Of a DNA stretch of 64,000 bases, positions 1-64,000 are shown piece after piece (the stretch's first letter is position 1; each line of letters opens with the position of its first letter). Where the stretch lies: the NCBI GenBank assembly GCA_002011035.2, contig MTLY02000003.1, forward strand, positions 352,001 through 416,000. The letters are read 5' to 3'. Below the pieces are notes generated by a model. That model had not been told where the DNA came from and made no database searches. It saw nothing but the letters and a program-made list of their open reading frames with translations. The translations under genes were made by a program, and so were the position numbers. Origin of the DNA: Candidatus Hecatella orcuttiae. Its GTDB lineage: Archaea > Thermoproteota > Bathyarchaeia > Hecatellales > Hecatellaceae.

Positions 1-621
1 GGCATGGGCGTGTTCCACGGTCAATCCTCTTTCAGCTGCCTTGGCAACGGTTTTCTCCACATCCCGCACAGGCATTCCCAACCGGGTAAGCTTGTGACGG
101 TAGTCTTCCAGGCCCTTTTCCAAGAGGATGGCGTTGACAAACTCTCTGATGAGGGGCGCTGTAAGGTAGGTAATGGGAAGTTTCAGCATACGCTCCTCAG
201 CTTCGGCGGAGATCTTATCAGCCACCTCAGGGAGAGCCCCTGCCTCCTCAACGAGGGAGAGGGCAATCTTGCTCCGGTCAAATTCTTCCATGGTATACCG
301 GGAGGTCCGAACAAACAACCGCCCTGCTTTTCTCAAGGCGTATTCGGCCAGCTCTTGGGAGAAACTGTTAACCCTCAAGCCCAGCTCGGTTATCTGGTAC
401 CGCCTCGTCCCTTTCTCCAAGCCCACGAGGCCTGTGGAGAGAAGGTTTTTAAGATGGTAAACGAATTTCCCCGCATCCTTAGTGGGCGCAAGTTTTAGGA
501 ATTCCATGATCTCACTGTAAGTCATAGGTCCACGGGTTGCAAGGAGTTTAAGGATCTGAAGCCTGATGGGCGCTGCCACGGCGCTGAAAACGTCGACTCC
601 TGTCCTAGGCTTTTTAACCAT
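1..621 (-). CDS. nrdD: N-terminal part (runs off window) of ArsR-type wHTH + ATP-cone protein, probably class III anaerobic ribonucleotide reductase
   Basis: Not in ORF track. Own translation from ATG 621: MVKKPRTGVDVFSAVAAPIRLQILKLLATRGPMTYSEIMEFL...GKFVYHLKNLL (wHTH), then LFVRTSRYTMEEFDRSKIALSLVEEAG...LTAPLIREFVNAILLEKGLEDYRHKLTRLGMPV (archaeal NrdD-type ATP cone). Open to position 1; catalytic domain not visible. Confidence 0.65.
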   Translation of the reverse strand, partial: MVKKPRTGVDVFSAVAAPIRLQILKLLATRGPMTYSEIMEFLKLAPTKDAGKFVYHLKNLLSTGLVGLEKGTRRYQITELGLRVNSFSQELAEYALRKAGRLFVRTSRYTMEEFDRSKIALSLVEEAGALPEVADKISAEAEERMLKLPITYLTAPLIREFVNAILLEKGLEDYRHKLTRLGMPVRDVEKTVAKAAERGLTVEHAHA

Positions 622-821
622 GGGGTCTCAGATCCTTTAACATCGAAAGATAGCTGTTCAGTCTTAAGTTATACTTTGTCTATTATTTTAGACTTCCACC
701 TAAAAAGTCTTCTTCCACATTTAAAAAGCCTTTCACCTAGGTTAAACCGTTGAAGGCTGAGATACCCTTGAAACCGGTTTCTGGAAAACGGTTTTATACG
801 GTTACAGGGGGAGGTAGTATC

Positions 822-1967
822 ATGGTTAAACCCTCTCTGGGAAAGGTATTCCTCGGAATTTTACTTCTCTTGCTAACGCTACCTATGGTGGCGTATTCAA
901 CTCCTCAAGCTCCCACTGTTCAAACCGACAAAGAAACCTATGGAAGCGGCGACTACCTCAACGTCACAGGCACGGCTGAGCCGAATTCGCTGGTTTCTCT
1001 GCAAGTTCTTGACCCTGAAGGAAACCTGAAAGGTGTTGCTCAAGCCCGTGTTTCTTCCCAAGGAACCTACGCTGTGGCGAAGGTGTACAGGTTTCAAGAG
1101 GACGATCCGGAAGGAGAATGGAGGGTGATAGTGTACCAAGGAGGCATTTTCTCCGAGGCCAAGTTTCAGTTCACACTCCCAGCGCCGACACCTACACCTA
1201 CACCAACCCCGACCCTTACACCCACGCCTACTCCAACTCCGACGCCTACGCCAACCCCTACGCCTACTCCCACCCCCTCCCCCACCCCCACGCCAACACC
1301 CACACCCACAGCCACCCCCACACCGACTCCCTCTGCTGAAGGGAAAAAATGCATCATCGCCACCACCACTTATGGCTCAGAGCTGGCTCCGGAAGTGCAA
1401 TTTCTGAGGGGTTTCAGGGAAAACGTCGCCCTCAAAACCTTCGCCGGAGCCCAGTTCATGAGGGTTTTCAACGCTTGGTACTATTCCTTCAGTCCTTCAG
1501 TGGCCGGCTTCATAGAGGCCCACCCGTCTGTTAAAGGAGTGGTGAAAGTTTTTCTCTACCCCCTCATCGGAATCCTTCACTTGGCCGTGGCGGCCAACAC
1601 CGTCTTCAGCTTTAACGGTGAACTTGGTATCACCGTAGCCGGGCTTGTAGCCGGCGCCCTGATAGGAGTTGTATACTTTGCCCCCCCAACCGCTCTGGTT
1701 CTCTACGCTGCGAGGAGGAAGAAGGAAACCCTGGCCCTAGGAAGCCTGTTGAAGCCTGTCTCAATGCTTTGGCTTCTGGGTGCCTCCCTGATCCTTGTAG
1801 GTGAACTGGTTGCCTCCGAGTTTCTCATGATGGCTGCGACAGGATTGTTTGTCAGCTCAACGGTAGCCATCACCGCAACCGCGGTGGCATTAAAAATTTT
1901 GAATGTCCAACGAAAAGCTACCGCTAGTCTCCTTTCCAAAGGAAGGGCCTCAAACAGGCGAGGCTGA
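822..1967 (+). CDS. Cell-surface protein: signal peptide, Ig-like domain, Pro/Thr linker, CFI-box-CTERM domain, C-terminal TM helices
   Basis: GGAGGT before ATG 822; hydrophobic signal; [24 protein letters not shown]...[10 protein letters not shown] motif; hydrophobic C-terminus. Confidence 0.8.
1185..1331 (+). repeat. Coding low-complexity (Pro-Thr)n linker
   Basis: Degenerate CCN-ACN hexamer repeats encoding PTPTPT... Confidence 0.9.
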
Positions 1968-2023
1968 AGGTTTTTCCAGCGCCTGCAGTCTCCTTTAAGG
2001 GACGAAAACCTTTAAATTGAATT

Positions 2024-2530
2024 GTGCAGATCAAAAATGGCAAATTTGGGGTTGACTTCCTTTTGGAGGAGAAACCTTCGTCTAAGTCTGTGGACCGAAT
2101 CTTGGTCGCTGTGGACGGTTCGGAGCATTCCAAAAAGGCTGCGGATTTGGCGGTAGACTTGGCTAAAAAATGGGAGGCTGAACTTTATCTGATCCATGTG
2201 TTAGAAGAGAAGGGTGTGCCTAAGGAGTTTAAAGAGTTCGCTCGGATTGAAAAGGTGCCTGTCTCTGAGTATTTCAACCTAGTCTGCCAGACAGGAGGTT
2301 TTCTGGGGGAGGCTGAAGTCAAGGCTAAAGCTGCGGGGATAAAAAAAGTTGAACGTATCTGCGCCCAAGGAAACCCTGCTGACGAGATCATCAACGCAGC
2401 GGAGAGATTAGGCGTGGACATGGTGGTTTTGGGAAGTAGGGGTTTGGGAGGATTTTCCCGGGCTATCATGGGAAGCGTCTCCACCAAGGTGTGCACCCAC
2501 GTCAATTGCGCCTGCGTAACTGTGAAGTGA
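2024..2530 (+). CDS. Universal stress protein (UspA family)
   Basis: ILVAVDGSEHS...GNPADEI...VVLGSRGLGG...GSVS motifs; true start may be slightly downstream. Confidence 0.9.
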   Translation: MQIKNGKFGVDFLLEEKPSSKSVDRILVAVDGSEHSKKAADLAVDLAKKWEAELYLIHVLEEKGVPKEFKEFARIEKVPVSEYFNLVCQTGGFLGEAEVKAKAAGIKKVERICAQGNPADEIINAAERLGVDMVVLGSRGLGGFSRAIMGSVSTKVCTHVNCACVTVK

Positions 2531-2692
2531 AATCGGGAAACCGACTGAACTTTTTTCTTATAAAGTTTTCAGCTTTAGGCTAAATTGAACTCCACCAAAA
2601 GCTTCGAAAATGAAGACTATCCAGAAATAAGGTTATTAGGAAGAAGTTTTGCTGGTTTATGGGATATAGCATCTTCTTAAAAGGGGTTTAAC

Positions 2693-3973
2693 TTGGTGAA
2701 AAGCTCCATCCTGCCAGGGTTTTACAAGCTCTCCGTCCAAGAAAGAATTCAAACTGTGGGCGAGTTCGCAGGTCTCAGTGAGGATGAAAGGAGGCTTCTC
2801 TCCGCGGAGGGAGCCCTAACTCTTGAGCAGGCTGGGAGGATGATCGAGAACGTAGTAGGCTTCATGCCTGTGCCTCTGGGAGTTGCCGTCAACTTCATCA
2901 TCAACGGTAAACCTTACCTAGTGCCCATGGCCATCGAAGAACCCTCCGTGGTCGCTGCGGCCAGCCACGCAGCTAAGCTGGCAGCCGTCAGAGGCGGCTT
3001 CCAAACCTCCAGCACCGACCCTGTGATGATAGGGCAGATTCAGTTGATGGGAGTGAAGGACCCGCTGAAGGCTAAAGAGGCGGTGGAGGCTGAAAAGGAA
3101 AAAATCCTCGAACTGGCCAACAGCCAAGACCCGGTTCTAGTCCGCATGGGTGGAGGAGCCAAGGACTTGGGAGTTCGAATGGTTGAAACTTTCAGAGGGC
3201 CTATGGTAGTGGTGGAACTCTACGTGGACTGTCGGGATGCCATGGGAGCTAACACCGTTAACACCATGGCTGAAGCCGTGGCTCCCTTGGTGGAGCGGCT
3301 TACCCAAGGCCGGGTGAGGCTGAGAATAGTCTCCAACCTTGCAACTAAGAGACTGGCCAGGGCGAGAGTGGTCATGGACCGAGAGGCTGTGGGGGGAGAG
3401 GAGGTGGTGGAAGCCATCTTAGACGCCTATGCCTTCGCCGCCTCAGACCCCTATCGTTGCGCCACCCACAACAAGGGAATCATGAACGGTGTGGCTGCTG
3501 TAGCCTTGGCCACAGGCAACGACACTCGGGCGTTGGAGGCAGGCGCCCACGCTTACGCTGCCAGAACCGGCCGCTACAGCCCACTAACCAGATGGGAGAA
3601 AAATTCGGCAGGCCACTTGGAAGGGTTTATCGAACTGCCCATGGCGGTAGGCTTGGTAGGCGGAGCAACGGTGTCCAACCCCATAGCCCGCATCTCCAAG
3701 AAGATCCTAAGAGTCCAAACAGCTCGGGAGCTGGGTGAAGTCGTGGCCGCCGTGGGACTCGCCCAAAACTTCGCAGCCCTCAGGGCCCTAGCCACCGAGG
3801 GCATTCAGAGAGGTCACATGTCTCTCCACGCGAGAAACTTGGCCATCGCTGCGGGGGCCCAAGGGAAGCTGGTGGACTTGGTGGCTGAAAGAATGGTGGC
3901 GGAGCGGCAGATAAGAATGGACAGGGCTCAGCAAATCCTCCAAGAGCTGAGGGAAAAGGAAAACGCAGCCTGA
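2693..3973 (+). CDS. mvaA: Hydroxymethylglutaryl-CoA reductase, class II
   Basis: MIENVVG, EEPSVVAAAS, DAMGANTVN, THNKGIMNG, EGIQRGHMSLH motifs. Confidence 0.95.
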   Translation: MVKSSILPGFYKLSVQERIQTVGEFAGLSEDERRLLSAEGALTLEQAGRMIENVVGFMPVPLGVAVNFIINGKPYLVPMAIEEPSVVAAASHAAKLAAVRGGFQTSSTDPVMIGQIQLMGVKDPLKAKEAVEAEKEKILELANSQDPVLVRMGGGAKDLGVRMVETFRGPMVVVELYVDCRDAMGANTVNTMAEAVAPLVERLTQGRVRLRIVSNLATKRLARARVVMDREAVGGEEVVEAILDAYAFAASDPYRCATHNKGIMNGVAAVALATGNDTRALEAGAHAYAARTGRYSPLTRWEKNSAGHLEGFIELPMAVGLVGGATVSNPIARISKKILRVQTARELGEVVAAVGLAQNFAALRALATEGIQRGHMSLHARNLAIAAGAQGKLVDLVAERMVAERQIRMDRAQQILQELREKENAA

Positions 3974-4124
3974 CCGAGGGAAAGGCTCATAGGGAGTAAT
4001 TTTCCCTTCACCCGGAGAATGTTGAAAGATTTCTTTCCGAGGACCTCAGCTTCTTTAACTTCGCTGGAAAGATGGAAGGGTAGAAGCTAAGAATATATGA
4101 GGAAAAAGTTGTAAAGACTTTTGA

Positions 4125-4203
4125 GGGGTGGTGGTCCAGCATGGTCTACGATTCCCGGCTCGGGCCCGGGAGGTCGGGAGTTCAAATCTCCCCCACCCCA
4201 CCA
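4125..4203 (+). tRNA. tRNA-Pro(CGG), encoded CCA
   Basis: Acceptor GGGGTGG/CCACCCC, anticodon arm CCCGG-CTCGGGC-CCGGG, T-arm GGGAG-TTCAAAT-CTCCC, ACCA end. Confidence 0.95.
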
Positions 4204-4335
4204 AGCTCTCGCCTTGCAATACTTCTCCAAGTGTTCGTTTTTGTTTTTAACGCCTTGACGGGCTTATGCTGGGGTTCAGCTGTATTACAACGTAATATTT
4301 AAATCCCTTCACGAGTATAGAGTAGGAAGGCGAGT

Positions 4336-5610
4336 TTGATGAATGGAAAAATACTTTCGTCGATTTTGATGGTGACCATGCTAATGCTGGCCGGCCTTCT
4401 GGTTGTGGGAACGGGCGTTGCAGCGAAGACGAACCCCGCGGAGAAAATACAGGTTATAGTCGTCTTTAAAGACCGACCAGATCCGGCTTTTATTAGGCAG
4501 CATGGTGGAAACATAAAATACACCTACGACGTAATCCCCGGAATAGCGGCTCTGCTGCCTCAGAAAGCCGTGGACGCTTTGGAGAAGAACCCGAAAATCG
4601 CATACGTGGAGAGAGATATCGTCGTTGGCAGGCCGCCGTGGGCTGGCGGAGGCGAAAAGGAACAGCCTCCGGAAACCTTAGAATGGGGCGTTGACCGAAT
4701 AGACGCTGACCTAGTTTGGGATACGGACGGCGACCTAGTTGCAGACGAAGGGGCGAACATGGGTTCAGGGATCAAAGTTGCAGTTCTTGACACAGGCATC
4801 GACAAAGATCATCCTGATTTGCAGGAAAATATCAAGGGCGGAGTTAACTTCGTCTCCAAACCTTGGTGGAAAGACCCGGACCCAAACAAGTGGGACGATG
4901 ACAACGGTCACGGAACCTACGTCGCAGGCATAATCGCTGCGGTGGAGAATGAAATAGGCGTTATAGGCTCTGCGCCGAAAGCTTGGCTTTACGGTGTAAA
5001 GGTCTTGGATAGGACTGGAAGCGGATACGTCAGCGATGTCATCGCAGGGATAGACTGGTCTGTCGATAACGGTATGCATGTGATTTCCATGAGTCTGGGG
5101 TCAAGTTCCGATTCGCAGGCACTTCATGATGCGTGTGATAACGCCTATGCGGCGGGCTTGGTCTTAGTCGCGGCTGCAGGGAACTCGGGTGACGGTGACG
5201 GTAGCACAAACGAAGTGCTCTATCCGGCTAAATATTCCAGCGTAATCGCTGTGGCGGCCACAGATAAAGATGACAGCACACCCACATGGAGCTCAGAAGG
5301 CGAGGAGGTTGAACTTGCAGCCCCCGGCGTCGACGTGCGTTCCACTTGGAAAGACGGATCCTATGAAACACATAGCGGGACCTCTGCGGCTACACCTCAT
5401 GTATCAGGCACGATAGCCCTAGTCCTGTATCAAACCGAACTGCTGACAGCCTACGATTCAAACGGGGACGGAGCTCTTCAGCCCAGTGAGCTTCGAACTC
5501 TGCTAAGGGACACTGCAGACGACCTTGGCAGCTCCGGATTCGACAACTTCTACGGTTACGGCTTAGTGGACGCTGAAGAAAGCGTAACAGGTACGCAGAC
5601 AAACCCATAA
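4336..5610 (+). CDS. Secreted subtilisin-like S8 serine protease with I9-type propeptide
   Basis: Signal peptide; catalytic motifs VLDTGID, HGTYVAG, AAGN, SGTSAATPHV. Confidence 0.93.
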   Translation: MMNGKILSSILMVTMLMLAGLLVVGTGVAAKTNPAEKIQVIVVFKDRPDPAFIRQHGGNIKYTYDVIPGIAALLPQKAVDALEKNPKIAYVERDIVVGRPPWAGGGEKEQPPETLEWGVDRIDADLVWDTDGDLVADEGANMGSGIKVAVLDTGIDKDHPDLQENIKGGVNFVSKPWWKDPDPNKWDDDNGHGTYVAGIIAAVENEIGVIGSAPKAWLYGVKVLDRTGSGYVSDVIAGIDWSVDNGMHVISMSLGSSSDSQALHDACDNAYAAGLVLVAAAGNSGDGDGSTNEVLYPAKYSSVIAVAATDKDDSTPTWSSEGEEVELAAPGVDVRSTWKDGSYETHSGTSAATPHVSGTIALVLYQTELLTAYDSNGDGALQPSELRTLLRDTADDLGSSGFDNFYGYGLVDAEESVTGTQTNP

Positions 5611-5615
5611 ACAAC

Positions 5616-5625
5616 TTTTTTTTTT
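5616..5625 (+). terminator. Oligo-T archaeal terminator after protease gene
   Basis: T10 tract 5 nt after TAA. Confidence 0.6.
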
Positions 5626-5855
5626 AAAAAATCTTGTACTGGTACAGAATACAGAATAGAGTGCTCTGTTCGATGCTATTAGACGAAACGGCCACAAAAA
5701 TGGGTGGCCGTATTAAAGTTGCGCGTTAAGTTTAGTTCATGAGCCCGCCAACTCCTCATCTTCGCTATTCGTTGAGGCGCAAACGTGTCTCTTATATCTG
5801 GTTTTTAGAAAGGCAGTAATCCAGATATGTCGTTCTCTTAATATTTAAAAGCATG

Positions 5856-5874
5856 TTTGCCCAAATTGGGCAAA
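5856..5874. promoter_or_regulatory. Perfect palindrome, candidate operator
   Basis: TTTGCCCAA-A-TTGGGCAAA directly after TATA-like TTAATATTTAAAA, upstream of an RHH protein gene. Confidence 0.55.
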
Positions 5875-5947
5875 ACGGACGCCTGTCCTCGGCGAGTGTG
5901 GTTTGGGAAGAGATGATACTCTTGACTGGTAACGTGAGGTGAAGTGA

Positions 5948-6460
5948 ATCGTTAAGAGAATAATATCTGTGAGGTTGAATGAAAATCTGGTAAGGCAAGT
6001 TGAGGATGTAGTTTCATCCGGTTATGTCGACTCCCTGACGAATCTTGTCAGCAAATGTCTCGAATTAGGGTTGAAATATTCCTTTTACATGTGGGACAGG
6101 GGTGTCTGGCACTTTCATGGCATTAGGGTAGGGGCCTTATCCAAAAAAAGCTTTGAAATTATATTTAAGCACGCAGATGACCCATATAAAGCTGGGAGGG
6201 AAGTAGGGAAAGGCTTCAAAAATTACATCAAATACTCTTTCAAAAAAGACTCTATTAAAAGAAAGGATTGGAATGCAATGCTTAGGGAGGTTGAACCCAT
6301 TACGGGGTGGGGTAACTACGTTCTAACTAATGACATCATCACCGTTGCCTCCCCGCTACCGCCTCGGGATTTCCTGAGAGGATTCCTCGAGAGTCTTCTG
6401 GGCGTTAGATTAAAAATGGCTTCGGATGAGCCTCTTCAATTTCAGATTCTCGGAGGATAG
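5948..6460 (+). CDS. Putative regulator: ribbon-helix-helix N-terminus + V4R-like domain
   Basis: (M)VKRIISVRLNENLVRQVEDVVSSGYVDSLTNLVSKCL resembles RHH; AGREVGK, GWG, FLRGFLE resemble V4R. First canonical start is GTG 5969; SD GAGGTGA points to ATC 5948. Confidence 0.6.
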   Translation: MVKRIISVRLNENLVRQVEDVVSSGYVDSLTNLVSKCLELGLKYSFYMWDRGVWHFHGIRVGALSKKSFEIIFKHADDPYKAGREVGKGFKNYIKYSFKKDSIKRKDWNAMLREVEPITGWGNYVLTNDIITVASPLPPRDFLRGFLESLLGVRLKMASDEPLQFQILGG

Positions 6461-6545
6461 GAGACCTAGAACAATGGCTTCAGACGCTATATCCGCATGG
6501 TAGGTTTTAAATAGATATGTTATACGATGTATTACAAAAAAAGTC

Positions 6546-7889
6546 GTGAGAACATCATTGGACCGAAAACTGGTGTGGGTGGTCCCCGTCTTTCTCATGC
6601 TACTCAGTTTGTCAGCTTTTCCCTTTGCTTTGGCTCAACAAGCCTACACGCCTTCCACGCTGGTTTTGAGAGTTTACGGAGATGGTGTTGTTCAAGTCGA
6701 GTACGGCATCGAAACGGATGTAACCTATCCACGGATAAGCGTAAGCCTCTTCGGCAATGTCTTCGAAGAAGTCATAATTGTGAATCAGGACGGAGTTCCC
6801 CTGGACTATGAAGGAATCGATGGGGAAGTGATAATCGATACGCTTGGAGCTGAAGCTGCGGAGATCACCTACTTCACCTCCGACCTGACAAGCAAGTCGG
6901 GGAGAATATGGGTCCTCGAGTTCGAGCCGCCCATTCTCACCAACATAATTCTGCCAAGGGGAGCAACAATCATCAGCCTAAGTCAGACACCTGTGGCCAT
7001 CAGGAGTGTCGACGGACAGACCCTGTTAACCATGCCGGCTGGACGTTTAGAGATAACCTACGTTGTCGGAGTCACCGGAACTAGAGAGCACGCCCTCATC
7101 CTCATCAATGAAGCTGAAAACAAGATTGAAGAAATAAAGGCTCAAAACATCATCGTCGCCGACGCGGAAACCAAACTCCAAGAGGCAAAGGAAGCTTTCA
7201 GCCGTGAGCAATACGTTGAAGCTGAGCAGCTGGCCTCCCAAGCTGAAAACCTAGCTGTCCAAATTGAGGCCGCGGCGAAAAAAGCCAAAGCAGCTATAGT
7301 TGAGGGTGAATCGTCTGTTGAAAATGCACGGCAAGAGGGAAGAACCTCTGGTTTAGCCGAAGCTCAAATCCTCCTGCAGCAAGCAAAAGATGAATACTCT
7401 GCAGGTAACTACGAGAAGGCTGAGCAGTTGGCCTCCAAGGCGGGGATCACAGCTGAAAGCGCCAAGCCTCCACCTCCCTCCACACCCACTCCTACGCCTC
7501 TCCCCACACTAGCAGGGGGAAGGATCCTTTACTGGTGGATCGGGATCTCTGCGCTAGGAGTGGCTCTCGCTATGTTGGCTTTCAGACTTGTGAAGAAACC
7601 TAAGCCGGCAGAAGTCTCGCGGGAAAGGAGAACTATAGATGTTGAGAAGTTGTTCAGGCTTAATCCCCAGCTTAGAGATGAGGACCGTGAGGCTGTTCAA
7701 TTCATAGCCGAATGCGGCGGTGAAGCCTTCGAGGGGGAGATTCGTAAAAGGTTCAAGCTGCCCAAAACCACCGTATGGAGAATGATGCAACGCTTGGAAA
7801 GGGAGGGTGTGGCGGAAATTCTCAAAATCGGCGGCCGAAACCTCATTCGGATTAAATCAAAGTATGAGGTTAAAGGTGAAACGAGGTGA
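6546..7889 (+). CDS. Membrane-anchored transcription regulator (extracellular beta domain + helical bundles, TM helix, C-terminal wHTH; COG2512-like)
   Basis: Signal peptide; TM WWIGISALGVALAMLAF; C-terminal GGEAFEGEIRKRFKLPKTTVWRMMQRLEREGVAEILKIGGRNLI. Confidence 0.8.
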   Translation: MRTSLDRKLVWVVPVFLMLLSLSAFPFALAQQAYTPSTLVLRVYGDGVVQVEYGIETDVTYPRISVSLFGNVFEEVIIVNQDGVPLDYEGIDGEVIIDTLGAEAAEITYFTSDLTSKSGRIWVLEFEPPILTNIILPRGATIISLSQTPVAIRSVDGQTLLTMPAGRLEITYVVGVTGTREHALILINEAENKIEEIKAQNIIVADAETKLQEAKEAFSREQYVEAEQLASQAENLAVQIEAAAKKAKAAIVEGESSVENARQEGRTSGLAEAQILLQQAKDEYSAGNYEKAEQLASKAGITAESAKPPPPSTPTPTPLPTLAGGRILYWWIGISALGVALAMLAFRLVKKPKPAEVSRERRTIDVEKLFRLNPQLRDEDREAVQFIAECGGEAFEGEIRKRFKLPKTTVWRMMQRLEREGVAEILKIGGRNLIRIKSKYEVKGETR

Positions 7890-7912
7890 AACAGTGTCTT
7901 CACTCCGTTTCA
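7877..7912. promoter_or_regulatory. Imperfect inverted repeat upstream of helical-protein gene
   Basis: TGAAACG..GTGAA.....TTCAC..CGTTTCA followed by AT-rich CTATTTAG. Confidence 0.4.
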
Positions 7913-7963
7913 GAGCATCCCTATTTAGTGAGTAAGACCTAAACTAATTTAGGTGATTTGAGA

Positions 7964-9577
7964 ATGGTGCTCGCAAAGTATAGGGTAACCTTCCTCATCC
8001 TAGCAGTTTTAATGTCCTCTTCGCTGCCGAGCCTTCTTCCCGTTGGATTGGCGCAGACTGAAGAAGACCAGCGTATCGCTGTTGATGAGCTTTTAGAAAT
8101 CCTCGAAGCGAGCAAGAGTTATGTGGAAGCGGCTTTCAGCAGGCTTGAAGACCTAGGAATACCGATACCGGATGTTGCTAAAGATAAATATGAAGAGGGG
8201 CTTTCGCTGGCTGCTACAGCCGTTCAACTGAGGGATGAAGCCCGCTATGAGGAAGCTAAAGAAGTAGCCCTTCAAGCTATGCAAATATTCAAAGAAGTGT
8301 CGTTGGAAATAGCGCCGGATGTAGAGGAAGCTGAGACCCCAGAGGAAAGAGAAGCCTACGAAGCCATAGGGTTGACGGCGGCCAGAGAGCGGGCTGAAGC
8401 CTTCATCAACAAGCTGGACAGCTTGGCGGACAAGGCTGAAGAACTCGGATACGACGTTTCAGCCATCTGGGAAATCATAGATGAGGCGAGGGACATCTTA
8501 AGCACGGGAGCAAGTCTTGTGGAAGCAGGGGATGTTGACGAGGCAGGGAGGCATATCGGTATGGCCATCAGTACAGCTGCAAAAGCCATGGGAGAGGTTC
8601 GACCTATAATAAAAGCTAACAAGGCAGTTCAAGCTCAGAGGTTTCTTGAAAAAGCCGAAGAACGATTGGCAAGGCTGGAAGAGAGAATAGATGTGCTCAG
8701 CAGGCTGCCGGCTGTCCTTCCACCGCAGGCAGAGCAGGGCATAAGACAGGCTCAAGCGGCTTTAGAGAATGCTAGAAGCCGGGTAGCGGAAGTCAGAGCT
8801 CTTCTGCAGGCGGGGAATATCGAAGATGCTATAGAAGGACTCGAAGATGTGAGGAGGAACGCTGAGAGAAGCCTCGAGGAGTTCGGAGGAGCGAAACCGG
8901 AAGTTGCAGAGAACCTAGTCGCCATCGAAAGAATCAACGCGACGCTCGATTTCTTAAAGGAAAGGCTGGAAGACGCCAGAGCCAAAGACATAAACGTCGA
9001 CCAAATTGAAGAGACTTTAAGGAGGGCTGAGGATCTCCTATCCCAAGCCGTGGAGCACCTGCAAGAAGAAGAAATTGAGGATGCGTCCCAAGCTATAGAT
9101 CAAGCTGAGGACCTTGCAGATGATGCAGAAGACCTGTTGGAGCAAGTCGTAGAGCTGGTGGAGAGGGAAGAAGGAGAGGAGGCGAGAGAAGAAGCCCGAG
9201 AACTGGTTGAGGAGATTATGAGAAACAGGGCTGCCCTTAAGCAGCTTAATGCAACCATCTCCCTTCTCTGGGAGAAGTTAACGGATTTGGAAGGCAGAGG
9301 CGTGGATGTTGCAGGAATCGAAAACACCCTCAGAACAGCTTATGACTTTCTCCAAGAAGCTTTGAAGCATATAGATGAAGGGGACGTCGATGCGGCCTCG
9401 GACCTCATGGCGCAGGCTGAGGTGATAATGGAGGAGGCGGAAGAACTTATAGAGCAAGCTAGAAAACAGGCAGAAGAAAGGCAGCCGGAGGGCGCTGGAG
9501 AGCAGTCTCAAGGCAGAGGTCCGCCTAGCGAAGCAGGCAAGCCCCAAGTCCCTTTTTTTAATCAAATAGAAAAATAA
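7964..9577 (+). CDS. Secreted acidic alpha-helical repeat protein, unknown function
   Basis: SD AGGTGA; signal peptide; internally duplicated helical units (INATLDFLKERL.. / LNATISLLWEKL..). Confidence 0.8.
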   Translation: MVLAKYRVTFLILAVLMSSSLPSLLPVGLAQTEEDQRIAVDELLEILEASKSYVEAAFSRLEDLGIPIPDVAKDKYEEGLSLAATAVQLRDEARYEEAKEVALQAMQIFKEVSLEIAPDVEEAETPEEREAYEAIGLTAARERAEAFINKLDSLADKAEELGYDVSAIWEIIDEARDILSTGASLVEAGDVDEAGRHIGMAISTAAKAMGEVRPIIKANKAVQAQRFLEKAEERLARLEERIDVLSRLPAVLPPQAEQGIRQAQAALENARSRVAEVRALLQAGNIEDAIEGLEDVRRNAERSLEEFGGAKPEVAENLVAIERINATLDFLKERLEDARAKDINVDQIEETLRRAEDLLSQAVEHLQEEEIEDASQAIDQAEDLADDAEDLLEQVVELVEREEGEEAREEARELVEEIMRNRAALKQLNATISLLWEKLTDLEGRGVDVAGIENTLRTAYDFLQEALKHIDEGDVDAASDLMAQAEVIMEEAEELIEQARKQAEERQPEGAGEQSQGRGPPSEAGKPQVPFFNQIEK

Positions 9578-9609
9578 TAATAAATGAAAATCAGGAATAA
9601 TTAGCGAAG

Positions 9610-11298
9610 GTGACGTGTTTGCCTAGCTTGATGAGGAAAAGTGTTTCCTTAACTATCCTCCTGATCTTGGTGTTATCCGTCCAGACTCTTCCGTCCGCTC
9701 AGGCTCAAGAGCCTTACAGTCCCGTCGACCTAACGTTGACGGTGTACAGCGATGGATTCGTCCATGTGGAATACCTTCTCGAGGTAGACGTGGCTTATCC
9801 GAGGATCACCGTTACGCTATTCGGGCGCACTTTTGAAAACCTACTCATTACCGACGAAGATGGGCTGCCGTTAGATTACTTCCTCTCTGAAGGCGAGGTC
9901 ACAGTCGACACGTTGGGAGCGAGGAGGGTGAAGATCACCTATGACACATTGGATTTAACAAGCCGCGTAGGTAGAACATGGACTCTGACCGTAAACACCC
10001 CTGTAGAGGCCGTCATAACATTCCCAAGGGACTTCACCTTGATCAGCCTAAACCAAGTGCCCGTGGCCTTGGAAAAGACTGAGGGGCAACTTCAGCTTAC
10101 CATGCCTTCGGGGCTGCAGGAGATAGTCTACGCCCTCACCATATCTGCACCGGCGCCACCGAAAGAGTTTCAGGTTGGTAACCTCAAAATCAGCCCAGTC
10201 GACGTAGTGGTAGGCGAGGAAATAACCGTCACGGTGGATGTGGTGAATATAGGAGAAGAAACAGGCACGGCTACTGTGACACTTAAGGTCAACGGAGTGG
10301 TTGAAGCTGAAAAAGAAGTTACGCTGGCTGGGGGTGCATCGCAGACTGTATCCTTCACTCTAACTTGGGACACAGCAGGAGTATACGAAGTTCAGGTTGA
10401 CAGCCTCGTTGAGACGATCACTGTCACCAAGGCTGCAAGTGTAATCACCGTTTCAGTTTCCCCGACGCAGATCGATAAAGGCGAATCGGTTACCGTGTCA
10501 GGGTTGATTTCGCCCCCAGTCCCGGGTGTGGAGGTTTACTTGGCTTATATGAAAGCTGGAGACGTGGTCGTGGAGAGAACAGTGACCACGGCTTCCGACG
10601 GGTCTTTCACCGATGTCTATGTCCCGGATGCCGGCGGCTCTTGGAGCATCACAGCTCGGTGGGAAGGCAACGAGCAGTATCAGGGAGCGATGAGTTCCCC
10701 GGCTGGTTTTGAAGTAGTGGATAAAGGCTGCGTCATCGCCACCGCCACCTACGGGTCGGAGTTGGCAGCTGAGGTTCAGTTTCTCCGCGGCTTCAGGGAG
10801 AACACGGTCTATTCAACGTTCGCCGGAAGCCGTTTCATGGAGGTCTTCAACGCTTTCTATTATAGCTGGAGTCCTACGGTGGCCGGCGTGATCTGGAGCC
10901 ACAGCGCCCTGCAAACGGTGGGAAGGATGCTGATCACACCGCTTCTAGGGATTCTCCACGTTTCAACAGCGGTCAATTCGGTTTTCAGCTTCAACCCTGA
11001 ACTGGGAATAGTGGCAACTGGACTGGTTGCAAGCTCCCTAATAGGCCTCGTATACTTCTTCCCGGTAGGTTGGGTGCTGGTGAAGGCTGTGAGGAGGCGT
11101 TGGGGTGCCGTTCCGAAAACCGGATGCCTTAAATCTTTACTGATCCCTTGGGCTGCCAGTCTGGGTTTGATCGGCCTCGCGGAGGCTCTGGCCTCCTCGG
11201 TTTTAATGATGGTAGGCGCAGGGATGCTGGTGGTCTTCACCGTAGGACTAACAGCGGGAACCCTCGCTCTAGGAACAGTGAACCTTCTCAAAAAATAG
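9610..11298 (+). CDS. Cell-surface protein: beta domain + CARDB/Ig-like domains + CFI-box-CTERM + TM helices
   Basis: Signal peptide; VTVDVVNIGEETGTATVTLKVNG (CARDB-like); [25 protein letters not shown] motif. Confidence 0.8.
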   Translation: MTCLPSLMRKSVSLTILLILVLSVQTLPSAQAQEPYSPVDLTLTVYSDGFVHVEYLLEVDVAYPRITVTLFGRTFENLLITDEDGLPLDYFLSEGEVTVDTLGARRVKITYDTLDLTSRVGRTWTLTVNTPVEAVITFPRDFTLISLNQVPVALEKTEGQLQLTMPSGLQEIVYALTISAPAPPKEFQVGNLKISPVDVVVGEEITVTVDVVNIGEETGTATVTLKVNGVVEAEKEVTLAGGASQTVSFTLTWDTAGVYEVQVDSLVETITVTKAASVITVSVSPTQIDKGESVTVSGLISPPVPGVEVYLAYMKAGDVVVERTVTTASDGSFTDVYVPDAGGSWSITARWEGNEQYQGAMSSPAGFEVVDKGCVIATATYGSELAAEVQFLRGFRENTVYSTFAGSRFMEVFNAFYYSWSPTVAGVIWSHSALQTVGRMLITPLLGILHVSTAVNSVFSFNPELGIVATGLVASSLIGLVYFFPVGWVLVKAVRRRWGAVPKTGCLKSLLIPWAASLGLIGLAEALASSVLMMVGAGMLVVFTVGLTAGTLALGTVNLLKK

Positions 11299-11406
11299 GC
11301 TGATCCAAGGCGTCGTAGGCTTCCTCAACCTTTCTTTTCCTTGAATTTATTCGACTTCTGAATGGAGACATATTTTTATGTTTATTTTTTCTTTCTTTTA
11401 TGAGGC

Positions 11407-11671
11407 ATGTTGAGTACTTATGAAAAAGGAGCCGAACTCGAGAAGTCGGTAGCTCGTTTATTTGCTCATAAAGGTTATGAGGTTAAGCATGATGTGAAAT
11501 TTCAAGGTAGATCAGGAGTTGAACATCAGATAGATGTTTATGCTGAATACAAAGCTCCTTTACACATTTCGAAGATAATTGTTGAATGTAAGGCTCATGA
11601 TAGGCCGATAGATAAAAGACAGAGTTATTAAACTCCTTCAGGAGGTACAGGACATAGGAGTTGACAATGGC
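11407..11671 (+). pseudogene. Frameshifted, truncated Mrr-like PD-(D/E)XK restriction endonuclease
   Basis: KGAELEKSVARLF...GRSGVEHQIDV...IVECKAH; an extra A after GATAAA breaks the frame, which resumes as DRVIKLLQEVQDIGVDNG and then degenerates. Confidence 0.7.
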
Positions 11672-12185
11672 TGTCGACGACCTCCCAGTCGATGACGACG
11701 GTCTTATTCACGTCAGGAAAACTCTTTCTAGGGGCAGCTTATTTACCTTTCCGCTGGAGGGATGAGGCTAGCACCTATACTGGTGTGGCGCAAGTCCCTA
11801 ACAAGTCATACAATTAGCTTTCCCGTCTATGGATCTGCAAAAATGGTTCTTGAAAAACAGCAACAAGAAGCTTCCAGTCGCAACAGGTTCTCAAGCTCAG
11901 CATAATAATTTTCGATTTTTGTAAAGTTTTTAAACACAAAAGGGAAAAGATAAATTTCACATCTAAACTGAAGGTTGCCTGAATTGATTTAACGTTAAAA
12001 ATACTCCGTGAAAGAAAACTTTTTTCACGGTAGATATCTGCCCCAAAAGGTTGATTATCGACGTTTAAAGCCAAAAACATAGTTTTCTTGGTGAGGATGG
12101 ACTGTTGAGACGGCCAATGATGGATGTTTTAGTTTCAGGTTTCTTCGGAATGTTTGGACGCATTACATTTTTTGTCTTAGTCTTG

Positions 12186-12931
12186 TTAACTGCAAGGCTT
12201 CTCGGTCCCGAAGATTACATGCCTAGGTACGCAGAAGATGCATGAGAAAAGGGCAGCCTCATGAAGTCCACATTTGTGGGCAGGAAGAGCCGACGACTTC
12301 AAAATCATGATACTTATCGACGGGAAAATCATCTCTGTCTGGAAAAGGTAAATAGTCAAGATTTTCCAGAAGTTTTCTTCTGTTTACTGTAACGGTATCG
12401 TTAGCCCTGAACGCTAGGCCGTCTATCTCCTTAAGCCGATTTACACCGTCCTTGCTTAAGGTCTCTACGAGTTCTTTTAAGGTAACTTCATATTCTCCTA
12501 TCAAGCAAAAATCTATGTGGTTATATCTTTCTAGGATTTCACGTGGGAAGACCGAGGAGTGTGTGCCCGTAAGTACGATATAGCATCCTACCTATTCCTT
12601 AATTTCTCGAGCAAGTTCAACATCATAGGGAAAACTTATCGTCGGTGTTTCGATTAAAACTCGGTCAGGGTTATGTTTTTTTACAACGTTAACAAGTTCT
12701 TTACGTGTTAAATCCATTGCTACACCATCGATACCCTTGACATCGGCGTCCGTATCACGTTTAAGCAAAGCTGTTGCATAACCAAGATAGAAAGAATATG
12801 GACAGTAATGGCCCGTTTCACATTTTTCATCCGAGAAGATACTGAAGCTCCAACGGCTACCGACTTTAATAAAGTGTCTAGAGGAATTCTCCTCGTCGAA
12901 AGCGGCGGGGATTTAAAAGCAGAACCTTCAA
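12186..12931 (-). pseudogene. Degraded B12-binding radical SAM gene
   Basis: MKVLLLNP (frameshift) ...YLGYATALLK...IGEYE...LPFPDRD...TS*GCPF(frameshift)SCIFC (CxxxCxxC); internal TAG 12592-12594 and TGA 12259-12261. Confidence 0.8.
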
Positions 12932-13062
12932 ATTTATCACGAACCTAACAGAACTTAAAAGTAGAGAGATAATTTAAGCCTTACTTATTTCTAAGCATTG
13001 ATAGTCGTGGTGGTTACTGGTTAAAAAGCTTAAATTTTTAATTAAATAGAGGTAAAGGGAGC

Positions 13063-13605
13063 ATGGGTAAGAATTTAGTCCTTGACGTGGGTTGTGGTAG
13101 AAGTAAGCAGGGGGACGTTAACGTTGACATAGACCCAACGGTTAAACCTGACGTCGTTGCCGACATGCACCACTTGCCGTTTCAAGATAAAAGTTTTAAC
13201 AAGGTTTTTATTACTCATGCTTTTGAGCATAGCGGTAATCCTGAACTGTTACTGAGAGAACTCACGAGGGTTTCTAAAACGCAAGTGACGATAATCGTGC
13301 CAAACGCTTTAGCGCTTTTCTATTTTGCCATCTATTTAATAACTGCTCATAGATGGAATGCTGTGAGAAGTTGGCTTTATGGTGTTGGGCAATCTCCTTC
13401 AGCACGACATAGAAGGATTTACACTCCGTTTTCACTTTACAGGTTTATACAGAGGGAAGGGTTTAGATTAAGCGTAAAGACGAAGTCACGTTGGTATTAC
13501 AGAAGGTGCATGAGGATGTTGATGGGAATTTTAAGTAAAATTTCAGTGGTTTTTGGCGACGAAGTCGAAGCGACGATATACTTAGAAGAAGCGGGAACTA
13601 ACTGA
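13063..13605 (+). CDS. Class I SAM-dependent methyltransferase
   Basis: VLDVGCG, VADMHHLPFQDKSF, HAFEH. Confidence 0.85.
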   Translation: MGKNLVLDVGCGRSKQGDVNVDIDPTVKPDVVADMHHLPFQDKSFNKVFITHAFEHSGNPELLLRELTRVSKTQVTIIVPNALALFYFAIYLITAHRWNAVRSWLYGVGQSPSARHRRIYTPFSLYRFIQREGFRLSVKTKSRWYYRRCMRMLMGILSKISVVFGDEVEATIYLEEAGTN

Positions 13606-13663
13606 TCGTGAAGCATTCATAACTTAGTCTAATGTCTTCCCGGAGAAGTGATGGCGGGGAACC

Positions 13664-14599
13664 ATGAACCTCTTCTGGTTAACACTGCACTATACACCTA
13701 AGAAGCCGCTGGGAGGCGTTAACAGATATAGCGTGGAAGTGGTGGAAAGGCTTAAACGATTTATCGACGTTAAAGTTATTCACGACGGAAAACCTTGGAT
13801 TGGGACCTCCATCTGGGTTTTAAAAACAGCCCTAAAACTAAGAAAGTTAAAGAAGGATGAGCCTTCGATAATACATGCAGCAAATTTTAGAGCAGCGTTG
13901 CCACCGGCTTTGGCGGAGAAAAAATTTGTTTTAACCTTCCATGATGTAGCGCCCATGAGAATGTATAAGTTTAGAGGTTATCTCCAAAGGTTGGCGGCTA
14001 GAAAGGCTGCGGCCATAATAACCCCAACGAACGCCGTTAGAGAAGCCTTACTCAGGGAAGCACCCAACGTCGCCGATAAGGTTAGGGTGATTCCTAATGG
14101 CGTTGATTGTAGAAAATTTAAACCCATCCTAAAGGAAAAATCTGAAAAACCAACCATAGGTTATGTGGGTAGGAGGGCAGCTTATAAGGTTAGTCTTATT
14201 CCAAGGATAGTCAGATTACTTCCATCCTATTACAGGTTTAAATTTGCTGAAGGAGATCTTGACGACACTCAGCTTTGCATTTTTTATAACTCATGTCATT
14301 TAATTCTTGTTTCAAGCCCGCCATATGCTGAAGGTTTTTCGCTCGTAACGGTTGAAGCCTTAGCGTGCGGGACACCGGTTGTAGCGACCGATAATCCGGC
14401 CATCAGAGAAATCGTGAACGGTTATGCATTTTATAGCAGATATGAAGTCGAAGAGTTTGTTAAAAAAATTAGGTGGGTAATCGAAAACTATGATGATGCA
14501 AGGAAAAAGGCGTTAGAAGGAAGGAAGTATGTGGATGAAAACCTAGACTGGGATAAAACGGCGGCCATGAACCTCAAATTATATAAAGAACTACTCTAG
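13664..14599 (+). CDS. Glycosyltransferase family 4
   Basis: VIPNGVD, EGFSLVTVEALACGTPVV. Confidence 0.9.
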   Translation: MNLFWLTLHYTPKKPLGGVNRYSVEVVERLKRFIDVKVIHDGKPWIGTSIWVLKTALKLRKLKKDEPSIIHAANFRAALPPALAEKKFVLTFHDVAPMRMYKFRGYLQRLAARKAAAIITPTNAVREALLREAPNVADKVRVIPNGVDCRKFKPILKEKSEKPTIGYVGRRAAYKVSLIPRIVRLLPSYYRFKFAEGDLDDTQLCIFYNSCHLILVSSPPYAEGFSLVTVEALACGTPVVATDNPAIREIVNGYAFYSRYEVEEFVKKIRWVIENYDDARKKALEGRKYVDENLDWDKTAAMNLKLYKELL

Positions 14600-15060
14600 A
14601 CGGTAAAACCCTCTCTACCTGAAGAAGACTACGAACTGGTAACTAGTTAAAAATAAAAGATTAGATCCGAATATTTTTTTAGTACGGCTAACAATATCCT
14701 TTAGATGTAGCGTTAAATAGCTTATAAAGCAACCTCGGTGGTAACAGGGCTACCCTTAGCCATGTTCGCCAACCAACGCTTAACCGAGTATCCTGAAAAT
14801 AGGAATAATTTTTGGAAGTTTTTCCAGCTTCGAATGTTCCTAGAAGGGGCTGCCTTATACCAGAAATTCGCTTAGGGGTATAGATACGGCAGGTTTCTTT
14901 GAGGATGGACGGATTCTGCCAGATACTAGAAAAAGTAGCTTTCATCATAAAATTAATTCTTGTCGCTTGATTTTGAGTTGCGAATCTGCCTTTTTGGAAT
15001 CCCTTGTGAAGTGAGATAATGTATTAAAGCGAGGTCTTAACCCTTAGGTGCTGGTGGGAA

Positions 15061-15918
15061 TTGAAGCCAGGTCTGCCGTTGCTTTTGCTGCTGGGGACGA
15101 TGAGGGTTCAGCGGACGCTGCCCAGCGCGGCCTCTTCAGCTGCCTCTCTTGTCTTGGTAGGGTTGACCTCGGAGCTGTGGAGGTTTCTCCTCTTCCCCCT
15201 GAGCATGGCCTTGTTCCACATGGCTTCCAGCGTGGTCAACGACCTCTCCGATTGCTCCGTGGACAGGGTGAACGTCCCTGGGAGGGCGCTGCCTTCCGGA
15301 AGGGTGTCGCGGGGATTCCTTCAGGCGCTGTTCGTTCTCCTCTTCGGAGGCGGGCTTCTTGCAGCTTTTGCGCTGGATTTCCTCTACTTCCTCGCCGCGG
15401 GGACTTTCGGCTTTATTTACGTTTTAGCCTACAGCTACGGTCCCTCTTTCAAAAATCGCCCCTTAGGCTCGTTTGCATACTATACTCTTTCAGGCTCTGC
15501 GGCTCCCTATGTCATGGCGTCGCTGATGGCGCGGAGCCTCGGCTTCGACAGCCTAGTCTTCGCTTCCCTCTTAGCCTTGCTGGCTACCTGCGCAGTGATG
15601 GGGTCGATGGGTGATTATGAGGGGGATCTCCGAGGGGGGAAGAAAACTCTCCCAGTGGCTTTGGGATTCGACAGAGCCAGACGGGTGCTCGCGGCCATGG
15701 TCTTGGGCGCTGCGGCAGCATATCCGGCTCTCTACCATGTCTTCAGTTTTTCACCCGCTTTTCCCATCTTCGCCGTGCTGCCCCTAAGCCTCAGAGCGGC
15801 TCTGTTCTATCTGGTTTTACGCTGCAATAATCCTCAAGCCTTCCGAAGGCTCAGCCCCTTGTACAGGGTTCTCATAGCCGCGGACATGACTGTCTTGGCT
15901 TTGACTTGGGAAGGTTGA
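15061..15918 (+). CDS. UbiA-family prenyltransferase
   Basis: NDLSDCSVDRVN...LPSG, YSYGPSFK, DYEGDLRGGKKTLPVALG; multiple TM segments. Confidence 0.85.
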   Translation: MKPGLPLLLLLGTMRVQRTLPSAASSAASLVLVGLTSELWRFLLFPLSMALFHMASSVVNDLSDCSVDRVNVPGRALPSGRVSRGFLQALFVLLFGGGLLAAFALDFLYFLAAGTFGFIYVLAYSYGPSFKNRPLGSFAYYTLSGSAAPYVMASLMARSLGFDSLVFASLLALLATCAVMGSMGDYEGDLRGGKKTLPVALGFDRARRVLAAMVLGAAAAYPALYHVFSFSPAFPIFAVLPLSLRAALFYLVLRCNNPQAFRRLSPLYRVLIAADMTVLALTWEG

Positions 15919-16013
15919 AGGGTTGCCTTTTTCTCAAGGGAGGGGAAACACTAAAAGTAGGTTTCCTTCTATCTTAGGTGGAGGCTTCTCCGACCGTTGA
16001 GGGGGAATGAAAC

Positions 16014-18026
16014 CTGGCCCGGTGGATGATCGGCTCCGCTTGGCCGTACATCAACTACATGCCTCACCTAGGGACCATCATAGGCTCCGTTCTCTCCGCG
16101 GATGTGGCGGCCAGATACCTGAGGATGAAGGGAGAGGACGTGGTCCTCGTCAGCGGCTCGGATGAGCATGGAACCCCCATCGAACTGGAGGCGGTCAGGC
16201 AGGGGATTCCCCCGAAAAAGCTCACCGACGAAAACCACCGGAAGGTTAAGAAGCTGTTTGAAAGGTGGGCGCTTTCCTTCGACAACTACACCCGAACGGA
16301 GAGCCCTGTCCACATCAGGTTCGTCCAGGATTTTTTCAGAAAAATCTACTCCAACGGCTACATCTTCACTGAGGAGGTGGTCTTCCCCCACTGCCCCCGC
16401 TGCCGCCGTTTTCTACCGGACAGGTTTATTCAGGGGAAATGCCCCCGCTGCGGCTTCGAAGCCGCCCGGGGAGACCAGTGTGACGCCTGCGGCTGGCCTT
16501 TGGATCCCTCCAAGCTTGTGGAGCCGGTTTGCGCCCTCTGCGGGGAAACCCCCAGCCCTAAGACGACCAAGCACTGGTATTTCGACCTGCCTCGCTTTAC
16601 CCATCAACTGGAAAGCTATGTCAAGGAGAATCCCCGCCTGCCTGAGAACGCCCGGAACTTCTCCCTGAACCTGATCCGGGAGGGCTTGAAGCCTAGGCCT
16701 ATAACCCGGGATACGGAGTGGGGTATCCCCGCTCCCTTCCCAGGCGCGGAGGGTAAGACTATCTACGTGTGGATGGAGGCGGTCTTGGGATATGTTTCCG
16801 CCACCTTGGAGCATTTCCAGCGGCTGGGGCAGGAGGACCGGTGGAGGGATTTCTGGCTTGACCCGGAGGCCAGAACCGTCTACTTCATCGGGAAGGACAA
16901 CATTCCCTTCCACACCATCATCCTCCCTGCGCTCCTTCTGGCTTCGGGGGAAGGCTACAACCTTCCTTGGACGGTGAACTCCACGGAGTTCCTGATGTTC
17001 GAGGGGCAGAAGTTTTCCAAAAGCCGCCGGATAGGCATCTGGATCGATGAGGCGCTGCGGATGTTCCCAGCGGACTATTGGAGGTACACCCTCATTTCCA
17101 TAAGGCCTGAGGTCAAGGACACCAGCTTCTCCTGGAGCACCTTCTTGGAGAAGGTTAACTCCGACCTCAACGACACCTTCGGAAACTTGGTCCACAGGAC
17201 GCTGACCTTCATTGGCAGGCATTTTGAAGGAAAAATTCCTACCCCTGAAGCCTTGGACATCTACGACGGGGAAATGTTGAAGGTTGCCAAAGAAGCGCAG
17301 AAAGAGTTTGAAAGAAACTTGGAGCAGTTTAAGCTTCAAGCCGCCGTTCTAACCGTCATGGACCTCGCCCGGAAAGCCAACAAGTACGTCAACGACAAAG
17401 AACCTTGGAGAACCGTGAAAACAGAGCCCTCCAAGGCAGCGGCCACCCTCTACGTGGCTGCCAAGATTGTGAAAACCCTAGGCATCCTCCTACAGCCCTT
17501 CATTCCCTCCACGGCGGATGTGCTTCTGGAAAAATTCGGAGTAAAACCGGGGGAGTCCCGGAAACTTTGGGATGAACTCCGGAAAGAACTAGCCTCCGGG
17601 CAGAAGCTGGGCAAACCTAAAGTTCTCTTTAAGAAGACAAGTTTGGAGGAGGTGGAGAAAAAGCTGAAAGAACTGGAGCAGGCTGGGAAAAAGGAGGAAA
17701 GGATTTCAGCGGAGGAGCTTTCAAGGCTAAACTTGAGGGTAGGCCGGATCGTCGATGTTCAACCGGTAGCCGGGTCGAGGAAGCTTCTCCGGTTGAAGAT
17801 AGACCTAGGAGAGGAGGGTGTGAAAGCAGCGGCAGCCGGCTTGGGCGAGTGCTACCAGCCTGAGGAGCTGAGGGATAGGCTGGTGGCGGTGGTGGCTAAC
17901 ATTCAGCCTGTCAAAATCTTAGGCGTCCACTCTGAGGTCATGGTGCTGGCCGCCGACGACGGCACGGGGAAGTTCGCCTTGCTGACTCCGGACAGGGCTG
18001 TGAAATCAGGGAGCAAGATACGCTGA
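16014..18026 (+). CDS. metG: Methionyl-tRNA synthetase with C-terminal tRNA-binding domain
   Basis: SAWPY, HLGT, DEHGT, Zn knuckles, KFSKS; first ATG at 16026, possible CTG start at 16014. Confidence 0.97.
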   Translation: MARWMIGSAWPYINYMPHLGTIIGSVLSADVAARYLRMKGEDVVLVSGSDEHGTPIELEAVRQGIPPKKLTDENHRKVKKLFERWALSFDNYTRTESPVHIRFVQDFFRKIYSNGYIFTEEVVFPHCPRCRRFLPDRFIQGKCPRCGFEAARGDQCDACGWPLDPSKLVEPVCALCGETPSPKTTKHWYFDLPRFTHQLESYVKENPRLPENARNFSLNLIREGLKPRPITRDTEWGIPAPFPGAEGKTIYVWMEAVLGYVSATLEHFQRLGQEDRWRDFWLDPEARTVYFIGKDNIPFHTIILPALLLASGEGYNLPWTVNSTEFLMFEGQKFSKSRRIGIWIDEALRMFPADYWRYTLISIRPEVKDTSFSWSTFLEKVNSDLNDTFGNLVHRTLTFIGRHFEGKIPTPEALDIYDGEMLKVAKEAQKEFERNLEQFKLQAAVLTVMDLARKANKYVNDKEPWRTVKTEPSKAAATLYVAAKIVKTLGILLQPFIPSTADVLLEKFGVKPGESRKLWDELRKELASGQKLGKPKVLFKKTSLEEVEKKLKELEQAGKKEERISAEELSRLNLRVGRIVDVQPVAGSRKLLRLKIDLGEEGVKAAAAGLGECYQPEELRDRLVAVVANIQPVKILGVHSEVMVLAADDGTGKFALLTPDRAVKSGSKIR

Positions 18027-18697
18027 TGCAGCTTAAACTCGACCTCCACGTTCACACAGTCTACTCGGGGGACAGTGTCATCACCCTTAAAAAAGCCGTG
18101 GAGGCCGCTGAGAAGGCGGGACTGGACGGCATAGCCATAACCGACCACGACACCGTTGATGCTTTAAAGGAGATACCCTCCCACTCCTCCATTCTCATTC
18201 TCGAAGGCATAGAAGTCTCCAGTCTCCAAGGCCACATCCTAGGCCTAGGAGTCTCAGCGCGCATCCCACAAGGCCTCCCCGCATCCGACACCGTTGACAG
18301 AATCCGCCGTCTGGGAGGTGTGGCGGTGGTGGCCCATCCCTTCAACTTCCTGAAGAGAAGCCTAAACGGCGAGGCCATTAGGCGGCTGAAGCCTGACGCC
18401 GTGGAGGCTATCAACGCCTCATCCATTCTGCCCCTTACCATCCGGAAGGCTGTGCAGGCTGCGAGGGAACTGGGCCTCCCCCAGGTGGGGGGGAGCGACT
18501 CCCATATCCCCGAGACCATCGGGAAAGCCTACACGCTGGTGGAGGTGGAGGAAGCCAGCCGGGAGGCTGTTCTCCAAGCCCTCAAGGCTGGGAAAACCAG
18601 GGCGGAGGGGAGGAAGATCTCTCCCGTGGATTTTCTGCGCAAGATAGGCTGGCAGATGAAGATAAAAGGGGGATGCACGTTCCTCCCCTTCAGATGA
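18026..18697 (+). CDS. PHP-domain metal-dependent phosphoesterase
   Basis: DLHVHT, ITDHD, AHP, GGSDSH. Confidence 0.9.
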   Translation: MQLKLDLHVHTVYSGDSVITLKKAVEAAEKAGLDGIAITDHDTVDALKEIPSHSSILILEGIEVSSLQGHILGLGVSARIPQGLPASDTVDRIRRLGGVAVVAHPFNFLKRSLNGEAIRRLKPDAVEAINASSILPLTIRKAVQAARELGLPQVGGSDSHIPETIGKAYTLVEVEEASREAVLQALKAGKTRAEGRKISPVDFLRKIGWQMKIKGGCTFLPFR

Positions 18698-18788
18698 AAG
18701 TTTTCCCTTCAGCCCTCGCGCAGCTCAACTTTTCCGGGATGAAACTTTTTTGAGAGGCTACTCTAAAAACAACTTGGGAAAGCGGCTG

Positions 18789-19250
18789 TTGAAAGTCTAC
18801 ACCGTGGGGCATTCCACTCGAAGCCTTCCAGAGTTTCTGAGGCTTCTCAAAGCCTACAGTGTCCGCGTCCTCGTTGACGTGCGCAGGTTTCCCGGCTCCA
18901 AGAAGTTTCCCCATTTCAACAGAGAAAACTTGGAGGCAGTGCTCCCCCGGAAAGGTATCCGCTATCTCTGGCTGGGAAAGTCTTTGGGGGGATTCAGGAA
19001 GGGAGGCTACCGTGAGCATCTGAAGACCCCGGAGTTCAAGACGGGACTTGAGAAGGTGACTGAGACAGCGGCTGAGGCCTCCGCAGCCATCATGTGCGCT
19101 GAAGCCCTATGGTTTCGATGCCATCGGAGGTTCATAGCCGACAGGCTGGCTCGCCGCGGATTCACGGTCCTCCACATCTTGGATGAGAAGAGGACGTATC
19201 TCCACCGCCTAGGCCGCCGAGTTCGGGGGGAGGCGGAGGCTAAAACCTAA
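18789..19250 (+). CDS. DUF488 family protein
   Basis: YTVGHSTRS, LVDVRRFPGS, MCAEALWFRCHRRFIAD; TTG start chosen by homology. Confidence 0.85.
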   Translation: MKVYTVGHSTRSLPEFLRLLKAYSVRVLVDVRRFPGSKKFPHFNRENLEAVLPRKGIRYLWLGKSLGGFRKGGYREHLKTPEFKTGLEKVTETAAEASAAIMCAEALWFRCHRRFIADRLARRGFTVLHILDEKRTYLHRLGRRVRGEAEAKT

Positions 19251-20194
19251 GGCTTTTCGCCTAGGAATTCCTCCAAGACCGACTGGACGGTGCCTTCCCT
19301 CAGCTTCAGAACGTGGTAGGCTATGTCCTCCAGGCTTTTCAGCCTCAGCCTCCTAAGCCTTTCGAAGCCCCATCCCAAGCATTTCACGGCGGAGATGAGG
19401 CAGGCGGCCACCACCGCCTTGGTCCAGTCTCGGCTCAGCGCGTAGGCTGCCAGAAGGGTGCCGCACCAGGTGTCCCCGGCGCCGGTGGTATCCTTCAACG
19501 TCGCCTTCAACCCGCTGAGGGCGGGAATCATCTGCATCCGTCCCTCCTCCACGAGGATGGCTCCCATCTGGCCTAGGGTCACAGCGAGCCTTTTGGCTTT
19601 GAGGGCTGAGAGGGCGGAGGTGAGGCTGCCTGTTTCAGCCAAGGCTGAGGCCTCTTGGTCGTTGACCACCATGAGGTCTGCCTTTTCAGCCAGCTTCCTC
19701 AGGATTCGCCTATTTTCAGCCTTCCCCAAGTAATCGGGGGAGCTGTGGATGGAAACCCAGGTTTCAGGGCAGAGCTTCCTGATTCTCGCCGCAAATTTCT
19801 CCACCTTCTGAGGCCGCATGGGGGCTAGGTGGACGTAAACGTCCCGGCTGACCCAGTGGGCTGGGAGGTCCGCTACCTTGATGGCTGCTCCAGCCCCCAG
19901 TCTGACCGCGTCGTAGCGGGCTTGAAAGTTTTGGTCGTAGCTGATGTCGAAGGAGGTGGTGGGAGCGTTTACTCTTCTGATGAGGGAGCCGGGAAAGGTA
20001 GAGTGGAGGAAGCTGAGCTGTTTGAAGTCCTTCCCCACCGCGGAGATGAGCTTAACCCTGTCGTAGAGAACCTTAGCGCCCAGCGCCGCGTAGAGGGCAG
20101 CCCCGCCCAGCTGAAGCCTTTCCCCCCACGGATTCCTGACCCGGTCGAGGGAAACATGTCCGATGAAGAGGAGGGTAGGCCCGGCCAAAGGCAA
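19247..20194 (-). CDS. PfkB/ribokinase-family kinase
   Basis: GGAALY, VTLGQMG, DTTGAGD. Confidence 0.88.
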   Translation of the reverse strand: MPLAGPTLLFIGHVSLDRVRNPWGERLQLGGAALYAALGAKVLYDRVKLISAVGKDFKQLSFLHSTFPGSLIRRVNAPTTSFDISYDQNFQARYDAVRLGAGAAIKVADLPAHWVSRDVYVHLAPMRPQKVEKFAARIRKLCPETWVSIHSSPDYLGKAENRRILRKLAEKADLMVVNDQEASALAETGSLTSALSALKAKRLAVTLGQMGAILVEEGRMQMIPALSGLKATLKDTTGAGDTWCGTLLAAYALSRDWTKAVVAACLISAVKCLGWGFERLRRLRLKSLEDIAYHVLKLREGTVQSVLEEFLGEKP

Positions 20195-20298
20195 CCATCA
20201 AAAATAAGACCGCCCCTAAACTTTTAACAGTATCTCCTTCTTGGCGACGGAGGCCGTGAGGCGTTCTATGGCACAGCCATCCATGGCCATGGATTTTT

Positions 20299-20847
20299 TC
20301 AGCCGCCGGTTTTTTCCAGGCCGCTTACCACCAGGTCCAGCTGTTTGAGCCATTCTTCCACCTTGAGGTTGGGGAAGGACCAGGTGGCGTGGGGTTGATA
20401 GAAACGGTCGAGGGAGACGGTCTTAAGGCTGGGGGCGAAATGCTTCAACGCGGAGAGTATGACCCATTCCACATAATAATGGATGCCTCCCACCAAGACC
20501 AGATCGTACCGGCCGGCTCCGTCTAAGCCTTTCCACCCCGGGTCGCAGAGCCGGTTGGCTATGTCCATGGCCGGCATCCAAACAGCGCCTTGGAAGCCTT
20601 TTTTGAGGAATTCTCCCACCGTCTGAGCGGTGGCCACCACCCCCATCTTCCCAGCTTTGGCTATGAGGACCGCGTAGTCGATGAGGCGCCTGTCGCCTAA
20701 GCCGGCTTGGGAGGCTTCGGGGCCTACGATGAGCAGCGGCCTTCTCGCCCTTCTGACCATGGCCACCACCACCTCAGGCTTGGTGATGACTGAAGCCTTC
20801 AAAGGCCCGGGGACTTCTGCCTTCTGCCAGGGTTCCGCTCTCATCAT
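20299..20847 (-). CDS. cdhB: CO dehydrogenase/acetyl-CoA synthase epsilon subunit
   Basis: RARRPLLIVG, DPGWKGLDGAGRYDLV, LKHFAP; directly downstream of cdhA. Confidence 0.93.
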   Translation of the reverse strand: MMRAEPWQKAEVPGPLKASVITKPEVVVAMVRRARRPLLIVGPEASQAGLGDRRLIDYAVLIAKAGKMGVVATAQTVGEFLKKGFQGAVWMPAMDIANRLCDPGWKGLDGAGRYDLVLVGGIHYYVEWVILSALKHFAPSLKTVSLDRFYQPHATWSFPNLKVEEWLKQLDLVVSGLEKTGG

Positions 20848-23211
20848 TTACCGGGCCTCCTTAGGTTTCGCCAGCCTCTCCAGCAGGGTGGGGTCGGGGG
20901 TCTCTCTTTCCCGCCAGCCCTCGGCTTTCAGGATCTCCATGACCTCGTCTCTGAGGGTTATGGGGATGTCCGTCTCCTTCCGGACTAGCAGATGGAGGTC
21001 GTCGGGCATCACCCCGTAATACCGCTTGTGCAAGTCCACGTAGTGGGCCAGCTTTATCGCCCGCCCCTTGGCTGTGTCGTTCGCCCTCATGCAAAGCTTC
21101 ACCAGCATCACCAACGCTTCCTCCTTGGTTTCAGCCGTGAAGAACAAGTGCTCGGGAACAGGGCCCACGTAGACCTTCTCCCCCGTGCGGGCGTCGTAGA
21201 CATACCAGTTGCTTTCCACTTCCTTCCTACCCAAGAGCATGCGCCTGTACTTGGAGCCATGAGGGCCTACGACCACGGGAATCCCCAGCCTCCAGAAGCC
21301 GCTGGCGATGGAGGCCGCCTTCTGGGACATGGCCCCCCAGGCGATGCCCGCGGCGCCCACCCGGTTGTGGATGTAGTCGGCTATCTCCTCGTAGTTGCCC
21401 CTCAGGTTCCGTCTGGCGAAGATGCTGGCTATCTTGATGGCCGCTCCAGCTATGTGGGAATTAGCCACGCAGGAGCCCACGTTGACCAAGCCTCCAGCGT
21501 CGAACACCCCCGGGTAGGCTTCGTAGAGGCTTTGACCGTCCTCGTTCTTGTACATACCGATGGACATGGCGGCGCAGCCGGAGGCGACCACGATGAACCG
21601 GCGTTTCAGAAACTCCTCAGCCATCTCAGCCACCTCCCGCCCTCCACCCGGGTAGTTGGCGCAGCCCACCAAGGCTATGACGCCGGGTATCTCCCCTAAA
21701 ACCAGAGGCCCTCCGACCTTCCGAATTTCCACATCTTGAATGGCGCCTCTTCCAACCCGAACCTTGTAGGCTTCTTCTCTGAGTTTCTCCTCCGAAGCTT
21801 TCACGATGCCGCTGTGGATGGGTATCTCCTGGGGGCAGGCGTCTTCGCAGCGGGCGCAGCCAATGCAGGCGGCGCAAAGGTCAGCCAGCCCGGTGAGAAC
21901 CCCGGAAGCCGCTGCCTTCACAGCCTCAGGGATGGGCAGGTCGTTGGGGCACGCCCGCCGGCATTCCTCGCATTCTGTGCATTTTTTAGCCAACTCCACC
22001 AGTTCATCCTGCCCGGGAAGGGCTCCGAACTTTCTCCTTTTTGGGGCTACCTCTATGGCTGTTCTCACGGCCACCTCTCCCACCTTAGCGGGGTCGAGGA
22101 TTAAGGCGCCCGGGGTCTTCCCTTCCACGAGGTCTTTCACGATTTCGTCGACAGGGTCGCCGGTTCTGTTGGGCAGGCCCGCGCACTGCTTTTCCGTGCT
22201 GGCGATGAAGGGGACCTTAGCCTTCTCCGCCTCGGAGAGGAGGTCGGTGCGGATGCACTGCTCGTCGACCACCGCCACGTCGGGGATGCCGCTTCGGATG
22301 AAGCGAAGCTGCCATGAGATGGGGCCGATGATTTTAGCTTTGGAATTGTACCGAGTGAGGTCGTGGGCGGTGCAGCATATTCCCGCTACTTCCACAGAGC
22401 CTTGGAGGCTGTTCTCAGAGAGATAGTCCATGATGTAGGCGGCGGGGGGCACGTTGTGGCCGACGACGAGGATGACGGGCTTAGAAGTGTCGACGCTTCC
22501 AAAACCTATATTTGCCAAGGGAGCCTCAGGGTCAGCCTTAGGGTAGGGGTAGGCGGAAACCTGAGCTATGTCAGCCACCTCCATAGCCACTTGGTCGACC
22601 ATCCCTGCGTGGAAGACCTTGGACTCGAAGTCCAGCGCGTCGCCTTCTTGACCTGTGTGGGTGGCGGAGAGCAAGTGGGTTATCTGGGATTCAACATAGT
22701 CCAAAGCTTCATCCAAATCCCCTAAGGTTTTAGGCTTGATCCCGCAGACCAGCCGGAGAATGGGCGCCTCCACTTCCACCTCTCCGGTTCCCACTTGGAT
22801 GGGATGGTCTCTCCCGTAGATTTTTGAAAGATGCTCCACCAAATGTCGGGCGTGGCTTGCATGGGTGGCCGCTCCCATGCAGCAGGCCAGCAGGACGATT
22901 CTAGACTGCTGAGCCGCCAGGTTCAGCCCGCAGGCGCCTTTCTTTCCCCGGGTTAGGTCGCATTTTCCCATGGTGCAAAGGCAGCAGAGGTCGCAGTAGG
23001 GCAGGTAGAAGGGCCTGTAGCGGCTCAGAAGCTTAAGGTCCCAATCTCGAAGGTCGACGGCGGAGGGAAAAGGGGTGGGGCCTTGAGGTTCCTCCCAAGG
23101 CTCTGTTATGGTTTTGCCTAAGACCAGTTCCAGGTCTCTGAAGACTCCTAGACCTGTCTTCAGCTCTTTAACCTTTAAGTGCAAGCTTTTCTTCATATTT
23201 TCCTTCACCAT
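20848..23211 (-). CDS. cdhA: CO dehydrogenase/acetyl-CoA synthase alpha subunit
   Basis: GPTPFP, CDLCCLCTMGKCDL, GICCT, two ferredoxin CxxCxxCxxxC motifs, GSCVAN, SQKA; alternative start ATG 23196. Confidence 0.97.
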   Translation of the reverse strand: MVKENMKKSLHLKVKELKTGLGVFRDLELVLGKTITEPWEEPQGPTPFPSAVDLRDWDLKLLSRYRPFYLPYCDLCCLCTMGKCDLTRGKKGACGLNLAAQQSRIVLLACCMGAATHASHARHLVEHLSKIYGRDHPIQVGTGEVEVEAPILRLVCGIKPKTLGDLDEALDYVESQITHLLSATHTGQEGDALDFESKVFHAGMVDQVAMEVADIAQVSAYPYPKADPEAPLANIGFGSVDTSKPVILVVGHNVPPAAYIMDYLSENSLQGSVEVAGICCTAHDLTRYNSKAKIIGPISWQLRFIRSGIPDVAVVDEQCIRTDLLSEAEKAKVPFIASTEKQCAGLPNRTGDPVDEIVKDLVEGKTPGALILDPAKVGEVAVRTAIEVAPKRRKFGALPGQDELVELAKKCTECEECRRACPNDLPIPEAVKAAASGVLTGLADLCAACIGCARCEDACPQEIPIHSGIVKASEEKLREEAYKVRVGRGAIQDVEIRKVGGPLVLGEIPGVIALVGCANYPGGGREVAEMAEEFLKRRFIVVASGCAAMSIGMYKNEDGQSLYEAYPGVFDAGGLVNVGSCVANSHIAGAAIKIASIFARRNLRGNYEEIADYIHNRVGAAGIAWGAMSQKAASIASGFWRLGIPVVVGPHGSKYRRMLLGRKEVESNWYVYDARTGEKVYVGPVPEHLFFTAETKEEALVMLVKLCMRANDTAKGRAIKLAHYVDLHKRYYGVMPDDLHLLVRKETDIPITLRDEVMEILKAEGWRERETPDPTLLERLAKPKEAR

Positions 23212-23279
23212 GTACTGATGAAAATATACAAAGGGAAAAAAGTCTTTAGGCTATATATGCCTACTGGCTCAGACCCCCC

Positions 23280-23921
23280 CTAAAGCACTAAACCGGCGAA
23301 GTAGAGGATCAGGGCTATCAGAACCCCCGCCGAAAGCATTTTGACTCCTTGAACAAAGATGTTCTCCTTGGAGATCTTCCCCAGAAACATACCTAAGGCG
23401 AAGAGGACGGCTAAGGCTGTGCCTAGCGAGAGAAAAACAGCGAATTGGAAACCGAGCAGACCTAACTTTACCAAGAAAAAGGGAGTAATGGCCGCCAAGG
23501 CTACAGCCACTGGAGAAATCCCGTTCACAAAAGCCAGCCAGACGGTCGCAACCCGGGAGGCTCTGCCCCACAAAGAGTTTTTAAGGTCTGTGAAGAGGGC
23601 GCTCTCCAGCTCTTTGAGAGCCTTGCTTCTTTCAGCCTTCTCCGCCATGTAGGCGCCCCAAACTCCGGAGAGGCTCATGGCCAAGCCGGCTCCTAGGCCG
23701 GCGCTGATGACGATGTGGGGGTCGGTGACCCCGGCCACATAGGTGCCCAGCACCACCCCCAGCACTATTAGGGCTCCGTCGAAGGCGTTCAACACGAAGT
23801 ATCTTCGAGCAATCTCCCCCACTTTAGCCATCTGGAAATATTGCTTAAAGTTCCCGGAAAAATTCCTCAAAGCCTTAAGCTTCTGACGGATGGATAACAT
23901 CTTCCCCAGAAGACGCCCCAA
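23280..23921 (-). CDS. VIT1/CCC1-family metal transporter
   Basis: RYFVLNAFDG, AMSLSGVWGAYMAEKAE; about 5 TM segments. Confidence 0.8.
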   Translation of the reverse strand: MGRLLGKMLSIRQKLKALRNFSGNFKQYFQMAKVGEIARRYFVLNAFDGALIVLGVVLGTYVAGVTDPHIVISAGLGAGLAMSLSGVWGAYMAEKAERSKALKELESALFTDLKNSLWGRASRVATVWLAFVNGISPVAVALAAITPFFLVKLGLLGFQFAVFLSLGTALAVLFALGMFLGKISKENIFVQGVKMLSAGVLIALILYFAGLVL

Positions 23922-24022
23922 TACATAAAAATAGCAAAGATATTAATTAACCTTCGAACATTTGCAGCTAAAACCGGCGTCCCAACCGGGATCCCAGCGA
24001 AATAAGCAGATGGGAGAATTGT

Positions 24023-24379
24023 TCAAGTCTTTTGAGTCTGCGGCTTCGGCTGGCAGGGAATGCAAATGGGAGCCTGGCTTCTAACCCTCAGCCAGTCTGT
24101 TTTGGGGCACTGGTATAGGTCTGGTTCTATTTCTTCCGCCTCCGGGCATGGTTTACCCACCGGAAGCTTGAAGGTTGACTCTTTTTCCTTCATCTTCCCA
24201 GCCATTCTCGCTCTGCTTTCAATGTACTGCTTGAGTTTCGGTAGCTCAGTCTCAGGGATAACCCAATGCCCCGTGCTGTTCTTAGACCCTTTGATGACTC
24301 CCTTGGACACCAGCTCCGTAACTCTTTCAGTGCGCACCTTCAGGATATCGGCCAGCTGGGAAGTAGTATAATACTGCAC
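24023..24379 (-). CDS. Excisionase/MerR-like HTH protein with Cys-rich tail
   Basis: YYTTSQLADILKV...IKGSK..GHWVIP; four C-terminal Cys. Confidence 0.7.
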   Translation of the reverse strand: MQYYTTSQLADILKVRTERVTELVSKGVIKGSKNSTGHWVIPETELPKLKQYIESRARMAGKMKEKESTFKLPVGKPCPEAEEIEPDLYQCPKTDWLRVRSQAPICIPCQPKPQTQKT

Positions 24380-24521
24380 GTCCGGAAACCTCGAAATCTT
24401 TTGTAAAAGAAAAAGCAGCCGCCTTATTAAAATTAACCCGCCACGCCGGCGATAAAAAATCCTACCAGCCGGTTAAGAAGCCGTTAACACTATTCAGGGG
24501 GGAAATCCCCCATCTCATGCT

Positions 24522-24562
24522 AAAAAAATAAACCGGCGGGGAACACCGCTTTCTCCCGGTTT
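24522..24562 (-). terminator. Hairpin + T-tract after sor
   Basis: AACCGG...CCGGTT stem followed on minus strand by TATTTTTTT. Confidence 0.4.
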
Positions 24563-24577
24563 CCCCTTCGACAGCGG

Positions 24578-24961
24578 TTATTCTACCTTTATTTCTTTGG
24601 TCCCTTCCCACGTGCCGTGAAGGTTGCACCGTTCGAAGGCTCTCAGCGGGTGGGCGTGGGTTAGGCTGATGGGGATGGTTATTTTTGGAGCTGTTCTTTC
24701 GGGGATCAGGTCAACTCTGGTGAGGAAGGTGTCCCCCGCGTAGAGTTCTATAAATTCGATGTAGTGGCCGGCTTCGTTGGGATGCTTCATGAGTTTCCCT
24801 ACTTCGACGGTTACGTTGAACATTTCCCCCTTCTTGACCACATCCGGAGCCTCGATTACCGGGGTATGCTTCTTTTCCAAGTCTGTCATCTGAGCTGGGT
24901 TTTTAGGCTTGTTGACTCCGCAGAAGAGGTCTCCTTCGCAGGATTTATCTTCTTTCAACAA
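24578..24961 (-). CDS. sor: Superoxide reductase (1Fe, neelaredoxin-type)
   Basis: EKKHTP, HPNEAGHYI, CNLHG iron ligands. Confidence 0.9.
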   Translation of the reverse strand: MLKEDKSCEGDLFCGVNKPKNPAQMTDLEKKHTPVIEAPDVVKKGEMFNVTVEVGKLMKHPNEAGHYIEFIELYAGDTFLTRVDLIPERTAPKITIPISLTHAHPLRAFERCNLHGTWEGTKEIKVE

Positions 24962-25098
24962 AATTCCTCCTTTACTTTTAGAAAATCGTCCGCCAGTAGA
25001 TAAAGCTTTATCCGGTGTGGGGTGTTGAATCCTTCAGGCCAAGGCAACCTATTTATAACAATCCGACCCTAATATTAGTTCTTAAAAAGGGGATTTGT

Positions 25099-25596
25099 AT
25101 GGGTAAAACTTCAAGGGTCATAGCGGATTTAGACGTCGACGCCCTCATCGAGGAGTTGAACAGGGCTATAGCCGACGAATGGCTGGCCATCGCTCAGTAC
25201 TGGTACGGTTCCCTAGCGCCTGAGCAGACCATGAACCCCGTGGTGAAGGAAGCCATCAAGAAAGCCTTGGACGACGAACGGGAGCACGTCAACGAGCTGG
25301 CGGAGAGGATACTGGAGCTGGGGGGAACCCCCCTGAAGAACCCGGACCAGTGGAACCAGCTGGCCCACTGCAAATATCTGGAACCTCCCAACAAGCTCAC
25401 CGACTTGAGGAAGTTTCTCCAAGATGCCTTAAAGGGGGAAGAATGCGCCATGAAGGCCTACAACGAAATCGCCAAGCTGACCTTCGGCAAAGACCACATC
25501 ACCTACCAGCTCATCGTGCACATCCTCAGCGAAGAAGCTGAGCATGAGGAAATGTTCGAAGACATGCTGGAAAACCTACCCTGCGACTTCAAATAA
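25099..25596 (+). CDS. DPS-like (DPSL/thioferritin) ferritin-fold protein
   Basis: ADEWLA, EREH, ERILELGG, EECA, EEAEHE di-iron motifs with a Cys pair. Confidence 0.85.
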   Translation: MGKTSRVIADLDVDALIEELNRAIADEWLAIAQYWYGSLAPEQTMNPVVKEAIKKALDDEREHVNELAERILELGGTPLKNPDQWNQLAHCKYLEPPNKLTDLRKFLQDALKGEECAMKAYNEIAKLTFGKDHITYQLIVHILSEEAEHEEMFEDMLENLPCDFK

Positions 25597-25649
25597 GCCA
25601 ACTTTTTTTTTTGAAGACGGCGGAAGTCCACCGCTAGGAGGTGAAGGCT

Positions 25650-25955
25650 ATGGGTGAAGAAACCACCCACGAGAAGGTCTTGGAGGCCATGGCCAAGCTG
25701 AGCCCCGAGGAATTGAAGGCGAAAATGGAGGAAAGCCGGAAGATGTGCGAAAGCTTCTGCGGCGAATGCCCCACCTACACCGGTACGGGGGAGAAGGAAC
25801 TGCTGTTCTGCATCCTAGGCCGAAGCAGTGTGATAAAAGAGCAGAAGGGTTGCCTCTGCACAGCGGGATGCCCTGTTCAGAAGAACATGGGCCTCCGATG
25901 GGACTACTACTGCATCCGCGGCTCAGGCAAAGAGCAGATGGCTAAAGAAAAATAA
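25650..25955 (+). CDS. Cys-rich DUF2769-like protein
   Basis: CGECPTY, LFC, GCLC..GCPV, YYCIRG; SD GGAGGTG. Confidence 0.75.
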   Translation: MGEETTHEKVLEAMAKLSPEELKAKMEESRKMCESFCGECPTYTGTGEKELLFCILGRSSVIKEQKGCLCTAGCPVQKNMGLRWDYYCIRGSGKEQMAKEK

Positions 25956-25995
25956 GTCAGAATTTTTTCGTATCCGCTCCTCCAGTTCGGAGGTC

Positions 25996-26826
25996 TTACC
26001 TGCTGGGGTTCAGCGCCTCGTCCATGCTTCCCGTCCTGTAGCCTGTTAGGTCTAAGGCCACATAACGGTAGCCCAGCTTCCTTAAGCCTTCCGCCACCCT
26101 GTCCATGAGGGCTTCGTCGAAGAAGAGGCGCCTCTCCTCTTTTCCAACCTCGATGCGAGCTATGCCTTGGTGGTCTCGAACCCTCAGCTGCTTGACTCCC
26201 ACGGTTTTTTTGATGAAAACTTCAGCCTCCGCCACTCTCCTGAGGCCTTCGGCTGTAATCCTCTCCCCGTAGGGAAACCTGGAAGAAAGACAGGCCATCG
26301 ACGGTTTTCCCGCGGTGGGCAGCCTGAGCATTTCAGCCAGCAGATAGACTTCCCTCTTGGTGATGCCTGCCTCGGCTAAAGGGCTGCGTACGCCTTCCTC
26401 CCGGAGGGCCAGCGCCCCAGGCCTGTGCCCTTGAAGGTCCTCAGCGTTGGTGCCGTCCACCACGGCGTCGAGGCCTTCCTCCCGGGCGATTTTTTTCAGG
26501 GCCTCTAGGAGCTGCTTTTTGCAGTAGTAGCAGCGGTTGGGAGGGTTGGCTGCGAAGCGGGGGTCGTCCAGCTCGTCGACCTTCACCACCCTGTGCCTGA
26601 TGCCCAAGGCCTCCGCCACCTTTCGGGCTTCCTCTAACTCACCCGGGGGAAGAGTTGAGGAGTCAGCGGTCACGGCCAGCACCCTGTCGCCCAAGGCTTT
26701 CTTAGCTGTAGCGGCCACGAGGGAGCTGTCCACACCGCCTGAGAAAGCGACCACCACCCCCTTTAAAGCTTGGAGGTTTTTGAGCATTCCTTCGAATTTT
26801 TCTTCCAGCTGCCGGCTTTCCTCCAT
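25996..26826 (-). CDS. larE: ATP-dependent sulfur transferase LarE
   Basis: PP-loop SGGVDS, RCYYCK, DGTN, ACLSSRFPYG. Confidence 0.92.
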   Translation of the reverse strand: MEESRQLEEKFEGMLKNLQALKGVVVAFSGGVDSSLVAATAKKALGDRVLAVTADSSTLPPGELEEARKVAEALGIRHRVVKVDELDDPRFAANPPNRCYYCKKQLLEALKKIAREEGLDAVVDGTNAEDLQGHRPGALALREEGVRSPLAEAGITKREVYLLAEMLRLPTAGKPSMACLSSRFPYGERITAEGLRRVAEAEVFIKKTVGVKQLRVRDHQGIARIEVGKEERRLFFDEALMDRVAEGLRKLGYRYVALDLTGYRTGSMDEALNPSR

Positions 26827-26899
26827 GGCCCTTACCTTCGCAGCCGCCTGAGCATAGGTTAGAGGGGGTGTTGGCGGTTTAAAAACTAGGCCGAGCCTT

Positions 26900-27838
<939 letters not shown>

Positions 27839-27873
27839 CTATGCCGCGGGGACATACATTTATTAATTGATCG

Positions 27874-28374
27874 GTGGAGTCTATTTTAGCTTTGGAGTCC
27901 GTGTCCGCAGTGGTCAGCGAGGAGCTTCGGGTGGAAAAAATCAGGGACGGAACGGTCATCGACCACATCGACGCGGGAACCGCCTTGGCGGTGCTGAGGA
28001 TTCTGGGCATCACAGGCCGGGAGGGCTACGTGGTAAGCCTTCTGATGAATGTCTCCAGCAAGAAACTGGGAAAGAAGGACATGGTGAAGGTGGAAGGCCG
28101 GGAGCTCAGCCCCACCGAAGTCCAAGAGATAGCCTTGGTCGCGCCTAACGCCACCATCAACATCATCAGAAACTTCAAAGTCCTGAGGAAGGAGAGGGTC
28201 AAGCCGCCTGACCTTGTCAAGGATTTGCTGAAATGCCCCAACCCTGCCTGCGTCACCAACAGCCCGGAGCCCGTTAAGGCCGTGTTCCACGTGGAGGTCT
28301 CCGACGGCGTCACCCTACGGTGCTACCACTGCGGCATCCTCATGGAAAAGGAGGACATCCTCAAACAGTTCTAA
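27874..28374 (+). CDS. pyrI: Aspartate carbamoyltransferase regulatory subunit
   Basis: GTVIDHI, KKDMVKVE, CPNPAC, RCYHC; start may be GTG near 27910. Confidence 0.95.
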   Translation: MESILALESVSAVVSEELRVEKIRDGTVIDHIDAGTALAVLRILGITGREGYVVSLLMNVSSKKLGKKDMVKVEGRELSPTEVQEIALVAPNATINIIRNFKVLRKERVKPPDLVKDLLKCPNPACVTNSPEPVKAVFHVEVSDGVTLRCYHCGILMEKEDILKQF

Positions 28375-28393
28375 GCGGAGGGAGCAACGGGAA

Positions 28394-28711
28394 GTGGCAA
28401 AAATAGCCGTGGTAGCCGACCCCGACGTGGCCTCCTACTTCAGGGTCACTGGAGTCAAAAAAGCCTACGGCGTCAAAACAGCCAAGGAGGCCGCGGAGGC
28501 CCTCAGGAAGCTGGCTGGGGAGAAGGAGGTAGCCGTCATCATCGTCACCGAAAAAATCGCCGAAGAAATAAAACCCGTCATCGAAGAGGTGGGCAAGAGG
28601 GTTTACCCCACGGTGATAACCATCCCCGGAAAAGAAGGCCCCATCCCCGGGAAGGTTCCCTCAGTCATGGACTTGGTCAAAAGAACCGTAGGAGTAGAAA
28701 TAAAACTCTAA
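28394..28711 (+). CDS. atpF: A/V-type ATP synthase subunit F
   Basis: KIAVVADPD..SYFRVTGV, VIIVTEKIAE, LVKRTVGVEI. Confidence 0.85.
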   Translation: MAKIAVVADPDVASYFRVTGVKKAYGVKTAKEAAEALRKLAGEKEVAVIIVTEKIAEEIKPVIEEVGKRVYPTVITIPGKEGPIPGKVPSVMDLVKRTVGVEIKL

Positions 28712-29070
28712 CCGATCCGAGACAACTCTTCCTTGGTTTTTTGGATGTAGCGCTGGTAGAGGTTGGTTTTGCTGTAGCATTTTTTGCAGAGGCAGTAGGT
28801 GGGAATGTCCCGGCTGGGACAGGTGGCTGCGTACTCGCAGACACCGCAGGGGAAAACAGCGCCGCAGAGGTAGCAGGTCTGAGCGAACTCCACCTCCTCC
28901 CCCAGCAGCGGAACGAGCAAAGCCTTGATCCTATCGAAGTTTTCCAAGTCTTCAATGTAGAAAGTCCGGGTTGCCCGGTCGTAGCCTAGGCCGGCTCTCA
29001 TCAACTCAATGAACTTGTCCTTCCCCATGAAGGCCAGTTTAATGCCTGTTCGGGTTATCCTCTTCACCAT
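28708..29070 (-). CDS. Hypothetical Cys-rich (Zn-finger-like) protein
   Basis: CYLC, CGVC, CLCKKC. Confidence 0.65.
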   Translation of the reverse strand: MVKRITRTGIKLAFMGKDKFIELMRAGLGYDRATRTFYIEDLENFDRIKALLVPLLGEEVEFAQTCYLCGAVFPCGVCEYAATCPSRDIPTYCLCKKCYSKTNLYQRYIQKTKEELSRIG

Positions 29071-29083
29071 CGACGCTTCCCCC

Positions 29084-30373
29084 TCACCGCCGGGCTCCCC
29101 GCCTCCCAGCAGGTTTCCTCCCCCTAGCCGGCGCGGAGCTGGGCTTAGCGGCTTCCCCCTTCAAGTAGGCCACAGCAGCCTCGTCGAGGCCCAGCCAGGA
29201 AGCCAGCTGAGCGGCGGCGGCTTCTTTGCTGTGCTGGAACATCACCCTCAGGTAGGGGAGGAAGTCAGCGGCGGCCCTCCGGCGGGAAACATGGCACTTC
29301 ACTCCTATCTTGGCGCTTATTTCCTTGATAAGCTCCCTCTGAGCCTTGGTCCTGCCGAGGATGAGAATCCGGCTGGGGGGAAACCGGTAGCCGGCTGGGG
29401 TGTATTTTCCCCTCCGCGCAGCGGCGACGCCCATGCTCATCTGCTCCAGCGCGTAGCTGAGAAGCCCCCAGTTTTGAGTCCGCTTAACCCTGCCGAAGAA
29501 GACGTCGGCGCGGGACAGCGCATCGTAGCCGGCTGCCAGGTCTTCAGGGTCGGTGAACTGGTAGGGGAGGTTCTCATGCACCGAGAGGTGGAGGAGGTCG
29601 CGGTCCACCTCCGCCTCCGCCTGAGCTCTTTTAGCGTAGAGGGGGTTGTTGGTCAGGAAGATTTCCCCCAAAACCTCTTGAACGGAGAGCTGCCGGTCTC
29701 TGGCGGTCAGCTTCTCCACGTCGACAGCCCGGAGGCTTCGGGTTTTCTCCGCCAAGGCTTGAAGGTCGTTGACAGCCGACCGAACGTCCCCCCGGCTTCG
29801 GGCTGCGATGAGCTTGAGGGCTTCCTCCTCCGCCTCCAAACCCTCCCTCCGGCAGATTTCCTCCAGCCAAGCCACCATGACCGGAGGCCTGACCTTTTGA
29901 AACCTGATGGTGAGGCAGGCGTTCTTCAGCTCCCTCAGCCGCATGTCCGAAATGTCATTGGCCGTCAGGGCGACGGGAACCTTTGACTCCTCCAGCAGTT
30001 TGAGGATCGCCCCCAAGCCCCCTTGGTCTTCGCGGCCGTAGATGCCGTCCACCTCGTCCAGCAGGATGAGGACGCCCTTGGAGTCTGAGAAAAACTGGAA
30101 GATGGAGGACTCCGACGCCGCATGGCCTGCGGTGCGCATGATCTTCTCCGCTGTTCTAGCGTCGCTGGCGTTCATCTCAATTAGGTCGTAGGCAGCTGCC
30201 TTGGCCGCCGCGTGGACGAGGGCGGTCTTCCCCACTCCTGGAGGCCCGTGGAGGAGAGCCGCCTTACCTCCCGGCTTCCATTTTTTCAGCCAAGACAGAA
30301 ATTTGAGTTTAGCCTCCTCGTTGCCCACGACCTCCTCGGGGGTTTGAGGCCGGTGTTTCTCCACCCACATCAT
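29084..30373 (-). CDS. rfcL: Replication factor C large subunit
   Basis: WVEKHRP, GPPGVGKT, EMNASD, LLDEVD; start reset to ATG 30373. Confidence 0.93.
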   Translation of the reverse strand: MMWVEKHRPQTPEEVVGNEEAKLKFLSWLKKWKPGGKAALLHGPPGVGKTALVHAAAKAAAYDLIEMNASDARTAEKIMRTAGHAASESSIFQFFSDSKGVLILLDEVDGIYGREDQGGLGAILKLLEESKVPVALTANDISDMRLRELKNACLTIRFQKVRPPVMVAWLEEICRREGLEAEEEALKLIAARSRGDVRSAVNDLQALAEKTRSLRAVDVEKLTARDRQLSVQEVLGEIFLTNNPLYAKRAQAEAEVDRDLLHLSVHENLPYQFTDPEDLAAGYDALSRADVFFGRVKRTQNWGLLSYALEQMSMGVAAARRGKYTPAGYRFPPSRILILGRTKAQRELIKEISAKIGVKCHVSRRRAAADFLPYLRVMFQHSKEAAAAQLASWLGLDEAAVAYLKGEAAKPSSAPARGRKPAGRRGARR

Positions 30374-30390
30374 CTGAGGCTCGGCGGGCT

Positions 30391-31377
30391 TCAGGCCTTC
30401 TCCCCCAGCTGAGAGCCGTATTTGACCAGCTGGGCCAGCAGTGCGCTCAGCTGGATGTCGTCGTTGGCTCCTTCGACCAGGCGGAAGTCGTATTCGCCGA
30501 TGATGTCCGCCAGTTCGATCTGAGCCTTGGGGGGAAGCTTCAGGTTGAAGATTTCCCGGTGAACCTGCCGGATGATGTCGCTTCCCGACATCCCATAGGT
30601 GGCCATGAGCGTGTAGAGGGTGTTCCGAGCCTCCAGGAAGTCTCCTTTCAAAGCCTTTCCCAGCATGTCCCTTATCTCCTCGGAGCCGGCTTTCCCCATC
30701 ACCTGCAGGACGGTTTTCCTGTCCACAGTCCTGCCTACGGTGGCGGCGGCTTGGAGGGTGTTCACAGCTCTCCTCAAGTCCCCACCGCAATGCTCGATGA
30801 GAGCCTCAACACCGCTGTCTTGGAGGTTCAGCTTCTCCTTCTTGGCTATGAAGCGGAGGTAGTTTTCCACATCCCCCCTCGCCAGGGGAGCGAACCTGAA
30901 GATGGCGCAGCGGCTTTGGATGGGCTCGATGATCTTGCCGGAGTAGTTGCAGATGAGGATAAACCGGGAAGTCCGACTGTTGGCTTCCATGATCCTCCGC
31001 AGGGCAGTTTGAGCCTCTGCAGTCATCTGGTCGCTTTCATCCAAGATGACCAAGCCGAAGGGAACCTTCGCCATAGTCCCGAGGACATGCCTAGTGAAGT
31101 TTTTTATCCTCTCCCTGACCATCTGGATGCCTCTCTCATCTGAGGCATTGAGTTCGAGGACGTAGTTTCTCCAGCCGGGGCCAAGAAGCTGCCTAGCTAG
31201 GCAAAGGGCCACGGAGGTCTTTCCGTTTCCGGGGGGCCCGGCGAAGAGGAGGTGAGGCATGGTGTTGGGGGACTTCAGAAAGCCCTTGAGGCTTTCGATA
31301 ACCGACTTGTGGTCTACAACCTCATCCAGCATTTTAGGCCGGTATTTTTCCACCCACATAACGGCTTCTTCGCTCAT
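30391..31377 (-). CDS. rfcS: Replication factor C small subunit
   Basis: WVEKYRP, GPPGNGKT, ELNASDERG, IQSRC; no intein. Confidence 0.97.
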   Translation of the reverse strand: MSEEAVMWVEKYRPKMLDEVVDHKSVIESLKGFLKSPNTMPHLLFAGPPGNGKTSVALCLARQLLGPGWRNYVLELNASDERGIQMVRERIKNFTRHVLGTMAKVPFGLVILDESDQMTAEAQTALRRIMEANSRTSRFILICNYSGKIIEPIQSRCAIFRFAPLARGDVENYLRFIAKKEKLNLQDSGVEALIEHCGGDLRRAVNTLQAAATVGRTVDRKTVLQVMGKAGSEEIRDMLGKALKGDFLEARNTLYTLMATYGMSGSDIIRQVHREIFNLKLPPKAQIELADIIGEYDFRLVEGANDDIQLSALLAQLVKYGSQLGEKA

Positions 31378-31493
31378 AATCCTTCAACCAAACTACGTAG
31401 AGCTCCGATAATAAGATATATCTTTCAACCTTCGCCAATGTAACTTTTATTAAACTCCAATTTTTATTGATAGGGTTAAGAAGGGGTTGCCCT

Positions 31494-32033
31494 TTGATTC
31501 TCTCTGACTTCGACCTTTTGAATTATATCCGAGAAAGGCGGCTGGTGATCAGGCCTTTCAAGAAGGATACTCTCCGCGAGAACGGTGTCGACCTCCACTT
31601 GGGGGACACCATAGCCCGGCTGAGGCCTTCAAGCCGGATTCTGGACACTCGGGGAACACCGGGGATAGAAGGTTTCTACTCTGTGGAGAAAGCGAAGGCC
31701 TTCACCATTCAGCCCAACGAAAAAGTTCTGGTAAGCACCTTGGAGCATGTGGAAATACCCTCAGACCTCATGGGCTTCGTGGAGCTGCGCTCCACTTTCG
31801 CCCGGTGCGGAATCCTCCTGCCGCCTACCATTCTCGATGGAGGCTTTAAGGGAAACATCACCATCGAAATCCTAGGCTCCGCCTTCCCGGTTAGGCTTTA
31901 CAGCGGAGACCGCTTCGCCCACGTGGTCTTCGCCAAGCTGACCTCCCCGCTGGGAAGACCTTACGACGGCAAGTATCAAGGCCAACAGGGCATCGCCCTC
32001 CCCCGCTTCGACTTAGCCTCCCAGCCGAAGTGA
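31494..32033 (+). CDS. dcd: dCTP deaminase
   Basis: MILSD, ENGVDL, LRSTFAR, DGGFKGNITIE, GKYQGQ. Confidence 0.92.
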   Translation: MILSDFDLLNYIRERRLVIRPFKKDTLRENGVDLHLGDTIARLRPSSRILDTRGTPGIEGFYSVEKAKAFTIQPNEKVLVSTLEHVEIPSDLMGFVELRSTFARCGILLPPTILDGGFKGNITIEILGSAFPVRLYSGDRFAHVVFAKLTSPLGRPYDGKYQGQQGIALPRFDLASQPK

Positions 32034-32038
32034 GTCTT

Positions 32039-33208
32039 CTATTTCAGGTAGATTTCGATGAGGTCGCCGTCTCGGAGAGGGAAGTCCAGCCCCACCTTTT
32101 CACCCGGATACTTGGCGGAGGGCCCCCAGAGCTTGGCGTATCGAAACCTTCTCCGCAGGTCGGTGTGGATTCTCGAAGCCGCGTCGGAAACCTTCTCACC
32201 CCTCCTGAGGATAAGCGGCTTATCCGGCTCCGGCTGGCCGGGTCTTCGAGGGTAAACCCTCATGATGCCGAGGAAGTCGAAGAGTCTTCGCTTCAGTTCC
32301 TCCAAGCCCCCTCCTTCTTTGGCTGAGACTTGGATGAGGGGAAGATTCTCCCCCTCAGATAGGGGGAGGTTTCCCGTATCCTCAGAGGAGGCCAAGTCCG
32401 CCTTGTTTACGGCTACCAGCATCGGCTTCTGCACGGTCTTCTGGGAGAGAGCCAGTTTGACGTCTTCCTCCGAAGCTTCGTCCAAGATTTTTATGACAGC
32501 GTTCCTGACGTCTTCCTCCGCAGCCAGCCGGGGGACATTCTCTAGGCTGCCGTGAAACTTGTTGGCGCAGAAAACTCTCACCCCGCCTGAGCTGGTGGGT
32601 TGCACATCTATCCTAGGCTGCTTCCCTTTGCGGGGGTGGATTCCGAAAGCCTTCAACTCGTCTAGGAGGATTTGAAGCTGCAAGCCGAGGTCTTGGTCCG
32701 CCGCCAGCACTAGGAGGATGCCGTCGGAGTTTCTGGCCAAACCTAGGACTTGGGGGCCCCATGCTTTTCCTTCGCTAGCGCCCTCCATGATGGCAGGGGC
32801 TTCCACCAAGCTGAGCTGAATGTCTTGGTAGGGCATCATCCCCACCACGGGGGCGAGCGTGGTGTAAGGCCGGTTTCCTATCTCCACCGCCGCGTTGGTC
32901 AGAGCTTTCAGCAGCTGACTTTTCCCAACCTGGGTTAGGCCTAGGATGAGGACTTGGGCAGCTCCTGTTTTCTTGATGTCGAAGGCCGTCCTCCCGCTGG
33001 CTCCAGCCTTGGAGCGCCTCCTGTTCTCCAGTTCTTCCCTGAGCTTCGCCAGCTTGGTTTTCAGATGGGACCGAAGCTTCATGGTTCCTTTATGCTCAGG
33101 AATAGACCCGATGTAGGCTTCGAGAGCTCTGATTTTCCCTTCCAGGCTTTTGGCCTCTCGATACTCTCGCTCCAGCTGGGTGCACTTGGCGGGAAGGTTG
33201 GTAGGCAT
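32039..33208 (-). CDS. DRG/OBG-family GTPase with TGS domain
   Basis: MPTNLP, HKGT, PYTT, NKAD, AKLWGPSAKYPGEKVGLD. Confidence 0.9.
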   Translation of the reverse strand: MPTNLPAKCTQLEREYREAKSLEGKIRALEAYIGSIPEHKGTMKLRSHLKTKLAKLREELENRRRSKAGASGRTAFDIKKTGAAQVLILGLTQVGKSQLLKALTNAAVEIGNRPYTTLAPVVGMMPYQDIQLSLVEAPAIMEGASEGKAWGPQVLGLARNSDGILLVLAADQDLGLQLQILLDELKAFGIHPRKGKQPRIDVQPTSSGGVRVFCANKFHGSLENVPRLAAEEDVRNAVIKILDEASEEDVKLALSQKTVQKPMLVAVNKADLASSEDTGNLPLSEGENLPLIQVSAKEGGGLEELKRRLFDFLGIMRVYPRRPGQPEPDKPLILRRGEKVSDAASRIHTDLRRRFRYAKLWGPSAKYPGEKVGLDFPLRDGDLIEIYLK

Positions 33209-33229
33209 GGTAGGCCAGAAGATAGGTAG

Positions 33230-33862
33230 CTAACTTTGGCTAATAAGCCTAGCTTCTAAGCAGACTAAGGTCTCAAAAAAGAACCGCTTCTCCTCCACCG
33301 TCCTCACGGAGAAACCGACCGCCTGCAGTCTCCGCACGGTTTCTTCAATTCCCCCAAGGGAGGACTGGACGAGGAGAACCCTTCCCCTGGGCTTGAGGAA
33401 GCAGCCTACCTCCCTGATAAACCTCTCCGTCACTTCCCAGCCTTTCTTACCTCCACACCAAGCCCTACTCAACCAGTCCTGAGGCTCCTTTCCATCAGAA
33501 GGTAAATAGGGAGGATTGAAAACTATCAAGTCGAATTTTTCCCCAAACCGAACCGGCTTGAAGAGGTCGCCCTGTCTAACTTCCACTCGGGCCTCCAAAC
33601 CGTTGGCTTGGGCGTTTGCCTTGGTTGCCTCCACCGCAAAAGGGTTCAAGTCCGTGGCCACAACCCGAGCTGCCTTCCGGGCCGCTAGGAGGGCTATGAG
33701 GCCGCAGCCGCAGCCTACCTCCAAGACCGTTTCACCCCTCTGAAGGAGGAGGTTCTCAGCCAAGAGGAAGGTATCCTCCTTCGGCCTGTAGACTTGGCTT
33801 GGCACCATGAGGGTGAGGCCGCTGTAGGTGAAGGTCCACCGGCCTTCAGGCGAAGATGGCAT
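33230..33862 (-). CDS. HemK2/Mtq2 protein methyltransferase
   Basis: VYRPKEDTFLL, EVGCGCG, FNPPYLP. Confidence 0.9.
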   Translation of the reverse strand: MPSSPEGRWTFTYSGLTLMVPSQVYRPKEDTFLLAENLLLQRGETVLEVGCGCGLIALLAARKAARVVATDLNPFAVEATKANAQANGLEARVEVRQGDLFKPVRFGEKFDLIVFNPPYLPSDGKEPQDWLSRAWCGGKKGWEVTERFIREVGCFLKPRGRVLLVQSSLGGIEETVRRLQAVGFSVRTVEEKRFFFETLVCLEARLISQS

Positions 33863-34643
33863 CTGAGACCTCTCCCAGCTCTTCAGGGGTGAGGGTGAAA
33901 ACCTTCCTTTCCAAGTAGGGGGCTTTCTCTAGGCTCAGAGGCCTCATCCTTGAAACCACCCGCAGGGCTTTGCTGAGCTTTCTGTTTTTCTGAGTGAACA
34001 AAAGCCTCACAGCTTCCTCAAAGGCGCCCCAGTTTTTCACTTGAAAGGGAGGCTTCTCCCTCGGCTTGATGCGCACCATCCAGGAGGACACTTGGGGCTT
34101 GGGGTAAAAGGCTTTAGGGGGCACAGGCTCCAGCAGCTCCACTTCCGCCTTGGTGTAGACCATGACGGAGAGCCTTCCGTAGGCTTTCTCCCCCGGCTTA
34201 GCCACCATTCTCTTGGCGAACTCTGTTTGAAAGGTGAAGACACCCAACTCGAAGCTTTCCTCCAGCAGTTTGAAAACCATGGGGGACGCTATGGAGTAGG
34301 GAGGGTTTGAAACAACCTTGTTATAGCAGCCCTTCAAGTTCATCTTCAGGAAATCTCCCCGTCTCAGATCGACTTTTCCCCAGTCCTTAAATTTCTCGGA
34401 GAGGTAACCGCAAAGCCTGGGGTCAGACTCCACAGCCATAACTTTTCCAGCTCTCTCAGCCAAGACTTCCGTGAGAAAACCGAATCCAGCCCCAACCTCC
34501 AAGACTACGTCGCCGCGTTGGAGCTCAGCATAATCAGCCAGCCGAGTCAGAGTTTCCCAGTCTACCATAAAGCTCTGGCCGAACTTCCTCCTCGGCCTGA
34601 CCTTCCACTGCTGGAGAAGTCTCTTAACCTGCTGCGGGGAGAG
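33846..34643 (-). CDS. rsmA: 16S rRNA dimethyltransferase KsgA/Dim1
   Basis: RKFGQSF (upstream of first ATG 34568), LEVGAGFG, SNPPY, YGRLSV; start uncertain (see findings). Confidence 0.92.
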   Translation of the reverse strand, partial: LSPQQVKRLLQQWKVRPRRKFGQSFMVDWETLTRLADYAELQRGDVVLEVGAGFGFLTEVLAERAGKVMAVESDPRLCGYLSEKFKDWGKVDLRRGDFLKMNLKGCYNKVVSNPPYSIASPMVFKLLEESFELGVFTFQTEFAKRMVAKPGEKAYGRLSVMVYTKAEVELLEPVPPKAFYPKPQVSSWMVRIKPREKPPFQVKNWGAFEEAVRLLFTQKNRKLSKALRVVSRMRPLSLEKAPYLERKVFTLTPEELGEVSDAIFA

Positions 34644-34656
34644 CTGCCTCGCCTCC

Positions 34657-35211
34657 TCAGGGTTGACGGATGAACAGGCGGTACTTGGGAGTGGTGGTCA
34701 GCTCTTCCATAATCCTCTTCACCACCGCCTTCTGGGGGTCGGGCACAGAGGTTCGTTTCTGAAGGTCCGCAAAGCTTTCGAAGGGCTTTTTCTCCCTCTC
34801 GTTCACTATCTGCCACATGTATTTTTTCCCTATGCCTGGGAGCAGTTCGAAGGCATGCATCCTAGGGGTGACCGCTTGGGCTGTGTTGAAAAACTGGACG
34901 AATCTCTGCTCCTGCATTTTGACGATTTCCTCCACCACGTAGGGAAGCTCGCTTTTAGCCGTGGAGGTCAACTCCTCGTAGCTGATCCGGCCGAGGATGT
35001 GGTTGACTTTATCTCTTTTCTCCTTCCCTATGTGAAGGTATTCGTGGAGGTTGACAGTCACCCCCGGCTTGAGAGTAGCCTCTAGAAGGGTGAAATAGTC
35101 CTCCCCCACCAACTGAACCACCGGCTCCGCTACAAATTCGCGGCCGAACATTTTCCCTCGCGGGAGGAAATCTAGGACGAAAGCCATTTCCTCATAGCGG
35201 CGTTTTTCCAT
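34657..35211 (-). CDS. DUF655 family putative RNA-binding protein
   Basis: VLDFLP, FTLLE, FFN, RMHAFELLPGIGKK; typical rpo4-DUF655-ksgA context. Confidence 0.9.
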   Translation of the reverse strand: MEKRRYEEMAFVLDFLPRGKMFGREFVAEPVVQLVGEDYFTLLEATLKPGVTVNLHEYLHIGKEKRDKVNHILGRISYEELTSTAKSELPYVVEEIVKMQEQRFVQFFNTAQAVTPRMHAFELLPGIGKKYMWQIVNEREKKPFESFADLQKRTSVPDPQKAVVKRIMEELTTTPKYRLFIRQP

Positions 35212-35349
35212 TAAAGCCCCTCAAATATGAAATCAGCCTATTGAAAATATATAAATTAACAGCCCCCCGTTCAGATAGGCAGGCAGCCTCCCCTCAGCAA
35301 TAGCTGGAAACGGACGGGGAAGTGTTCTCCTATCGGCATTTCCGCGTAG

Positions 35350-35676
35350 CTATTTTCTGTACTTATCTAGGAGGCTGAGCATTTCTTGGAGTTTCTCGGT
35401 TGGAATGAGCTTATACCGGGGGAAGAAAACTCTCAGCTCCTCCACGCTCTCAGGCATACAGTTGACTATCTGAACAGCCTCCTTGACCTCGAGGTCAAAG
35501 GAGGACACCAACTCTTCAACCAGCTTTTCCGCATCCTCCGCGTTAACCTTAGAGAAGACATCCAAGTACTCCAAGGTTTTTTTCTGAAACTGGTTTAACT
35601 CCCGACCTAGATTTCGGAGTATCTCCCTCGCCTTTGCGTGGGTGAGAAGCTTGTTTTCCGAAATTTTCAGGGGCAC
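35350..35676 (-). CDS. rpo4: RNA polymerase subunit Rpo4 (F)
   Basis: QKKTLEYL..FSK, AVQIVNCMPESVEELR; operon context. Confidence 0.9.
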   Translation of the reverse strand: MPLKISENKLLTHAKAREILRNLGRELNQFQKKTLEYLDVFSKVNAEDAEKLVEELVSSFDLEVKEAVQIVNCMPESVEELRVFFPRYKLIPTEKLQEMLSLLDKYRK

Positions 35677-35688
35677 CTAGCTTTCCCC

Positions 35689-35985
35689 CTAAACCTTGTT
35701 TTCGAAGGTTTTCAGGTGCTCAGGCCGAGCTATTATCTGTCTGGTTTTGCCTCCATCCTGAACTTGAACCACGTAGGCTCTCCCTCGCTGTTGGAGGATT
35801 ACCCCAACCTTGCCGTGGTAGCGCCGGTGAGGCTGTCCCTTATGCACCGCAGGGTCGATGGAGAGCACAACCTTGTCTCCTGTCCTGTATTTTCTCAGCA
35901 GGTATCCCAGAGGTTTGAGTCCCCGGCTTCTCCGAGGCTTTCTCAGCAGGTTCCTCGTCCTAGACCGGTAGCCCTTAGACTTCAT
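35689..35985 (-). CDS. rpl21e: 50S ribosomal protein L21e
   Basis: SKGYRSRTR, HKGQPHRRYHGKVG, RPEHL. Confidence 0.96.
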   Translation of the reverse strand: MKSKGYRSRTRNLLRKPRRSRGLKPLGYLLRKYRTGDKVVLSIDPAVHKGQPHRRYHGKVGVILQQRGRAYVVQVQDGGKTRQIIARPEHLKTFENKV

Positions 35986-37312
35986 CTTCCTCACCGCCGA
36001 TATCTATCACGGAAAGCCTCAGGCATTTAACCTTTTTTCCCAGCACCTCGGCGATGCTGGGAGTCGTTCTACCCTCATCCCCGTCCACCAGTTCTTTTAC
36101 ATAGAGGCCGCCTTGACATTTTAGGGTTACTTCAAACCTGCTGTCTGAAAGCTTTTCAGCTTTCAAACTGTAGACCCGCCGCTCTCGCTCCTTGTCTGCT
36201 CTCCGGTGGAGCACCCTCCTGGGTGTGAGCTGTCGGATAACCCTATCTGTGAAGGCTTTTTCCACAGCGTCCAGGTCTTCCTCCGTCAGCCTCTCTGTTG
36301 ACTCTACTAGGAAGCGGTAGACTTTAGGGCTTGCCTCTGCCGCTTTGACCCTTCTGACAGCGTCTTTGCCTGCGAGCTTGAGGTCTAGAACCTCCACCCT
36401 GCCCCCTGCGTTCACCTCCCTCCTAACTCTTTCAAGGTCGATGAAGCGTCTTCGAGGGTTTTTCACCTCCACGACGAAGGGTCTTCCGCTGCCTAAAACC
36501 TGAGCGTCGATGTCTTCGCGGCCTCCTGCGTGGAATTCAGCGCCCTCTCCCTCCGTCAGCTTCAAGATGGGAGCTTCTAGGATTTCTTGAACTGATTCAG
36601 GGTATTTTTTACCTGTGCCCCCGCAGAAGCTACAGCCCTTGCCTCCGCATCTTCGGCAAAGCCAACGGGACTGAGGGATCCCCGTGACCAGTTTCCGGTA
36701 TCGACCTTCAACGAAAAGGGGGTTAGCCTTCAAGGTGAACTCGTTTTTGAAGGGGGAGACTGTGACCACGAGCTCCGGGTTGGCGAAGTCCGCCTGTTTA
36801 CCTGTGAGCTTCGACAGGGTCTTCCCGATTTCCCGGGTGAATTCGCTTTTCATGCTTTCCCCCCACTCCGCCCCGCACCGCGCCCTTACCGAGTCCTCCG
36901 CCTCCAGAAGCTGAGCGGGAATCTTGGCTCCCACCAGAAAGGTGTTGAATTCAAACTCCTTGGCTTTTTCAGCAATCTCCGCTGCGAGCTGGGGGATTTC
37001 TTGAATTTTTCCCCTGCAGAGCTGACATTTCTCTTTTTTCCCCTTTCCTGCTTCAACCCCCAGCCTCCGAAGGGTCTGCGCGGCGGCTTCAAACATGCCG
37101 TGAGCGGCCAGTTTTCTGAGAAGCCTCACCCCGGCTTTATCCTCTGCCTGAATCATGCTGTGGGCCTCTAGGAGGAGGGTGTTTTTCAGCGACCGGCCTC
37201 TCTCCGCATTGTCCATCCCATGGCCTAAGGTGGCGAACTGTCTTCCGAGGCAGTTGTCGCAGAGGCGGTATTCTTCCAGCAGTCTCTGAGCCGCGTCCAG
37301 TATTCCGCCCAC
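35975..37312 (-). CDS. pus10: tRNA pseudouridine(54/55) synthase Pus10
   Basis: CDNCLGRQF, GRYRKL, GREDID, GGLYVKELVDGDEGRT. Confidence 0.95.
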   Translation of the reverse strand: MGGILDAAQRLLEEYRLCDNCLGRQFATLGHGMDNAERGRSLKNTLLLEAHSMIQAEDKAGVRLLRKLAAHGMFEAAAQTLRRLGVEAGKGKKEKCQLCRGKIQEIPQLAAEIAEKAKEFEFNTFLVGAKIPAQLLEAEDSVRARCGAEWGESMKSEFTREIGKTLSKLTGKQADFANPELVVTVSPFKNEFTLKANPLFVEGRYRKLVTGIPQSRWLCRRCGGKGCSFCGGTGKKYPESVQEILEAPILKLTEGEGAEFHAGGREDIDAQVLGSGRPFVVEVKNPRRRFIDLERVRREVNAGGRVEVLDLKLAGKDAVRRVKAAEASPKVYRFLVESTERLTEEDLDAVEKAFTDRVIRQLTPRRVLHRRADKERERRVYSLKAEKLSDSRFEVTLKCQGGLYVKELVDGDEGRTTPSIAEVLGKKVKCLRLSVIDIGGEEDEV

Positions 37313-37414
37313 TTCATGTCCCCCGTGAGGGTTTATCCTTCCAGTAGGTTTAGGTGGTGGAGAAATTTAAAGGGTAAAAGAGAAACCCCTCCACCAAGCC
37401 GGCTGGTTTGCTGT

Positions 37415-38644
37415 TTACTGGGAGAAGAGACCTCGAAGGTCCTCTATTTGGCTTAGGAATTCCGCCAAAGACTCCTTGTGAGACTTGTCCAGGTAGCTTC
37501 CATGCTTGCTGAGAGCGGCTCCGAGTTCGTAGAGAAGCCTGCTAAGCCTGCCGATGCCTATGCCGTTTAAGATTAAATCCTGCAGCCGTGCTCCCGTGTC
37601 TATATCCCCGCCCATCCAGCTTTTTTTCCACTTTTTTTCATACTTCTCCAAGGCCTCAGCCGAGCAGTCGCCTTCGCCTAAAGCCTCCGCCGCCACCTCC
37701 GCAGCCAGTTTACCGGAGAAGACAGCTGCCTCGTAGCCTGCTCCATCCATAGGGCAGACGAAACCCGCTGCGTCTCCGACGAGGAGCACGCCGTGAGCGT
37801 AGGTTTTCCCCTGAGGACCGTAAACGGGGACGGTGTGAACAGAGTGCTGGAACACGGTAGCGCCTTGGGTCAGCTTCCTTACTAGGGGGAAGTCCAAGAA
37901 GTTTGAAAGACGGTTTTCAATGCTTTCTTCGAGCACGTCGAGAGCGGAGCCTACTCCCACGCAGAAATCTTCTTTGGACGGGAAAATCCACCCGTAGCCT
38001 TTTGGTGAGATTTTCTCACTGAGGAATATCTTCAACTCTCCGCCATCGTTCTCGTCGCAAAACCTCCGAGTAATCTCCTCCTCAGACAGGAGGTAGGTGT
38101 GCTTGACGCAGAGGGCGAGGGCGTTAAGCGGCCACCTAGACCTGAGGCTTGCTTTCAATGCGACGGTGGAGTTGGAGCCGTCGGCTCCGATGACCACTGA
38201 GGAATAGAATTTCTCTCCCCCCTCAGCCGCCACGCCTACTACGTGGTTCTGTTTGTCGAAGAGCAGGTTCTCGACGAGGGTGGAGGTCTTCAGCGTAGCT
38301 CCTGCAGCCTCCGCAAAGCCTGAAGTCCACCTATCCCAGCTGGGTCTGTGCACGGTGAAGCCGTATTCCCCGTTTCGGCGGCTGAACTTGAGCTCAGTGA
38401 GCTTATCTTCGTGGAGAAAATGGAAGCCCCACTTGGTCATGGCTCTCTCCACCGGGCCTTCCTTCATCCAAGGGAACCTCTGGAATATGCTGATGGGGAG
38501 AAACTCGCCTCCCACGCTTTTGTCGCCGGGCTGCCTCCCCCGCTCTAGGAGGAGAACCTTCAACCCCTTTTCCGCGGCTGTTTTTGCCGCTAGGATTCCA
38601 GAAGGCCCGGCTCCCACCACCACAATGTCGTATTTTTCAGCCAA
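37415..38644 (-). CDS. Geranylgeranyl reductase/FixC-like flavoprotein
   Basis: VVGAGPSG, IGADG, GYGWIFP, VGDAAGF. Confidence 0.85.
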   Translation of the reverse strand: MAEKYDIVVVGAGPSGILAAKTAAEKGLKVLLLERGRQPGDKSVGGEFLPISIFQRFPWMKEGPVERAMTKWGFHFLHEDKLTELKFSRRNGEYGFTVHRPSWDRWTSGFAEAAGATLKTSTLVENLLFDKQNHVVGVAAEGGEKFYSSVVIGADGSNSTVALKASLRSRWPLNALALCVKHTYLLSEEEITRRFCDENDGGELKIFLSEKISPKGYGWIFPSKEDFCVGVGSALDVLEESIENRLSNFLDFPLVRKLTQGATVFQHSVHTVPVYGPQGKTYAHGVLLVGDAAGFVCPMDGAGYEAAVFSGKLAAEVAAEALGEGDCSAEALEKYEKKWKKSWMGGDIDTGARLQDLILNGIGIGRLSRLLYELGAALSKHGSYLDKSHKESLAEFLSQIEDLRGLFSQ

Positions 38645-38818
38645 GGTTATGGCTCCGCGAAGGTGAAATTTTTTCGCTTAGAACTAGGATAAGTTTCGAA
38701 TATTAAAACTTAACAGCAACCTCAAAATCTCTGCCTACCAATTAAGTATAGGCAGCCACAGCGGAGGAGCAGCTGCCTTCTAGGAGTTTGACCGACCTCG
38801 AAGGGAAGGCTGAAGGCG

Positions 38819-40003
38819 ATGAAACTTGAGTTTCCCACCATGTGGGCGGAGGAAGGGAAAGCCAGATTCATGGTTCCCGCGTCCAAGCCTAAACCTCAAG
38901 GCCCGGGGTCCGCTGAGGCTCCTGTTTTCTACAACCCCGTCATGGAGTTGAACAGAGACTTCGCGGTGCTCTTCCTCCAAGCCTTCGGAACTTCAGCTTC
39001 CAGAGAGCTGGAAGTATGCGAGCCCTTAACTGGCTGCGGGGTGAGAGGCATCAGATTCGCCCTCGAAGTGGATAGGGTGAAAAAAGTGTGGGTGAACGAC
39101 CTAAACCCCCAAGCCGCAGCCCTAGCTCAACTTAACGTAAGGGAGGCTGGAGTTGAAGCTAAGGTCGAAGTATCCCGAGAGGACGCCAATGTCTTCCTCA
39201 GCAGCCATGGGAAACCCGGCAGCCGTTTTGACTACATCGACGTGGACCCCTACGGTTCACCCGTACCCTACTTGGACTCGAGTTTGAGAGCCCTCAAGGC
39301 GGGAGGGGTTCTAGCCCTTACCGCCACCGATATGGCTCCCCTCTGCGGAGTTCACCCAAAAGCCTGCCTGAGGCGTTACGGGGCGAAACCCCTCCGAACC
39401 GAATACTGCCATGAGTTGGCGGCCAGAATCCTTGTGGGCTCCGCAGTCCTCACGGCAGCCAGGGTGGACATCGCGCTTAAGCCTTTGTTCACCCATTCCA
39501 GCGACCACTACGTCCGAGCCTACTTGGCGATGGAAAGAGGAGCCGGTAAAGCGGACCGGAGCCTCAGCCAGCTGGGCTATTTTCACCACTGCTTTCGATG
39601 TCTGAGCCGCCGGCAGGCTCCGGGTCTTTTCCCAAAGCTGGAGGCTCGATGCAAAAACTGCGGAAGCCCCCTAGACTACGCGGGGCCTCTGTGGATAGGG
39701 AAACTCTGGAGCCGAGAAATCTTGGAGACGATGTTCAAAGCTCTTGGAAAGATGAGGCTGAGGCAGATGCACCGTTTGAAGGGGGTTCTCCGAAAAATCG
39801 GAGAAGAAGCCGATAGGGGTCCCGGCTACTACGTGGTAAGCCGGCTCTGCGAGCTGTGGAAATGCCCTCCTCCTCCCTTCGCTAAACTGCTTCAGAGGCT
39901 CCGAACCCTAGGCTTCCCAGCTGCGGGAACCCATTTCCACCCCCTAGGCTTGAAAACGGAGGCCCCCCTAGACCTGCTGAGAAGAGTCCTCACGGAAGCC
40001 TAG
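38819..40003 (+). CDS. trm1: tRNA (guanine26-N2)-dimethyltransferase
   Basis: VFYNPVMELNRD, GVRGIR, DVDPYGSP, TATD, GPLWIG. Confidence 0.95.
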   Translation: MKLEFPTMWAEEGKARFMVPASKPKPQGPGSAEAPVFYNPVMELNRDFAVLFLQAFGTSASRELEVCEPLTGCGVRGIRFALEVDRVKKVWVNDLNPQAAALAQLNVREAGVEAKVEVSREDANVFLSSHGKPGSRFDYIDVDPYGSPVPYLDSSLRALKAGGVLALTATDMAPLCGVHPKACLRRYGAKPLRTEYCHELAARILVGSAVLTAARVDIALKPLFTHSSDHYVRAYLAMERGAGKADRSLSQLGYFHHCFRCLSRRQAPGLFPKLEARCKNCGSPLDYAGPLWIGKLWSREILETMFKALGKMRLRQMHRLKGVLRKIGEEADRGPGYYVVSRLCELWKCPPPPFAKLLQRLRTLGFPAAGTHFHPLGLKTEAPLDLLRRVLTEA

Positions 40004-40594
40004 GCCTAGGAAGTAGAGCTCAGAGCTTCTAGCCCGGCTGGCTTGGGGTTTGAAAACCCTCACCACCTCGAAGGCCTGCTTAAGCTCCCTTTGAAACTCT
40101 TTGGTCAGAGGGCCTTCGAAAACCTTGACCATGCAAACGCCCCCTTTCCGGAGGACTGCCTTAGCCAAGGTGAAGGCAGCCTGAGCCAGCTCTATCTGCC
40201 GGGCGTGGTCGACTTCCCAGACTCCTGAAATGTTGGGGGAAGCGTCGGATAGGACCACATCCACCTTGGTCTTGAAAGCTTCAAGAATCTTGGAGGGAAG
40301 ACTCGGGTCTAAGACATCGCCCACCATAAACCGGATGTTAGTCGCCTTCAGGGGGGCGACGGGTTTCACGTCTACGCCCAGCACCTCGCCTTTATCTCCG
40401 ACCAGCCGGCCGGCTGCCTGAAGCCAGCCGCCTGGGGCGCTACCGAGGTCTACAACCCTATCCCCCGGCTTGATGAACCTGTATTTTCCGTTGGCTTGAA
40501 GAAGCTTGTAGGCCGCTCGGCTACGGTAGCCTTCCGCTTTGGCTTTCTTGTAGTAAAAATCCCTCTTTCTCTCCTGCTTCCAGTTTCTACCCAT
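39968..40594 (-). CDS. rlmE: 23S rRNA 2'-O-methyltransferase FtsJ/RlmE
   Basis: GYRSRAAYKL, DLGSAPGGW, VLSDASP, KPQASRARSSELY. Confidence 0.95.
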   Translation of the reverse strand: MGRNWKQERKRDFYYKKAKAEGYRSRAAYKLLQANGKYRFIKPGDRVVDLGSAPGGWLQAAGRLVGDKGEVLGVDVKPVAPLKATNIRFMVGDVLDPSLPSKILEAFKTKVDVVLSDASPNISGVWEVDHARQIELAQAAFTLAKAVLRKGGVCMVKVFEGPLTKEFQRELKQAFEVVRVFKPQASRARSSELYFLGLGFREDSSQQV

Positions 40595-40958
40595 CCTGTT
40601 TTCTCCCAGCCTCCCTTTCCACCCACTGGTTCAGCCTTGGACATGTGCAGGGGGAAAGGGGGTTTCCGGCGCCGCATTTTTCTTGGAGATAGCAGAAGCC
40701 GCAGGGCAGCTCTATGAGGGTGTCCACGGTGATGGCTTTCTTCTTGGCCACCAGCTTGTAGGTCCATTTGCCTTCGTGGAGGATGCGCTGCCTCTCAACA
40801 AGCCCCGCTCTCTCCAGTCTCATGGAAATCCGAGAGCCTTCCCTGCTGGTGGCCTTTATCAGCTTCCAAAGCTGGCTTTGGAGGATCCCCTCTTGGCCTT
40901 TCTCCTTGATCATCCGAAGGATCTCGTATTCGAGATTCTCATGCCTCTTGCCGGACAA
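40587..40958 (-). CDS. Archaeal RPC34/RPC39 homologue (TFE beta): wHTH + Fe-S domain
   Basis: GILQSQLWK wHTH; C-terminal Cx2Cx5Cx10C (PCGFCYLQEKCGAGNPLSPCTC). Confidence 0.75.
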   Translation of the reverse strand: MSGKRHENLEYEILRMIKEKGQEGILQSQLWKLIKATSREGSRISMRLERAGLVERQRILHEGKWTYKLVAKKKAITVDTLIELPCGFCYLQEKCGAGNPLSPCTCPRLNQWVEREAGRKQDG

Positions 40959-41130
40959 GGGAAAGCTCCTGCTTCCAGCCGATGTTTCCCGAAATCCTAG
41001 GAAACATCACTCTTAAGATTTAATTGGAGGGCACGGTGTAAAAAGCTTTAGCCTAACAAACAGCAAACGCCACCCAACGCTTTAGACTTTTAGGAAAAAA
41101 TCTCCCCTAACCCTCCCCTGGGGTTAAAAT

Positions 41131-41580
41131 TCAGCTGAGCTTTGCTGTGGGAGGTAGGTCGAAGGCGATGGTGAGGAGGGATTTGAGTTTACCGAGAAGC
41201 TCGAAGACTTGAAGCCTATAAAGGTAGAGGTCTTTCTCCCCTTCATCCAAGTTTAAAAGTCTGCTGACCAAGGCTTTCTCAGCTCTGCCCCCTAGGATGA
41301 AGTATACGCCCTTCCCCAGTTCCAGTCTTCTCACAACCACGATGGGGAGAAAGAGGGAGCCGTGAAGCTCGGCAGGCATCACCTTAGCCACAGTTTCGAT
41401 GTCCTGCCGTCGGAAGCAGATTTTGCTTCCGTCCACAGCCTCCACTGAGGGTTCCTCCTCCCGGAGAAGCTGACCTAAGGTTTTACGGGTCTTGGGCAGA
41501 TGCTTGTTAAGCCTCTCCACCATGTGCTCCACTTGGGAGAGGTAGCGTTCATACCGTTGGTTCAGCCACACAGCTTCCAC
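41131..41580 (-). CDS. DUF61 family protein
   Basis: LNKHLPKTRKTLGQLLREEEP, DGS, LFLPIVV. Confidence 0.8.
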   Translation of the reverse strand: MEAVWLNQRYERYLSQVEHMVERLNKHLPKTRKTLGQLLREEEPSVEAVDGSKICFRRQDIETVAKVMPAELHGSLFLPIVVVRRLELGKGVYFILGGRAEKALVSRLLNLDEGEKDLYLYRLQVFELLGKLKSLLTIAFDLPPTAKLS

Positions 41581-41719
41581 CCCCTTCCCAGGGGGGCGCA
41601 GTCAAGATCTCCGTCCCCTTGGGAAGCTAAAGGTTTTACCCCGCCGGCTTTCAGCTGGGAACTTCTCCATAAATGTTTATGAGCATCTGTGGATATGAAA
41701 ACTCTTGGAGGCGGTTAAC

Positions 41720-42337
41720 TTGTCGTGGGATGAGTTTTCTGAATGGTGGAAGCGCAGAAGGTTTCCCTTCCCAGGGTTCGGGCGATGGTTCTATGAAGGC
41801 TTCGAAGACATGATGAAGGAAATAGACCGCATGATGGAAGACCTGTTCAAAGGCTTCAAAAACATCCCCGAAGACATGATAAGGGAACGCAAGCTTCCCG
41901 ATGGAAGAACCATCCGAGAAATAGGCCCCATGGTCTACGGGTACTCCGTAACCATAGGCCCGGATGGAAAGCCTGTGATCAGAGAGTTCGGCAACATCAA
42001 GCCGTCCGCAAGGCCTAAGCTGGGCGGTCTAGGCCCGGGGTTAGACATAAAGACTGAGCGAGAGCCCTTGGTCGACGTGATCTCCGACGACGGGAACATC
42101 AAGGTCATAGCCGAGCTTCCCGGAGTGGAGAAAACCGACATCAAGCTTCACGCAACCTCAAACACGCTGACAATCCACGTGGATAACCCTCAAAGGAAAT
42201 ACTTTAAGGAGCTGGAGTTGCCTGAGGAGGTAGATCCGAAAACAGCTAAAAGCACCTACAGAAACGGTGTGCTCGAGGTAACGTTGGCGAAGAAGGAGAA
42301 AAAGAAACCGAAAGGGGAGCCCATCGCCATCGAATAA
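41720..42337 (+). CDS. hsp20: Archaeal small heat shock protein Hsp20
   Basis: GPMVYGYSVTIGPDGKPVIREFGN, REPLVDV, YRNGVLEV. Confidence 0.95.
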   Translation: MSWDEFSEWWKRRRFPFPGFGRWFYEGFEDMMKEIDRMMEDLFKGFKNIPEDMIRERKLPDGRTIREIGPMVYGYSVTIGPDGKPVIREFGNIKPSARPKLGGLGPGLDIKTEREPLVDVISDDGNIKVIAELPGVEKTDIKLHATSNTLTIHVDNPQRKYFKELELPEEVDPKTAKSTYRNGVLEVTLAKKEKKKPKGEPIAIE

Positions 42338-42414
42338 ACGGTCTCCGGGTAGAAGGCTCAAAGAACGGCTGCCAGCCAAAACCACAACAGCTTCTTTTCA
42401 ACCCAGCGAAAAAG

Positions 42415-42837
42415 GTGGAAAGTTTGAATGCTGGAATAACCTCCACGGAGAAATATCTTGAAATGCTGGAAAAAGACTTGGGGAAGCTGGAATACGACCT
42501 CCGAACCCTCAGGAAATGGGTTTACTTGGATAAGAAAATCTTCTTCGACTGCGAAACCTCAGACTTGGAAGGTCAGCTTAAACAACTTCTTGAAAGACGA
42601 GACCTGAGCAGGCATGTGGTTTTGGCTGTGGTTAAAAACCAGGCTCAAAGTCTCTCCCTGAGGAGCATCACTTACACTAACATCGGCAACAAGACCATTG
42701 AAGACTTCATAAAACACTTCACTTTAATCCTCAAGACTCCCATGACCTTAGAGCTTCAGCTTGAGGGCTTGGAGCTTGTGGACTGCGTAGGCTACAGCTA
42801 CGTAACATCGGAAGAAGCTGAATCCTTGGGAAGCTGA
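42415..42837 (+). CDS. Hypothetical protein
   Basis: 140-aa ORF filling the gap between hsp20 and rpl31e; no recognised motif. Confidence 0.6.
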   Translation: MESLNAGITSTEKYLEMLEKDLGKLEYDLRTLRKWVYLDKKIFFDCETSDLEGQLKQLLERRDLSRHVVLAVVKNQAQSLSLRSITYTNIGNKTIEDFIKHFTLILKTPMTLELQLEGLELVDCVGYSYVTSEEAESLGS

Positions 42838-42852
42838 AAACCGGGTTTAACC

Positions 42853-43197
42853 CTACTGGGCAGCCTCTGCCAAGTAGGCTGTGGCTACACCCTTCCTGTC
42901 CTTGGTCACTCTGACCCTTATTTTTCTGGGAGGCTTTTCGATGCTTCGCCCCCAGATGAATTGGTTTAGCTTACCGTCAACCCGCACCCGGTCAACTTTC
43001 ATGTGTTTTTTGATGAAGTCTTTCAAGGCCTTTACAGCTTTAGGAGTGCGGTAAGGTCGGGGGGCATTCCACACTCTGCCAAACGGCACCACGTAGAGCC
43101 TTTCTTCTTCAACCTCTTCTCCAGCTTCTTCCTCTTCCTCCTCCCGCTCCTCGGCTTCATCTTCGCTGGGTTTAGAAGAATCTTCAGCCATAGACAA
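42853..43197 (-). CDS. rpl31e: 50S ribosomal protein L31e (acidic N-terminal extension)
   Basis: ERLYVVP, RTPKAV, LNQFIWGRSIEKPPRKIRV. Confidence 0.95.
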   Translation of the reverse strand: MSMAEDSSKPSEDEAEEREEEEEEAGEEVEEERLYVVPFGRVWNAPRPYRTPKAVKALKDFIKKHMKVDRVRVDGKLNQFIWGRSIEKPPRKIRVRVTKDRKGVATAYLAEAAQ

Positions 43198-43207
43198 CGC
43201 CCGCTGA

Positions 43208-43363
43208 TTAGATTTTTATCTTCGTCCTCCGCCAATGTCTTCGAGCAGGGCTTCTCCTGACTTTTCCTTTGGTTTTAGCCATAATCCAAGCTGGCACAGG
43301 CTTCGCTGCCTTCAACTCTTTGGACAGTCTCAGTTTTTTGGGGAAAACCTTGCGGCTTGTCAA
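43208..43363 (-). CDS. rpl39e: 50S ribosomal protein L39e
   Basis: Not in ORF track. Own translation: MTSRKVFPKKLRLSKELKAAKPVPAWIMAKTKGKVRRSPARRHWRRTKIKI. Confidence 0.93.
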   Translation of the reverse strand: MTSRKVFPKKLRLSKELKAAKPVPAWIMAKTKGKVRRSPARRHWRRTKIKI

Positions 43364-43378
43364 AGGCTATTCAACCTT

Positions 43379-43711
43379 CTAGATTCTCCTGATGGTTATA
43401 TCTTTTCGGGTGGAGGTAAGTCTTCTTAGAAGCTCCTTCAGCTGCTGGTCTGTCAAGGGAGCCGGAACCCGCCCGGACTGAGCCAGCTGAATCAGCTGCC
43501 TCTCCAGCTGCTCGGCGAATTCAGGCCTAACCATCTTAATGTTGCTGAGCCTCAGCCTCGCCTCAGGAGTTAATATAACCCTGAGGAGGGCTTGCTTTTC
43601 ACTTTCAGCGCGAACCTTCGCCTCTTCAGCCGCTGCCTGTCTTCGCAGCTCCACCATCCTCTGCTGCTTCAATCTTTCAAGCTCCTCATCGTCGACGGAC
43701 AAGACTTCCAT
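43379..43711 (-). CDS. PDCD5-family DNA-binding protein
   Basis: [25 protein letters not shown]. Confidence 0.93.
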
Positions 43712-43712
43712 C

Positions 43713-44153
43713 TCACCTCTCAGGACTTTTCATCTCCTCCTTAATCTCCGCAGCCAGCCTGTCCAGGAGGCTTCTCCCTTTCCCGCTTAGCGCTCTTCCC
43801 TTCGAAGACTCTTTTCTAACTAGGCCGGCTTTCTCCAGCTGCTGGAAGATTTTTCTCAGAATGTTTCCGCTTCCCTTCTTGAAATGCTCAGGCCTCCTTT
43901 TACCTGTTTTTCTTCCGCCATATTCCAGCCTAAGCCGGGAAACCCCTACAGGGCCTCTCACGTAAAGCTTTCGGAGAACAGAGGCGGAGCGAACGTACCA
44001 CCAGTCATCCCTGTCCGGCGGCCTCTGTCTGGGGGCTCCAGTCTTTACGTATTCAGCCCAAGGGGGCGGACTGACTTCTTCCACATTCTCCATCAGATAT
44101 TTGGAGAGCTTCTCTATCAAGAGCTCTGGAGGAACATCGTACACCGACGGCAA
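43713..44153 (-). CDS. rps19e: 30S ribosomal protein S19e
   Basis: [37 protein letters not shown]. Confidence 0.97.
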
Positions 44154-44189
44154 GCCTGACCCTTCCCGAGTATGTATGGATGTAAAGTA

Positions 44190-44549
44190 TTACGGTAAAC
44201 GTTTCAAGTTAAACTTTTTGTCTGCCCGCCGCCCCCCGCTTTTAAAGGGAAGACGTTTGATGCGGCCACATTGCAGGCAAGTTATGGTCAGATGAGGCTC
44301 CCTCCGCTCCTGAATTCGCACCCTAGAGGTCAGGCCTGGAATGAGCAGCCTGTTACACGTCCGGCAGACCATGGTTCTCCAACGGGCGGGCAGACGGACC
44401 TTGTGCTTCATGGCTATCTTCCGAGCTAGGTGAACATAACGCTGGGCTAGATTTGGATGTTGGCGGTGTGTCTCTAACGCCAAGTTTAGCAAGATGTTGA
44501 CTCTTTCCCGGGCAATCTGCTTGGTTTCGCCTTTAGGAGTCTTCGTCAA
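44190..44549 (-). CDS. rnp4: RNase P protein Rpp21
   Basis: IARERVNIL, CRTC..LIPG, ITCLQCG. Confidence 0.93.
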   Translation of the reverse strand: MTKTPKGETKQIARERVNILLNLALETHRQHPNLAQRYVHLARKIAMKHKVRLPARWRTMVCRTCNRLLIPGLTSRVRIQERREPHLTITCLQCGRIKRLPFKSGGRRADKKFNLKRLP

Positions 44550-44618
44550 GCCACCCCCTTGGAAGCCAGCGGAGTTATTTTATAGAAGAAAACATCTGTT
44601 CCATTATAGGTTATCTGC

Positions 44619-45338
44619 TTGTTAACTTTTCTGCTGGCTGAAGCAGCCTTGGAGGTTATCCCGCCGGAGATAAGGAGACATCGCCAAGTTGTTGCTCTTT
44701 CCCGTAGGCTGGGGAAAAAAGCCGAAGTCCAGCTGCTGGATAAATCCTACCACTACAGAGCCATGGGAAGCTTGAAGGATAAGGAAAAAAGAGGGCGCCC
44801 TGACATCGTGCACCTAACTCTCCTAGAAGCCTTGGGCTCCCCCCTCAACCTCGCAGGCCTTCTTCGAACCTACGTCCACACCTACGACGACCGCGTCATT
44901 TTCGTTAACCCTCAGCTGAGGCTTCCTAGGAACTACAATCGATTCCTAGGGCTGATGGAGCAACTCTTTCAGGCGGGGAGGGTTCCCCCCGAAGAAGATA
45001 CCTTGCTAAAACTTGAAAACCTCTCCTTCCCGGAGCTTGTCGCCCACGTGAAGCCCACTCTCTTGGTTGCTTTAACCCGGAAAGGAAATCCGAAGACTCC
45101 CCTGGAGGTCGCGGAGGAACTCTCAGCCTCACCCCGCCCGGCTGTCGTGGTAGGTGGCTTCCCCCACGGCTGCTTCTCCAAGGCTGTTCTAGAAACAGCC
45201 GACTGGTCGGCTTGCATCGACCCGCAGAGTCTGGAGGCGTGGGTGGCTGCTTCGAGGATCATTTCCGCCTACGAAACAGCCATAGGGCTTCCGGAGAAAA
45301 GGCTGGAAACTTTGAGAAAATCGAAGACGCATAAGTAG
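44619..45338 (+). CDS. nep1: 16S rRNA pseudouridine N1-methyltransferase Nep1
   Basis: LLDKSYH, RGRPDIVH, RLPRNYNRF, GGFPHG. Confidence 0.95.
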   Translation: MLTFLLAEAALEVIPPEIRRHRQVVALSRRLGKKAEVQLLDKSYHYRAMGSLKDKEKRGRPDIVHLTLLEALGSPLNLAGLLRTYVHTYDDRVIFVNPQLRLPRNYNRFLGLMEQLFQAGRVPPEEDTLLKLENLSFPELVAHVKPTLLVALTRKGNPKTPLEVAEELSASPRPAVVVGGFPHGCFSKAVLETADWSACIDPQSLEAWVAASRIISAYETAIGLPEKRLETLRKSKTHK

Positions 45339-45382
45339 GCTGAGGACGGCTGGGCAGCGTAGCTCTATCTTTCCCAGCCTCT

Positions 45383-45775
45383 CTACTTCTCAAGCATCTC
45401 CTGCCTAAGCATGTCCCATCGGCCGTCTAAGACAGCGGAGACAACCCAGCCTTTCTCCACGGTGATGTGCGCTGTGTGGGGAGTTACAACCGGAAGAAGC
45501 ACTTGACCGGTTCGGTCCCCATAGCCGGCATGTCGGCTGTGGAAGGAGAACACAAACTCCCAACGGCCGGGGGCATCGGAGCGCACGATCTCTACAAGCT
45601 TGAGAGTCTCCTCCATGCCATCAAATCGAAAGGTGGGACTGTTCAGCAAAAACTCCCGGGCTATTTCCAGGCTTTGTTCTTCATCCACCGCTCCGCCAGT
45701 GTAGGATAGTGCTGCGTAGACGCCGAGTAGCAGGGCGACAGCTGCGAACGCTACGGTCAATGTGAGGCTTTTCAA
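45383..45775 (-). CDS. Secreted/membrane-anchored protein of unknown function
   Basis: N-terminal hydrophobic segment; SPTFRFDG...SRHAGYGDR motif. Confidence 0.65.
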   Translation of the reverse strand: MKSLTLTVAFAAVALLLGVYAALSYTGGAVDEEQSLEIAREFLLNSPTFRFDGMEETLKLVEIVRSDAPGRWEFVFSFHSRHAGYGDRTGQVLLPVVTPHTAHITVEKGWVVSAVLDGRWDMLRQEMLEK

Positions 45776-45895
45776 GGGAAAGCTTCCCCCGGCATTCCGG
45801 CGGGGTTTCTGGTGTTCTTTTGACTCATACGGACGTGGGCCTAAAACTTTATGTATTTTTTAAAAAATATAAAGAGCCTGAAGGTGCGTCGGGTA

Positions 45896-47857
45896 ATGCC
45901 TCCCTCCAAAACGGGAATAGACGTTCTGCTGAAAGAAGAGAGAATTTTTCACCCACCAAAAGACTTGGTGGAGCAGACCCATGTCAAAAAGTGGATGGAC
46001 GCTCACGGCATAAAGACCTACGAGGAACTGCTGGAAAAGGCCAAAGACCTAGAGTGGTTTTGGGGTGAAATCTCAAAGGAGCTGGTAGGTTGGTCTAAGC
46101 CCTACACCAAGGTTTTGGAGTGGAACCCCCCCTGGGTTAAGTGGTTCTTGGGCGCAGAGTACAACATCGTCTGCGATGCTTTAGACAGGCATGTGAAGAG
46201 TTGGAGAAAGAACAAAGTCGCCTACATCTGGGAGGGCGAGCCTGGAGACAGGGAAAAGCTGACCTACGCTGAACTGCATGGGAAAGTCTGCCAGGCTGCT
46301 AACGCCCTGAAAAGCTTGGGGGTGAAGAAAGGCGACAGGGTGGGAATATATCTGCCCATGATCCCCGAGCTTCCCATAGCCATGCTGGCATGCGCGAAGA
46401 TAGGAGCTTTGCACAGCGTTGTTTTCTCCGGTTTCAGCGCCCACGCCTTGAGAGACAGGGTTAACGACTCGGAGGCGAAGGTTGTCATCACCTGCGACGG
46501 CTTCTACAGGAGGGGGAAGACCGTTCCCTTGAAGAAGCAGACGGATGAGGCTCTTCAACAGGCGCCCAGCGTGGAGCATGTCATCGTCTACAAGCGGACA
46601 GGCGGCGAGGTTTCTTGGAATGAGAAAAGGGACCTCTGGTGGCATGAGGTGGTAGACGGCCAGAAGAAAACATGTGAGACGGAGATCTTGGACGCCAACG
46701 ACTTCCTCTACATCCTCTATACTTCCGGAACCACGGGAAAGCCCAAGGGGGTGGTTCATGCCCACGGAGGCTACGCCGTGGGGACAGCCTTCACCCTCAA
46801 ATGGGTTTTCGACTTGAAGGATGAGGATGTTTGGTGGTGTGCGGCGGACATCGGCTGGGTCACAGGGCACAGCTACATAGTCTACGCGCCTCTGATTTTG
46901 GGGGTTACCTCAGTGCTTTACGAGGGCGCGCCGGACTACCCGAAGCCTGACAGGTGGTGGTCCATCGTGGAGCGGTATGGGGTGACTGTGCTCTACACTT
47001 CGCCCACCAGCATCAGGCTTTTCATGCGCTATGGGGAAGAGTGGCCTGCGAAACATGACCTGAGCTCCCTGAGGTTGCTGGGCACGGTGGGGGAGCCCAT
47101 CAACCCCGAGGCTTGGATGTGGTACTACAAGCACATCGGAGGGGAACGCTGCCCCATCATGGACACCTGGTGGCAGACGGAGACGGGTAGCTTCTGCATC
47201 TCACCTCTCCCCATCACCCCCCTGAAGCCCGGCTCGGCTACAAGGCCTCTGCCCGGGTGGACGGCTGATGTCTACGATGAGGAGGGAAAACCCTTGGTGA
47301 ACCAAGGAGGCAACCTCGTCCTCCTCACCCCTTGGCCCGCTATGTTCCGCGGCCTCTACAAGGACCCTGAAAGATACAGGGAAGTCTACTGGAGCAAGTA
47401 CCCCAACGTCTACCTGGCGGGGGATGTAGCCCGCATCGACAGGGACGGCTACTTCTGGATCCAAGGGCGAGCCGACGACGTCCTCAATGTGGCAGGCCAC
47501 CGGATAGGCAACTCCGAGGTGGAGTCAGCCCTCGTCAGCCACGAGGCTGTGGCTGAGGCCGCTGTGATCGGGAAACCCCACGAGGTGAAGGGAGAAGCCA
47601 TCGTCGCCTACGTGGTCTTGAAGAGAGGCGTGGAGCCCACGGAGAAGCTGCGGGAAGAGCTGAGGGGGCATGTGGCCCGGGAGATAGGGAAGCTGGCGAG
47701 GCCTGAGGAAGTGTGGTTCGTCTCCGACCTCCCCAAAACCCGAAGCGGCAAAATCATGCGGCGGGTGGTGAAGGCGGTGGTCTTGGGGAAGCCGGCGGGG
47801 GACATATCCACCCTCAGCAACCCCGAGGCTGTGGAGGAGATAGGCAAAGCCCGGTGA
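45896..47857 (+). CDS. acs: AMP-forming acetyl-CoA synthetase
   Basis: [38 protein letters not shown]. Confidence 0.96.
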
Positions 47858-47919
47858 AGGCTGGGCCAAATCTTCAACAGTTTTAAATCAGGTTCCACCA
47901 TAATCCTAGAAGGAGCCGG

Positions 47920-48012
47920 GCGGCCGTAGTCTAGCTTGGTTAGGACATCAGCCTGCCAACCTTGGGAGGCAGAACGCTGAGGACCCGGGTTCAAATCCCG
48001 GCGGCCGCACCA
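47920..48012 (+). tRNA. tRNA-Gly(GCC) with 16-nt intron at canonical 37/38 (47959-47974), encoded CCA
   Basis: Acceptor GCGGCCG/CGGCCGC; TCAGC-CTGCCA[intron]C-GCTGA; T-arm CCGGG-TTCAAAT-CCCGG; CTGC/GCAG central helix of relaxed BHB. Confidence 0.93.
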
Positions 48013-48037
48013 TTCTAGAGCTGAATAGGTACTTTTT

Positions 48038-48184
48038 TCATCGGTCTACTAGCGGCACCCATTTTAACGTCTCCTTCAGGGCTTGGCTGAGGGCTTTCAG
48101 TTGGTGGTCTTCCAGTTCTTGAGGGTTGATGTATACTCTGGCCGGCTGGGATAGGGCTTCTCCCGCGAGGATTTTCTTCAGCAA
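48038..48184 (-). pseudogene. Short gene remnant abutting tRNA-Gly, possibly an integrase C-terminal tail
   Basis: LLKKILAGEALSQPARVYINPQELEDHQLKALSQALKETLKWVPLVDR*; resemblance from memory only, no catalytic residues. Confidence 0.3.
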
Positions 48185-48395
48185 TCATGCTTCTCATAGG
48201 CTCGGAGCCATTAAGGTGGTTGAAGACTGATCATGTTCACTCTAAACCAACTGCCTACATTAGGTATCTGTGGACTCTGCGGACTTGAATTCATCGCAAG
48301 GTTAATACTATCATGTGGACTAACTTGTGCAGGTTCTTTACCATACCAAGTTAGCCGGGACGAACGAAACCGTTGCCGAATGGTGGATGGTTTTT

Positions 48396-49625
48396 TTAAA
48401 TTCCAGCAGCTATTTTGGCTTCTGTCCATGCTTCAAAGTATTTGTCCCATATCGGTGGATCTGGGTGTTCCCAGTTGTAGAAGATTCCTTTCTCCAACAG
48501 GTCTTCAGGTTTATCCAATCCCAACAGTTTTATTATTTCGGGGTCCGCCAGTTCCCATCCTTTTACATTCGTGGATGCGTAATAGTAAACGTTGGTCAGA
48601 AATTGGCCTGTTCGAGGATCTAAGAAGGCATTTATGTAGTCATGGGCAAGCTCGTAGGTTCCTCTTTCTGGAGAGCCTTCTCCCACATTCATAGCGTAAG
48701 GCCAGATGAACAGAGCCTCTCCCGTCCTGTAATTGGCTCCAGGTGTAAGCCCCAGATAGACCACGTCCAAACCTTCAGCCAACCCTGCAGCGTACAATTC
48801 CGTCCACATGGTTGCAATGGCTACTTCGCCTTCTTTAAGACTTGCAAAAAGCTCATACTGGTCATCGTAGATAATTTTTGCTTGCTTAAACGCTTTCATC
48901 ACCGCATCTTTCCAAGCTTCTATCTGGTCATCAGTAGGATTTTTGAACTCTTCCACTGTAAACAATGCGTCGAACATAGGCCCAGCAATTTCAGAAGGAG
49001 CATCGTACATGGCCGTTCCTACCTCTGCATATTTTGGATCCCACAAGCACGACCAACTGTCAGGCTCTGGTAATCCCGCATCCCGGATTAGGTCTCTTCT
49101 GTAAATAATCGAAGTCATTCCCATATCCGTCACCAGCATATAGAGTTGGCCGTTGTGTCTGCCGTATTTTTCAACTAGTGCTTTAAAGAAAGGATGTACA
49201 TCTTGGTAGTTAGGTATCAAATCTAAGTCTATCGGCTCTAGCGCATCAAACTCCAAATATCTCTTGAAATGAGTCCAATAGCCGCCGAAGTTGGAGGCGT
49301 CAAACCTATCTCCAATCGCTATCCTTGCCAACGCTGAATCTTCATCAGGAAAAATGACGTGCGATACCTTTACATCCGGATGTTTTTCCCTAAACGCAAG
49401 CCACAGTTCTTCAACATCATACCCAGCCCACGTCCAAACTATTATCTCATTAGCTTTCGGTGGTGGTACTGGAGTTGGCGTAGGAGTTGGTGCGGGTGTC
49501 GGGGTTGGGGCTGGAGCGGGCCTTGTGGCCTGCCAAGCGGCGTAGCCGCCCACACCGGCCACCACCGCCGCAACCACGGCGGCGATGCCGTATTTCAGGG
49601 CCTTTCTTCGAGATTCATTACTCAT
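48396..49625 (-). CDS. PotD/PotF-like ABC substrate-binding protein with Tat-like signal
   Basis: SRRKALK twin-Arg + hydrophobic segment, PT linker, VWTWAGY, DSWSCLWDPKY, AHDYINAFLDP. Confidence 0.85.
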   Translation of the reverse strand: MSNESRRKALKYGIAAVVAAVVAGVGGYAAWQATRPAPAPTPTPAPTPTPTPVPPPKANEIIVWTWAGYDVEELWLAFREKHPDVKVSHVIFPDEDSALARIAIGDRFDASNFGGYWTHFKRYLEFDALEPIDLDLIPNYQDVHPFFKALVEKYGRHNGQLYMLVTDMGMTSIIYRRDLIRDAGLPEPDSWSCLWDPKYAEVGTAMYDAPSEIAGPMFDALFTVEEFKNPTDDQIEAWKDAVMKAFKQAKIIYDDQYELFASLKEGEVAIATMWTELYAAGLAEGLDVVYLGLTPGANYRTGEALFIWPYAMNVGEGSPERGTYELAHDYINAFLDPRTGQFLTNVYYYASTNVKGWELADPEIIKLLGLDKPEDLLEKGIFYNWEHPDPPIWDKYFEAWTEAKIAAGI

Positions 49626-49902
49626 TTTTATATATCTCTCCTAAAAGCGGCTGTTTATTATTCCGGTTCAGATTATATATAAATATTACGGTTTACTGAA
49701 CGATGTTGCTAAGATTTTTTGTTGGGCCGGATTTGCAAGCGTAATTTGCGGACTGCAGGGGTCAAGCTGATTGCTTCATGATTTAGGATCCTATTTATAA
49801 GTCTCTCTGTCACTGTAGAAACCCGGAAAACTCTCGACTAGGTTTTTCTGATTTTTCTAACTAAAGTCAACTTCTCAAATGCCTAGCTTTGAGTTGGCGT
49901 CT

Positions 49903-50679
49903 TCAGGCTGATATTCTTTCGATCATCCTCATCAAAAACGCAAGTCCGATGGCAAAAGACAATATGATGGAGGACATAGCCGTTAAGATTGGCACGAATT
50001 TTGGCAGTTTCATCAGCAAAGAGTAAATATACACAGGCGCTGTTTGCTCTGTCCCGGCAAGGAAAACCGCGAGGGCAACATCTTCCCACGAGATGATAAA
50101 GGCTAAAATGGCGGCCACCGCCACTCCTGGCATTATAAGAGGCAACGTTACTTTCCGAAAAGTGGTGAATTTACCCGCGCCCAAATCCATGGCAGCCTCT
50201 TCAAGACTTATGTCAAGAGCTATGAATCTGGAGGTTAAGACCAAGGTAGTGTAGGGTATGGTGATTAGAATATGACCTATAATGATGACTATTAACGATG
50301 GGTTTACCCCCATTTTTAATAAAAAGGACATCAAACTGAAACCCATGATGATGTAAGGTGTCACCATGGGCATCAGCAAGAGCCCTGTGAAAATTTTTTT
50401 CCCAGCGAAGTTTGTGCGCGCTAGTGCATACCCTCCGCAGATTCCGAAGATTACAGCGGCTCCCGTGGTAACGGAAGCGACCATGAGGGAGTATTTAACG
50501 GCATTTATAGCGGCTGGAAATCGGAGAAGTTCGATGTACCATTTGAGGGTGGGGAAGTTTCTTAAGGGCAGAGTAGAAGTTTCGTTGAGGGATAGCAGTA
50601 ACAGTATGGCGATGGGGAAAAATGTGAGTATCAACAAGAATCCAAGTACGACAATGAACATTATACTCGATTTCGTCAT
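49903..50679 (-). CDS. ABC permease, PotC-like
   Basis: TLKWY, LEEAAMDLGA, VTLPLIMPG. Confidence 0.9.
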   Translation of the reverse strand: MTKSSIMFIVVLGFLLILTFFPIAILLLLSLNETSTLPLRNFPTLKWYIELLRFPAAINAVKYSLMVASVTTGAAVIFGICGGYALARTNFAGKKIFTGLLLMPMVTPYIIMGFSLMSFLLKMGVNPSLIVIIIGHILITIPYTTLVLTSRFIALDISLEEAAMDLGAGKFTTFRKVTLPLIMPGVAVAAILAFIISWEDVALAVFLAGTEQTAPVYIYSLLMKLPKFVPILTAMSSIILSFAIGLAFLMRMIERISA

Positions 50680-50680
50680 T

Positions 50681-51604
50681 TTAGAGACTCTCCATCAGCT
50701 TCCTGAAGCCGATTCTCCGATAAAGTAGGAAGACCGCTATGAAAGTTATAATCAGCAGATAAACAGTGAAAGCCGCGGCTACATCCCACCTAAACCCCTT
50801 GAGGAAGAAATCGTAGATCAGGTTTCCAAACAATATTCCGGTTCTGCCTCCCACTACTGCTGGAGCTATGAATTCTCCCATCGTCGGAATAAACACGAAC
50901 AAAACTGCTACGAAAACTCCGGGTAGACTCAGGGGAAAAGTAACTTTTAGGAATGTTGTAATGGGCGAAGCGCCCAGATCGTCTGAAGCCTCCAGCAAAA
51001 CTCTGTCTATTTTTTCCAGCGACACGAATATCGGCAGAATCAACCAGGGAAACCATGTGGCAGTTAAAACCAGCCAAACAGAAAATAGGTTGTACCCCAA
51101 TAGTTTGATGGGCTCGCTTATTAAGCCGAAATATAGGAGCAATGAATTTATTACTCCTGTGCTGCCTAACATCAACCGCCAAGCCAGCAATATCAGCATA
51201 TAGGTGGCAAAATAAGGCGCTTGAAACAGGAATAGAACAGTATACTTATTTTTTAAAACTCTAAAGGCTATAAAATAGGCTACAACATACGCGAACAAAA
51301 CGGATGAAGCTGTAACGGTAACCGCTATAAAAAACGTTCGAAGTAGAAGTCTGGCATAATCCGTTCGGATGAATAGTTTTGCATAATTGCTGAGTACGGG
51401 AAAATTAACAACAGTTCTTGTCACAGGACTTAATTCAGCGAAGCTCAAGATTAACACTGAAAAAACAGGAATGAAAAATACGATGATAATCCATAAGTAA
51501 GTGGGTAGAACTAGCAAAAGATCTTTTAACCTTGAGTTGGTCTGTGCCGTGAAAAAATTCCGGAAAGATTTCTTTATACTCATATTACCACTTCCGTTCG
51601 ACAA
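50681..51604 (-). CDS. ABC permease, PotB-like
   Basis: GVINSLL, LLEASDDLGA, VTFPLSLPG, FIPTMGEF. Confidence 0.9.
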   Translation of the reverse strand: MSNGSGNMSIKKSFRNFFTAQTNSRLKDLLLVLPTYLWIIIVFFIPVFSVLILSFAELSPVTRTVVNFPVLSNYAKLFIRTDYARLLLRTFFIAVTVTASSVLFAYVVAYFIAFRVLKNKYTVLFLFQAPYFATYMLILLAWRLMLGSTGVINSLLLYFGLISEPIKLLGYNLFSVWLVLTATWFPWLILPIFVSLEKIDRVLLEASDDLGASPITTFLKVTFPLSLPGVFVAVLFVFIPTMGEFIAPAVVGGRTGILFGNLIYDFFLKGFRWDVAAAFTVYLLIITFIAVFLLYRRIGFRKLMESL

Positions 51605-51624
51605 TGGCCTCCAATGGATTTAGC

Positions 51625-52680
51625 CTAGGTTATCAACTTGGAGTCTTTCTTATTCCAACCGATTTTTACCTTCTCCCCAATTCCAAAAATGCCTTCCATG
51701 CCGGGACTGGGCGCTACAACTGAAATGGAGGAACCATTTTCCAGCAAAACTCTGTAGGTGACGACTCGGCCCTGATAATAGGCCTCTTTAACTTCTCCAG
51801 CGAATATATTATCCAACGCGTTTAACTTTCTTCCGATGAAAATTTTCTCCGGCTTGATGGAGACTAAGACTGATCCTTTGGATAGCTGACACTCAGGTGT
51901 GACGGTGATTTTCCCCAGATTATCGACTTCCACTGCCCCATTCTCATACCTCCCTTTGAAAACGTTAGTTCCCCCAATAAAATTAGCCACAAACTCAGAG
52001 TTAGGCTGTTCATAAATCTCGATAGGCGAGCCGATCTGCATGATCTTTCCGGCTTTCATTACGGCTATTTTGTCGGACATCGTTAGAGCTTCTCCTTGGT
52101 CGTGAGTGACGTAGATGAAGGTAGTGCCGACTTCACGTTTAATTCTCTTCAGCTCGACAATCATTTCCTCCCTAAGTTTTAGATCTAATGGTCCCAAAGG
52201 TTCGTCTAGAAGCAATACAGTTGGTTTATTAACCAAAGCCCTTACAATGGCAATTCTTTGTTTTTCGCCGCCGCTCAATTGGCTTATTTTCCTCTTTTCA
52301 TAGCCTGGAAGTCTAACGAGGTCTAACATTTCTTTAACTCTTGCTTTGATTTCGTTTTCCGGTATTTTTTTTATTTTTAATCCGAATGCTATATTTTCAT
52401 AAACGTTGAGGTGAGGGAATAGAGCTAAGCTCTGAAAGACTAGGTTTGTAGGCCTCTTAAAGGGGGGTACATCCGCCATAGGTTCTCCTTCGATGAGTAT
52501 CTCCCCTTCGGTTGGCTTCTCAAAGCCGCTGATCATTCTGAGTATAGTAGTCTTTCCACATCCGGAGGGCCCTAAGAGAGAAAAAAATTGTCCCTTTTCC
52601 ACTTGAAAGGAAACATCGCTAACTGCAACAACATCTCCGAATTTCTTAGTTACGTTTTTCAGTTCAACATCGATCTTCAT
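51625..52680 (-). CDS. ABC ATPase, PotA-like
   Basis: GPSGCGKTT, LSGGEKQR, LLDEP, YVTHDQ. Confidence 0.93.
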   Translation of the reverse strand: MKIDVELKNVTKKFGDVVAVSDVSFQVEKGQFFSLLGPSGCGKTTILRMISGFEKPTEGEILIEGEPMADVPPFKRPTNLVFQSLALFPHLNVYENIAFGLKIKKIPENEIKARVKEMLDLVRLPGYEKRKISQLSGGEKQRIAIVRALVNKPTVLLLDEPLGPLDLKLREEMIVELKRIKREVGTTFIYVTHDQGEALTMSDKIAVMKAGKIMQIGSPIEIYEQPNSEFVANFIGGTNVFKGRYENGAVEVDNLGKITVTPECQLSKGSVLVSIKPEKIFIGRKLNALDNIFAGEVKEAYYQGRVVTYRVLLENGSSISVVAPSPGMEGIFGIGEKVKIGWNKKDSKLIT

Positions 52681-52796
52681 CTTATCGGACCATTACTGAT
52701 ATATACAGGAAGAAGAATATAAAAATAATCGGTCAAGAAAAAGGCCAAAACATGGAAAGATTAAAACAAACTATGTTCCATTAGTGTTTATGAAAA

Positions 52797-54185
52797 GTGG
52801 AGGATACGCCTCATATGATTCTTTCGTTAGATGAAATTTATAGGAGGACTGAAGATGGTCCGATAGTGGAGGAGGAATATTTCGACAAAAAGCTTTTGCC
52901 CAGAAAACTTCGAGAACTAGCAAAGGAATATGATATTAATTACAATCCGGAAGAGCCCGTTCCAACTGACGACAAGTTAGCTGACGACGTTTTTGAGGCG
53001 GGGAAAAAGTTACTGTGTGATGTAGGTATTCTGTGTGTGGACACAGGTAGGTTGATAAAGTTCTCTGAGGATGAAATTAAAGAAGGACTTAAAGCAGCTC
53101 CAAATAAAATAACCATCGGGCAAGGTGAGAGATCCCGAGAAATAACTGAGAGAAAAGCAGAAGACAAAAAGATACCTTGGCTTGTTCCCGGCCCCAGCGG
53201 AATGCCTATATCAGAGGACTTGGCTAGCGTGATAGCTCAATCCATCGTTCAAGAACCGTTAGCAGAAGGTTACTGGACTCCAACTATTACGAAATATGGA
53301 GGGATGGAGGTAAAACTGCATTCTCCGTTGGAAGTTCTTGCATCAAGATATGAAATTATATCGGCCAAGGAGGGAGTCAGAAAGGCTGGTAAAGAAGGGC
53401 TTCCCATTGTTGGAGGAATGACAGGGTTAAGTCCAGCTGGATTCATCGCTTCTATATTTAATGGAGGATTTACGAGAGGGGACTGTCTTCTCGTAAGCTG
53501 CATGAACGAGTTGAAAATCAACTACGATATCATGACGAAAGTATGGTTCGTTTCAAAATGTAGCGACGTAAACCTGATGTATGATGCCACTCCTCTATTA
53601 GGCGGAATCGCAGGTGGACCGGAAGGCACTGCTTTAGTCTCAGTTGCTCAGGAAATAGAATGCCTGTTGCTGGGAGCAGACCTAAGCGGTGGTAACTCAA
53701 TCGATATTTGGTCTGGAACAAGCTCAGGCAGGAAGACCATGTGGGCCTCTAATTTATTCTTGAACGCCATGAACCGGAACGTCAACGCAATAGAGTATTG
53801 CTACCACTTTGCCGCAGCAGGACCTTGCACAGAAATGCTTCTCTATGAGGGGGCAGCGAAAACCATAAGTGTGGTGGCTGCAGGATACGATTTTCACTGT
53901 GGTCCTTTGGCCTTGAGAGCTGGGAAGGAAGATTACATTTCTCCGTTAGAATTTAGGCTCAGCTGCGAAGTCGCCCATGCCATGGCTGGAATTAAAAGGG
54001 AAAATGCCAATTACTTGATAAAAGAATTATTAGCAAAGTTCGAAGATAAAATTCAAAAACCGCCTCTTGGTAAAAGCTTTACCGAGTGTATGGACTTAAC
54101 TACGCTTCAGCCTTCCAAAGAATGGCAGGCTATCTACGAGAAAGTGAAAAAAGAATTAGAAGACTTGGGAATAAAATTCAAATGA
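52797..54185 (+). CDS. mtmB: MtmB-family corrinoid methyltransferase lacking pyrrolysine
   Basis: End-to-end similarity to MtmB (GPSGMPISE, SPLEVLA, NELKI, AGPCTEM, GKSFTEC, KELEDLG); Pyl site is GTT(Val). Confidence 0.88.
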   Translation: MEDTPHMILSLDEIYRRTEDGPIVEEEYFDKKLLPRKLRELAKEYDINYNPEEPVPTDDKLADDVFEAGKKLLCDVGILCVDTGRLIKFSEDEIKEGLKAAPNKITIGQGERSREITERKAEDKKIPWLVPGPSGMPISEDLASVIAQSIVQEPLAEGYWTPTITKYGGMEVKLHSPLEVLASRYEIISAKEGVRKAGKEGLPIVGGMTGLSPAGFIASIFNGGFTRGDCLLVSCMNELKINYDIMTKVWFVSKCSDVNLMYDATPLLGGIAGGPEGTALVSVAQEIECLLLGADLSGGNSIDIWSGTSSGRKTMWASNLFLNAMNRNVNAIEYCYHFAAAGPCTEMLLYEGAAKTISVVAAGYDFHCGPLALRAGKEDYISPLEFRLSCEVAHAMAGIKRENANYLIKELLAKFEDKIQKPPLGKSFTECMDLTTLQPSKEWQAIYEKVKKELEDLGIKFK

Positions 54186-54246
54186 CCTTTGTATAAGGGG
54201 CGGTCAAAGAAAGTAGCAGGCTTGTCGCGATGCCGCTGTTTCTGGT

Positions 54247-55590
54247 TTACGAACCCCGTATATTTTTGAGAGTGTCATAAGTAGCCTGTATGGTCTTTTG
54301 TATATCTTCCGGCTCATGCATCGCCGAAACCATCCACTCCTCAAACCATGCTGAACCGCTCGGTATTATTCCTCTATTCAACATGTTGATCCAGTATTTA
54401 TTCCACATCGCCGCGTCGCAAGCTGAAGCTTCTCTGTAGTTTTTTGGAACCTTGTCCAATCCGAAGAAGATGCATCCCATCATGGTGCATCTGCCCACAG
54501 CGGCTTTTATACCTGTATCTGCTATGGCGTCTACAACTCCCTTGTACAACTCCTCGCCAAGGTTGTTAATTTTCGCATAGGCATTAGAGGTTAATACCTT
54601 TTTCAGGCAGGCTAAGCCTGCAGCTGTTGAAAGAGGATTGGCGTTATAGGTTCCGTAGTGCACAACACCGCCCAAAGGAGTTATCATCTCCATGTATTCT
54701 CTCTTTCCGCCGAACGCGGCCAGAGGTGATCCGCCGCCGATGGCTTTGGCGAAAGTTACCAAGTCGGGTTCAATACCGTAGAGTTGGCTTCCGCCCCCCT
54801 CAGCTAGATTGCATCCTGTCTTAACTTCATCCAATATTAACAAAATGCCATATTCATCGCAAAGCCTTCTAACTTCCCTGAAATAGTCTTTTTCCGGGGT
54901 TATGATCCCGCTGTTGGTAAGCACAGGCTCGGTTACTATCGCCGCAACTTCGTTTTCATGCTTTTTCAACACTCTTTCCAAGCCGTCGGCATCGTTAAAG
55001 TGAACCACCAAGGTCTGTTCGACGTTCTCCTTCGGTGTGCCCAGCGAGTCGGGAGTGGATGCAGGGTTATGTATCGATCCTAACAGGATGCGTCTTCTGG
55101 GTTTATCGCTTATCAGCAGCACATCGTTTGCTCCATGATAGGAGCCCTCCATCTTAACCACCTTAGTCCTCCCTGTGATTCCTCTGGCAAGCCTAACGGC
55201 ATAGAAAGTTGCTTCCATTCCCGTGTTCGCAAAGCGGAGCATCTCAACATACGGGTACCTTCTCATTATCTCTCTCGCCAATTCATCGGCCCCTTCCCCT
55301 TGAAATCCCAGCAACGTCCCCCGCTCCGCCTGCTCTTTTATCGCTTCAACTATGATGGGGTTAGCGTGACCAGCAGTCATGGCTCCGTAGGCCAGACAAT
55401 GGTCTACATACTCTCTTCCGTCTAAGTCCCATAGCTTGCCGCCCTTTCCCCTTGCCATGTAAAGCGGATAGGGCTTAAAGAATTGGATAGCTGTATTTAC
55501 TCCTCCAGGAATAATCTGAGATAGTTTTTCGAAAAACGCCTTTGAAGCTGGGGTGTTTTTAATATATATATCCTCTTCAGCCAATGCCAC
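54247..55590 (-). CDS. Class III PLP aminotransferase, HemL-like
   Basis: IPGGV, GSYHG, LILDEVKTG, TFAKAIGGG, HYGTYNANP. Confidence 0.88.
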   Translation of the reverse strand: MALAEEDIYIKNTPASKAFFEKLSQIIPGGVNTAIQFFKPYPLYMARGKGGKLWDLDGREYVDHCLAYGAMTAGHANPIIVEAIKEQAERGTLLGFQGEGADELAREIMRRYPYVEMLRFANTGMEATFYAVRLARGITGRTKVVKMEGSYHGANDVLLISDKPRRRILLGSIHNPASTPDSLGTPKENVEQTLVVHFNDADGLERVLKKHENEVAAIVTEPVLTNSGIITPEKDYFREVRRLCDEYGILLILDEVKTGCNLAEGGGSQLYGIEPDLVTFAKAIGGGSPLAAFGGKREYMEMITPLGGVVHYGTYNANPLSTAAGLACLKKVLTSNAYAKINNLGEELYKGVVDAIADTGIKAAVGRCTMMGCIFFGLDKVPKNYREASACDAAMWNKYWINMLNRGIIPSGSAWFEEWMVSAMHEPEDIQKTIQATYDTLKNIRGS

Positions 55591-56033
55591 GTAAATTCAC
55601 CGTTTTCATTTAACAATCGATGTTTATTTAACATTTTCGACAGGGGGTAGAGGCGGGTCTTTTATTTAATTTTTCAGTTAAAAGGCATCGTCTATGTGCC
55701 GCAATTAATTTATTTCTATTCATAACAAAAATAGGCTCTCTCTTTACCAATTTGCCTTTTATCTTGTCTATACCATCAATTTTCTACTTAGAACTGTGCA
55801 GCTTGATGCATATCTCGGCATAAGTCAATGGACAAACTCCCCTTAAACAACAAGCATTGAGAAAAATATCAAACCTAACTTCAAGATAGACAACAGACTC
55901 CGAATAATTTTTTGGTTAAATTTCTCTCAAAGAAGAAAGGGGGAGGTAATTTGTTAACCCTGCGCATTGCTGAGCTTCATTTCATTTGATCTGCCTGCGG
56001 TGTTGGCAGGATTTTTGATTTGTCGGAGACTGC

Positions 56034-57440
56034 TCAAACTTTCGAGAGTTTCTCGAGGCGTTCTACACAATTAATTTTGATGCCGAGCAGTTCAGCGATC
56101 CTAACTTTAGCTTCGAGTCCTTTCGCTGCACCCGGTAAACCAGTTATAACACCGATGTCAAGTTTTTCCCTAAGCTTTCTCATAGTAAACTCATCACAAA
56201 GCTCTATTGAGGAGACACCTAGCTTTTTAGCGACGTAATCCTTCGCTTCAGGTAGTCTCATTTTCTTTTGCAACTGCATCCTACCAATCAGGTCGCCTGA
56301 TGTTCTGATGCTGCCTATGCCACCGGCTACCAGATGCCCAATGGGCATTCCAATGCAGTCTCCGACACCCACCTAAATGCCATCGACGCCGGCTATCTCG
56401 ATCATAGCTTTGTTCGCTCTAGTTACTGTATCCAACGGTGGTGTTTCTAACATGGGCACGCCGCCTACACCCATTCCCATGTTGGGGTGAACAGGGATAG
56501 TCGCTTCTCTCACGCATGCCTTGGTAAACGTAACCGCCCTGGAGAGATTCCATGGGAAAGTGAGGTGGGGTTTTGTATTTATCACAGGTCCAAATATGTC
56601 GACACCCGCTTTTTCCGCTACTTTAAGTTGTTGATGCGGCCACATTCCAGCCAAACGTTCTCCTGCATATTTCAATTCCGTGTGAAATCCGTGTACAGCC
56701 TCGGTAGCCATACCCATCTGGACAGCTAGGTCGGGGTACACCTTTTTCAATGACTCTGTAGCCGTAAGGGCTGCATAAAAGTCAGGATCTCCCGCCGCTC
56801 CTACTGTATCGATATTTATTCCATCCACGCCTACTCTTCTGAGATGTTTAGCTACATATATTATGGCATCATGACATTCTCGAGCAGCGCCCTCCATAGA
56901 TTTCCTCGCTTCGTCGTTCTTTCCTTCTCTGATCAGAGAGATCGGTTCAGGCCATTGACCATCAGGCTTATAGAAATAGCCTAAGTTGGGCATAGCCATG
57001 AATTCTAGAGGACTGATCGACGTGTGCAGAGTATTGTGGATAACATTCGCCAAATAGCTCACTATTACCTTTGCAGGCTTAAAGCTTCCATCCGATTCAG
57101 GAAATTGTAGTATATCAAGTCCAAGCACCCTTTCAGACAGCGCTCCTTGAGCAATGGAACGTTCAATCGGCATACCTAATCCACTAGTGCCAGAGTCAAT
57201 CCAGAAAGTCGAGCCTCCTGCATCAGCGGACAGGACGACCTCGCATCCATGTTTTACAGCCACAACCTTATTGGCGTCGATGATAATTTCATATAATGTT
57301 TCCAGATCTTCGCCGGTTAATTCGGGTATTTTCGCCCTTTCTGCAGCGTCTTTTGAACCCAATTCTAGGTCGTCTTTGATCTGTTTACCCGTCATGGTGA
57401 TCAGTCTACCATCGCCTCTTCTCGTCAAATGTTCTGGCAT
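56034..57440 (-). CDS. mtbB: Dimethylamine:corrinoid methyltransferase MtbB with in-frame amber (pyrrolysine) codon 356; 468 aa
   Basis: Track ORFs 56373-57440 and 56034-56372 are in one frame, joined by TAG at 56373-56375: [18 protein letters not shown], matching MtbB GVDGI-O-IGVGD. Confidence 0.92.
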
Positions 57441-57476
57441 ACGTTCTCACCTCCTTTCTATTTTTATTTGTGAGCA

Positions 57477-58127
57477 TCATTTTTTTAGAAGGCAAGTGCG
57501 GGATGCAAGGAGTCTTTTAGCTTTAACTACAGCATCCATTGCGTCGGCACCCCATTCGTCGGCGCCGATCTCTTTTGCATGCAATTCGGTTGTTGCTCCT
57601 CCGCCCACCATTACTTTAACGTCATCACGAACTCCTGCTTCCTTCAGAGCATCAATTACCTCTCTTTGGGCGATGGCGGTTGTGGTCATGAGAGCGGAAC
57701 AACCTACAAATGCGGGTTTGTGCTTTTTAACTGCCTCTACAAATTTTTCAGCAGCAACATCTCGACCTAGATCGATGACATCGAATCCTTGAGCTTCCAG
57801 CATCGTGGCCACTATACTCTTACCGATGTCATGAATGTCGCCTTCAACTGTACCGATTATGAACTTGGCTTTTTCACCTCTTTTCTTCCTAGGCACTTTT
57901 TTAAGCAAAACGTCCGCAACCTTCTTGATGGCCTCGGCAGAAAGAACTACTTGTGGAAGAAATATCTCTGACCTACCGTATAGATCTCCTACCTGCCTGA
58001 TAGCCTCAGAGGCATGGTCCAACGCCCTTAAAGGTTCAATACCTGCTTTCAGACAAGCCTCAGCGATTTTAACAGCGCCCTCAACATCTTGATTTAAGAT
58101 CGCATTATAGAGCTTATCTAGTTCCAA
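57477..58127 (-). CDS. mtbC: Methyltransferase corrinoid protein
   Basis: EIFLPQV, GTVEGDIHDIGK (DxHxxG), SALMTTT, MVGGG; immediately upstream of mtbB. Confidence 0.9.
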   Translation of the reverse strand: MELDKLYNAILNQDVEGAVKIAEACLKAGIEPLRALDHASEAIRQVGDLYGRSEIFLPQVVLSAEAIKKVADVLLKKVPRKKRGEKAKFIIGTVEGDIHDIGKSIVATMLEAQGFDVIDLGRDVAAEKFVEAVKKHKPAFVGCSALMTTTAIAQREVIDALKEAGVRDDVKVMVGGGATTELHAKEIGADEWGADAMDAVVKAKRLLASRTCLLKK

Positions 58128-58298
58128 AATTATGCACCCCCTACTTTTTTATATTAAAGTTTTTTTTAAACATAATGTTTCACCCTCTTTTTGGATCTTT
58201 ATTTCAAAATCACTAGCATCTGTCTTCACTTTACAACTTGTTATCGCGGATGTAGCAAATAATTCATTAGCCTACACCGCGGCCTGAAAATATCACTT

Positions 58299-58318
58299 CT
58301 ACATACTTATCGATGTAG
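58299..58318. promoter_or_regulatory. Candidate operator CTACAT-N8-ATGTAG upstream of mtbCB
   Basis: Inverted repeat with spacer ACTTATCG; near copy at 62463-62480. Confidence 0.45.
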
Positions 58319-58520
58319 TCCCCTAATTTAGTGGTGTTCATCATAGTCTCGTTGAGTTTTCTCGATCAAAAAATAAGTGAAACGAGTTTTCGGTCTTCTC
58401 GAGGAAGTACGGATATGGTTAAGAATCATAATTCGGCGAGAAAAGGAGTTCCTGTCGGCAGTTTCGCTGGAGAAAAGCATGTCGCCTCAATAATAAGTGG
58501 CAAGGAACTTTTACTAATTA

Positions 58521-58943
58521 TTATGCGCCCAGTTTTTTAACTGTTAATGCGCCTGTGGGGCACCATTCAACACATGCCGGAGAACCTTGACATAGGTCGC
58601 ATATCAGCGGTTTTCGACGTGGTTCATTCATCCTTATCGCCGAGTATGGACATTCTTCAACGCACAATTTGCAGCCTGTGCACTTTTCCTCATCGAGTAT
58701 AACAGCCCCGGTTTTCTCATCTTTTTGGAGTGCTTTCACAGGGCAGACTTGAATACAGGTGGCTTCTTCGCATTGAATGCACGCAACAGGATACACGAGA
58801 GTAGGCGGATAGCTTGTTGCAATGTGGATTCTGGATACTTTCGGATTAAACACTGAGGCTTTTTTGAATGAGCAGATAAGCTCGCATGTTTTACAGTCGG
58901 TGCATTTTTGGCCATCAATCAACAAGCGGATGGAGATAAGCAT
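58521..58943 (-). CDS. 4Fe-4S multicluster electron-transfer subunit (AOR-associated, DmsB/CooF-like)
   Basis: SD GGAGGTG before ATG 58943; CTDCKTCELIC, CIQC..CIQVCP, CTGCKLCVEECP, CDLC..CVEWCP. Confidence 0.9.
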   Translation of the reverse strand: MLISIRLLIDGQKCTDCKTCELICSFKKASVFNPKVSRIHIATSYPPTLVYPVACIQCEEATCIQVCPVKALQKDEKTGAVILDEEKCTGCKLCVEECPYSAIRMNEPRRKPLICDLCQGSPACVEWCPTGALTVKKLGA

Positions 58944-58951
58944 CACCTCCT

Positions 58952-60793
58952 TCACGTTACTAGGTCGGTAAGTTCCAATTCGATAAGCTTCTCCCTCGTA
59001 GGTTCGCCTTCTCGGTTCCACCCTCTCAGTTCATAGTACTCATCGAGCAGCTTAGTCATGTCGTCGGAGGTAACTTTGTGCCCCTTGGCCGGCCCTGAAG
59101 GCAGAGGTTCCCCGGTGAACCGCTTGGGTAAACAGTCGTCTTTCCGCGTAAAGCCTTCGCGAATGTTAAACATGCGGATCAAATTCCATACACGCTCACC
59201 TAGCTTCATAAATTCATCTGCACCTCCCTTCCACCCGGTGGCCAGCGACAACAACTCCGCATAGTGCTCAGGTTGAAGGCCTGTTCGGCTGAAATCGCAG
59301 CAGGGAAGCGTGCAAACAGCCGTAAGCCAATCCTGCTCCCACTTGACGATTTCAGCCTTACCCTTGAGCGAAAGCCGCTCCACGGTGCCGGAGGGTCCGG
59401 GGATTCCCTCAACCTCGTACGCGATCGGCCATCCCCGCTCATGGCAGCCGCCCCTGTCAGCTGTGGCTAGGGCCAGCGCCATTCCCGGGGCTCCCCTGGG
59501 AGGCCACGCCGGCGTCTCCAGCCCCTTGATGCTGACAGCTAAATCTAACGCTCGGCCGCCTATCTTTTCCGAAGCTTGCTTTACGCCTTCAGCCATCAGG
59601 TCGCCTATCCCTTCTCGGCGGGCTATTCTTTCAACAAGCTCAAGCACAGCTTTGGAGTTCCCAAACTTCGGGTTAACCCCTTGGAAATCCTCCGAGGTCA
59701 GAATTCCCTTTTCAAAAAGCTCCATGAAGAAACCTATGACGCCGCCGGTGGATATGGTATCTAACCCCAGTTCATCGCACAGGTAATTTGCGTAAGCCAC
59801 AGCGTCCAGATCCGTGATGCCGCAGTTGGCTCCCAGCAGGCCGGTGGTTTCATATTCCACACCGTCCACCACGGTACCCGCGTAGGGGCCTTTCTTTATC
59901 ATCAGAAGGTGGCCGCATCGAATGGGGCAGGAGAAGCAGGCAACCTTTCTAAAGCGGACGGCCTTGGACTGAATTCTGCCTGAAAGCTTTTCCGCCCCCC
60001 GGATGCTTCCGTCTTGAAAGTTTCTTGTCGGGAAGAAACCTTCAGAGTTGGCGAAATCCACAGACCCCGCGGTTCCGTATTCCGTCCACGTCGCTCGCAC
60101 AGCTTCGCTTTCAACCAGAGCCTTGTGCAGCTTTCTCGCAGCTTTCACAAATTCCTTTGGATTGGCCACCTCCACAGGCTTTGTTCCTCGAACGGCCACA
60201 GCCTTCAGATTCTTTGAGCCCATCACGGCTCCTAGGCCTCCCCTCCCCGCCTGCCGGTAGTCACAGCCGACGCACGCAAACCTGACAAGTCTCTCTCCCG
60301 CCGGTCCGATGCACGCTGTTTTCACCTCGTTGTCGCCGAGCTCTTTTTTGACGGCAAGGGCGGTCTGGGTTATGGTAAGACCCTGAAGGTGGCTGGCGTT
60401 TTTGATTTCCACATGCTCATTGTCGATCCAGATGTAGCTGAGTTTTTCAGCCTTCCCCGTGAGCACCAAGGCATCGTAGCCGGCGTATTTTAGTTCCTGG
60501 CTGAAATAGCCCCCAACATAGCTGTCGCAAAAGGTTCTCGTGAGGGGGGACTTGGAGACCACGATGCCCTTCTGAGCTGGAGCCAGCGTACCTGTCAAAG
60601 GCCCTGTGCTGAATATGAATATGTTTTCAGGGCCAAGGGGATCAGCCTTGGGGGGTAGCTCCTTATACAATATCGCTGCTGCTTGCCCTTTTCCACCGAC
60701 CAGTCTCCTAGCAACAGATAAATCCAATGGCTGCCGGAGTATTCGCCCTGTGGTTAAGTCTATGCAAAGAATATTCCCCTGATAACTATCCAT
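58952..60793 (-). CDS. aor: Aldehyde:ferredoxin oxidoreductase (W/Mo AOR family)
   Basis: SKSPLT, IGPAGE, AGRGGLGAVMGSKNLKA, CFSCPIRC, EYET, GLDTIS, YYELRGW. Confidence 0.93.
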   Translation of the reverse strand: MDSYQGNILCIDLTTGRILRQPLDLSVARRLVGGKGQAAAILYKELPPKADPLGPENIFIFSTGPLTGTLAPAQKGIVVSKSPLTRTFCDSYVGGYFSQELKYAGYDALVLTGKAEKLSYIWIDNEHVEIKNASHLQGLTITQTALAVKKELGDNEVKTACIGPAGERLVRFACVGCDYRQAGRGGLGAVMGSKNLKAVAVRGTKPVEVANPKEFVKAARKLHKALVESEAVRATWTEYGTAGSVDFANSEGFFPTRNFQDGSIRGAEKLSGRIQSKAVRFRKVACFSCPIRCGHLLMIKKGPYAGTVVDGVEYETTGLLGANCGITDLDAVAYANYLCDELGLDTISTGGVIGFFMELFEKGILTSEDFQGVNPKFGNSKAVLELVERIARREGIGDLMAEGVKQASEKIGGRALDLAVSIKGLETPAWPPRGAPGMALALATADRGGCHERGWPIAYEVEGIPGPSGTVERLSLKGKAEIVKWEQDWLTAVCTLPCCDFSRTGLQPEHYAELLSLATGWKGGADEFMKLGERVWNLIRMFNIREGFTRKDDCLPKRFTGEPLPSGPAKGHKVTSDDMTKLLDEYYELRGWNREGEPTREKLIELELTDLVT

Positions 60794-60840
60794 ATCTTAT
60801 CATTACCAATTATCCGTTTAAAAAATTTAGTGGTAGAGAA

Positions 60841-60993
60841 TCGGCGCCCCCCCTGCCTACACCATGGCCTGAATATCCCTTCTACATACCCATTGGTGTA
60901 GTCCTCTCTCTGATAGCATTCGTCGTAGTCTCCTTGATAACTCGTCCAATACCAGAAGAAAGGCTGCAGAGATTTTTCCCGACCAAAAAGTAG
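60841..60993 (+). pseudogene. C-terminal remnant of a sodium:solute symporter-like membrane protein
   Basis: YIPIGVVLSLIAFVVVSLITRPIPEERLQRFF*; no upstream coding body (AOR lies there, divergent). Confidence 0.55.
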
Positions 60994-61274
60994 AAAATGA
61001 AAAGACTTTCCAACCCCCTCAAGAAAGTATACGTATGGCTGAGAATGATTGGTTCGACGAAAGAAAGAATCCCCTCAGCAACTTCGCCAGAGAAAAACAG
61101 CTACTCTAAATTTACCACGGACTACGGGGCTATGCAGGGTTTTTAAGAAACCTGTCAAGATTCCGAATGGCATCGGTGAAATCGATGAAGAATTATGTTA
61201 AATATGGGTAAGGCTGATAAACGCTTGATGAAGGTGTTTTATTAATTCAAAGCAGACTAATCTTAAGAATACGA

Positions 61275-62450
61275 TTATATTTTTGACAACTCTTTTTCTC
61301 TCAGGATTAGTACGGCTCCAGTGAACTGGTTGTCTTGATTTTCGATGGGGGTAGTGTAAATGAACGTTCTCAGAGGGCTTCCTCCTTTCTTCAGGAACTC
61401 AAATTCATGAACTTCATCGAACCTATGTTTCCGCCTGTTTTTTATGCTATGGAGAATTTTTCCCCATCTCTGACTGCAGAACTCCTCAAGATTCTTGCCC
61501 ACCATCTCCTTTGATGTGTATCCGAGCATCTCAGCAGTCCTTGGGCTGACATATGTAGTGTTGAACTCTGCGTCTACAAGCCATAAGCCTGTCTCTCCTT
61601 TCATGGCTGACGTCCTCTTTGGGGGAAGTTTTGTTTTTAACAGGGTATCCACAAGTTTAAAGGGGTCCGCTGAGCTCCACATTTCCTCGAAGAATCTTTG
61701 GTATAGCCTTGTCCAACCTTTGCTGTTCAGCCATATATCTCTACAGCAAGAGTTCGATGGCCATCTTTCCATGTCTATTGCTATTCCGACAATGGTCCAT
61801 TTATCATCAATAATCATCGTGTGAAAGGGGATTCTGGAAATTTGTCTTAACTCTGCAAACTTATTGCAGATTTCAACCTCGCGGATGATTGTCTCGTCAA
61901 CCTCCGTAAGTATCCTCACCGGCATCCTGTGAGAGCATTTTCTTAATATGTCAACGAGACCATGATACTCCGCCAGATAAAGACCTGCCCCTGGCACCAT
62001 GTAGTCTATTTTGTTTTCCGCCGATTTACATAATGCGATCTTTTTACTATAGACTTGTTTCATTCCAGTCAAAATTTGTATGCCTTCTCTTTCTTCTCTC
62101 TCTTCTTCTTTCTCCTCACTTACTGCTTTCAGAGCGTCGACGAGCCTAGCTTTGTTAGATGCTATTCTGTTCACTCTTTCTCTTTCAGCCGCTAATAACC
62201 AATCTACAAGCATCTCAGGTTTAACGGCTTTAAATTTTTTAGGCCGTTCCAATAAAGACTGGATAAGTTCCCGTCCTTCAAGCTTCTTAAGTATGCGGTA
62301 GACTTCAGGCCGAGGGATTCCTGCCCGACGGGCTAACTGGTTTGCGGTTAGGTCTGAGCTATATTTTATTAGTGTAACCAGTACTTTAATGTCGTTTCCA
62401 GATAAGCCGAACTCGCTTAGGTTCTGTACAATTTCTTGTTCTTTACTCAA
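61275..62450 (-). CDS. TrmB-family regulator with C-terminal PAS domain
   Basis: FGLS, GIPRPEVYRILKKLE, RPKKFKAV; PAS: TYVSPRTAEMLGYTSKEMVGK...KKGGS. Confidence 0.85.
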   Translation of the reverse strand: MSKEQEIVQNLSEFGLSGNDIKVLVTLIKYSSDLTANQLARRAGIPRPEVYRILKKLEGRELIQSLLERPKKFKAVKPEMLVDWLLAAERERVNRIASNKARLVDALKAVSEEKEEEREEREGIQILTGMKQVYSKKIALCKSAENKIDYMVPGAGLYLAEYHGLVDILRKCSHRMPVRILTEVDETIIREVEICNKFAELRQISRIPFHTMIIDDKWTIVGIAIDMERWPSNSCCRDIWLNSKGWTRLYQRFFEEMWSSADPFKLVDTLLKTKLPPKRTSAMKGETGLWLVDAEFNTTYVSPRTAEMLGYTSKEMVGKNLEEFCSQRWGKILHSIKNRRKHRFDEVHEFEFLKKGGSPLRTFIYTTPIENQDNQFTGAVLILREKELSKI

Positions 62451-62462
62451 AATAATGTCCTT

Positions 62463-62499
62463 AACATTGTTATCGATGTTGTAACTTAAAAAGGTTACA
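62463..62499. promoter_or_regulatory. Two adjacent palindromes in the divergent TrmB/HxlR promoter
   Basis: AACAT-TGTTATCG-ATGTT, and TGTAAC-TTAAAAAG-GTTACA around a TATA-like box. Confidence 0.5.
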
Positions 62500-62506
62500 C
62501 TACTTT

Positions 62507-62821
62507 ATGACAGATGACCGATTTAATACCCTTAATAAGAGAATGTTGGATTTGAAGATCGAGAAAATCGGAAAAACCACAACCGTAGCTGTGCTAATTT
62601 TGATATTCCAAGCCGGCTCCGTGAGGCATAGGGACATAGCTAAACATGTTCCAAGCAGAGGGGCTTTATCTTCAGCTCTGAACTCTCTGCTGGAAGAAAA
62701 ACTCGTAACACGTCAAGTGAACACCGAATCCATGCCAGCTCAAACCTACTACACCATAACCGAGAAAGGCAGGGAAGTGGCGAGAAGATTTGATGAAATC
62801 ATAGATATCTTAAAAGGCTGA
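62507..62821 (+). CDS. HxlR-type winged-helix regulator
   Basis: LSSALNSLLEEKLVTRQV..MPAQTYYTITEKG. Confidence 0.8.
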   Translation: MTDDRFNTLNKRMLDLKIEKIGKTTTVAVLILIFQAGSVRHRDIAKHVPSRGALSSALNSLLEEKLVTRQVNTESMPAQTYYTITEKGREVARRFDEIIDILKG

Positions 62822-62906
62822 AAAACATTCCCTTTCTTGTAACTATGATATCTGACAAACACAAGTTTTTGAGTATCCGACAATCATTAGATTATAGGTC
62901 TTAGAA

Positions 62907-63443
62907 ATGAATAAAACCTCCATTATTCACAATATTCAAAGTAACGAGCAAATGAAGATGAAAAATTTAAGATACGAACAGGAGATCATCGAGTTTTTCT
63001 CACTTTTTAGAGAGAATAAAGCGATCAGCATACCTCTTGAGGCCTTCATGGATTTCAAGAAGGCTTTAAAGGACTGTTTTGGCTCCGGGGGAGTTGTAAT
63101 CTTAAGTGAGATGGGAAAAGGCCATGGCATATATTCAACCAAGCGTTTACTGGATGAACATCCTAATAGACCCAGCTTGCTAGAAGTCATAACCAGCTAC
63201 AAGCAAAAGGAGGGATGGGGGAACATGGAATTTAGAATGAAACCTTCCGAAGCGGAAGTTATTATAACTAAAAGCTTCGAGGCGGAGTATCATGAGAGGT
63301 CCAAAGAACCTGTTTGCCACTTCTTGAGAGGCTACCTAGAAGGGGTCATAAGCCAAATCGTCGGCAAAGAGATAAAAGTTTCGGAAATCCGCTGCAAAGC
63401 AACAGGGAACGAGACCTGCGTTTTCAAAATACAACCGCCATAG
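62907..63443 (+). CDS. V4R-domain protein
   Basis: GWG, SFEA, PVCHFLRGYLEG, EIRCKATGNETCVF. Confidence 0.88.
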   Translation: MNKTSIIHNIQSNEQMKMKNLRYEQEIIEFFSLFRENKAISIPLEAFMDFKKALKDCFGSGGVVILSEMGKGHGIYSTKRLLDEHPNRPSLLEVITSYKQKEGWGNMEFRMKPSEAEVIITKSFEAEYHERSKEPVCHFLRGYLEGVISQIVGKEIKVSEIRCKATGNETCVFKIQPP

Positions 63444-63603
63444 GGCGTATTGATAGTTCTATCATCATAGTTTTAGTAGTTTCCAGCAAACATCTATGAC
63501 CTGTTAATCTAAGCCCAACAGCATTTAAAAGAGAAAATTATAAAGAATTTAATCTCCAGCCAGCACCCATAAGTAAAATGGGTGAGGAACCGAACCTGAA
63601 GTT

Positions 63604-63704
63604 TGGAGCCCCGGGCGGGGTTTGAACCCGCGACCTTAGCCTTACCAAGGCCACGCGCCACCAGGCTGCGCCTACCCGCCCTTGCTTCGTAAGGGAACCG
63701 GGGC
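63604..63704 (-). tRNA. tRNA-Thr(GGT) with 24-nt non-canonical intron at 8/9 (63673-63696), encoded CCA
   Basis: Acceptor GCCCCGG/CCGGGGC; D-stem GCGC/GCGC; TGGCC-TTGGTAA-GGCTA; T-arm GCGGG-TTCAAAC-CCCGC; BHB around insert. Confidence 0.9.
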
Positions 63705-63794
63705 ATCTGCTCCGGGGCTTCAGGCTACGCTTTAAGTGTAGGATAAAATGAATATAAGAATTAAGTTCAACTCCCCAGGGGGATGGGTTCTCGG

Positions 63795-63998
63795 CTAGGC
63801 TAGGTGGACGGATATGTAGTGAAGCTCCACCACGCCTCCCTCCGATATCAGGATGCCGAAGTTCACCGTGGAGTCTTCAACCCACATCAGCACCTTATTC
63901 GCATCCCAGCCCCACTGCTGTATGAAGGATAAGATCATCCCCCTAGTTAGGCTCCATTGGTCTGAGGAGAGGTAGGAGGTTTCCCCTTCATGGAAGGT
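63795..63998 (-). CDS. C-terminal end of a protein entering from beyond the window
   Basis: Open frame ...TFHEGETSYLSSDQWSLTRG...VELHYISVHLA*. Confidence 0.5.
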   Translation of the reverse strand, partial: TFHEGETSYLSSDQWSLTRGMILSFIQQWGWDANKVLMWVEDSTVNFGILISEGGVVELHYISVHLA

Positions 63999-64000
63999 GA

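Follow-up and report, generated by a model that had tools for sequence, protein, structure and literature searches.

Does the DNA between two tRNA genes of Candidatus Hecatella orcuttiae (genome G000) encode a single route for the use of methylated amines? The segment, at 48013-63603 of the 64,000-nucleotide stretch analysed here (the window), had been described in a first-pass annotation as an island encoding a candidate system for the import, stepwise N-demethylation, transamination and oxidation of N-methylated amines. All of the genes in that earlier list are found at the positions given for them (Pfam, NCBIfam, Rfam and the sequence itself), so that the question is which of them belong together.

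Borders and composition of the island

The segment is flanked by tRNA-Gly(GCC) on the left and an intron-bearing tRNA-Thr(GGU) on the right.

47920..48012, + strand: tRNA-Gly(GCC), left border (ARAGORN; Rfam tRNA, 59.4 bits)
63604..63718, - strand: tRNA-Thr(GGU), right border, CCA encoded (by-eye reading of the sequence)

The 93 nt length of the tRNA-Gly(GCC) indicates that it also bears an intron. There is no ARAGORN call at the right border, where the Rfam tRNA model matches 63615-63672 with 36.1 bits (model positions 9-63). Read by eye, this tRNA-Thr(GGU) has acceptor halves GCCCCGG and CCGGGGC, an anticodon loop UUGGUAA, and a non-canonical intron of about 36 nt that follows the 5' acceptor half. 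The segment end given earlier, 63603, directly abuts it.

The island has a GC content of about 0.45, while the genome stands at 0.51-0.525. It drops from 0.55-0.61 before the island to 0.39-0.48 across 48000-63700, and is back at about 0.53-0.55 past it; the region of the aldehyde:ferredoxin oxidoreductase (AOR) is the exception, being host-like at 0.52-0.57 and unlike the remaining island. This low GC, together with the evidence of transfer given below, supports calling the segment an island.

That the genes have no common function, whether as unrelated neighbours flanked by two tRNA genes or as the product of an assembly join, is already disfavoured and would be very improbable. A Pfam profile search found no integrase in the segment, nor was an att-like repeat found that would delimit a mobile element, and the Logan contigs of four other runs end at both tRNA genes, so that there is no independent bridging of the borders. 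Against this, identical Logan contigs of run X5 tile the island interior from 44500 to 64000, the island lies deep inside a 731 kb contig, and the synteny of its core is kept in other populations. Gene order is heavily scrambled around the site in the family relatives, and an empty site therefore cannot be shown in them.

The importer, methyltransferase and PLP enzyme

The left part of the island holds a Pot-type importer, a pyrrolysine (Pyl)-free MtmB and a HemL-like PLP enzyme, here called the core module.

48396..49625, - strand: substrate-binding protein with N-terminal membrane anchor (Pfam SBP_bac_8/6)
49903..50679, - strand: PotC-like permease (Pfam BPD_transp_1; NCBIfam best PotC, 133 bits, cut-off 326)
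50681..51604, - strand: PotB-like permease (Pfam BPD_transp_1; NCBIfam best PotB, 141 bits, cut-off 348)
51625..52680, - strand: PotA-like ATPase, ABC_tran and TOBE_2 (Pfam; TIGR01187)
52797..54185, + strand: MtmB-family methyltransferase, Pyl-free (Pfam MtmB, 347 bits)
54247..55590, - strand: HemL-like class III PLP enzyme, aminotransferase or aminomutase (Pfam Aminotran_3)

The profiles bear out the PotABCD-like importer, the ATPase scoring exactly at the cut-off of TIGR01187, the potA subfamily model (355.6 bits). The binding protein reaches only 25.9 bits against the NCBIfam PotF model and is rare and divergent, a search of 1.84e9 representatives yielding only 7 relatives at E<=1e-30. Its AF2 model (pLDDT 91.5) has a predicted fold like that of polyamine receptors: when PDB entries are ranked by fold, all of the best 29 listed are PotF, PotD, SpuD/E, VcPotD1, YdcS or putative spermidine/putrescine binders. 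The importer belongs with the polyamine-receptor type rather than with that for betaine/choline.

MtmB is divergent from potA, as stated previously, but the gap is not the 116 bp given: the relatives (456 aa) begin at an ATG six codons downstream of the listed start, so that the true start is probably at 52815, which leaves 134 bp. The description as Pyl-free holds, since there is no stop in frame and Pyl202 of M. barkeri MtmB (1L2Q) corresponds in a gapless alignment to Val205. By sequence comparison this protein belongs to a small distinct clade, with the motif LPxVGGMTG and V/I/L at the Pyl position, that comprises 8 clusters among 5.8 billion proteins and has tree support of 1.0 on a stem of length 0.37; 7 relatives are 51-80% identical, the next MtmB proteins only 40%. 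There are 10 MtmB loci in the genome, including a canonical Pyl-MtmB (C1:354094) that carries TAG at the site of Pyl. MtmB homologs were found in none of 4 genomes of the same family, and no ortholog is present in 400 other genomes of the phylum. The island MtmB has no corrinoid gene directly beside it, unlike its orthologs.

The PLP enzyme scores 431.8-432 bits against TIGR00713, the HemL equivalog (cut-off 527.3), and at 433.7 bits is above the threshold (398) of NF000818, a broad GSA-aminomutase subfamily model; among solved structures, its best relatives are GSA aminomutases without exception. A housekeeping HemL was considered and rejected, as the score is below the cut-off, hemA is not a neighbour, and the true hemL (G000:C3:665888, 612.8 bits) adjoins hemA elsewhere. 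At E<=1e-120 the enzyme matches 3 of 400 other phylum genomes, all at 44-45% identity, with no ortholog among the 400. Being most like an aminomutase in sequence, it could catalyse something besides transamination.

Recurrence of the neighbourhood, the check proposed earlier, was sought on metagenome contigs. In L073 and L074, 99.5% identical and so counted as one population, the order is corrinoid gene, MtmB (75% identical to that of the island) and, convergent to it, the aminotransferase (84%), followed by potA (78%), potB (67-72%), potC (68%) and the binding protein gene (75.6%), which points the same way as the aminotransferase. In L075 the corrinoid gene and MtmB (58%) again meet a convergent aminotransferase (75%). 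Neither aminotransferase nor importer is present at any of 24 other loci of at least 5 kb, all with MtmB homologs of 30-40% identity. The neighbourhood thus recurs in part: importer, MtmB and aminotransferase in L073/L074 and the latter two in L075, but not AOR with its Fe-S subunit, MtbB/MtbC or the three regulators, which have no counterparts within the 7-12 kb reach of these contigs. L075 instead carries a Zn-ADH and an M20 peptidase, and L074 has a non-Pyl MttB and a corrinoid protein at the place equivalent to the island MtbB/MtbC, which fits more than one demethylation step.

For EPSP synthase, a housekeeping protein, the identity between L074 and G000 is 45.7%, far below the 68-84% of the module, and GC in L074 is 0.503 in the module versus 0.563 in the rest. 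These contrasts, with the lack of orthologs in the 400 other phylum genomes, indicate transfer between hosts; judged by sequence, importer, MtmB and aminotransferase are a conserved, transferable module.

The MtmB might instead be a MtqB-like quaternary-amine methyltransferase acting on a choline- or tetramethylammonium-like compound, with the HemL-like enzyme serving something else, such as extra 5-aminolevulinate for corrinoid synthesis or an unrelated amine. To our knowledge, every characterised Pyl-free methylamine-type methyltransferase acts on quaternary amines, and the non-Pyl MttB family, present in L074, is known for them. Tertiary-amine products of quaternary-amine demethylation are not aminotransferase substrates, so that transamination could follow only if the substrate were a secondary amine or if methyl groups were removed in several steps. 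The affinity of the PLP enzyme to GSA aminomutases also favours this alternative, as does MtqB itself, the only non-Pyl MtmB known to have a function shown, which demethylates tetramethylammonium and choline (PMC13044021). Yet the tight convergent pairing of MtmB and aminotransferase is kept across hosts at the latter's 84% and 75% identity, a true hemL with hemA lies elsewhere, and the importer is not of the betaine/choline type, which make this alternative improbable.

The pyrrolysine MtbB, AOR and regulator genes

The remainder of the island holds the following features.

56034..57440, - strand: MtbB dimethylamine methyltransferase, in-frame TAG (pyrrolysine) at 56373-56375 (Pfam Dimeth_Pyl; sequence)
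56276..56375, - strand: PYLIS-like element beginning at the TAG (Rfam RF02509, PYLIS_2, 44.5 bits, gathering score 36)
57477..58127, - strand: MtbC-like corrinoid protein (Pfam B12-binding and B12-binding_2)
58289..58324, no strand: 36-nt element with palindrome CTACA-N10-TGTAG, upstream of mtbC (sequence)
58521..59021, - strand: poly-[4Fe-4S] electron-transfer subunit (Pfam Fer4 families; pairing seen at other G000 AORs)
58952..60793, - strand: AOR family enzyme (Pfam AFOR_N 251, AFOR_C 482 bits)
60872..60907, no strand: second copy of the 36-nt palindromic element, upstream of aor (30/36 identical)
61275..62450, - strand: TrmB-type HTH and PAS regulator (Pfam)
62452..62487, no strand: third, weaker copy (64%), core ACAT-N8-ATGT, in the trmB-PAS/hxlR divergent promoter region (sequence)
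62507..62821, + strand: HxlR-type winged-helix regulator (Pfam)
62907..63443, + strand: V4R-domain protein, MsvR-like C-terminal part (Pfam V4R; NCBIfam MsvR 54.9 bits, below cut-off)

The amber-containing MtbB with an adjoining B12-binding protein is as reported before: the Dimeth_Pyl match is split by the TAG into 56373-57440 and 56034-56372 (- strand), covering profile positions 2-353 and 355-461. The MtbC-like gene, the sole corrinoid protein gene of the island, with at least 14 paralogs in the genome, scores 209 bits with TIGR02370 (cut-off 215.3) and 189.6 with the MtbC equivalog (cut-off 350). Pfam likewise supports the AOR, the Fe-S subunit and the TrmB-PAS, HxlR and V4R genes listed previously. 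The listed Fe-S reading frame overlaps the 3' end of the AOR gene by 70 nt, and its true start is therefore probably further downstream.

Whether these genes serve the core is less evident. Only importer, MtmB and aminotransferase may form one pathway, with MtbB/MtbC a separate module for plain Pyl-dependent dimethylamine use and AOR with its Fe-S subunit one for general aldehyde oxidation, in the same acquired or rearranged stretch; this is unlikely, but a real contender. The orthologous contigs, as far as they extend, lack MtbB, AOR, the Fe-S subunit and the regulators, and the GC of AOR is host-like. There are 6 AORs in G000, 4 of them besides that of the island with an Fe-S neighbour, and a second MtbC-MtbB pair lies within the canonical Pyl cluster. 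For 10 MtmB loci and 6 AORs, chance alone would give about 0.58 AOR-MtmB pairs in G000; three are observed (P ~0.02), which speaks against separate modules. Elsewhere, too, AOR has paralogous non-Pyl MtmB genes as enriched neighbours: counted from the 150 listed of 215 AOR matches, AOR and an MtmB homolog are 7 kb or less apart in at least 16 of 56 genomes and at least 7 of 21 genera (p ~2e-4 at genus level, rough binomial). In genome G069, Fe-S subunit, AOR, Pot-type ABC, saccharopine-DH-like and MtmB genes follow on one strand. On the other side, and against a part for AOR in the core pathway, the island AOR is not closer to the listed MtmB-adjacent AORs (39-43% identity) than to non-adjacent ones (45-47%). 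Further points against separate modules are the second methyltransferase and corrinoid pair at the equivalent place in L074, and the upstream regions of mtbC and aor, which have about 260 nt in common, including the 36-nt element, whose palindrome occurs only 3 times in the genome.

A tentative pathway and its closest known systems

The reading put forward, tentatively and at a little short of an even chance, is that of a horizontally acquired composite locus for the use of an N-methylated polyamine-like amine by a non-methanogenic archaeon with the Wood-Ljungdahl pathway. The importer would take in the amine, and the MtmB-like enzyme would transfer an N-methyl group to a corrinoid protein in the Co(I) state, for which the neighbouring MtbC or else one of its paralogs is the probable candidate. 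The PLP enzyme would turn the freed primary amine into a carbonyl compound, and AOR with its Fe-S partner may oxidise the resulting aldehyde and reduce ferredoxin. The core would here have been joined to the Pyl-MtbB/MtbC pair, for a further demethylation step or dimethylamine use, as well as to AOR with its Fe-S subunit and the three local regulators. The pathway proposed earlier is thus supported in part, by the recurrence of the core, the fold and the island; AOR and MtbB participation is supported only indirectly. The island would mark a likely new route for methylated-amine use.

From the corrinoid protein, methyl groups would be passed on by MtaA/MtbA-like or MtrH-like enzymes, whose genes lie elsewhere, to feed the H4MPT branch and acetyl-CoA synthase. 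Indeed, the genome encodes PylS, RamA, six MtaA/MtbA-like genes, MtrH, CdhC and Mch, with TAG-bearing MtmB, MtbB and MttB at C1:341-356 kb. As noted before, the window itself has no MtbA-type second methyltransferase (the closest gene of MtaA/MtbA type, URO-D, lies at G000:C3:322907), no RamA (on contig C1) and no mcr, and no McrA was found anywhere in the 97%-complete genome. The lack of McrA and the presence of CdhC support the earlier suggestion of a probable non-methanogen with cdh/acs. In principle, corrinoid methyl transfer and transamination can both run backwards, and the locus could run in the synthetic direction, an aldehyde being aminated and the amine methylated from methyl-corrinoid to give an N-methylated solute; as binding-protein-dependent ABC systems import, and the host has many methyl-consuming components (RamA, MtaA/MtbA-like, MtrH, CdhC), this is the least probable of the readings.

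Among known enzymes, HemL (glutamate-1-semialdehyde 2,1-aminomutase) includes the closest solved and curated relatives of the PLP enzyme, which differs in falling under the equivalog cut-off and lying away from hemA in a genome with a true HemL. The canonical Pyl-dependent MtmBC, MtbBC and MttBC are of the same protein families, and the island MtbB has their TAG and a PYLIS-like element. The island MtmB, by contrast, has Val at the Pyl site, with LPxVGGMTG replacing the GMGxOGPET context, and shares no more than 40% identity with MtmB proteins beyond its own clade.

MtqB/MtqC of Methanococcoides methylutens Q3c carry out tetramethylammonium and choline:corrinoid methyl transfer with a Pyl-free MtmB-family enzyme and a corrinoid partner annotated as dimethylamine-type; the orthologs of the island MtmB similarly have a corrinoid gene directly upstream, while the linkage of MtmB with a Pot-type importer and HemL-like PLP enzyme sets the island apart from MtqB/MtqC as described there (PMC13044021). 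The likeness is one of described features, and the island differs further in its non-methanogenic host and in having no corrinoid gene of its own beside MtmB.

MtgB, the glycine betaine methyltransferase, belongs to the non-Pyl MttB superfamily, and a non-Pyl MttB lies next to the module in L074. Such systems couple a Pyl-free MT1, a corrinoid protein and a methyl acceptor to a C1 pathway in non-methanogens (10.1101/2020.03.09.984617). The island departs from them in that its MT1 is of the MtmB family and is accompanied by an aminotransferase and a polyamine-type importer.

The putrescine route of E. coli consists of PotFGHI import, the class III aminotransferase PatA and the aminobutyraldehyde dehydrogenase PatD. 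The logic proposed here is the same, with PotF-type import, conversion of a primary amine to an aldehyde by transamination and oxidation to an acid, and the nearest folds of the island binding protein are PotF and PotD. The island aminotransferase is, however, of the HemL and not the PatA branch, oxidation would fall to a tungsten/molybdenum AOR with ferredoxin in place of an NAD-dependent dehydrogenase, and a corrinoid demethylation step would be added.

The island, its borders and its composition

All of the components named in the first-pass annotation are present in the segment at 48013–63603, as seen in an ORF listing and in scans with Pfam and NCBIfam models, and the coordinates proposed there are exactly flush with the two tRNA genes that border it.

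Features of the island (window positions; source of the assignment in brackets)
Ends at the island start: tRNA-Gly(GCC), left border (ARAGORN and Rfam)
48396–52680, minus strand: binding-protein-dependent ABC importer with best matches to PotB and PotC (permeases) and PotA (ATPase)
52797–54185, plus strand: MtmB-family gene with an open frame, divergent from the importer (Pfam)
54247–55590, minus strand: class III PLP enzyme, the "aminotransferase" (Pfam)
56034–57440, minus strand: MtbB with a single in-frame TAG at 56373–56375 (Pfam and sequence)
57477–58127, minus strand: corrinoid protein, MtbC (Pfam)
58521–60793, minus strand: AOR and a poly-ferredoxin partner (Pfam)
63604–63718, minus strand: tRNA-Thr(GGU), right border (Rfam match and reading of the sequence)

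Regulator genes of the TrmB-PAS, HxlR and V4R types are also present (Pfam). The tRNA-Thr(GGU) was missed by ARAGORN and its Rfam match covers only model positions 9–63; in the sequence as read, an intron of about 36 nt separates the 5' half of the acceptor stem from the D arm. The gap of 443 nt between the start of the aminotransferase and the end of MtbB (55591–56033) is AT-rich and holds no Rfam match or ORF of at least 70 aa. Elsewhere in the window, two large ORFs (539 and 562 aa, 7958–11298) have no Pfam match at E ≤ 1e-8 and are followed by a 2 kb stretch with a GC of 0.41 (12001–14000).

With the exception of AOR (0.52–0.57), the GC inside the segment is 0.39–0.48, compared to 0.51–0.525 for the three contigs of the host genome. 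The segment has the characteristics of a genomic island, being flanked by tRNA genes, deviant in composition, absent from relatives, and closer to foreign DNA than the housekeeping genes are. A scan of 16 ORFs gave no Pfam family of integrases or recombinases, and there are no flanking att-like direct repeats of at least 16 nt, which argues against a classical integrative element. In three loci from relatives in the host's family, synteny is limited to acetyl-CoA synthetase and three right-flank genes at scattered positions, none of these loci has a called tRNA, and the gene order is too scrambled to reveal an empty insertion site. The Logan contigs of four sequencing runs (X5–X8) end at both tRNA genes, leaving the island borders without independent bridging, and the loose ends past tRNA-Gly may belong either to other organisms or to island-free strains.

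The pyrrolysine-free MtmB, its partners and its host

The island MtmB is a full-length match to its family (PF05369, 347.4 bits, profile positions 5–450 of 450) and matches M. barkeri MtmB, structure 1L2Q, at E = 4.5e-68 (HMMER). In the ungapped HMMER alignment its Val205 corresponds to pyrrolysine 202 of 1L2Q and the frame has no stop, so that the TAG that marks Pyl-dependent MtmB at this position is lacking. There are only seven relatives at 51–80% identity among 5.8 billion clustered proteins, one of which is labelled 'Hadesarchaea archaeon' by NCBI, with the next best at 40%. The eight-member clade has a support of 1.0 and a long stem in a tree built from 120 homologs plus the paralogs of the host. 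The pyrrolysine column is V, I or L in 8/8 members, which have in common LPxVGGMTG at the pyrrolysine context of the canonical enzymes. A scan of genome contigs with the single island protein found one distant bacterial fragment only.

The class III PLP enzyme matches the aminotransferase fold profile (PF00202, 216.6 bits) and reaches 431.8–432 bits to the HemL equivalog TIGR00713, which is under the 527.3 cut-off. The true HemL of the host is elsewhere (C3:665888, 612.8 bits), adjoining hemA at C3:663644. Among solved structures, the relatives are GSA aminomutases first, then beta-transaminases and other class III enzymes, and its ESM Atlas matches are to 'glutamate-1-semialdehyde aminomutase' clusters only. 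By these matches, the island enzyme is classed as a HemL paralog. Its clade is broader than that of MtmB, with about 19 clusters at 71–84% identity and many at 50–66%, some of them with bacterial labels.

The importer ATPase scores 355.6 bits to the potA subfamily model TIGR01187, equal to the 355.6 cut-off, and 376 bits to the PotA equivalog, for which the cut-off is 482. The binding protein is only faintly PotF-like in sequence (25.9 bits versus a cut-off of 636), which places it outside the PotD/PotF equivalogs, and it is rare, with 7 relatives at E ≤ 1e-30 among 1.84 billion representatives. For the 74 members of its family, the nearest named families are PotF (72/74) and PotD (71/74), as weak matches. 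Its structure is predicted with a pLDDT of 91.5, and the folds nearest to the model are the polyamine receptors PotF, PotD, SpuD/E, VcPotD1, and YdcS, at a TM of 0.8 on target length and 15–20% identity.

The window is positions 352001–416000 of contig C3 in the host genome, G000 (1.75 Mb, 3 contigs). McrA was not found in this 97% complete genome, CdhC and Mch are present, and there is a CdhA-like gene inside the window, in agreement with the earlier suggestion of a non-methanogen. Also present are PylS, six URO-D-type (MtaA/MtbA-like) genes, one RamA, and two MtrH, and tblastn with the window proteins identifies 12 MtmB homologs, at least 14 corrinoid proteins, two MtbB, and six AORs. By its gene content, G000 is a methylotroph that has the archaeal Wood-Ljungdahl pathway and shows no trace of methanogenesis.

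Other methyltransferase loci of the host genome
C1:334000–356500: canonical pyrrolysine cluster; MtbC-MtbB (TAG), MttB (one stop), corrinoid protein, PylS (C1:350087), MtmB (TAG) and its corrinoid protein
C3:600–610 kb: PotCBA and a binding protein, corrinoid protein, two MtmB, FeS, AOR
C1:512.8–520.1 kb: MtmB, URO-D, corrinoid protein, AOR, FeS, on one strand

In the canonical MtmB (C1:354094–355440) the TAG coincides exactly with the pyrrolysine position; a TAG is also found in the second MtbB of the genome, and there is a single stop in one MttB. Besides this canonical set near PylS there are 11 pyrrolysine-free MtmB and 3 pyrrolysine-free MttB, one such MtmB being within the canonical cluster region at C1:334240. 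The possibility that the island MtmB is merely a monomethylamine enzyme that finishes the reaction of MtbB was set aside, since the host has a canonical Pyl-MtmB and since the island clade accompanies the aminotransferase and importer, not MtbB.

Other non-Pyl MtmB loci of the host are also found amid nitrogen-compound catabolic genes, which suggests that each paralog may handle a different N-methylated compound. Around the C3 locus (C3:589000–610300) are a Zn-ADH, a PALP enzyme, a class III aminotransferase, an M20 peptidase, DUF362, and xanthine-dehydrogenase-like subunits, in addition to the Pot-type ABC, corrinoid protein, two MtmB, FeS, and AOR. Three amidohydrolases and two carbamoyltransferases of the aspartate/ornithine type surround the single-strand C1 locus (within C1:508000–524000), along with a PnrA-like ABC system including its binding protein; this locus may serve the use of a methylated heterocycle or a ureido compound.

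Orthologous loci and the linkage with AOR

A metagenome scan with the MtmB clade alignment gave 62 loci, which were compared with the window proteins by tblastn. Two metagenome contigs with orthologous MtmB, L073 and L074, are 99.5% identical over 10 kb and are therefore counted as one population. Both have a corrinoid gene followed by MtmB (75% identity to the window) and a convergent aminotransferase (84%), next to which are potA (78%), potB (67–72%), and potC (68%), and further on, in the same orientation as the aminotransferase, the binding protein (76%), a corrinoid gene, and a 499 aa MttB without a stop. In a third contig, L075, a corrinoid gene and MtmB (58%) converge on the aminotransferase (75%) and an M20 peptidase on its strand, with DUF362 and a Zn-ADH beyond; these last three correspond to the M20, DUF362, and ADH of the C3 locus of the host at 57%, 49%, and 41%, respectively. 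The corrinoid gene is directly upstream of MtmB in all three contigs. The island MtmB has no corrinoid gene of its own beside it, the nearest (57477–58127) adjoining MtbB.

MtmB and the HemL-like enzyme are thus paired in every visible clade locus, the window and two independent populations, and the matching importer is present in 2/3 of these (the window and the L073/L074 population). In 24 other loci of at least 5 kb, with 30–40% MtmB homologs, there is neither the aminotransferase nor the importer, and the usual corrinoid-MtmB pairs are found instead. The expectation that the neighbourhood would recur elsewhere was borne out for the importer, MtmB, and aminotransferase in L073/L074 and for MtmB and aminotransferase in L075, but not for AOR and MtbB/MtbC, which are absent from these short contigs. 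In L074, a non-Pyl MttB and corrinoid pair is at the place of MtbB/MtbC in the window, which fits a possible second demethylation step.

The EPSP synthase beside the L074 module is 45.7% identical to the copy in G000, compared to 68–84% for the module proteins, and the module has a GC of 0.503 versus 0.563 for the rest of the contig. MtmB homologs are present in 0/4 genomes of the host's family, and the aminotransferase is found at E ≤ 1e-120 in 3/400 other sampled genomes of the phylum, at 44–45% identity. Together with the tRNA borders and the drop in GC, this contrast and this rarity support the acquisition of the core by gene transfer.

The MtbB of the island has the features of a Pyl-dependent enzyme. 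A single TAG breaks its match to PF09505 at profile position 354, a PYLIS-like element (Rfam PYLIS_2) begins at this TAG, a corrinoid gene is adjacent, and PylS is in the genome. AOR belongs to the aldehyde:ferredoxin oxidoreductase family (AFOR_N 251 bits, AFOR_C 482 bits) and is not GAPOR (44 bits versus a cut-off of 1300). The upstream regions of mtbC and aor (58128–58520 and 60794–61274) have about 260 nt in common at about 67% identity, of which there is no further copy in G000. The best-kept part (30/36 identical) holds the palindrome CTACA-N10-TGTAG, which G000 has in its strict form at only three places, and a related ACAT-N8-ATGT core is in the promoter region between trmB-PAS and hxlR. 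On the plus strand, the aor copy resembles a membrane-protein C-terminus (88 aa ORF, 60727–60993) and the mtbC copy is frameshifted; neither this ORF nor the small ORFs in the stretch have a paralog elsewhere in G000. The stretch may be a duplicated control region or the remnant of a gene. L073–L075 lack the palindrome, and the window and L074 have no conserved upstream motif in common.

Based on the best 150 of 215 AOR matches, 16/56 MtmB-bearing genomes and 7/21 genera have an AOR at most 7 kb from an MtmB homolog, where adjacency by chance would be about 5–10% (rough binomial p of about 2e-4 at the genus level, related genomes not being independent). There are three such loci in G000, in the window and at C3:600–610 kb and C1:512.8–520.1 kb. 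In G069, a genome of the host's class, FeS, AOR, a Pot-type ABC, a saccharopine-dehydrogenase-like gene, MtmB, a further ABC, and Fae/Hps are in this order on a single strand without a corrinoid gene. These adjacencies, and the stretch shared by mtbC and aor, provide indirect support for a link of AOR and MtbB to the core. Against the link of AOR are the host-like GC of the island gene and the fact that FeS-AOR pairs are general in G000; in addition, the island AOR is 39–43% identical to MtmB-adjacent AORs and 45–47% to others, and therefore has no special kinship with the former.

The G069 locus (C6:34700–54600) has two Pot-type ABC systems, and its MtmB is non-Pyl and has no corrinoid gene nearby. 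In genus g43 the order FeS-AOR-corrinoid-MtmB-MtmB is fixed in 7/9 genomes (for example G016:C1:863000–882900), with an AOR-MtmB spacing of 0.8 kb that is identical in G072, of genus g57. If g43 is Methanosuratincola (PMC12244365), its pyrrolysine-free MtmB genes may underlie the reported growth on monomethylamine.

A proposed pathway and its relation to known systems

The best-supported reading of the core is that a polyamine-like methylated amine with a positive charge is taken up and undergoes corrinoid-dependent N-demethylation, and that its amine is processed in a PLP-dependent reaction, on the grounds of the HemL-paralog PLP enzyme, the polyamine-receptor-like binding protein, and the precedent of MtqB. 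MtqB is described as a non-Pyl MtmB that demethylates tetramethylammonium and choline, with slight activity on monomethylamine, and non-Pyl MtmB homologs as having had no function on record for many years until MtqB in 2026 (PMC13044021). The O-demethylase of Bathyarchaeia was rejected as a model for the 460 aa MtmB homologs because it is about 300 aa and is said to be without homology to known methyltransferases (10.1101/2022.10.23.513425).

A wider proposal, which is tentative and may well prove wrong, is that this is an unrecognised pathway in which the Pyl-independent MtmB clade would demethylate secondary or tertiary N-methyls of polyamine-like compounds, with an obligate HemL-derived aminotransferase and a dedicated importer. 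Examples of possible substrates are N-methylated diamines or polyamines that derive from necromass or from the silica of diatoms. The methyls would enter the Wood-Ljungdahl pathway and the aldehydes would be oxidised by AOR to reduce ferredoxin, in a non-methanogenic energy metabolism, and the module would be mobile among subsurface archaeal lineages.

No published description of the cluster of MtmB, HemL-like aminotransferase, and Pot importer, or of the AOR-MtmB linkage, was found in full texts, supplements and most subscription journals aside. With its fixed set of neighbours, the MtmB clade offers a concrete and testable way into a second class of substrates, through the binding protein, the methyltransferase, and the PLP enzyme. 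If confirmed, this would be a new route by which non-methanogenic, pyrrolysine-using archaea rival methanogens for methylated nitrogen compounds, in subsurface and marine sediments according to the run labels, and would show that such capacity spreads via gene transfer. If the linkage of AOR and MtmB across several families of the phylum is real, aldehyde oxidation would regularly accompany the chemistry of non-Pyl MtmB.

The island system would work in the same way as known corrinoid methyltransferase systems. Its MtmB, PLP enzyme, and binding protein fall outside Pyl-dependent MtmB, the HemL equivalog, and the PotD/PotF equivalogs, respectively. Compared with MtqB (PMC13044021), the island MtmB is similar in being a non-Pyl homolog whose orthologs have a corrinoid partner.

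Follow-up and report, generated by a model that had tools for sequence, protein, structure and literature searches.

An MtbB-family methyltransferase gene with an in-frame TAG codon and a complete pyrrolysine gene set in Candidatus Hecatella orcuttiae

One reading frame across an internal TAG

Is the TAG triplet inside an mtbB-family gene of Candidatus Hecatella orcuttiae a stop signal, or is it read as pyrrolysine (Pyl)? The gene lies on the minus strand at 56034..57440 of the window (the whole 64,000-nucleotide stretch of DNA analysed here, part of contig C3). Its reverse complement reads as a single 468-residue frame (468 codons, Pyl356 included), in which codon 356 (56373..56375, minus strand) is the sole internal TAG and a TGA at 56034-56036 is the stop; the plus strand across 56034-57440 has many stops. 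The codons around the site are GGC-ATT-TAG-GTG-GGT-GTC-GGA-GAC, and a Shine-Dalgarno-like AGGAGGTGA (57447..57455, minus strand) lies 6 nt 5' of the ATG. Under table 11 the ORF listing gives two pieces, 355 aa from the ATG (56373..57440, minus strand) and 112 aa (56034..56372, minus strand). The initial annotation had described just this junction of 355- and 112-codon ORFs into a 468-aa protein, with the correct coordinates, and had expected gene callers to split such a gene. They do: all 120 database relatives listed are 341-383 aa long and cut at the TAG, which means that public databases carry the MtbB family as proteins ending at that codon.

Profile searches place the product in this family. 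PF09505 matches residues 4-463 in one stretch across the TAG (592.7 bits, E 5.5e-178), and TIGR02368 (MtbB) matches residues 3-462 with 495.8 bits against a cut-off of 369.1. Because the single Pfam stretch runs through the TAG, the spanning frame is not a matter of chance. Nor is the TAG an assembly error, since three public runs (X1 record 1, X6 record 3 and X7 record 8) have contigs that cross it with 0 differing letters, although the assembly may itself derive from some of them. Runs with only part of the sampled words yielded no variants, being fragmentary but identical, and no RNA run was among those listed.

Among loci that reach the site, all 20 from genomes and all 49 intact ones from metagenomes have TAG in the same alignment column, as does the paralogue on contig C1. 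The relatives define a family motif DG[ILV]-O-VG[VTA]GD around Pyl. For the motif GVDGI-O-IGVGD given by the initial annotation for Methanosarcina MtbB, the GVDGI-O part holds, while the remainder reads VGVGD here. The 112 codons 3' of the TAG encode a C-terminal helical part whose identity to relatives is 46-68%, compared with 43-55% 5' of the TAG. Relative to the in-genome C1 paralogue, identity at the three codon positions of this part is 0.74/0.79/0.41, and pN is 0.23 downstream versus 0.30 upstream. As judged from these alignments, the 112 codons are under purifying selection; with higher identity and lower pN downstream, the relaxed selection that the initial annotation had named as evidence against Pyl is not seen. 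In comparisons for dN/dS proper, all available relatives give a saturated dS. The nearest relative (P0003) is 64% identical, and searches for closer orthologues gave a match in one of the class's four PylB-bearing genomes (47%), at most 51% on genome contigs and at most 56%, on partial matches, on metagenome contigs.

The AlphaFold model of the product (pLDDT 91.8) has a TIM-barrel core, is confident through the C-terminus and places residue 356 in a predicted barrel strand (354-357). The folds nearest to its core (residues 64-400) are those of corrinoid-dependent methyltransferase TIM barrels, with only 9-14% identity to the window MtbB: the MetH Hcy domain 1q7m (Z 18.6, rmsd 3.5, 253 aligned), followed by the M. 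mazei methyltransferase 4ay7 (Z 17.8) and URO-D (Z 16.0-16.4). These barrels comprise the MetH Hcy domain and the MtaA/URO-D family. Solved structures gave no match to the product by sequence, and Foldseek on the model returned generic barrels only (TM 0.38 or less). MtmB and MttB structures are absent among the best Foldseek and VIA-align rows, which does not exclude relatedness.

Were the TAG a real stop, the gene would be a decaying or truncated copy, its 355-residue product inactive or otherwise used, and the C1 copy would do the work. True TAG stops are indeed frequent in this genome, and the window copy is fast-evolving and the sole Pyl-type gene outside the C1 island. But the 112 downstream codons are open and better conserved than those upstream, with saturated third and conserved first and second positions, the family shows no variation in the TAG column, and the model is confident through the C-terminus. 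In addition, the product keeps 77 of the 86 near-invariant family columns (>=95% conserved), departing from nine (rank 2 of 36). We therefore consider a real stop very unlikely. The GTG directly after the TAG could also be taken as the start of a separate 112-residue polypeptide that assembles with the 355-residue one and needs no pyrrolysine. However, in all relatives this GTG corresponds to the valine conserved in the O-VGxGD motif, there is no room for a ribosome-binding site within the conserved DG[ILV] codons, and a complete Pyl cassette is maintained in the organism, all of which makes such a split enzyme exceedingly improbable.

The pyrrolysine gene set and the use of UAG

The initial annotation had suggested a search of the genome for pylS, pylBCD and tRNA-Pyl(CUA). 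All were found in the same genome, above cut-offs, as a contiguous tRNA-Pyl(CUA)-pylS-pylB-pylC-pylD series on contig C1, the mtbB window being on another contig, C3. The PylS catalytic domain scores 279.2 bits (cut-off 178.15), PylB 436.2 bits (348.2), PylC 354.8 bits (248.3) and PylD 217.1 bits (150.05). The tRNA-Pyl gene, called by ARAGORN at C1:349861-349931, folds into a cloverleaf with a CUA anticodon, a 6-bp anticodon stem, a very small D loop and a 3-nt variable loop; its best Rfam hit is no more than a weak one to tRNA-Sec (22.5 bits). PylSn (TIGR03912) has no match in the 97%-complete genome. The synthetase is thus of the PylSn-less class, and a missing PylSn would not exclude function. 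PylS aligns end to end with solved PylRS catalytic domains, at 245.9 and 245.6 bits for 3dsq/2zni (which we take to be Desulfitobacterium PylSc), 208 for 8ifj, 196 for 7r6o, 188 for 6jp2/6ezd (presumably a PylSn-less methanogen enzyme) and 183 for the 2q7e type (2q7e being, we assume, the Methanosarcina mazei PylRS domain). If these identities hold, the nearest solved relative of PylS is a bacterial-type PylSc. The methylamine island on C1 that includes these genes has a GC content of 0.520 versus 0.508 (sd 0.038) and a tetranucleotide score of 0.956, where random pieces average 0.950, and so its signature gives no sign of recent foreign origin.

The location of mtbB and the pyl island on different contigs raises the question of whether the two come from different organisms binned together, which would leave mtbB without machinery. 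The genome (1.75 Mb in three contigs, 97.1% complete) has a contamination estimate of 4.25%, and a partial rRNA operon at the start of C3 is only 84-91% identical to that of C2. Against this, tetranucleotide correlations among the three contigs (r 0.995-0.997) are as for halves of one contig (0.986-0.995), the island itself scores no lower than the random-piece mean, the high completeness is reached over just three large contigs, and the C1 island contains a paralogous mtbC-mtbB pair. We judge a binning artefact highly improbable.

Our assessment is that 56034-57440 (minus strand) is very probably one functional gene for a Pyl-dependent methylamine:corrinoid methyltransferase of the MtbB family, with UAG356 read by the tRNA-Pyl and PylRS encoded on C1 and Pyl supplied by PylBCD. 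The genetic-code expansion proposed by the initial annotation, with Pyl at codon 356 of MtbB, is thereby supported by the TAG column, the purifying selection and the complete pyl set. Of the products of the five genes, all in the C1 methylamine island, PylB, PylC and PylD would make pyrrolysine, and tRNA-Pyl(CUA), charged by the PylSn-less PylRS, would translate UAG codon 356.

The Pyl genes form a small, fully listed set of four in a nearly complete genome of a non-methanogenic archaeon. Besides the window gene they are MtbB, MttB and MtmB of the C1 island, with one TAG each. Looser criteria for a genome-wide TAG screen gave 361 candidates, and a stricter set of 102 junctions, one that would miss short or Pfam-less Pyl proteins, was run; a Pfam domain crossed the TAG in 4 of the 102, and these are only the four methylamine methyltransferase genes. 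At the same time TAG is the stop of about 27% (26-29%) of long ORFs, pylB itself among them, and TAG-terminated ORFs have no nearer back-up stop (the next stop is at a median of 29 codons versus 21-22). Since UAG is still a common stop, Pyl insertion would have to compete with the single-copy aRF1, and the pyl cassette is probably expressed conditionally, which would keep insertion in check. A PYLIS-like structure at the mtbB TAG is not supported (z -0.57 and -1.30; 54 and 20 of 200 shuffles fold equally well), and therefore nothing in the sequence explains selective UAG reading at this site. With UAG an everyday stop, the genome is a good case for the study of two-way UAG reading.

The class comprises more than 400 species from at least 37 families, with genomes of 1-2 Mb, and PylB was above its cut-off in 4 of 401 sampled genomes. 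Because PylB is so rare, many proteins annotated as MtmB or MttB in the class, including 11 non-TAG MtmB paralogues in the present genome, cannot be Pyl enzymes, and such annotations should not be taken as methylamine use. As for the host, mcrA (TIGR03256) has no match in the 97.1%-complete genome. Together with the missing PylSn, this makes the host a non-methanogenic archaeon with a PylSn-less synthetase. Of the description 'Bathyarchaeia-like archaeon' in the initial annotation, the archaeal part stands for the window, and Bathyarchaeia is consistent with, though not proven by, matches of the Bathyarchaeota 16S primers MCG528F/MCG732R (1 and 2 mismatches, 221 bp apart, the expected spacing). 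The protein clusters nearest to the host MetRS are mostly bacterial MetRS and give no help in placing the host.

Divergence of the window copy and its gene neighbourhood

The nine departures of the window MtbB from near-invariant columns are Y118G, Y147F, G148M, Y156F, D192A, E241Q, M375I, G377S and V385I. Five of the changed sites (Y118, Y147, G148, Y156 and D192) are common to the window MtbB and P0003, while the remaining 11 sequences of the alignment have Y, Y, G, Y and D there, with the one exception of N at 192 (P0017). In the tree the window MtbB and P0003 pair with a support of 100 and a stem of 0.48, and the C1 copy stands separate from them. A first tree had shown the window and C1 copies as exclusive sisters (95/94), which denser sampling overturned. 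Because of the nine departures among 86 columns, a specificity for dimethylamine is uncertain, and the substrate may be dimethylamine or a related methylated amine.

The MtbC-like corrinoid protein, the cognate of MtbB, is encoded 36 nt 5' of mtbB (57477..58127, minus strand). Its B12-binding domains are above Pfam cut-offs (PF02310, 96.9 bits; PF02607, 55.9 bits), its TIGR02370 score of 209 bits is about 6 below the cut-off of 215.3, and it is 58% identical to the corrinoid protein beside the C1 mtbB. Further 5' of mtbB it is joined by a 4Fe-4S ferredoxin-like subunit (58521..59021, minus strand; Fer4_11 and related families) beside an aldehyde:ferredoxin oxidoreductase of the AOR family (58952..60793, minus strand; AFOR_N 251 bits, AFOR_C 482 bits), and by a TrmB-HTH and PAS protein (61275..62450, minus strand; PF01978 60.9 bits, PF13426 43.7 bits), a candidate local regulator by its position. 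Directly 3' of mtbB is a class-III aminotransferase (54247..55590, minus strand; PF00202 216.6 bits), a diverged HemL-like paralogue with a TIGR00713 score of 431.8 bits, under the cut-off of 527.3. The true HemL (C3:665888-667147) scores 612.8 bits with the same model and is 40.6% identical to it; by these comparisons the aminotransferase beside mtbB is not the housekeeping HemL. Further on are an MtmB-family paralogue without TAG (52797..54185, plus strand; PF05369 347.4 bits), which has V at the Pyl column and is 32% identical to the genome's Pyl-MtmB, and a PotABCD-type ABC importer of a binding protein, two permeases and an ATPase (48396..52680, minus strand; SBP_bac_8, BPD_transp_1 twice, ABC_tran+TOBE_2), whose PotA/B/C-like NCBIfam matches are under cut-offs except for TIGR01187 potA, exactly at its cut-off of 355.6.

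Parts of this neighbourhood recur. The set of FeS protein, AOR, MtbB and corrinoid protein is also found in locus L022. Of 37 lineages, 7 have an AOR homologue beside MtbB and 8 have a class-III aminotransferase there, where about 0.7 and 0.6, respectively, are expected from the gene densities of the present genome only. Locus L094 has both inside its pyl cluster, and in L102 MtbB is followed by an AOR and three omega-aminotransferases. The MtmB-like, importer and regulator genes have no counterpart across 78 loci, bar two PotA matches.

These observations bear on whether the window enzyme, while still a Pyl enzyme, acts on something other than dimethylamine. The window/P0003 sub-family could be neofunctionalised and demethylate a different methylated amine that the adjacent importer takes up; the HemL-like aminotransferase would then transaminate the primary amine, and the AOR would oxidise the aldehyde. 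The well-supported pairing apart from the C1 copy, the five shared replacements, the predicted position of residues 118, 147/148 and 241 in barrel strands like Pyl356, an aminotransferase other than HemL, the gathering of importer, non-Pyl MtmB, aminotransferase, MtbB, MtbC, FeS protein and AOR in one place, the excess of AOR and aminotransferase genes beside MtbB and the arrangements in L094 and L102 all point in this direction. However, AOR and aminotransferase are also linked with canonical MtbB and do not single out the sub-family, the expected neighbour counts rest on the gene densities of one genome, and the MtmB-like, importer and regulator genes are practically without counterpart in the 78 loci. 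On balance we regard this reading as possible but not likely. A wider version is slightly more speculative: the window gene together with the seven members of the P0003 cluster might be a new Pyl-dependent methyltransferase sub-family for a methylated amine other than dimethylamine, with a pocket that would be rebuilt by replacement of a glycine, a near-invariant aspartate and three tyrosines that are invariant elsewhere, and might catalyse the first step of an undescribed route from import through Pyl-dependent N-demethylation and transamination to ferredoxin-linked aldehyde oxidation. If it were true, the recurrent MtbB-AOR-aminotransferase neighbourhood would imply that many annotated 'dimethylamine methyltransferases' of bacteria and archaea in sediments supply a pathway of this kind. 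The diverged pocket signature, combined with the AOR/aminotransferase neighbourhood, is a testable lead to new Pyl-enzyme substrates.

Methyl transfer and comparison with known systems

Returning to the Pyl-dependent methyltransferase as such, characterised Pyl methyltransferases suggest by analogy that the methylated amine would be bound by the side chain of Pyl in the active site of the TIM barrel, and that the methyl group would then move to Co(I) of the corrinoid protein whose gene adjoins mtbB. An MT2 or MtrH-type enzyme would be expected to pass it to a C1 carrier, from which it would enter acetyl-CoA by way of CODH/ACS or be oxidised. The genome has a RamA-like activase, 6 URO-D-type MT2 candidates and 2 MtrH. 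The archaeal CODH/ACS subunits CdhB and CdhA, the likely methyl sink, are encoded in the window (20299..23211, minus strand; PF02552 115.7 bits, PF03063 206.8 bits), and CdhC elsewhere in the genome. Since no mcrA was found, the methyl group does not end in methane, and since no bona fide Mer was found in the genome (best 136 bits, cut-off 348.7), the oxidative route for the methyl group is, as tested, incomplete.

Earlier publications already describe Pyl in non-methanogenic archaea, Bathyarchaeota among them (PMC9723677, PMC9630628), and the window MtbB is a new member of this published use. New here are the five replaced conserved residues common to P0003, and the AOR, HemL-like aminotransferase and ABC importer next door. 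Among Pyl-encoding Bathyarchaeota, the MAGs JdFR-11 and B1-G15 are described with PylSc-only (delta-PylSn) and PylSn+PylSc enzymes, the PylSn-less type being the one also found in the present genome (PMC9630628); the papers on these MAGs cover the synthetase and not the diverged MtbB copy or its neighbourhood. The Asgard Sifarchaeia, which belong to a different class from our host, are likewise described as non-methanogenic, with a Pyl-bearing MtbB, a high UAG-stop share and a proposed route to acetate, but with MtbB as the only Pyl enzyme (PMC9723677), whereas four Pyl genes (two MtbB, MtmB and MttB) are present here; and their pylTS is apart from pylBCD (PMC9499178), in contrast to the contiguous pylTSBCD of the present genome.

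Compared with the Methanosarcinaceae MtbB, the window MtbB is alike in family (above the equivalog cut-off), length, TAG column, O-VGVGD motif and adjacent MtbC-type corrinoid protein. It differs in a host without mcrA, with a PylRS lacking PylSn and with UAG as a common stop, as well as in its 9 changed residues out of 86 near-invariant ones and in adjoining an AOR, an aminotransferase and an ABC importer. The window MtbB shares 48-57% identity with the Methanohalophilus locus (L035).

The mtbB gene and its internal TAG codon

The gene mtbB, of the dimethylamine:corrinoid methyltransferase family, lies exactly where the initial annotation placed it (56034-57440), but in minus orientation, the plus strand being riddled with stops. 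Read from the reverse complement, it is one continuous 468-residue frame, interrupted, as that annotation claimed, only by a TAG at codon 356 (56373-56375); gene calling with table 11 splits it into separate ORFs of 355 and 112 aa. The terminal stop is TGA, and AGGAGGTGA is found 6 nt 5' of the ATG. The same strand encodes, 36 nt upstream of the gene, a corrinoid protein that has both B12-binding domains. Contigs from three public runs, some of them possibly the assembly's own source, cover the TAG with 0 differing letters, and thus the codon is not an assembly error.

The Pfam family PF09505 matches residues 4-463 in one stretch crossing the TAG (592.7 bits), and the match to the NCBIfam dimethylamine:corrinoid methyltransferase equivalog reaches 495.8 bits (cut-off 369.1). 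A confident AlphaFold model (pLDDT 91.8, pTM 0.92; input alignment of 30 sequences) assigns residue 356 to a short strand (354-357). The protein has no sequence match to any solved structure, and Foldseek returned only generic TIM barrels (TM ≤0.38). Exhaustive structure alignment ranked corrinoid-methyltransferase barrels on top: Z was 18.6 for the MetH homocysteine domain (253 aligned, rmsd 3.5), 17.8 for a methyltransferase of Methanosarcina mazei and about 16 for the URO-D family, compared with 13-14 for generic barrels.

The TAG is conserved as a codon. Among 23 species-genome relatives, 3 are cut before the site and the 20 that reach it all have TAG in the same alignment column. Of 54 metagenome mtbB loci, 46 carry the DG-x-TAG-VG-x-GD motif and three (L102, L103 and L109) have a variant of it, likewise with TAG at residue 356, while three stop short of the site and two (L091 and L096) are broken by many stops, giving 49 of 49 intact loci with TAG at this position. 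Relaxed selection downstream of the TAG, which the initial annotation had named as evidence against its reading, is contradicted by the identity to relatives (46-68% after the TAG versus 43-55% before) and by pN against the paralogue on contig C1 (0.23 downstream, 0.30 upstream). Together with nucleotide identities to this paralogue of 0.74, 0.79 and 0.41 at codon positions 1, 2 and 3 downstream of the TAG, these comparisons indicate that protein-level constraint after the TAG at least equals that before it. For the proposed dN/dS comparison of the two sides, dS is saturated, so that the ratio of about 0.1, where computable, is only approximate. Overall, the observation is genuine, and its interpretation as a pyrrolysine (Pyl)-type MtbB is supported. 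In the available text of two reports, Pyl-encoding non-methanogenic archaea, including Bathyarchaeota, are already described (PMC9723677, PMC9630628), and the protein therefore belongs to a known kind.

Among the matches listed, every relative, of which there are at least 120 (P0002-P0121), is 341-383 aa long, having been deposited truncated at the Pyl codon, under the name 'dimethylamine--corrinoid protein Co-methyltransferase' where one is given. Several mtbB genes from other organisms (L022-L025, L034) additionally have TAG as terminal stop, displayed as O at residues 458, 468 or 462.

Pyrrolysine machinery and the use of UAG

The host genome (1.75 Mb, 3 contigs, 97.1% complete, 4.25% estimated contamination), in which the window is C3:352001-416000, encodes everything that the initial annotation proposed to look for, all on contig C1 and with protein scores above cut-off. 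tRNA-Pyl(CUA) (C1:349861-349931, ARAGORN), whose anticodon stem has 6 bp, whose D loop is very small and whose variable loop has 3 nt, is followed by pylS (279 bits, cut-off 178.15; 280 aa, comprising just the catalytic domain), pylB (436.2 bits, cut-off 348.2), pylC (354.8 bits, cut-off 248.3) and pylD (217.1 bits, cut-off 150.05). No PylSn was found in this 97.1%-complete genome, so the synthetase counts as PylSn-less; among solved structures it matches 3dsq/2zni best (245.9 and 245.6 bits), other PylRS structures scoring lower. The cassette is part of a methylamine island (about C1:334-356 kb) that also contains a second mtbC-mtbB pair, mttC-mttB and mtmC-mtmB, with one TAG per methyltransferase, and one non-Pyl MtmB paralogue. 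The window mtbB is the sole Pyl-type gene outside the island. Mis-binning of the window relative to the island is unlikely, since the three contigs share a tetranucleotide signature (r 0.995-0.997, versus 0.986-0.995 for halves of one contig) and the island is compositionally ordinary.

UAG also serves widely as a stop. The share of ORFs that it ends is 28.7% (486 of 1694) for lengths of 150 aa or more, 26.0% (254 of 977) for 250 aa or more and 27.6% (113 of 410) for 400 aa or more. Back-up stops are no closer behind TAG-ended ORFs (median distance to the next TAA/TGA 29 codons, n=332) than behind those ended by TAA (22, n=454) or TGA (21, n=449). The genome has one aRF1 gene, and no significant RNA structure was found 3' of the mtbB TAG. 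When we screened 102 ORFs of this genome with at least 200 codons before a TAG and at least 60 after it, a Pfam domain spanned the TAG in exactly four, namely MtmB, MttB and both MtbB; wherever else Pfam gave a match (for example ThiC, ATP synthase subunits, FtsY, OTCase and enolase), the domain lay wholly before or after it. Conditional expression of the pyl cassette is the customary proposal for such UAG use. The pattern is the one known from Sifarchaeia and treated under the competition model (PMC9723677, PMC9499178).

On C1, the pylB stop is a TAG two codons before pylC and in frame with it (L004 8818-11142), and a corrinoid-protein gene with a TAG stop is directly in frame with a non-Pyl MttB-family gene (L152, C1:126058-126840). 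UAG read-through would fuse both pairs.

The system is rare in the lineage. Of 41 genomes, namely the host and 40 relatives, the host alone has PylS above cut-off. For the class as a whole, 401 genomes were sampled from a larger set covering at least 37 families; PylB exceeded its cut-off in 4 of them, which belong to four different families, and a fifth match is partial, at a contig end. Non-Pyl MtmB homologues are greatly expanded, TAG occurring in only one (C1:354100-355452) of twelve MtmB-family genes. The other 11, at 52797-54185(+) of the window and at 10 other sites in the genome, share 29-36% identity with it and have F, V, L, I, Q, G, W or P in the Pyl column.

A diverged MtbB copy and its gene neighbourhood

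Two features would be new if confirmed, namely a sub-family signature and a linkage to aldehyde:ferredoxin oxidoreductase (AOR) and aminotransferase genes. A search of 5.8 billion proteins for relatives of the window MtbB yielded P0003 (64% identical; representative of a 7-sequence cluster) and P0004-P0009 (56-59%), compared with 55% for the C1 copy. A sparse tree had made the window and C1 copies exclusive sisters, which these closer relatives overturned: with denser sampling, the window copy and P0003 form a pair (support 100, stem 0.48), and the C1 copy groups with P0011, P0012 (82% identical) and P0014. At 86 columns conserved in at least 95% of 36 representatives, the window copy is off consensus in 9, ranking second of the 36, and the C1 copy in 3. 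P0003 is altered at 5 of the 6 changed N-terminal positions of the window copy. Window copy and P0003 have G and A at position 118, F and H at 147, M and I at 148, and F and F at 156, where the other 11 aligned members have Y, Y, G and Y, respectively; at 192 they have A and S, the others having D in 10 and N in one (P0017). Residues 118, 147/148, 241 and 356 lie in barrel strands of the AlphaFold model. These changes form a sub-family signature, which would fit a rebuilt pocket.

Genes for AOR, an Fe-S protein, the cognate corrinoid protein MtbC, MtbB and a HemL-like class-III aminotransferase follow one another on the minus strand (54247-60793), with a TrmB-PAS regulator upstream and, beyond the aminotransferase, a plus-strand non-Pyl MtmB paralogue and a PotABCD-type ABC importer. 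The aminotransferase (431.8 bits, HemL cut-off 527.3) is not the housekeeping HemL, which is encoded at C3:665888-667147 (612.8 bits). In the fetched flanks of 78 MtbB loci grouped into 37 lineages, AOR homologues occurred in 7 lineages (about 0.7 expected from the gene densities of the host genome) and class-III aminotransferases in 8 (about 0.6 expected); the corrinoid control occurred in 14. In L022, the FeS, AOR, MtbB and corrinoid genes share a strand, as they do in the window. L102 has ABC permeases and an aldehyde dehydrogenase, then MtbB, then AOR and three omega-aminotransferases, and in L094 AOR and an aminotransferase lie within the pyl cluster, between pylC and mtbB. Three of six host AOR genes adjoin corrinoid-methyltransferase clusters. 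A full-text search, with one spelling each, found no literature joining MtbB, 'aldehyde ferredoxin oxidoreductase' and pyrrolysine. As a lead, the set might carry out demethylation, transamination and aldehyde oxidation of some methylated amine.

AOR or class-III aminotransferase genes stand beside Pyl-type mtbB in unrelated lineages (L022, L027, L040, L093, L094, L102, L103 and others). The L094 omega-aminotransferase (5484-6892) is divided into two segments that lie in different frames and cover profile positions 8-246 and 275-454, reflecting either a frameshift or a sequencing error.

Host and probable fate of the methyl group

Judged by its marker genes (L31e, S19e, Rpr2, Rpb4, Pus10, Nep1 and HMG-CoA reductase), the window DNA is archaeal. 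Bathyarchaeota primer sequences fit the host 16S gene with 1 and 2 mismatches. No mcrA was found in the 97.1%-complete genome, and no true Mer (best 136 bits, cut-off 348.7). The window encodes CdhA and CdhB of archaeal CODH/ACS (20299-23211, minus strand), CdhC being encoded elsewhere in the genome, which also has two MtrH homologues, six URO-D-type methyltransferases, a RamA-like activase and 14 corrinoid-protein paralogues. Methylamine use here is most likely non-methanogenic methylotrophy, predicted to feed CODH/ACS. Such a route has been proposed for Bathyarchaeia (PMC10321748); the available text of that paper has 0 occurrences of pyrrolysine and gives mtbB in two MAGs only.

An AMP-forming acetyl-CoA synthetase (45851-47857(+)) shares the window with the Pyl gene and CdhA/CdhB. 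Contig C3 starts with a second, partial rRNA operon (C3:4-640 and following), 84-91% (16S) and 76-84% (23S) identical to the C2 operon, which is either a divergent operon or a foreign contig end. The C2 16S gene (C2:464353-466521) covers 2169 bases, where the model has 1478 positions; it contains an insertion of about 665 nt, possibly an intron, that has no counterpart on C3. ARAGORN called only 24 tRNAs in the genome, 4 with odd anticodons, suggesting that many intron-bearing archaeal tRNA genes were missed; the window carries a tRNA-Gly(GCC) of 93 nt at 47920-48012(+).
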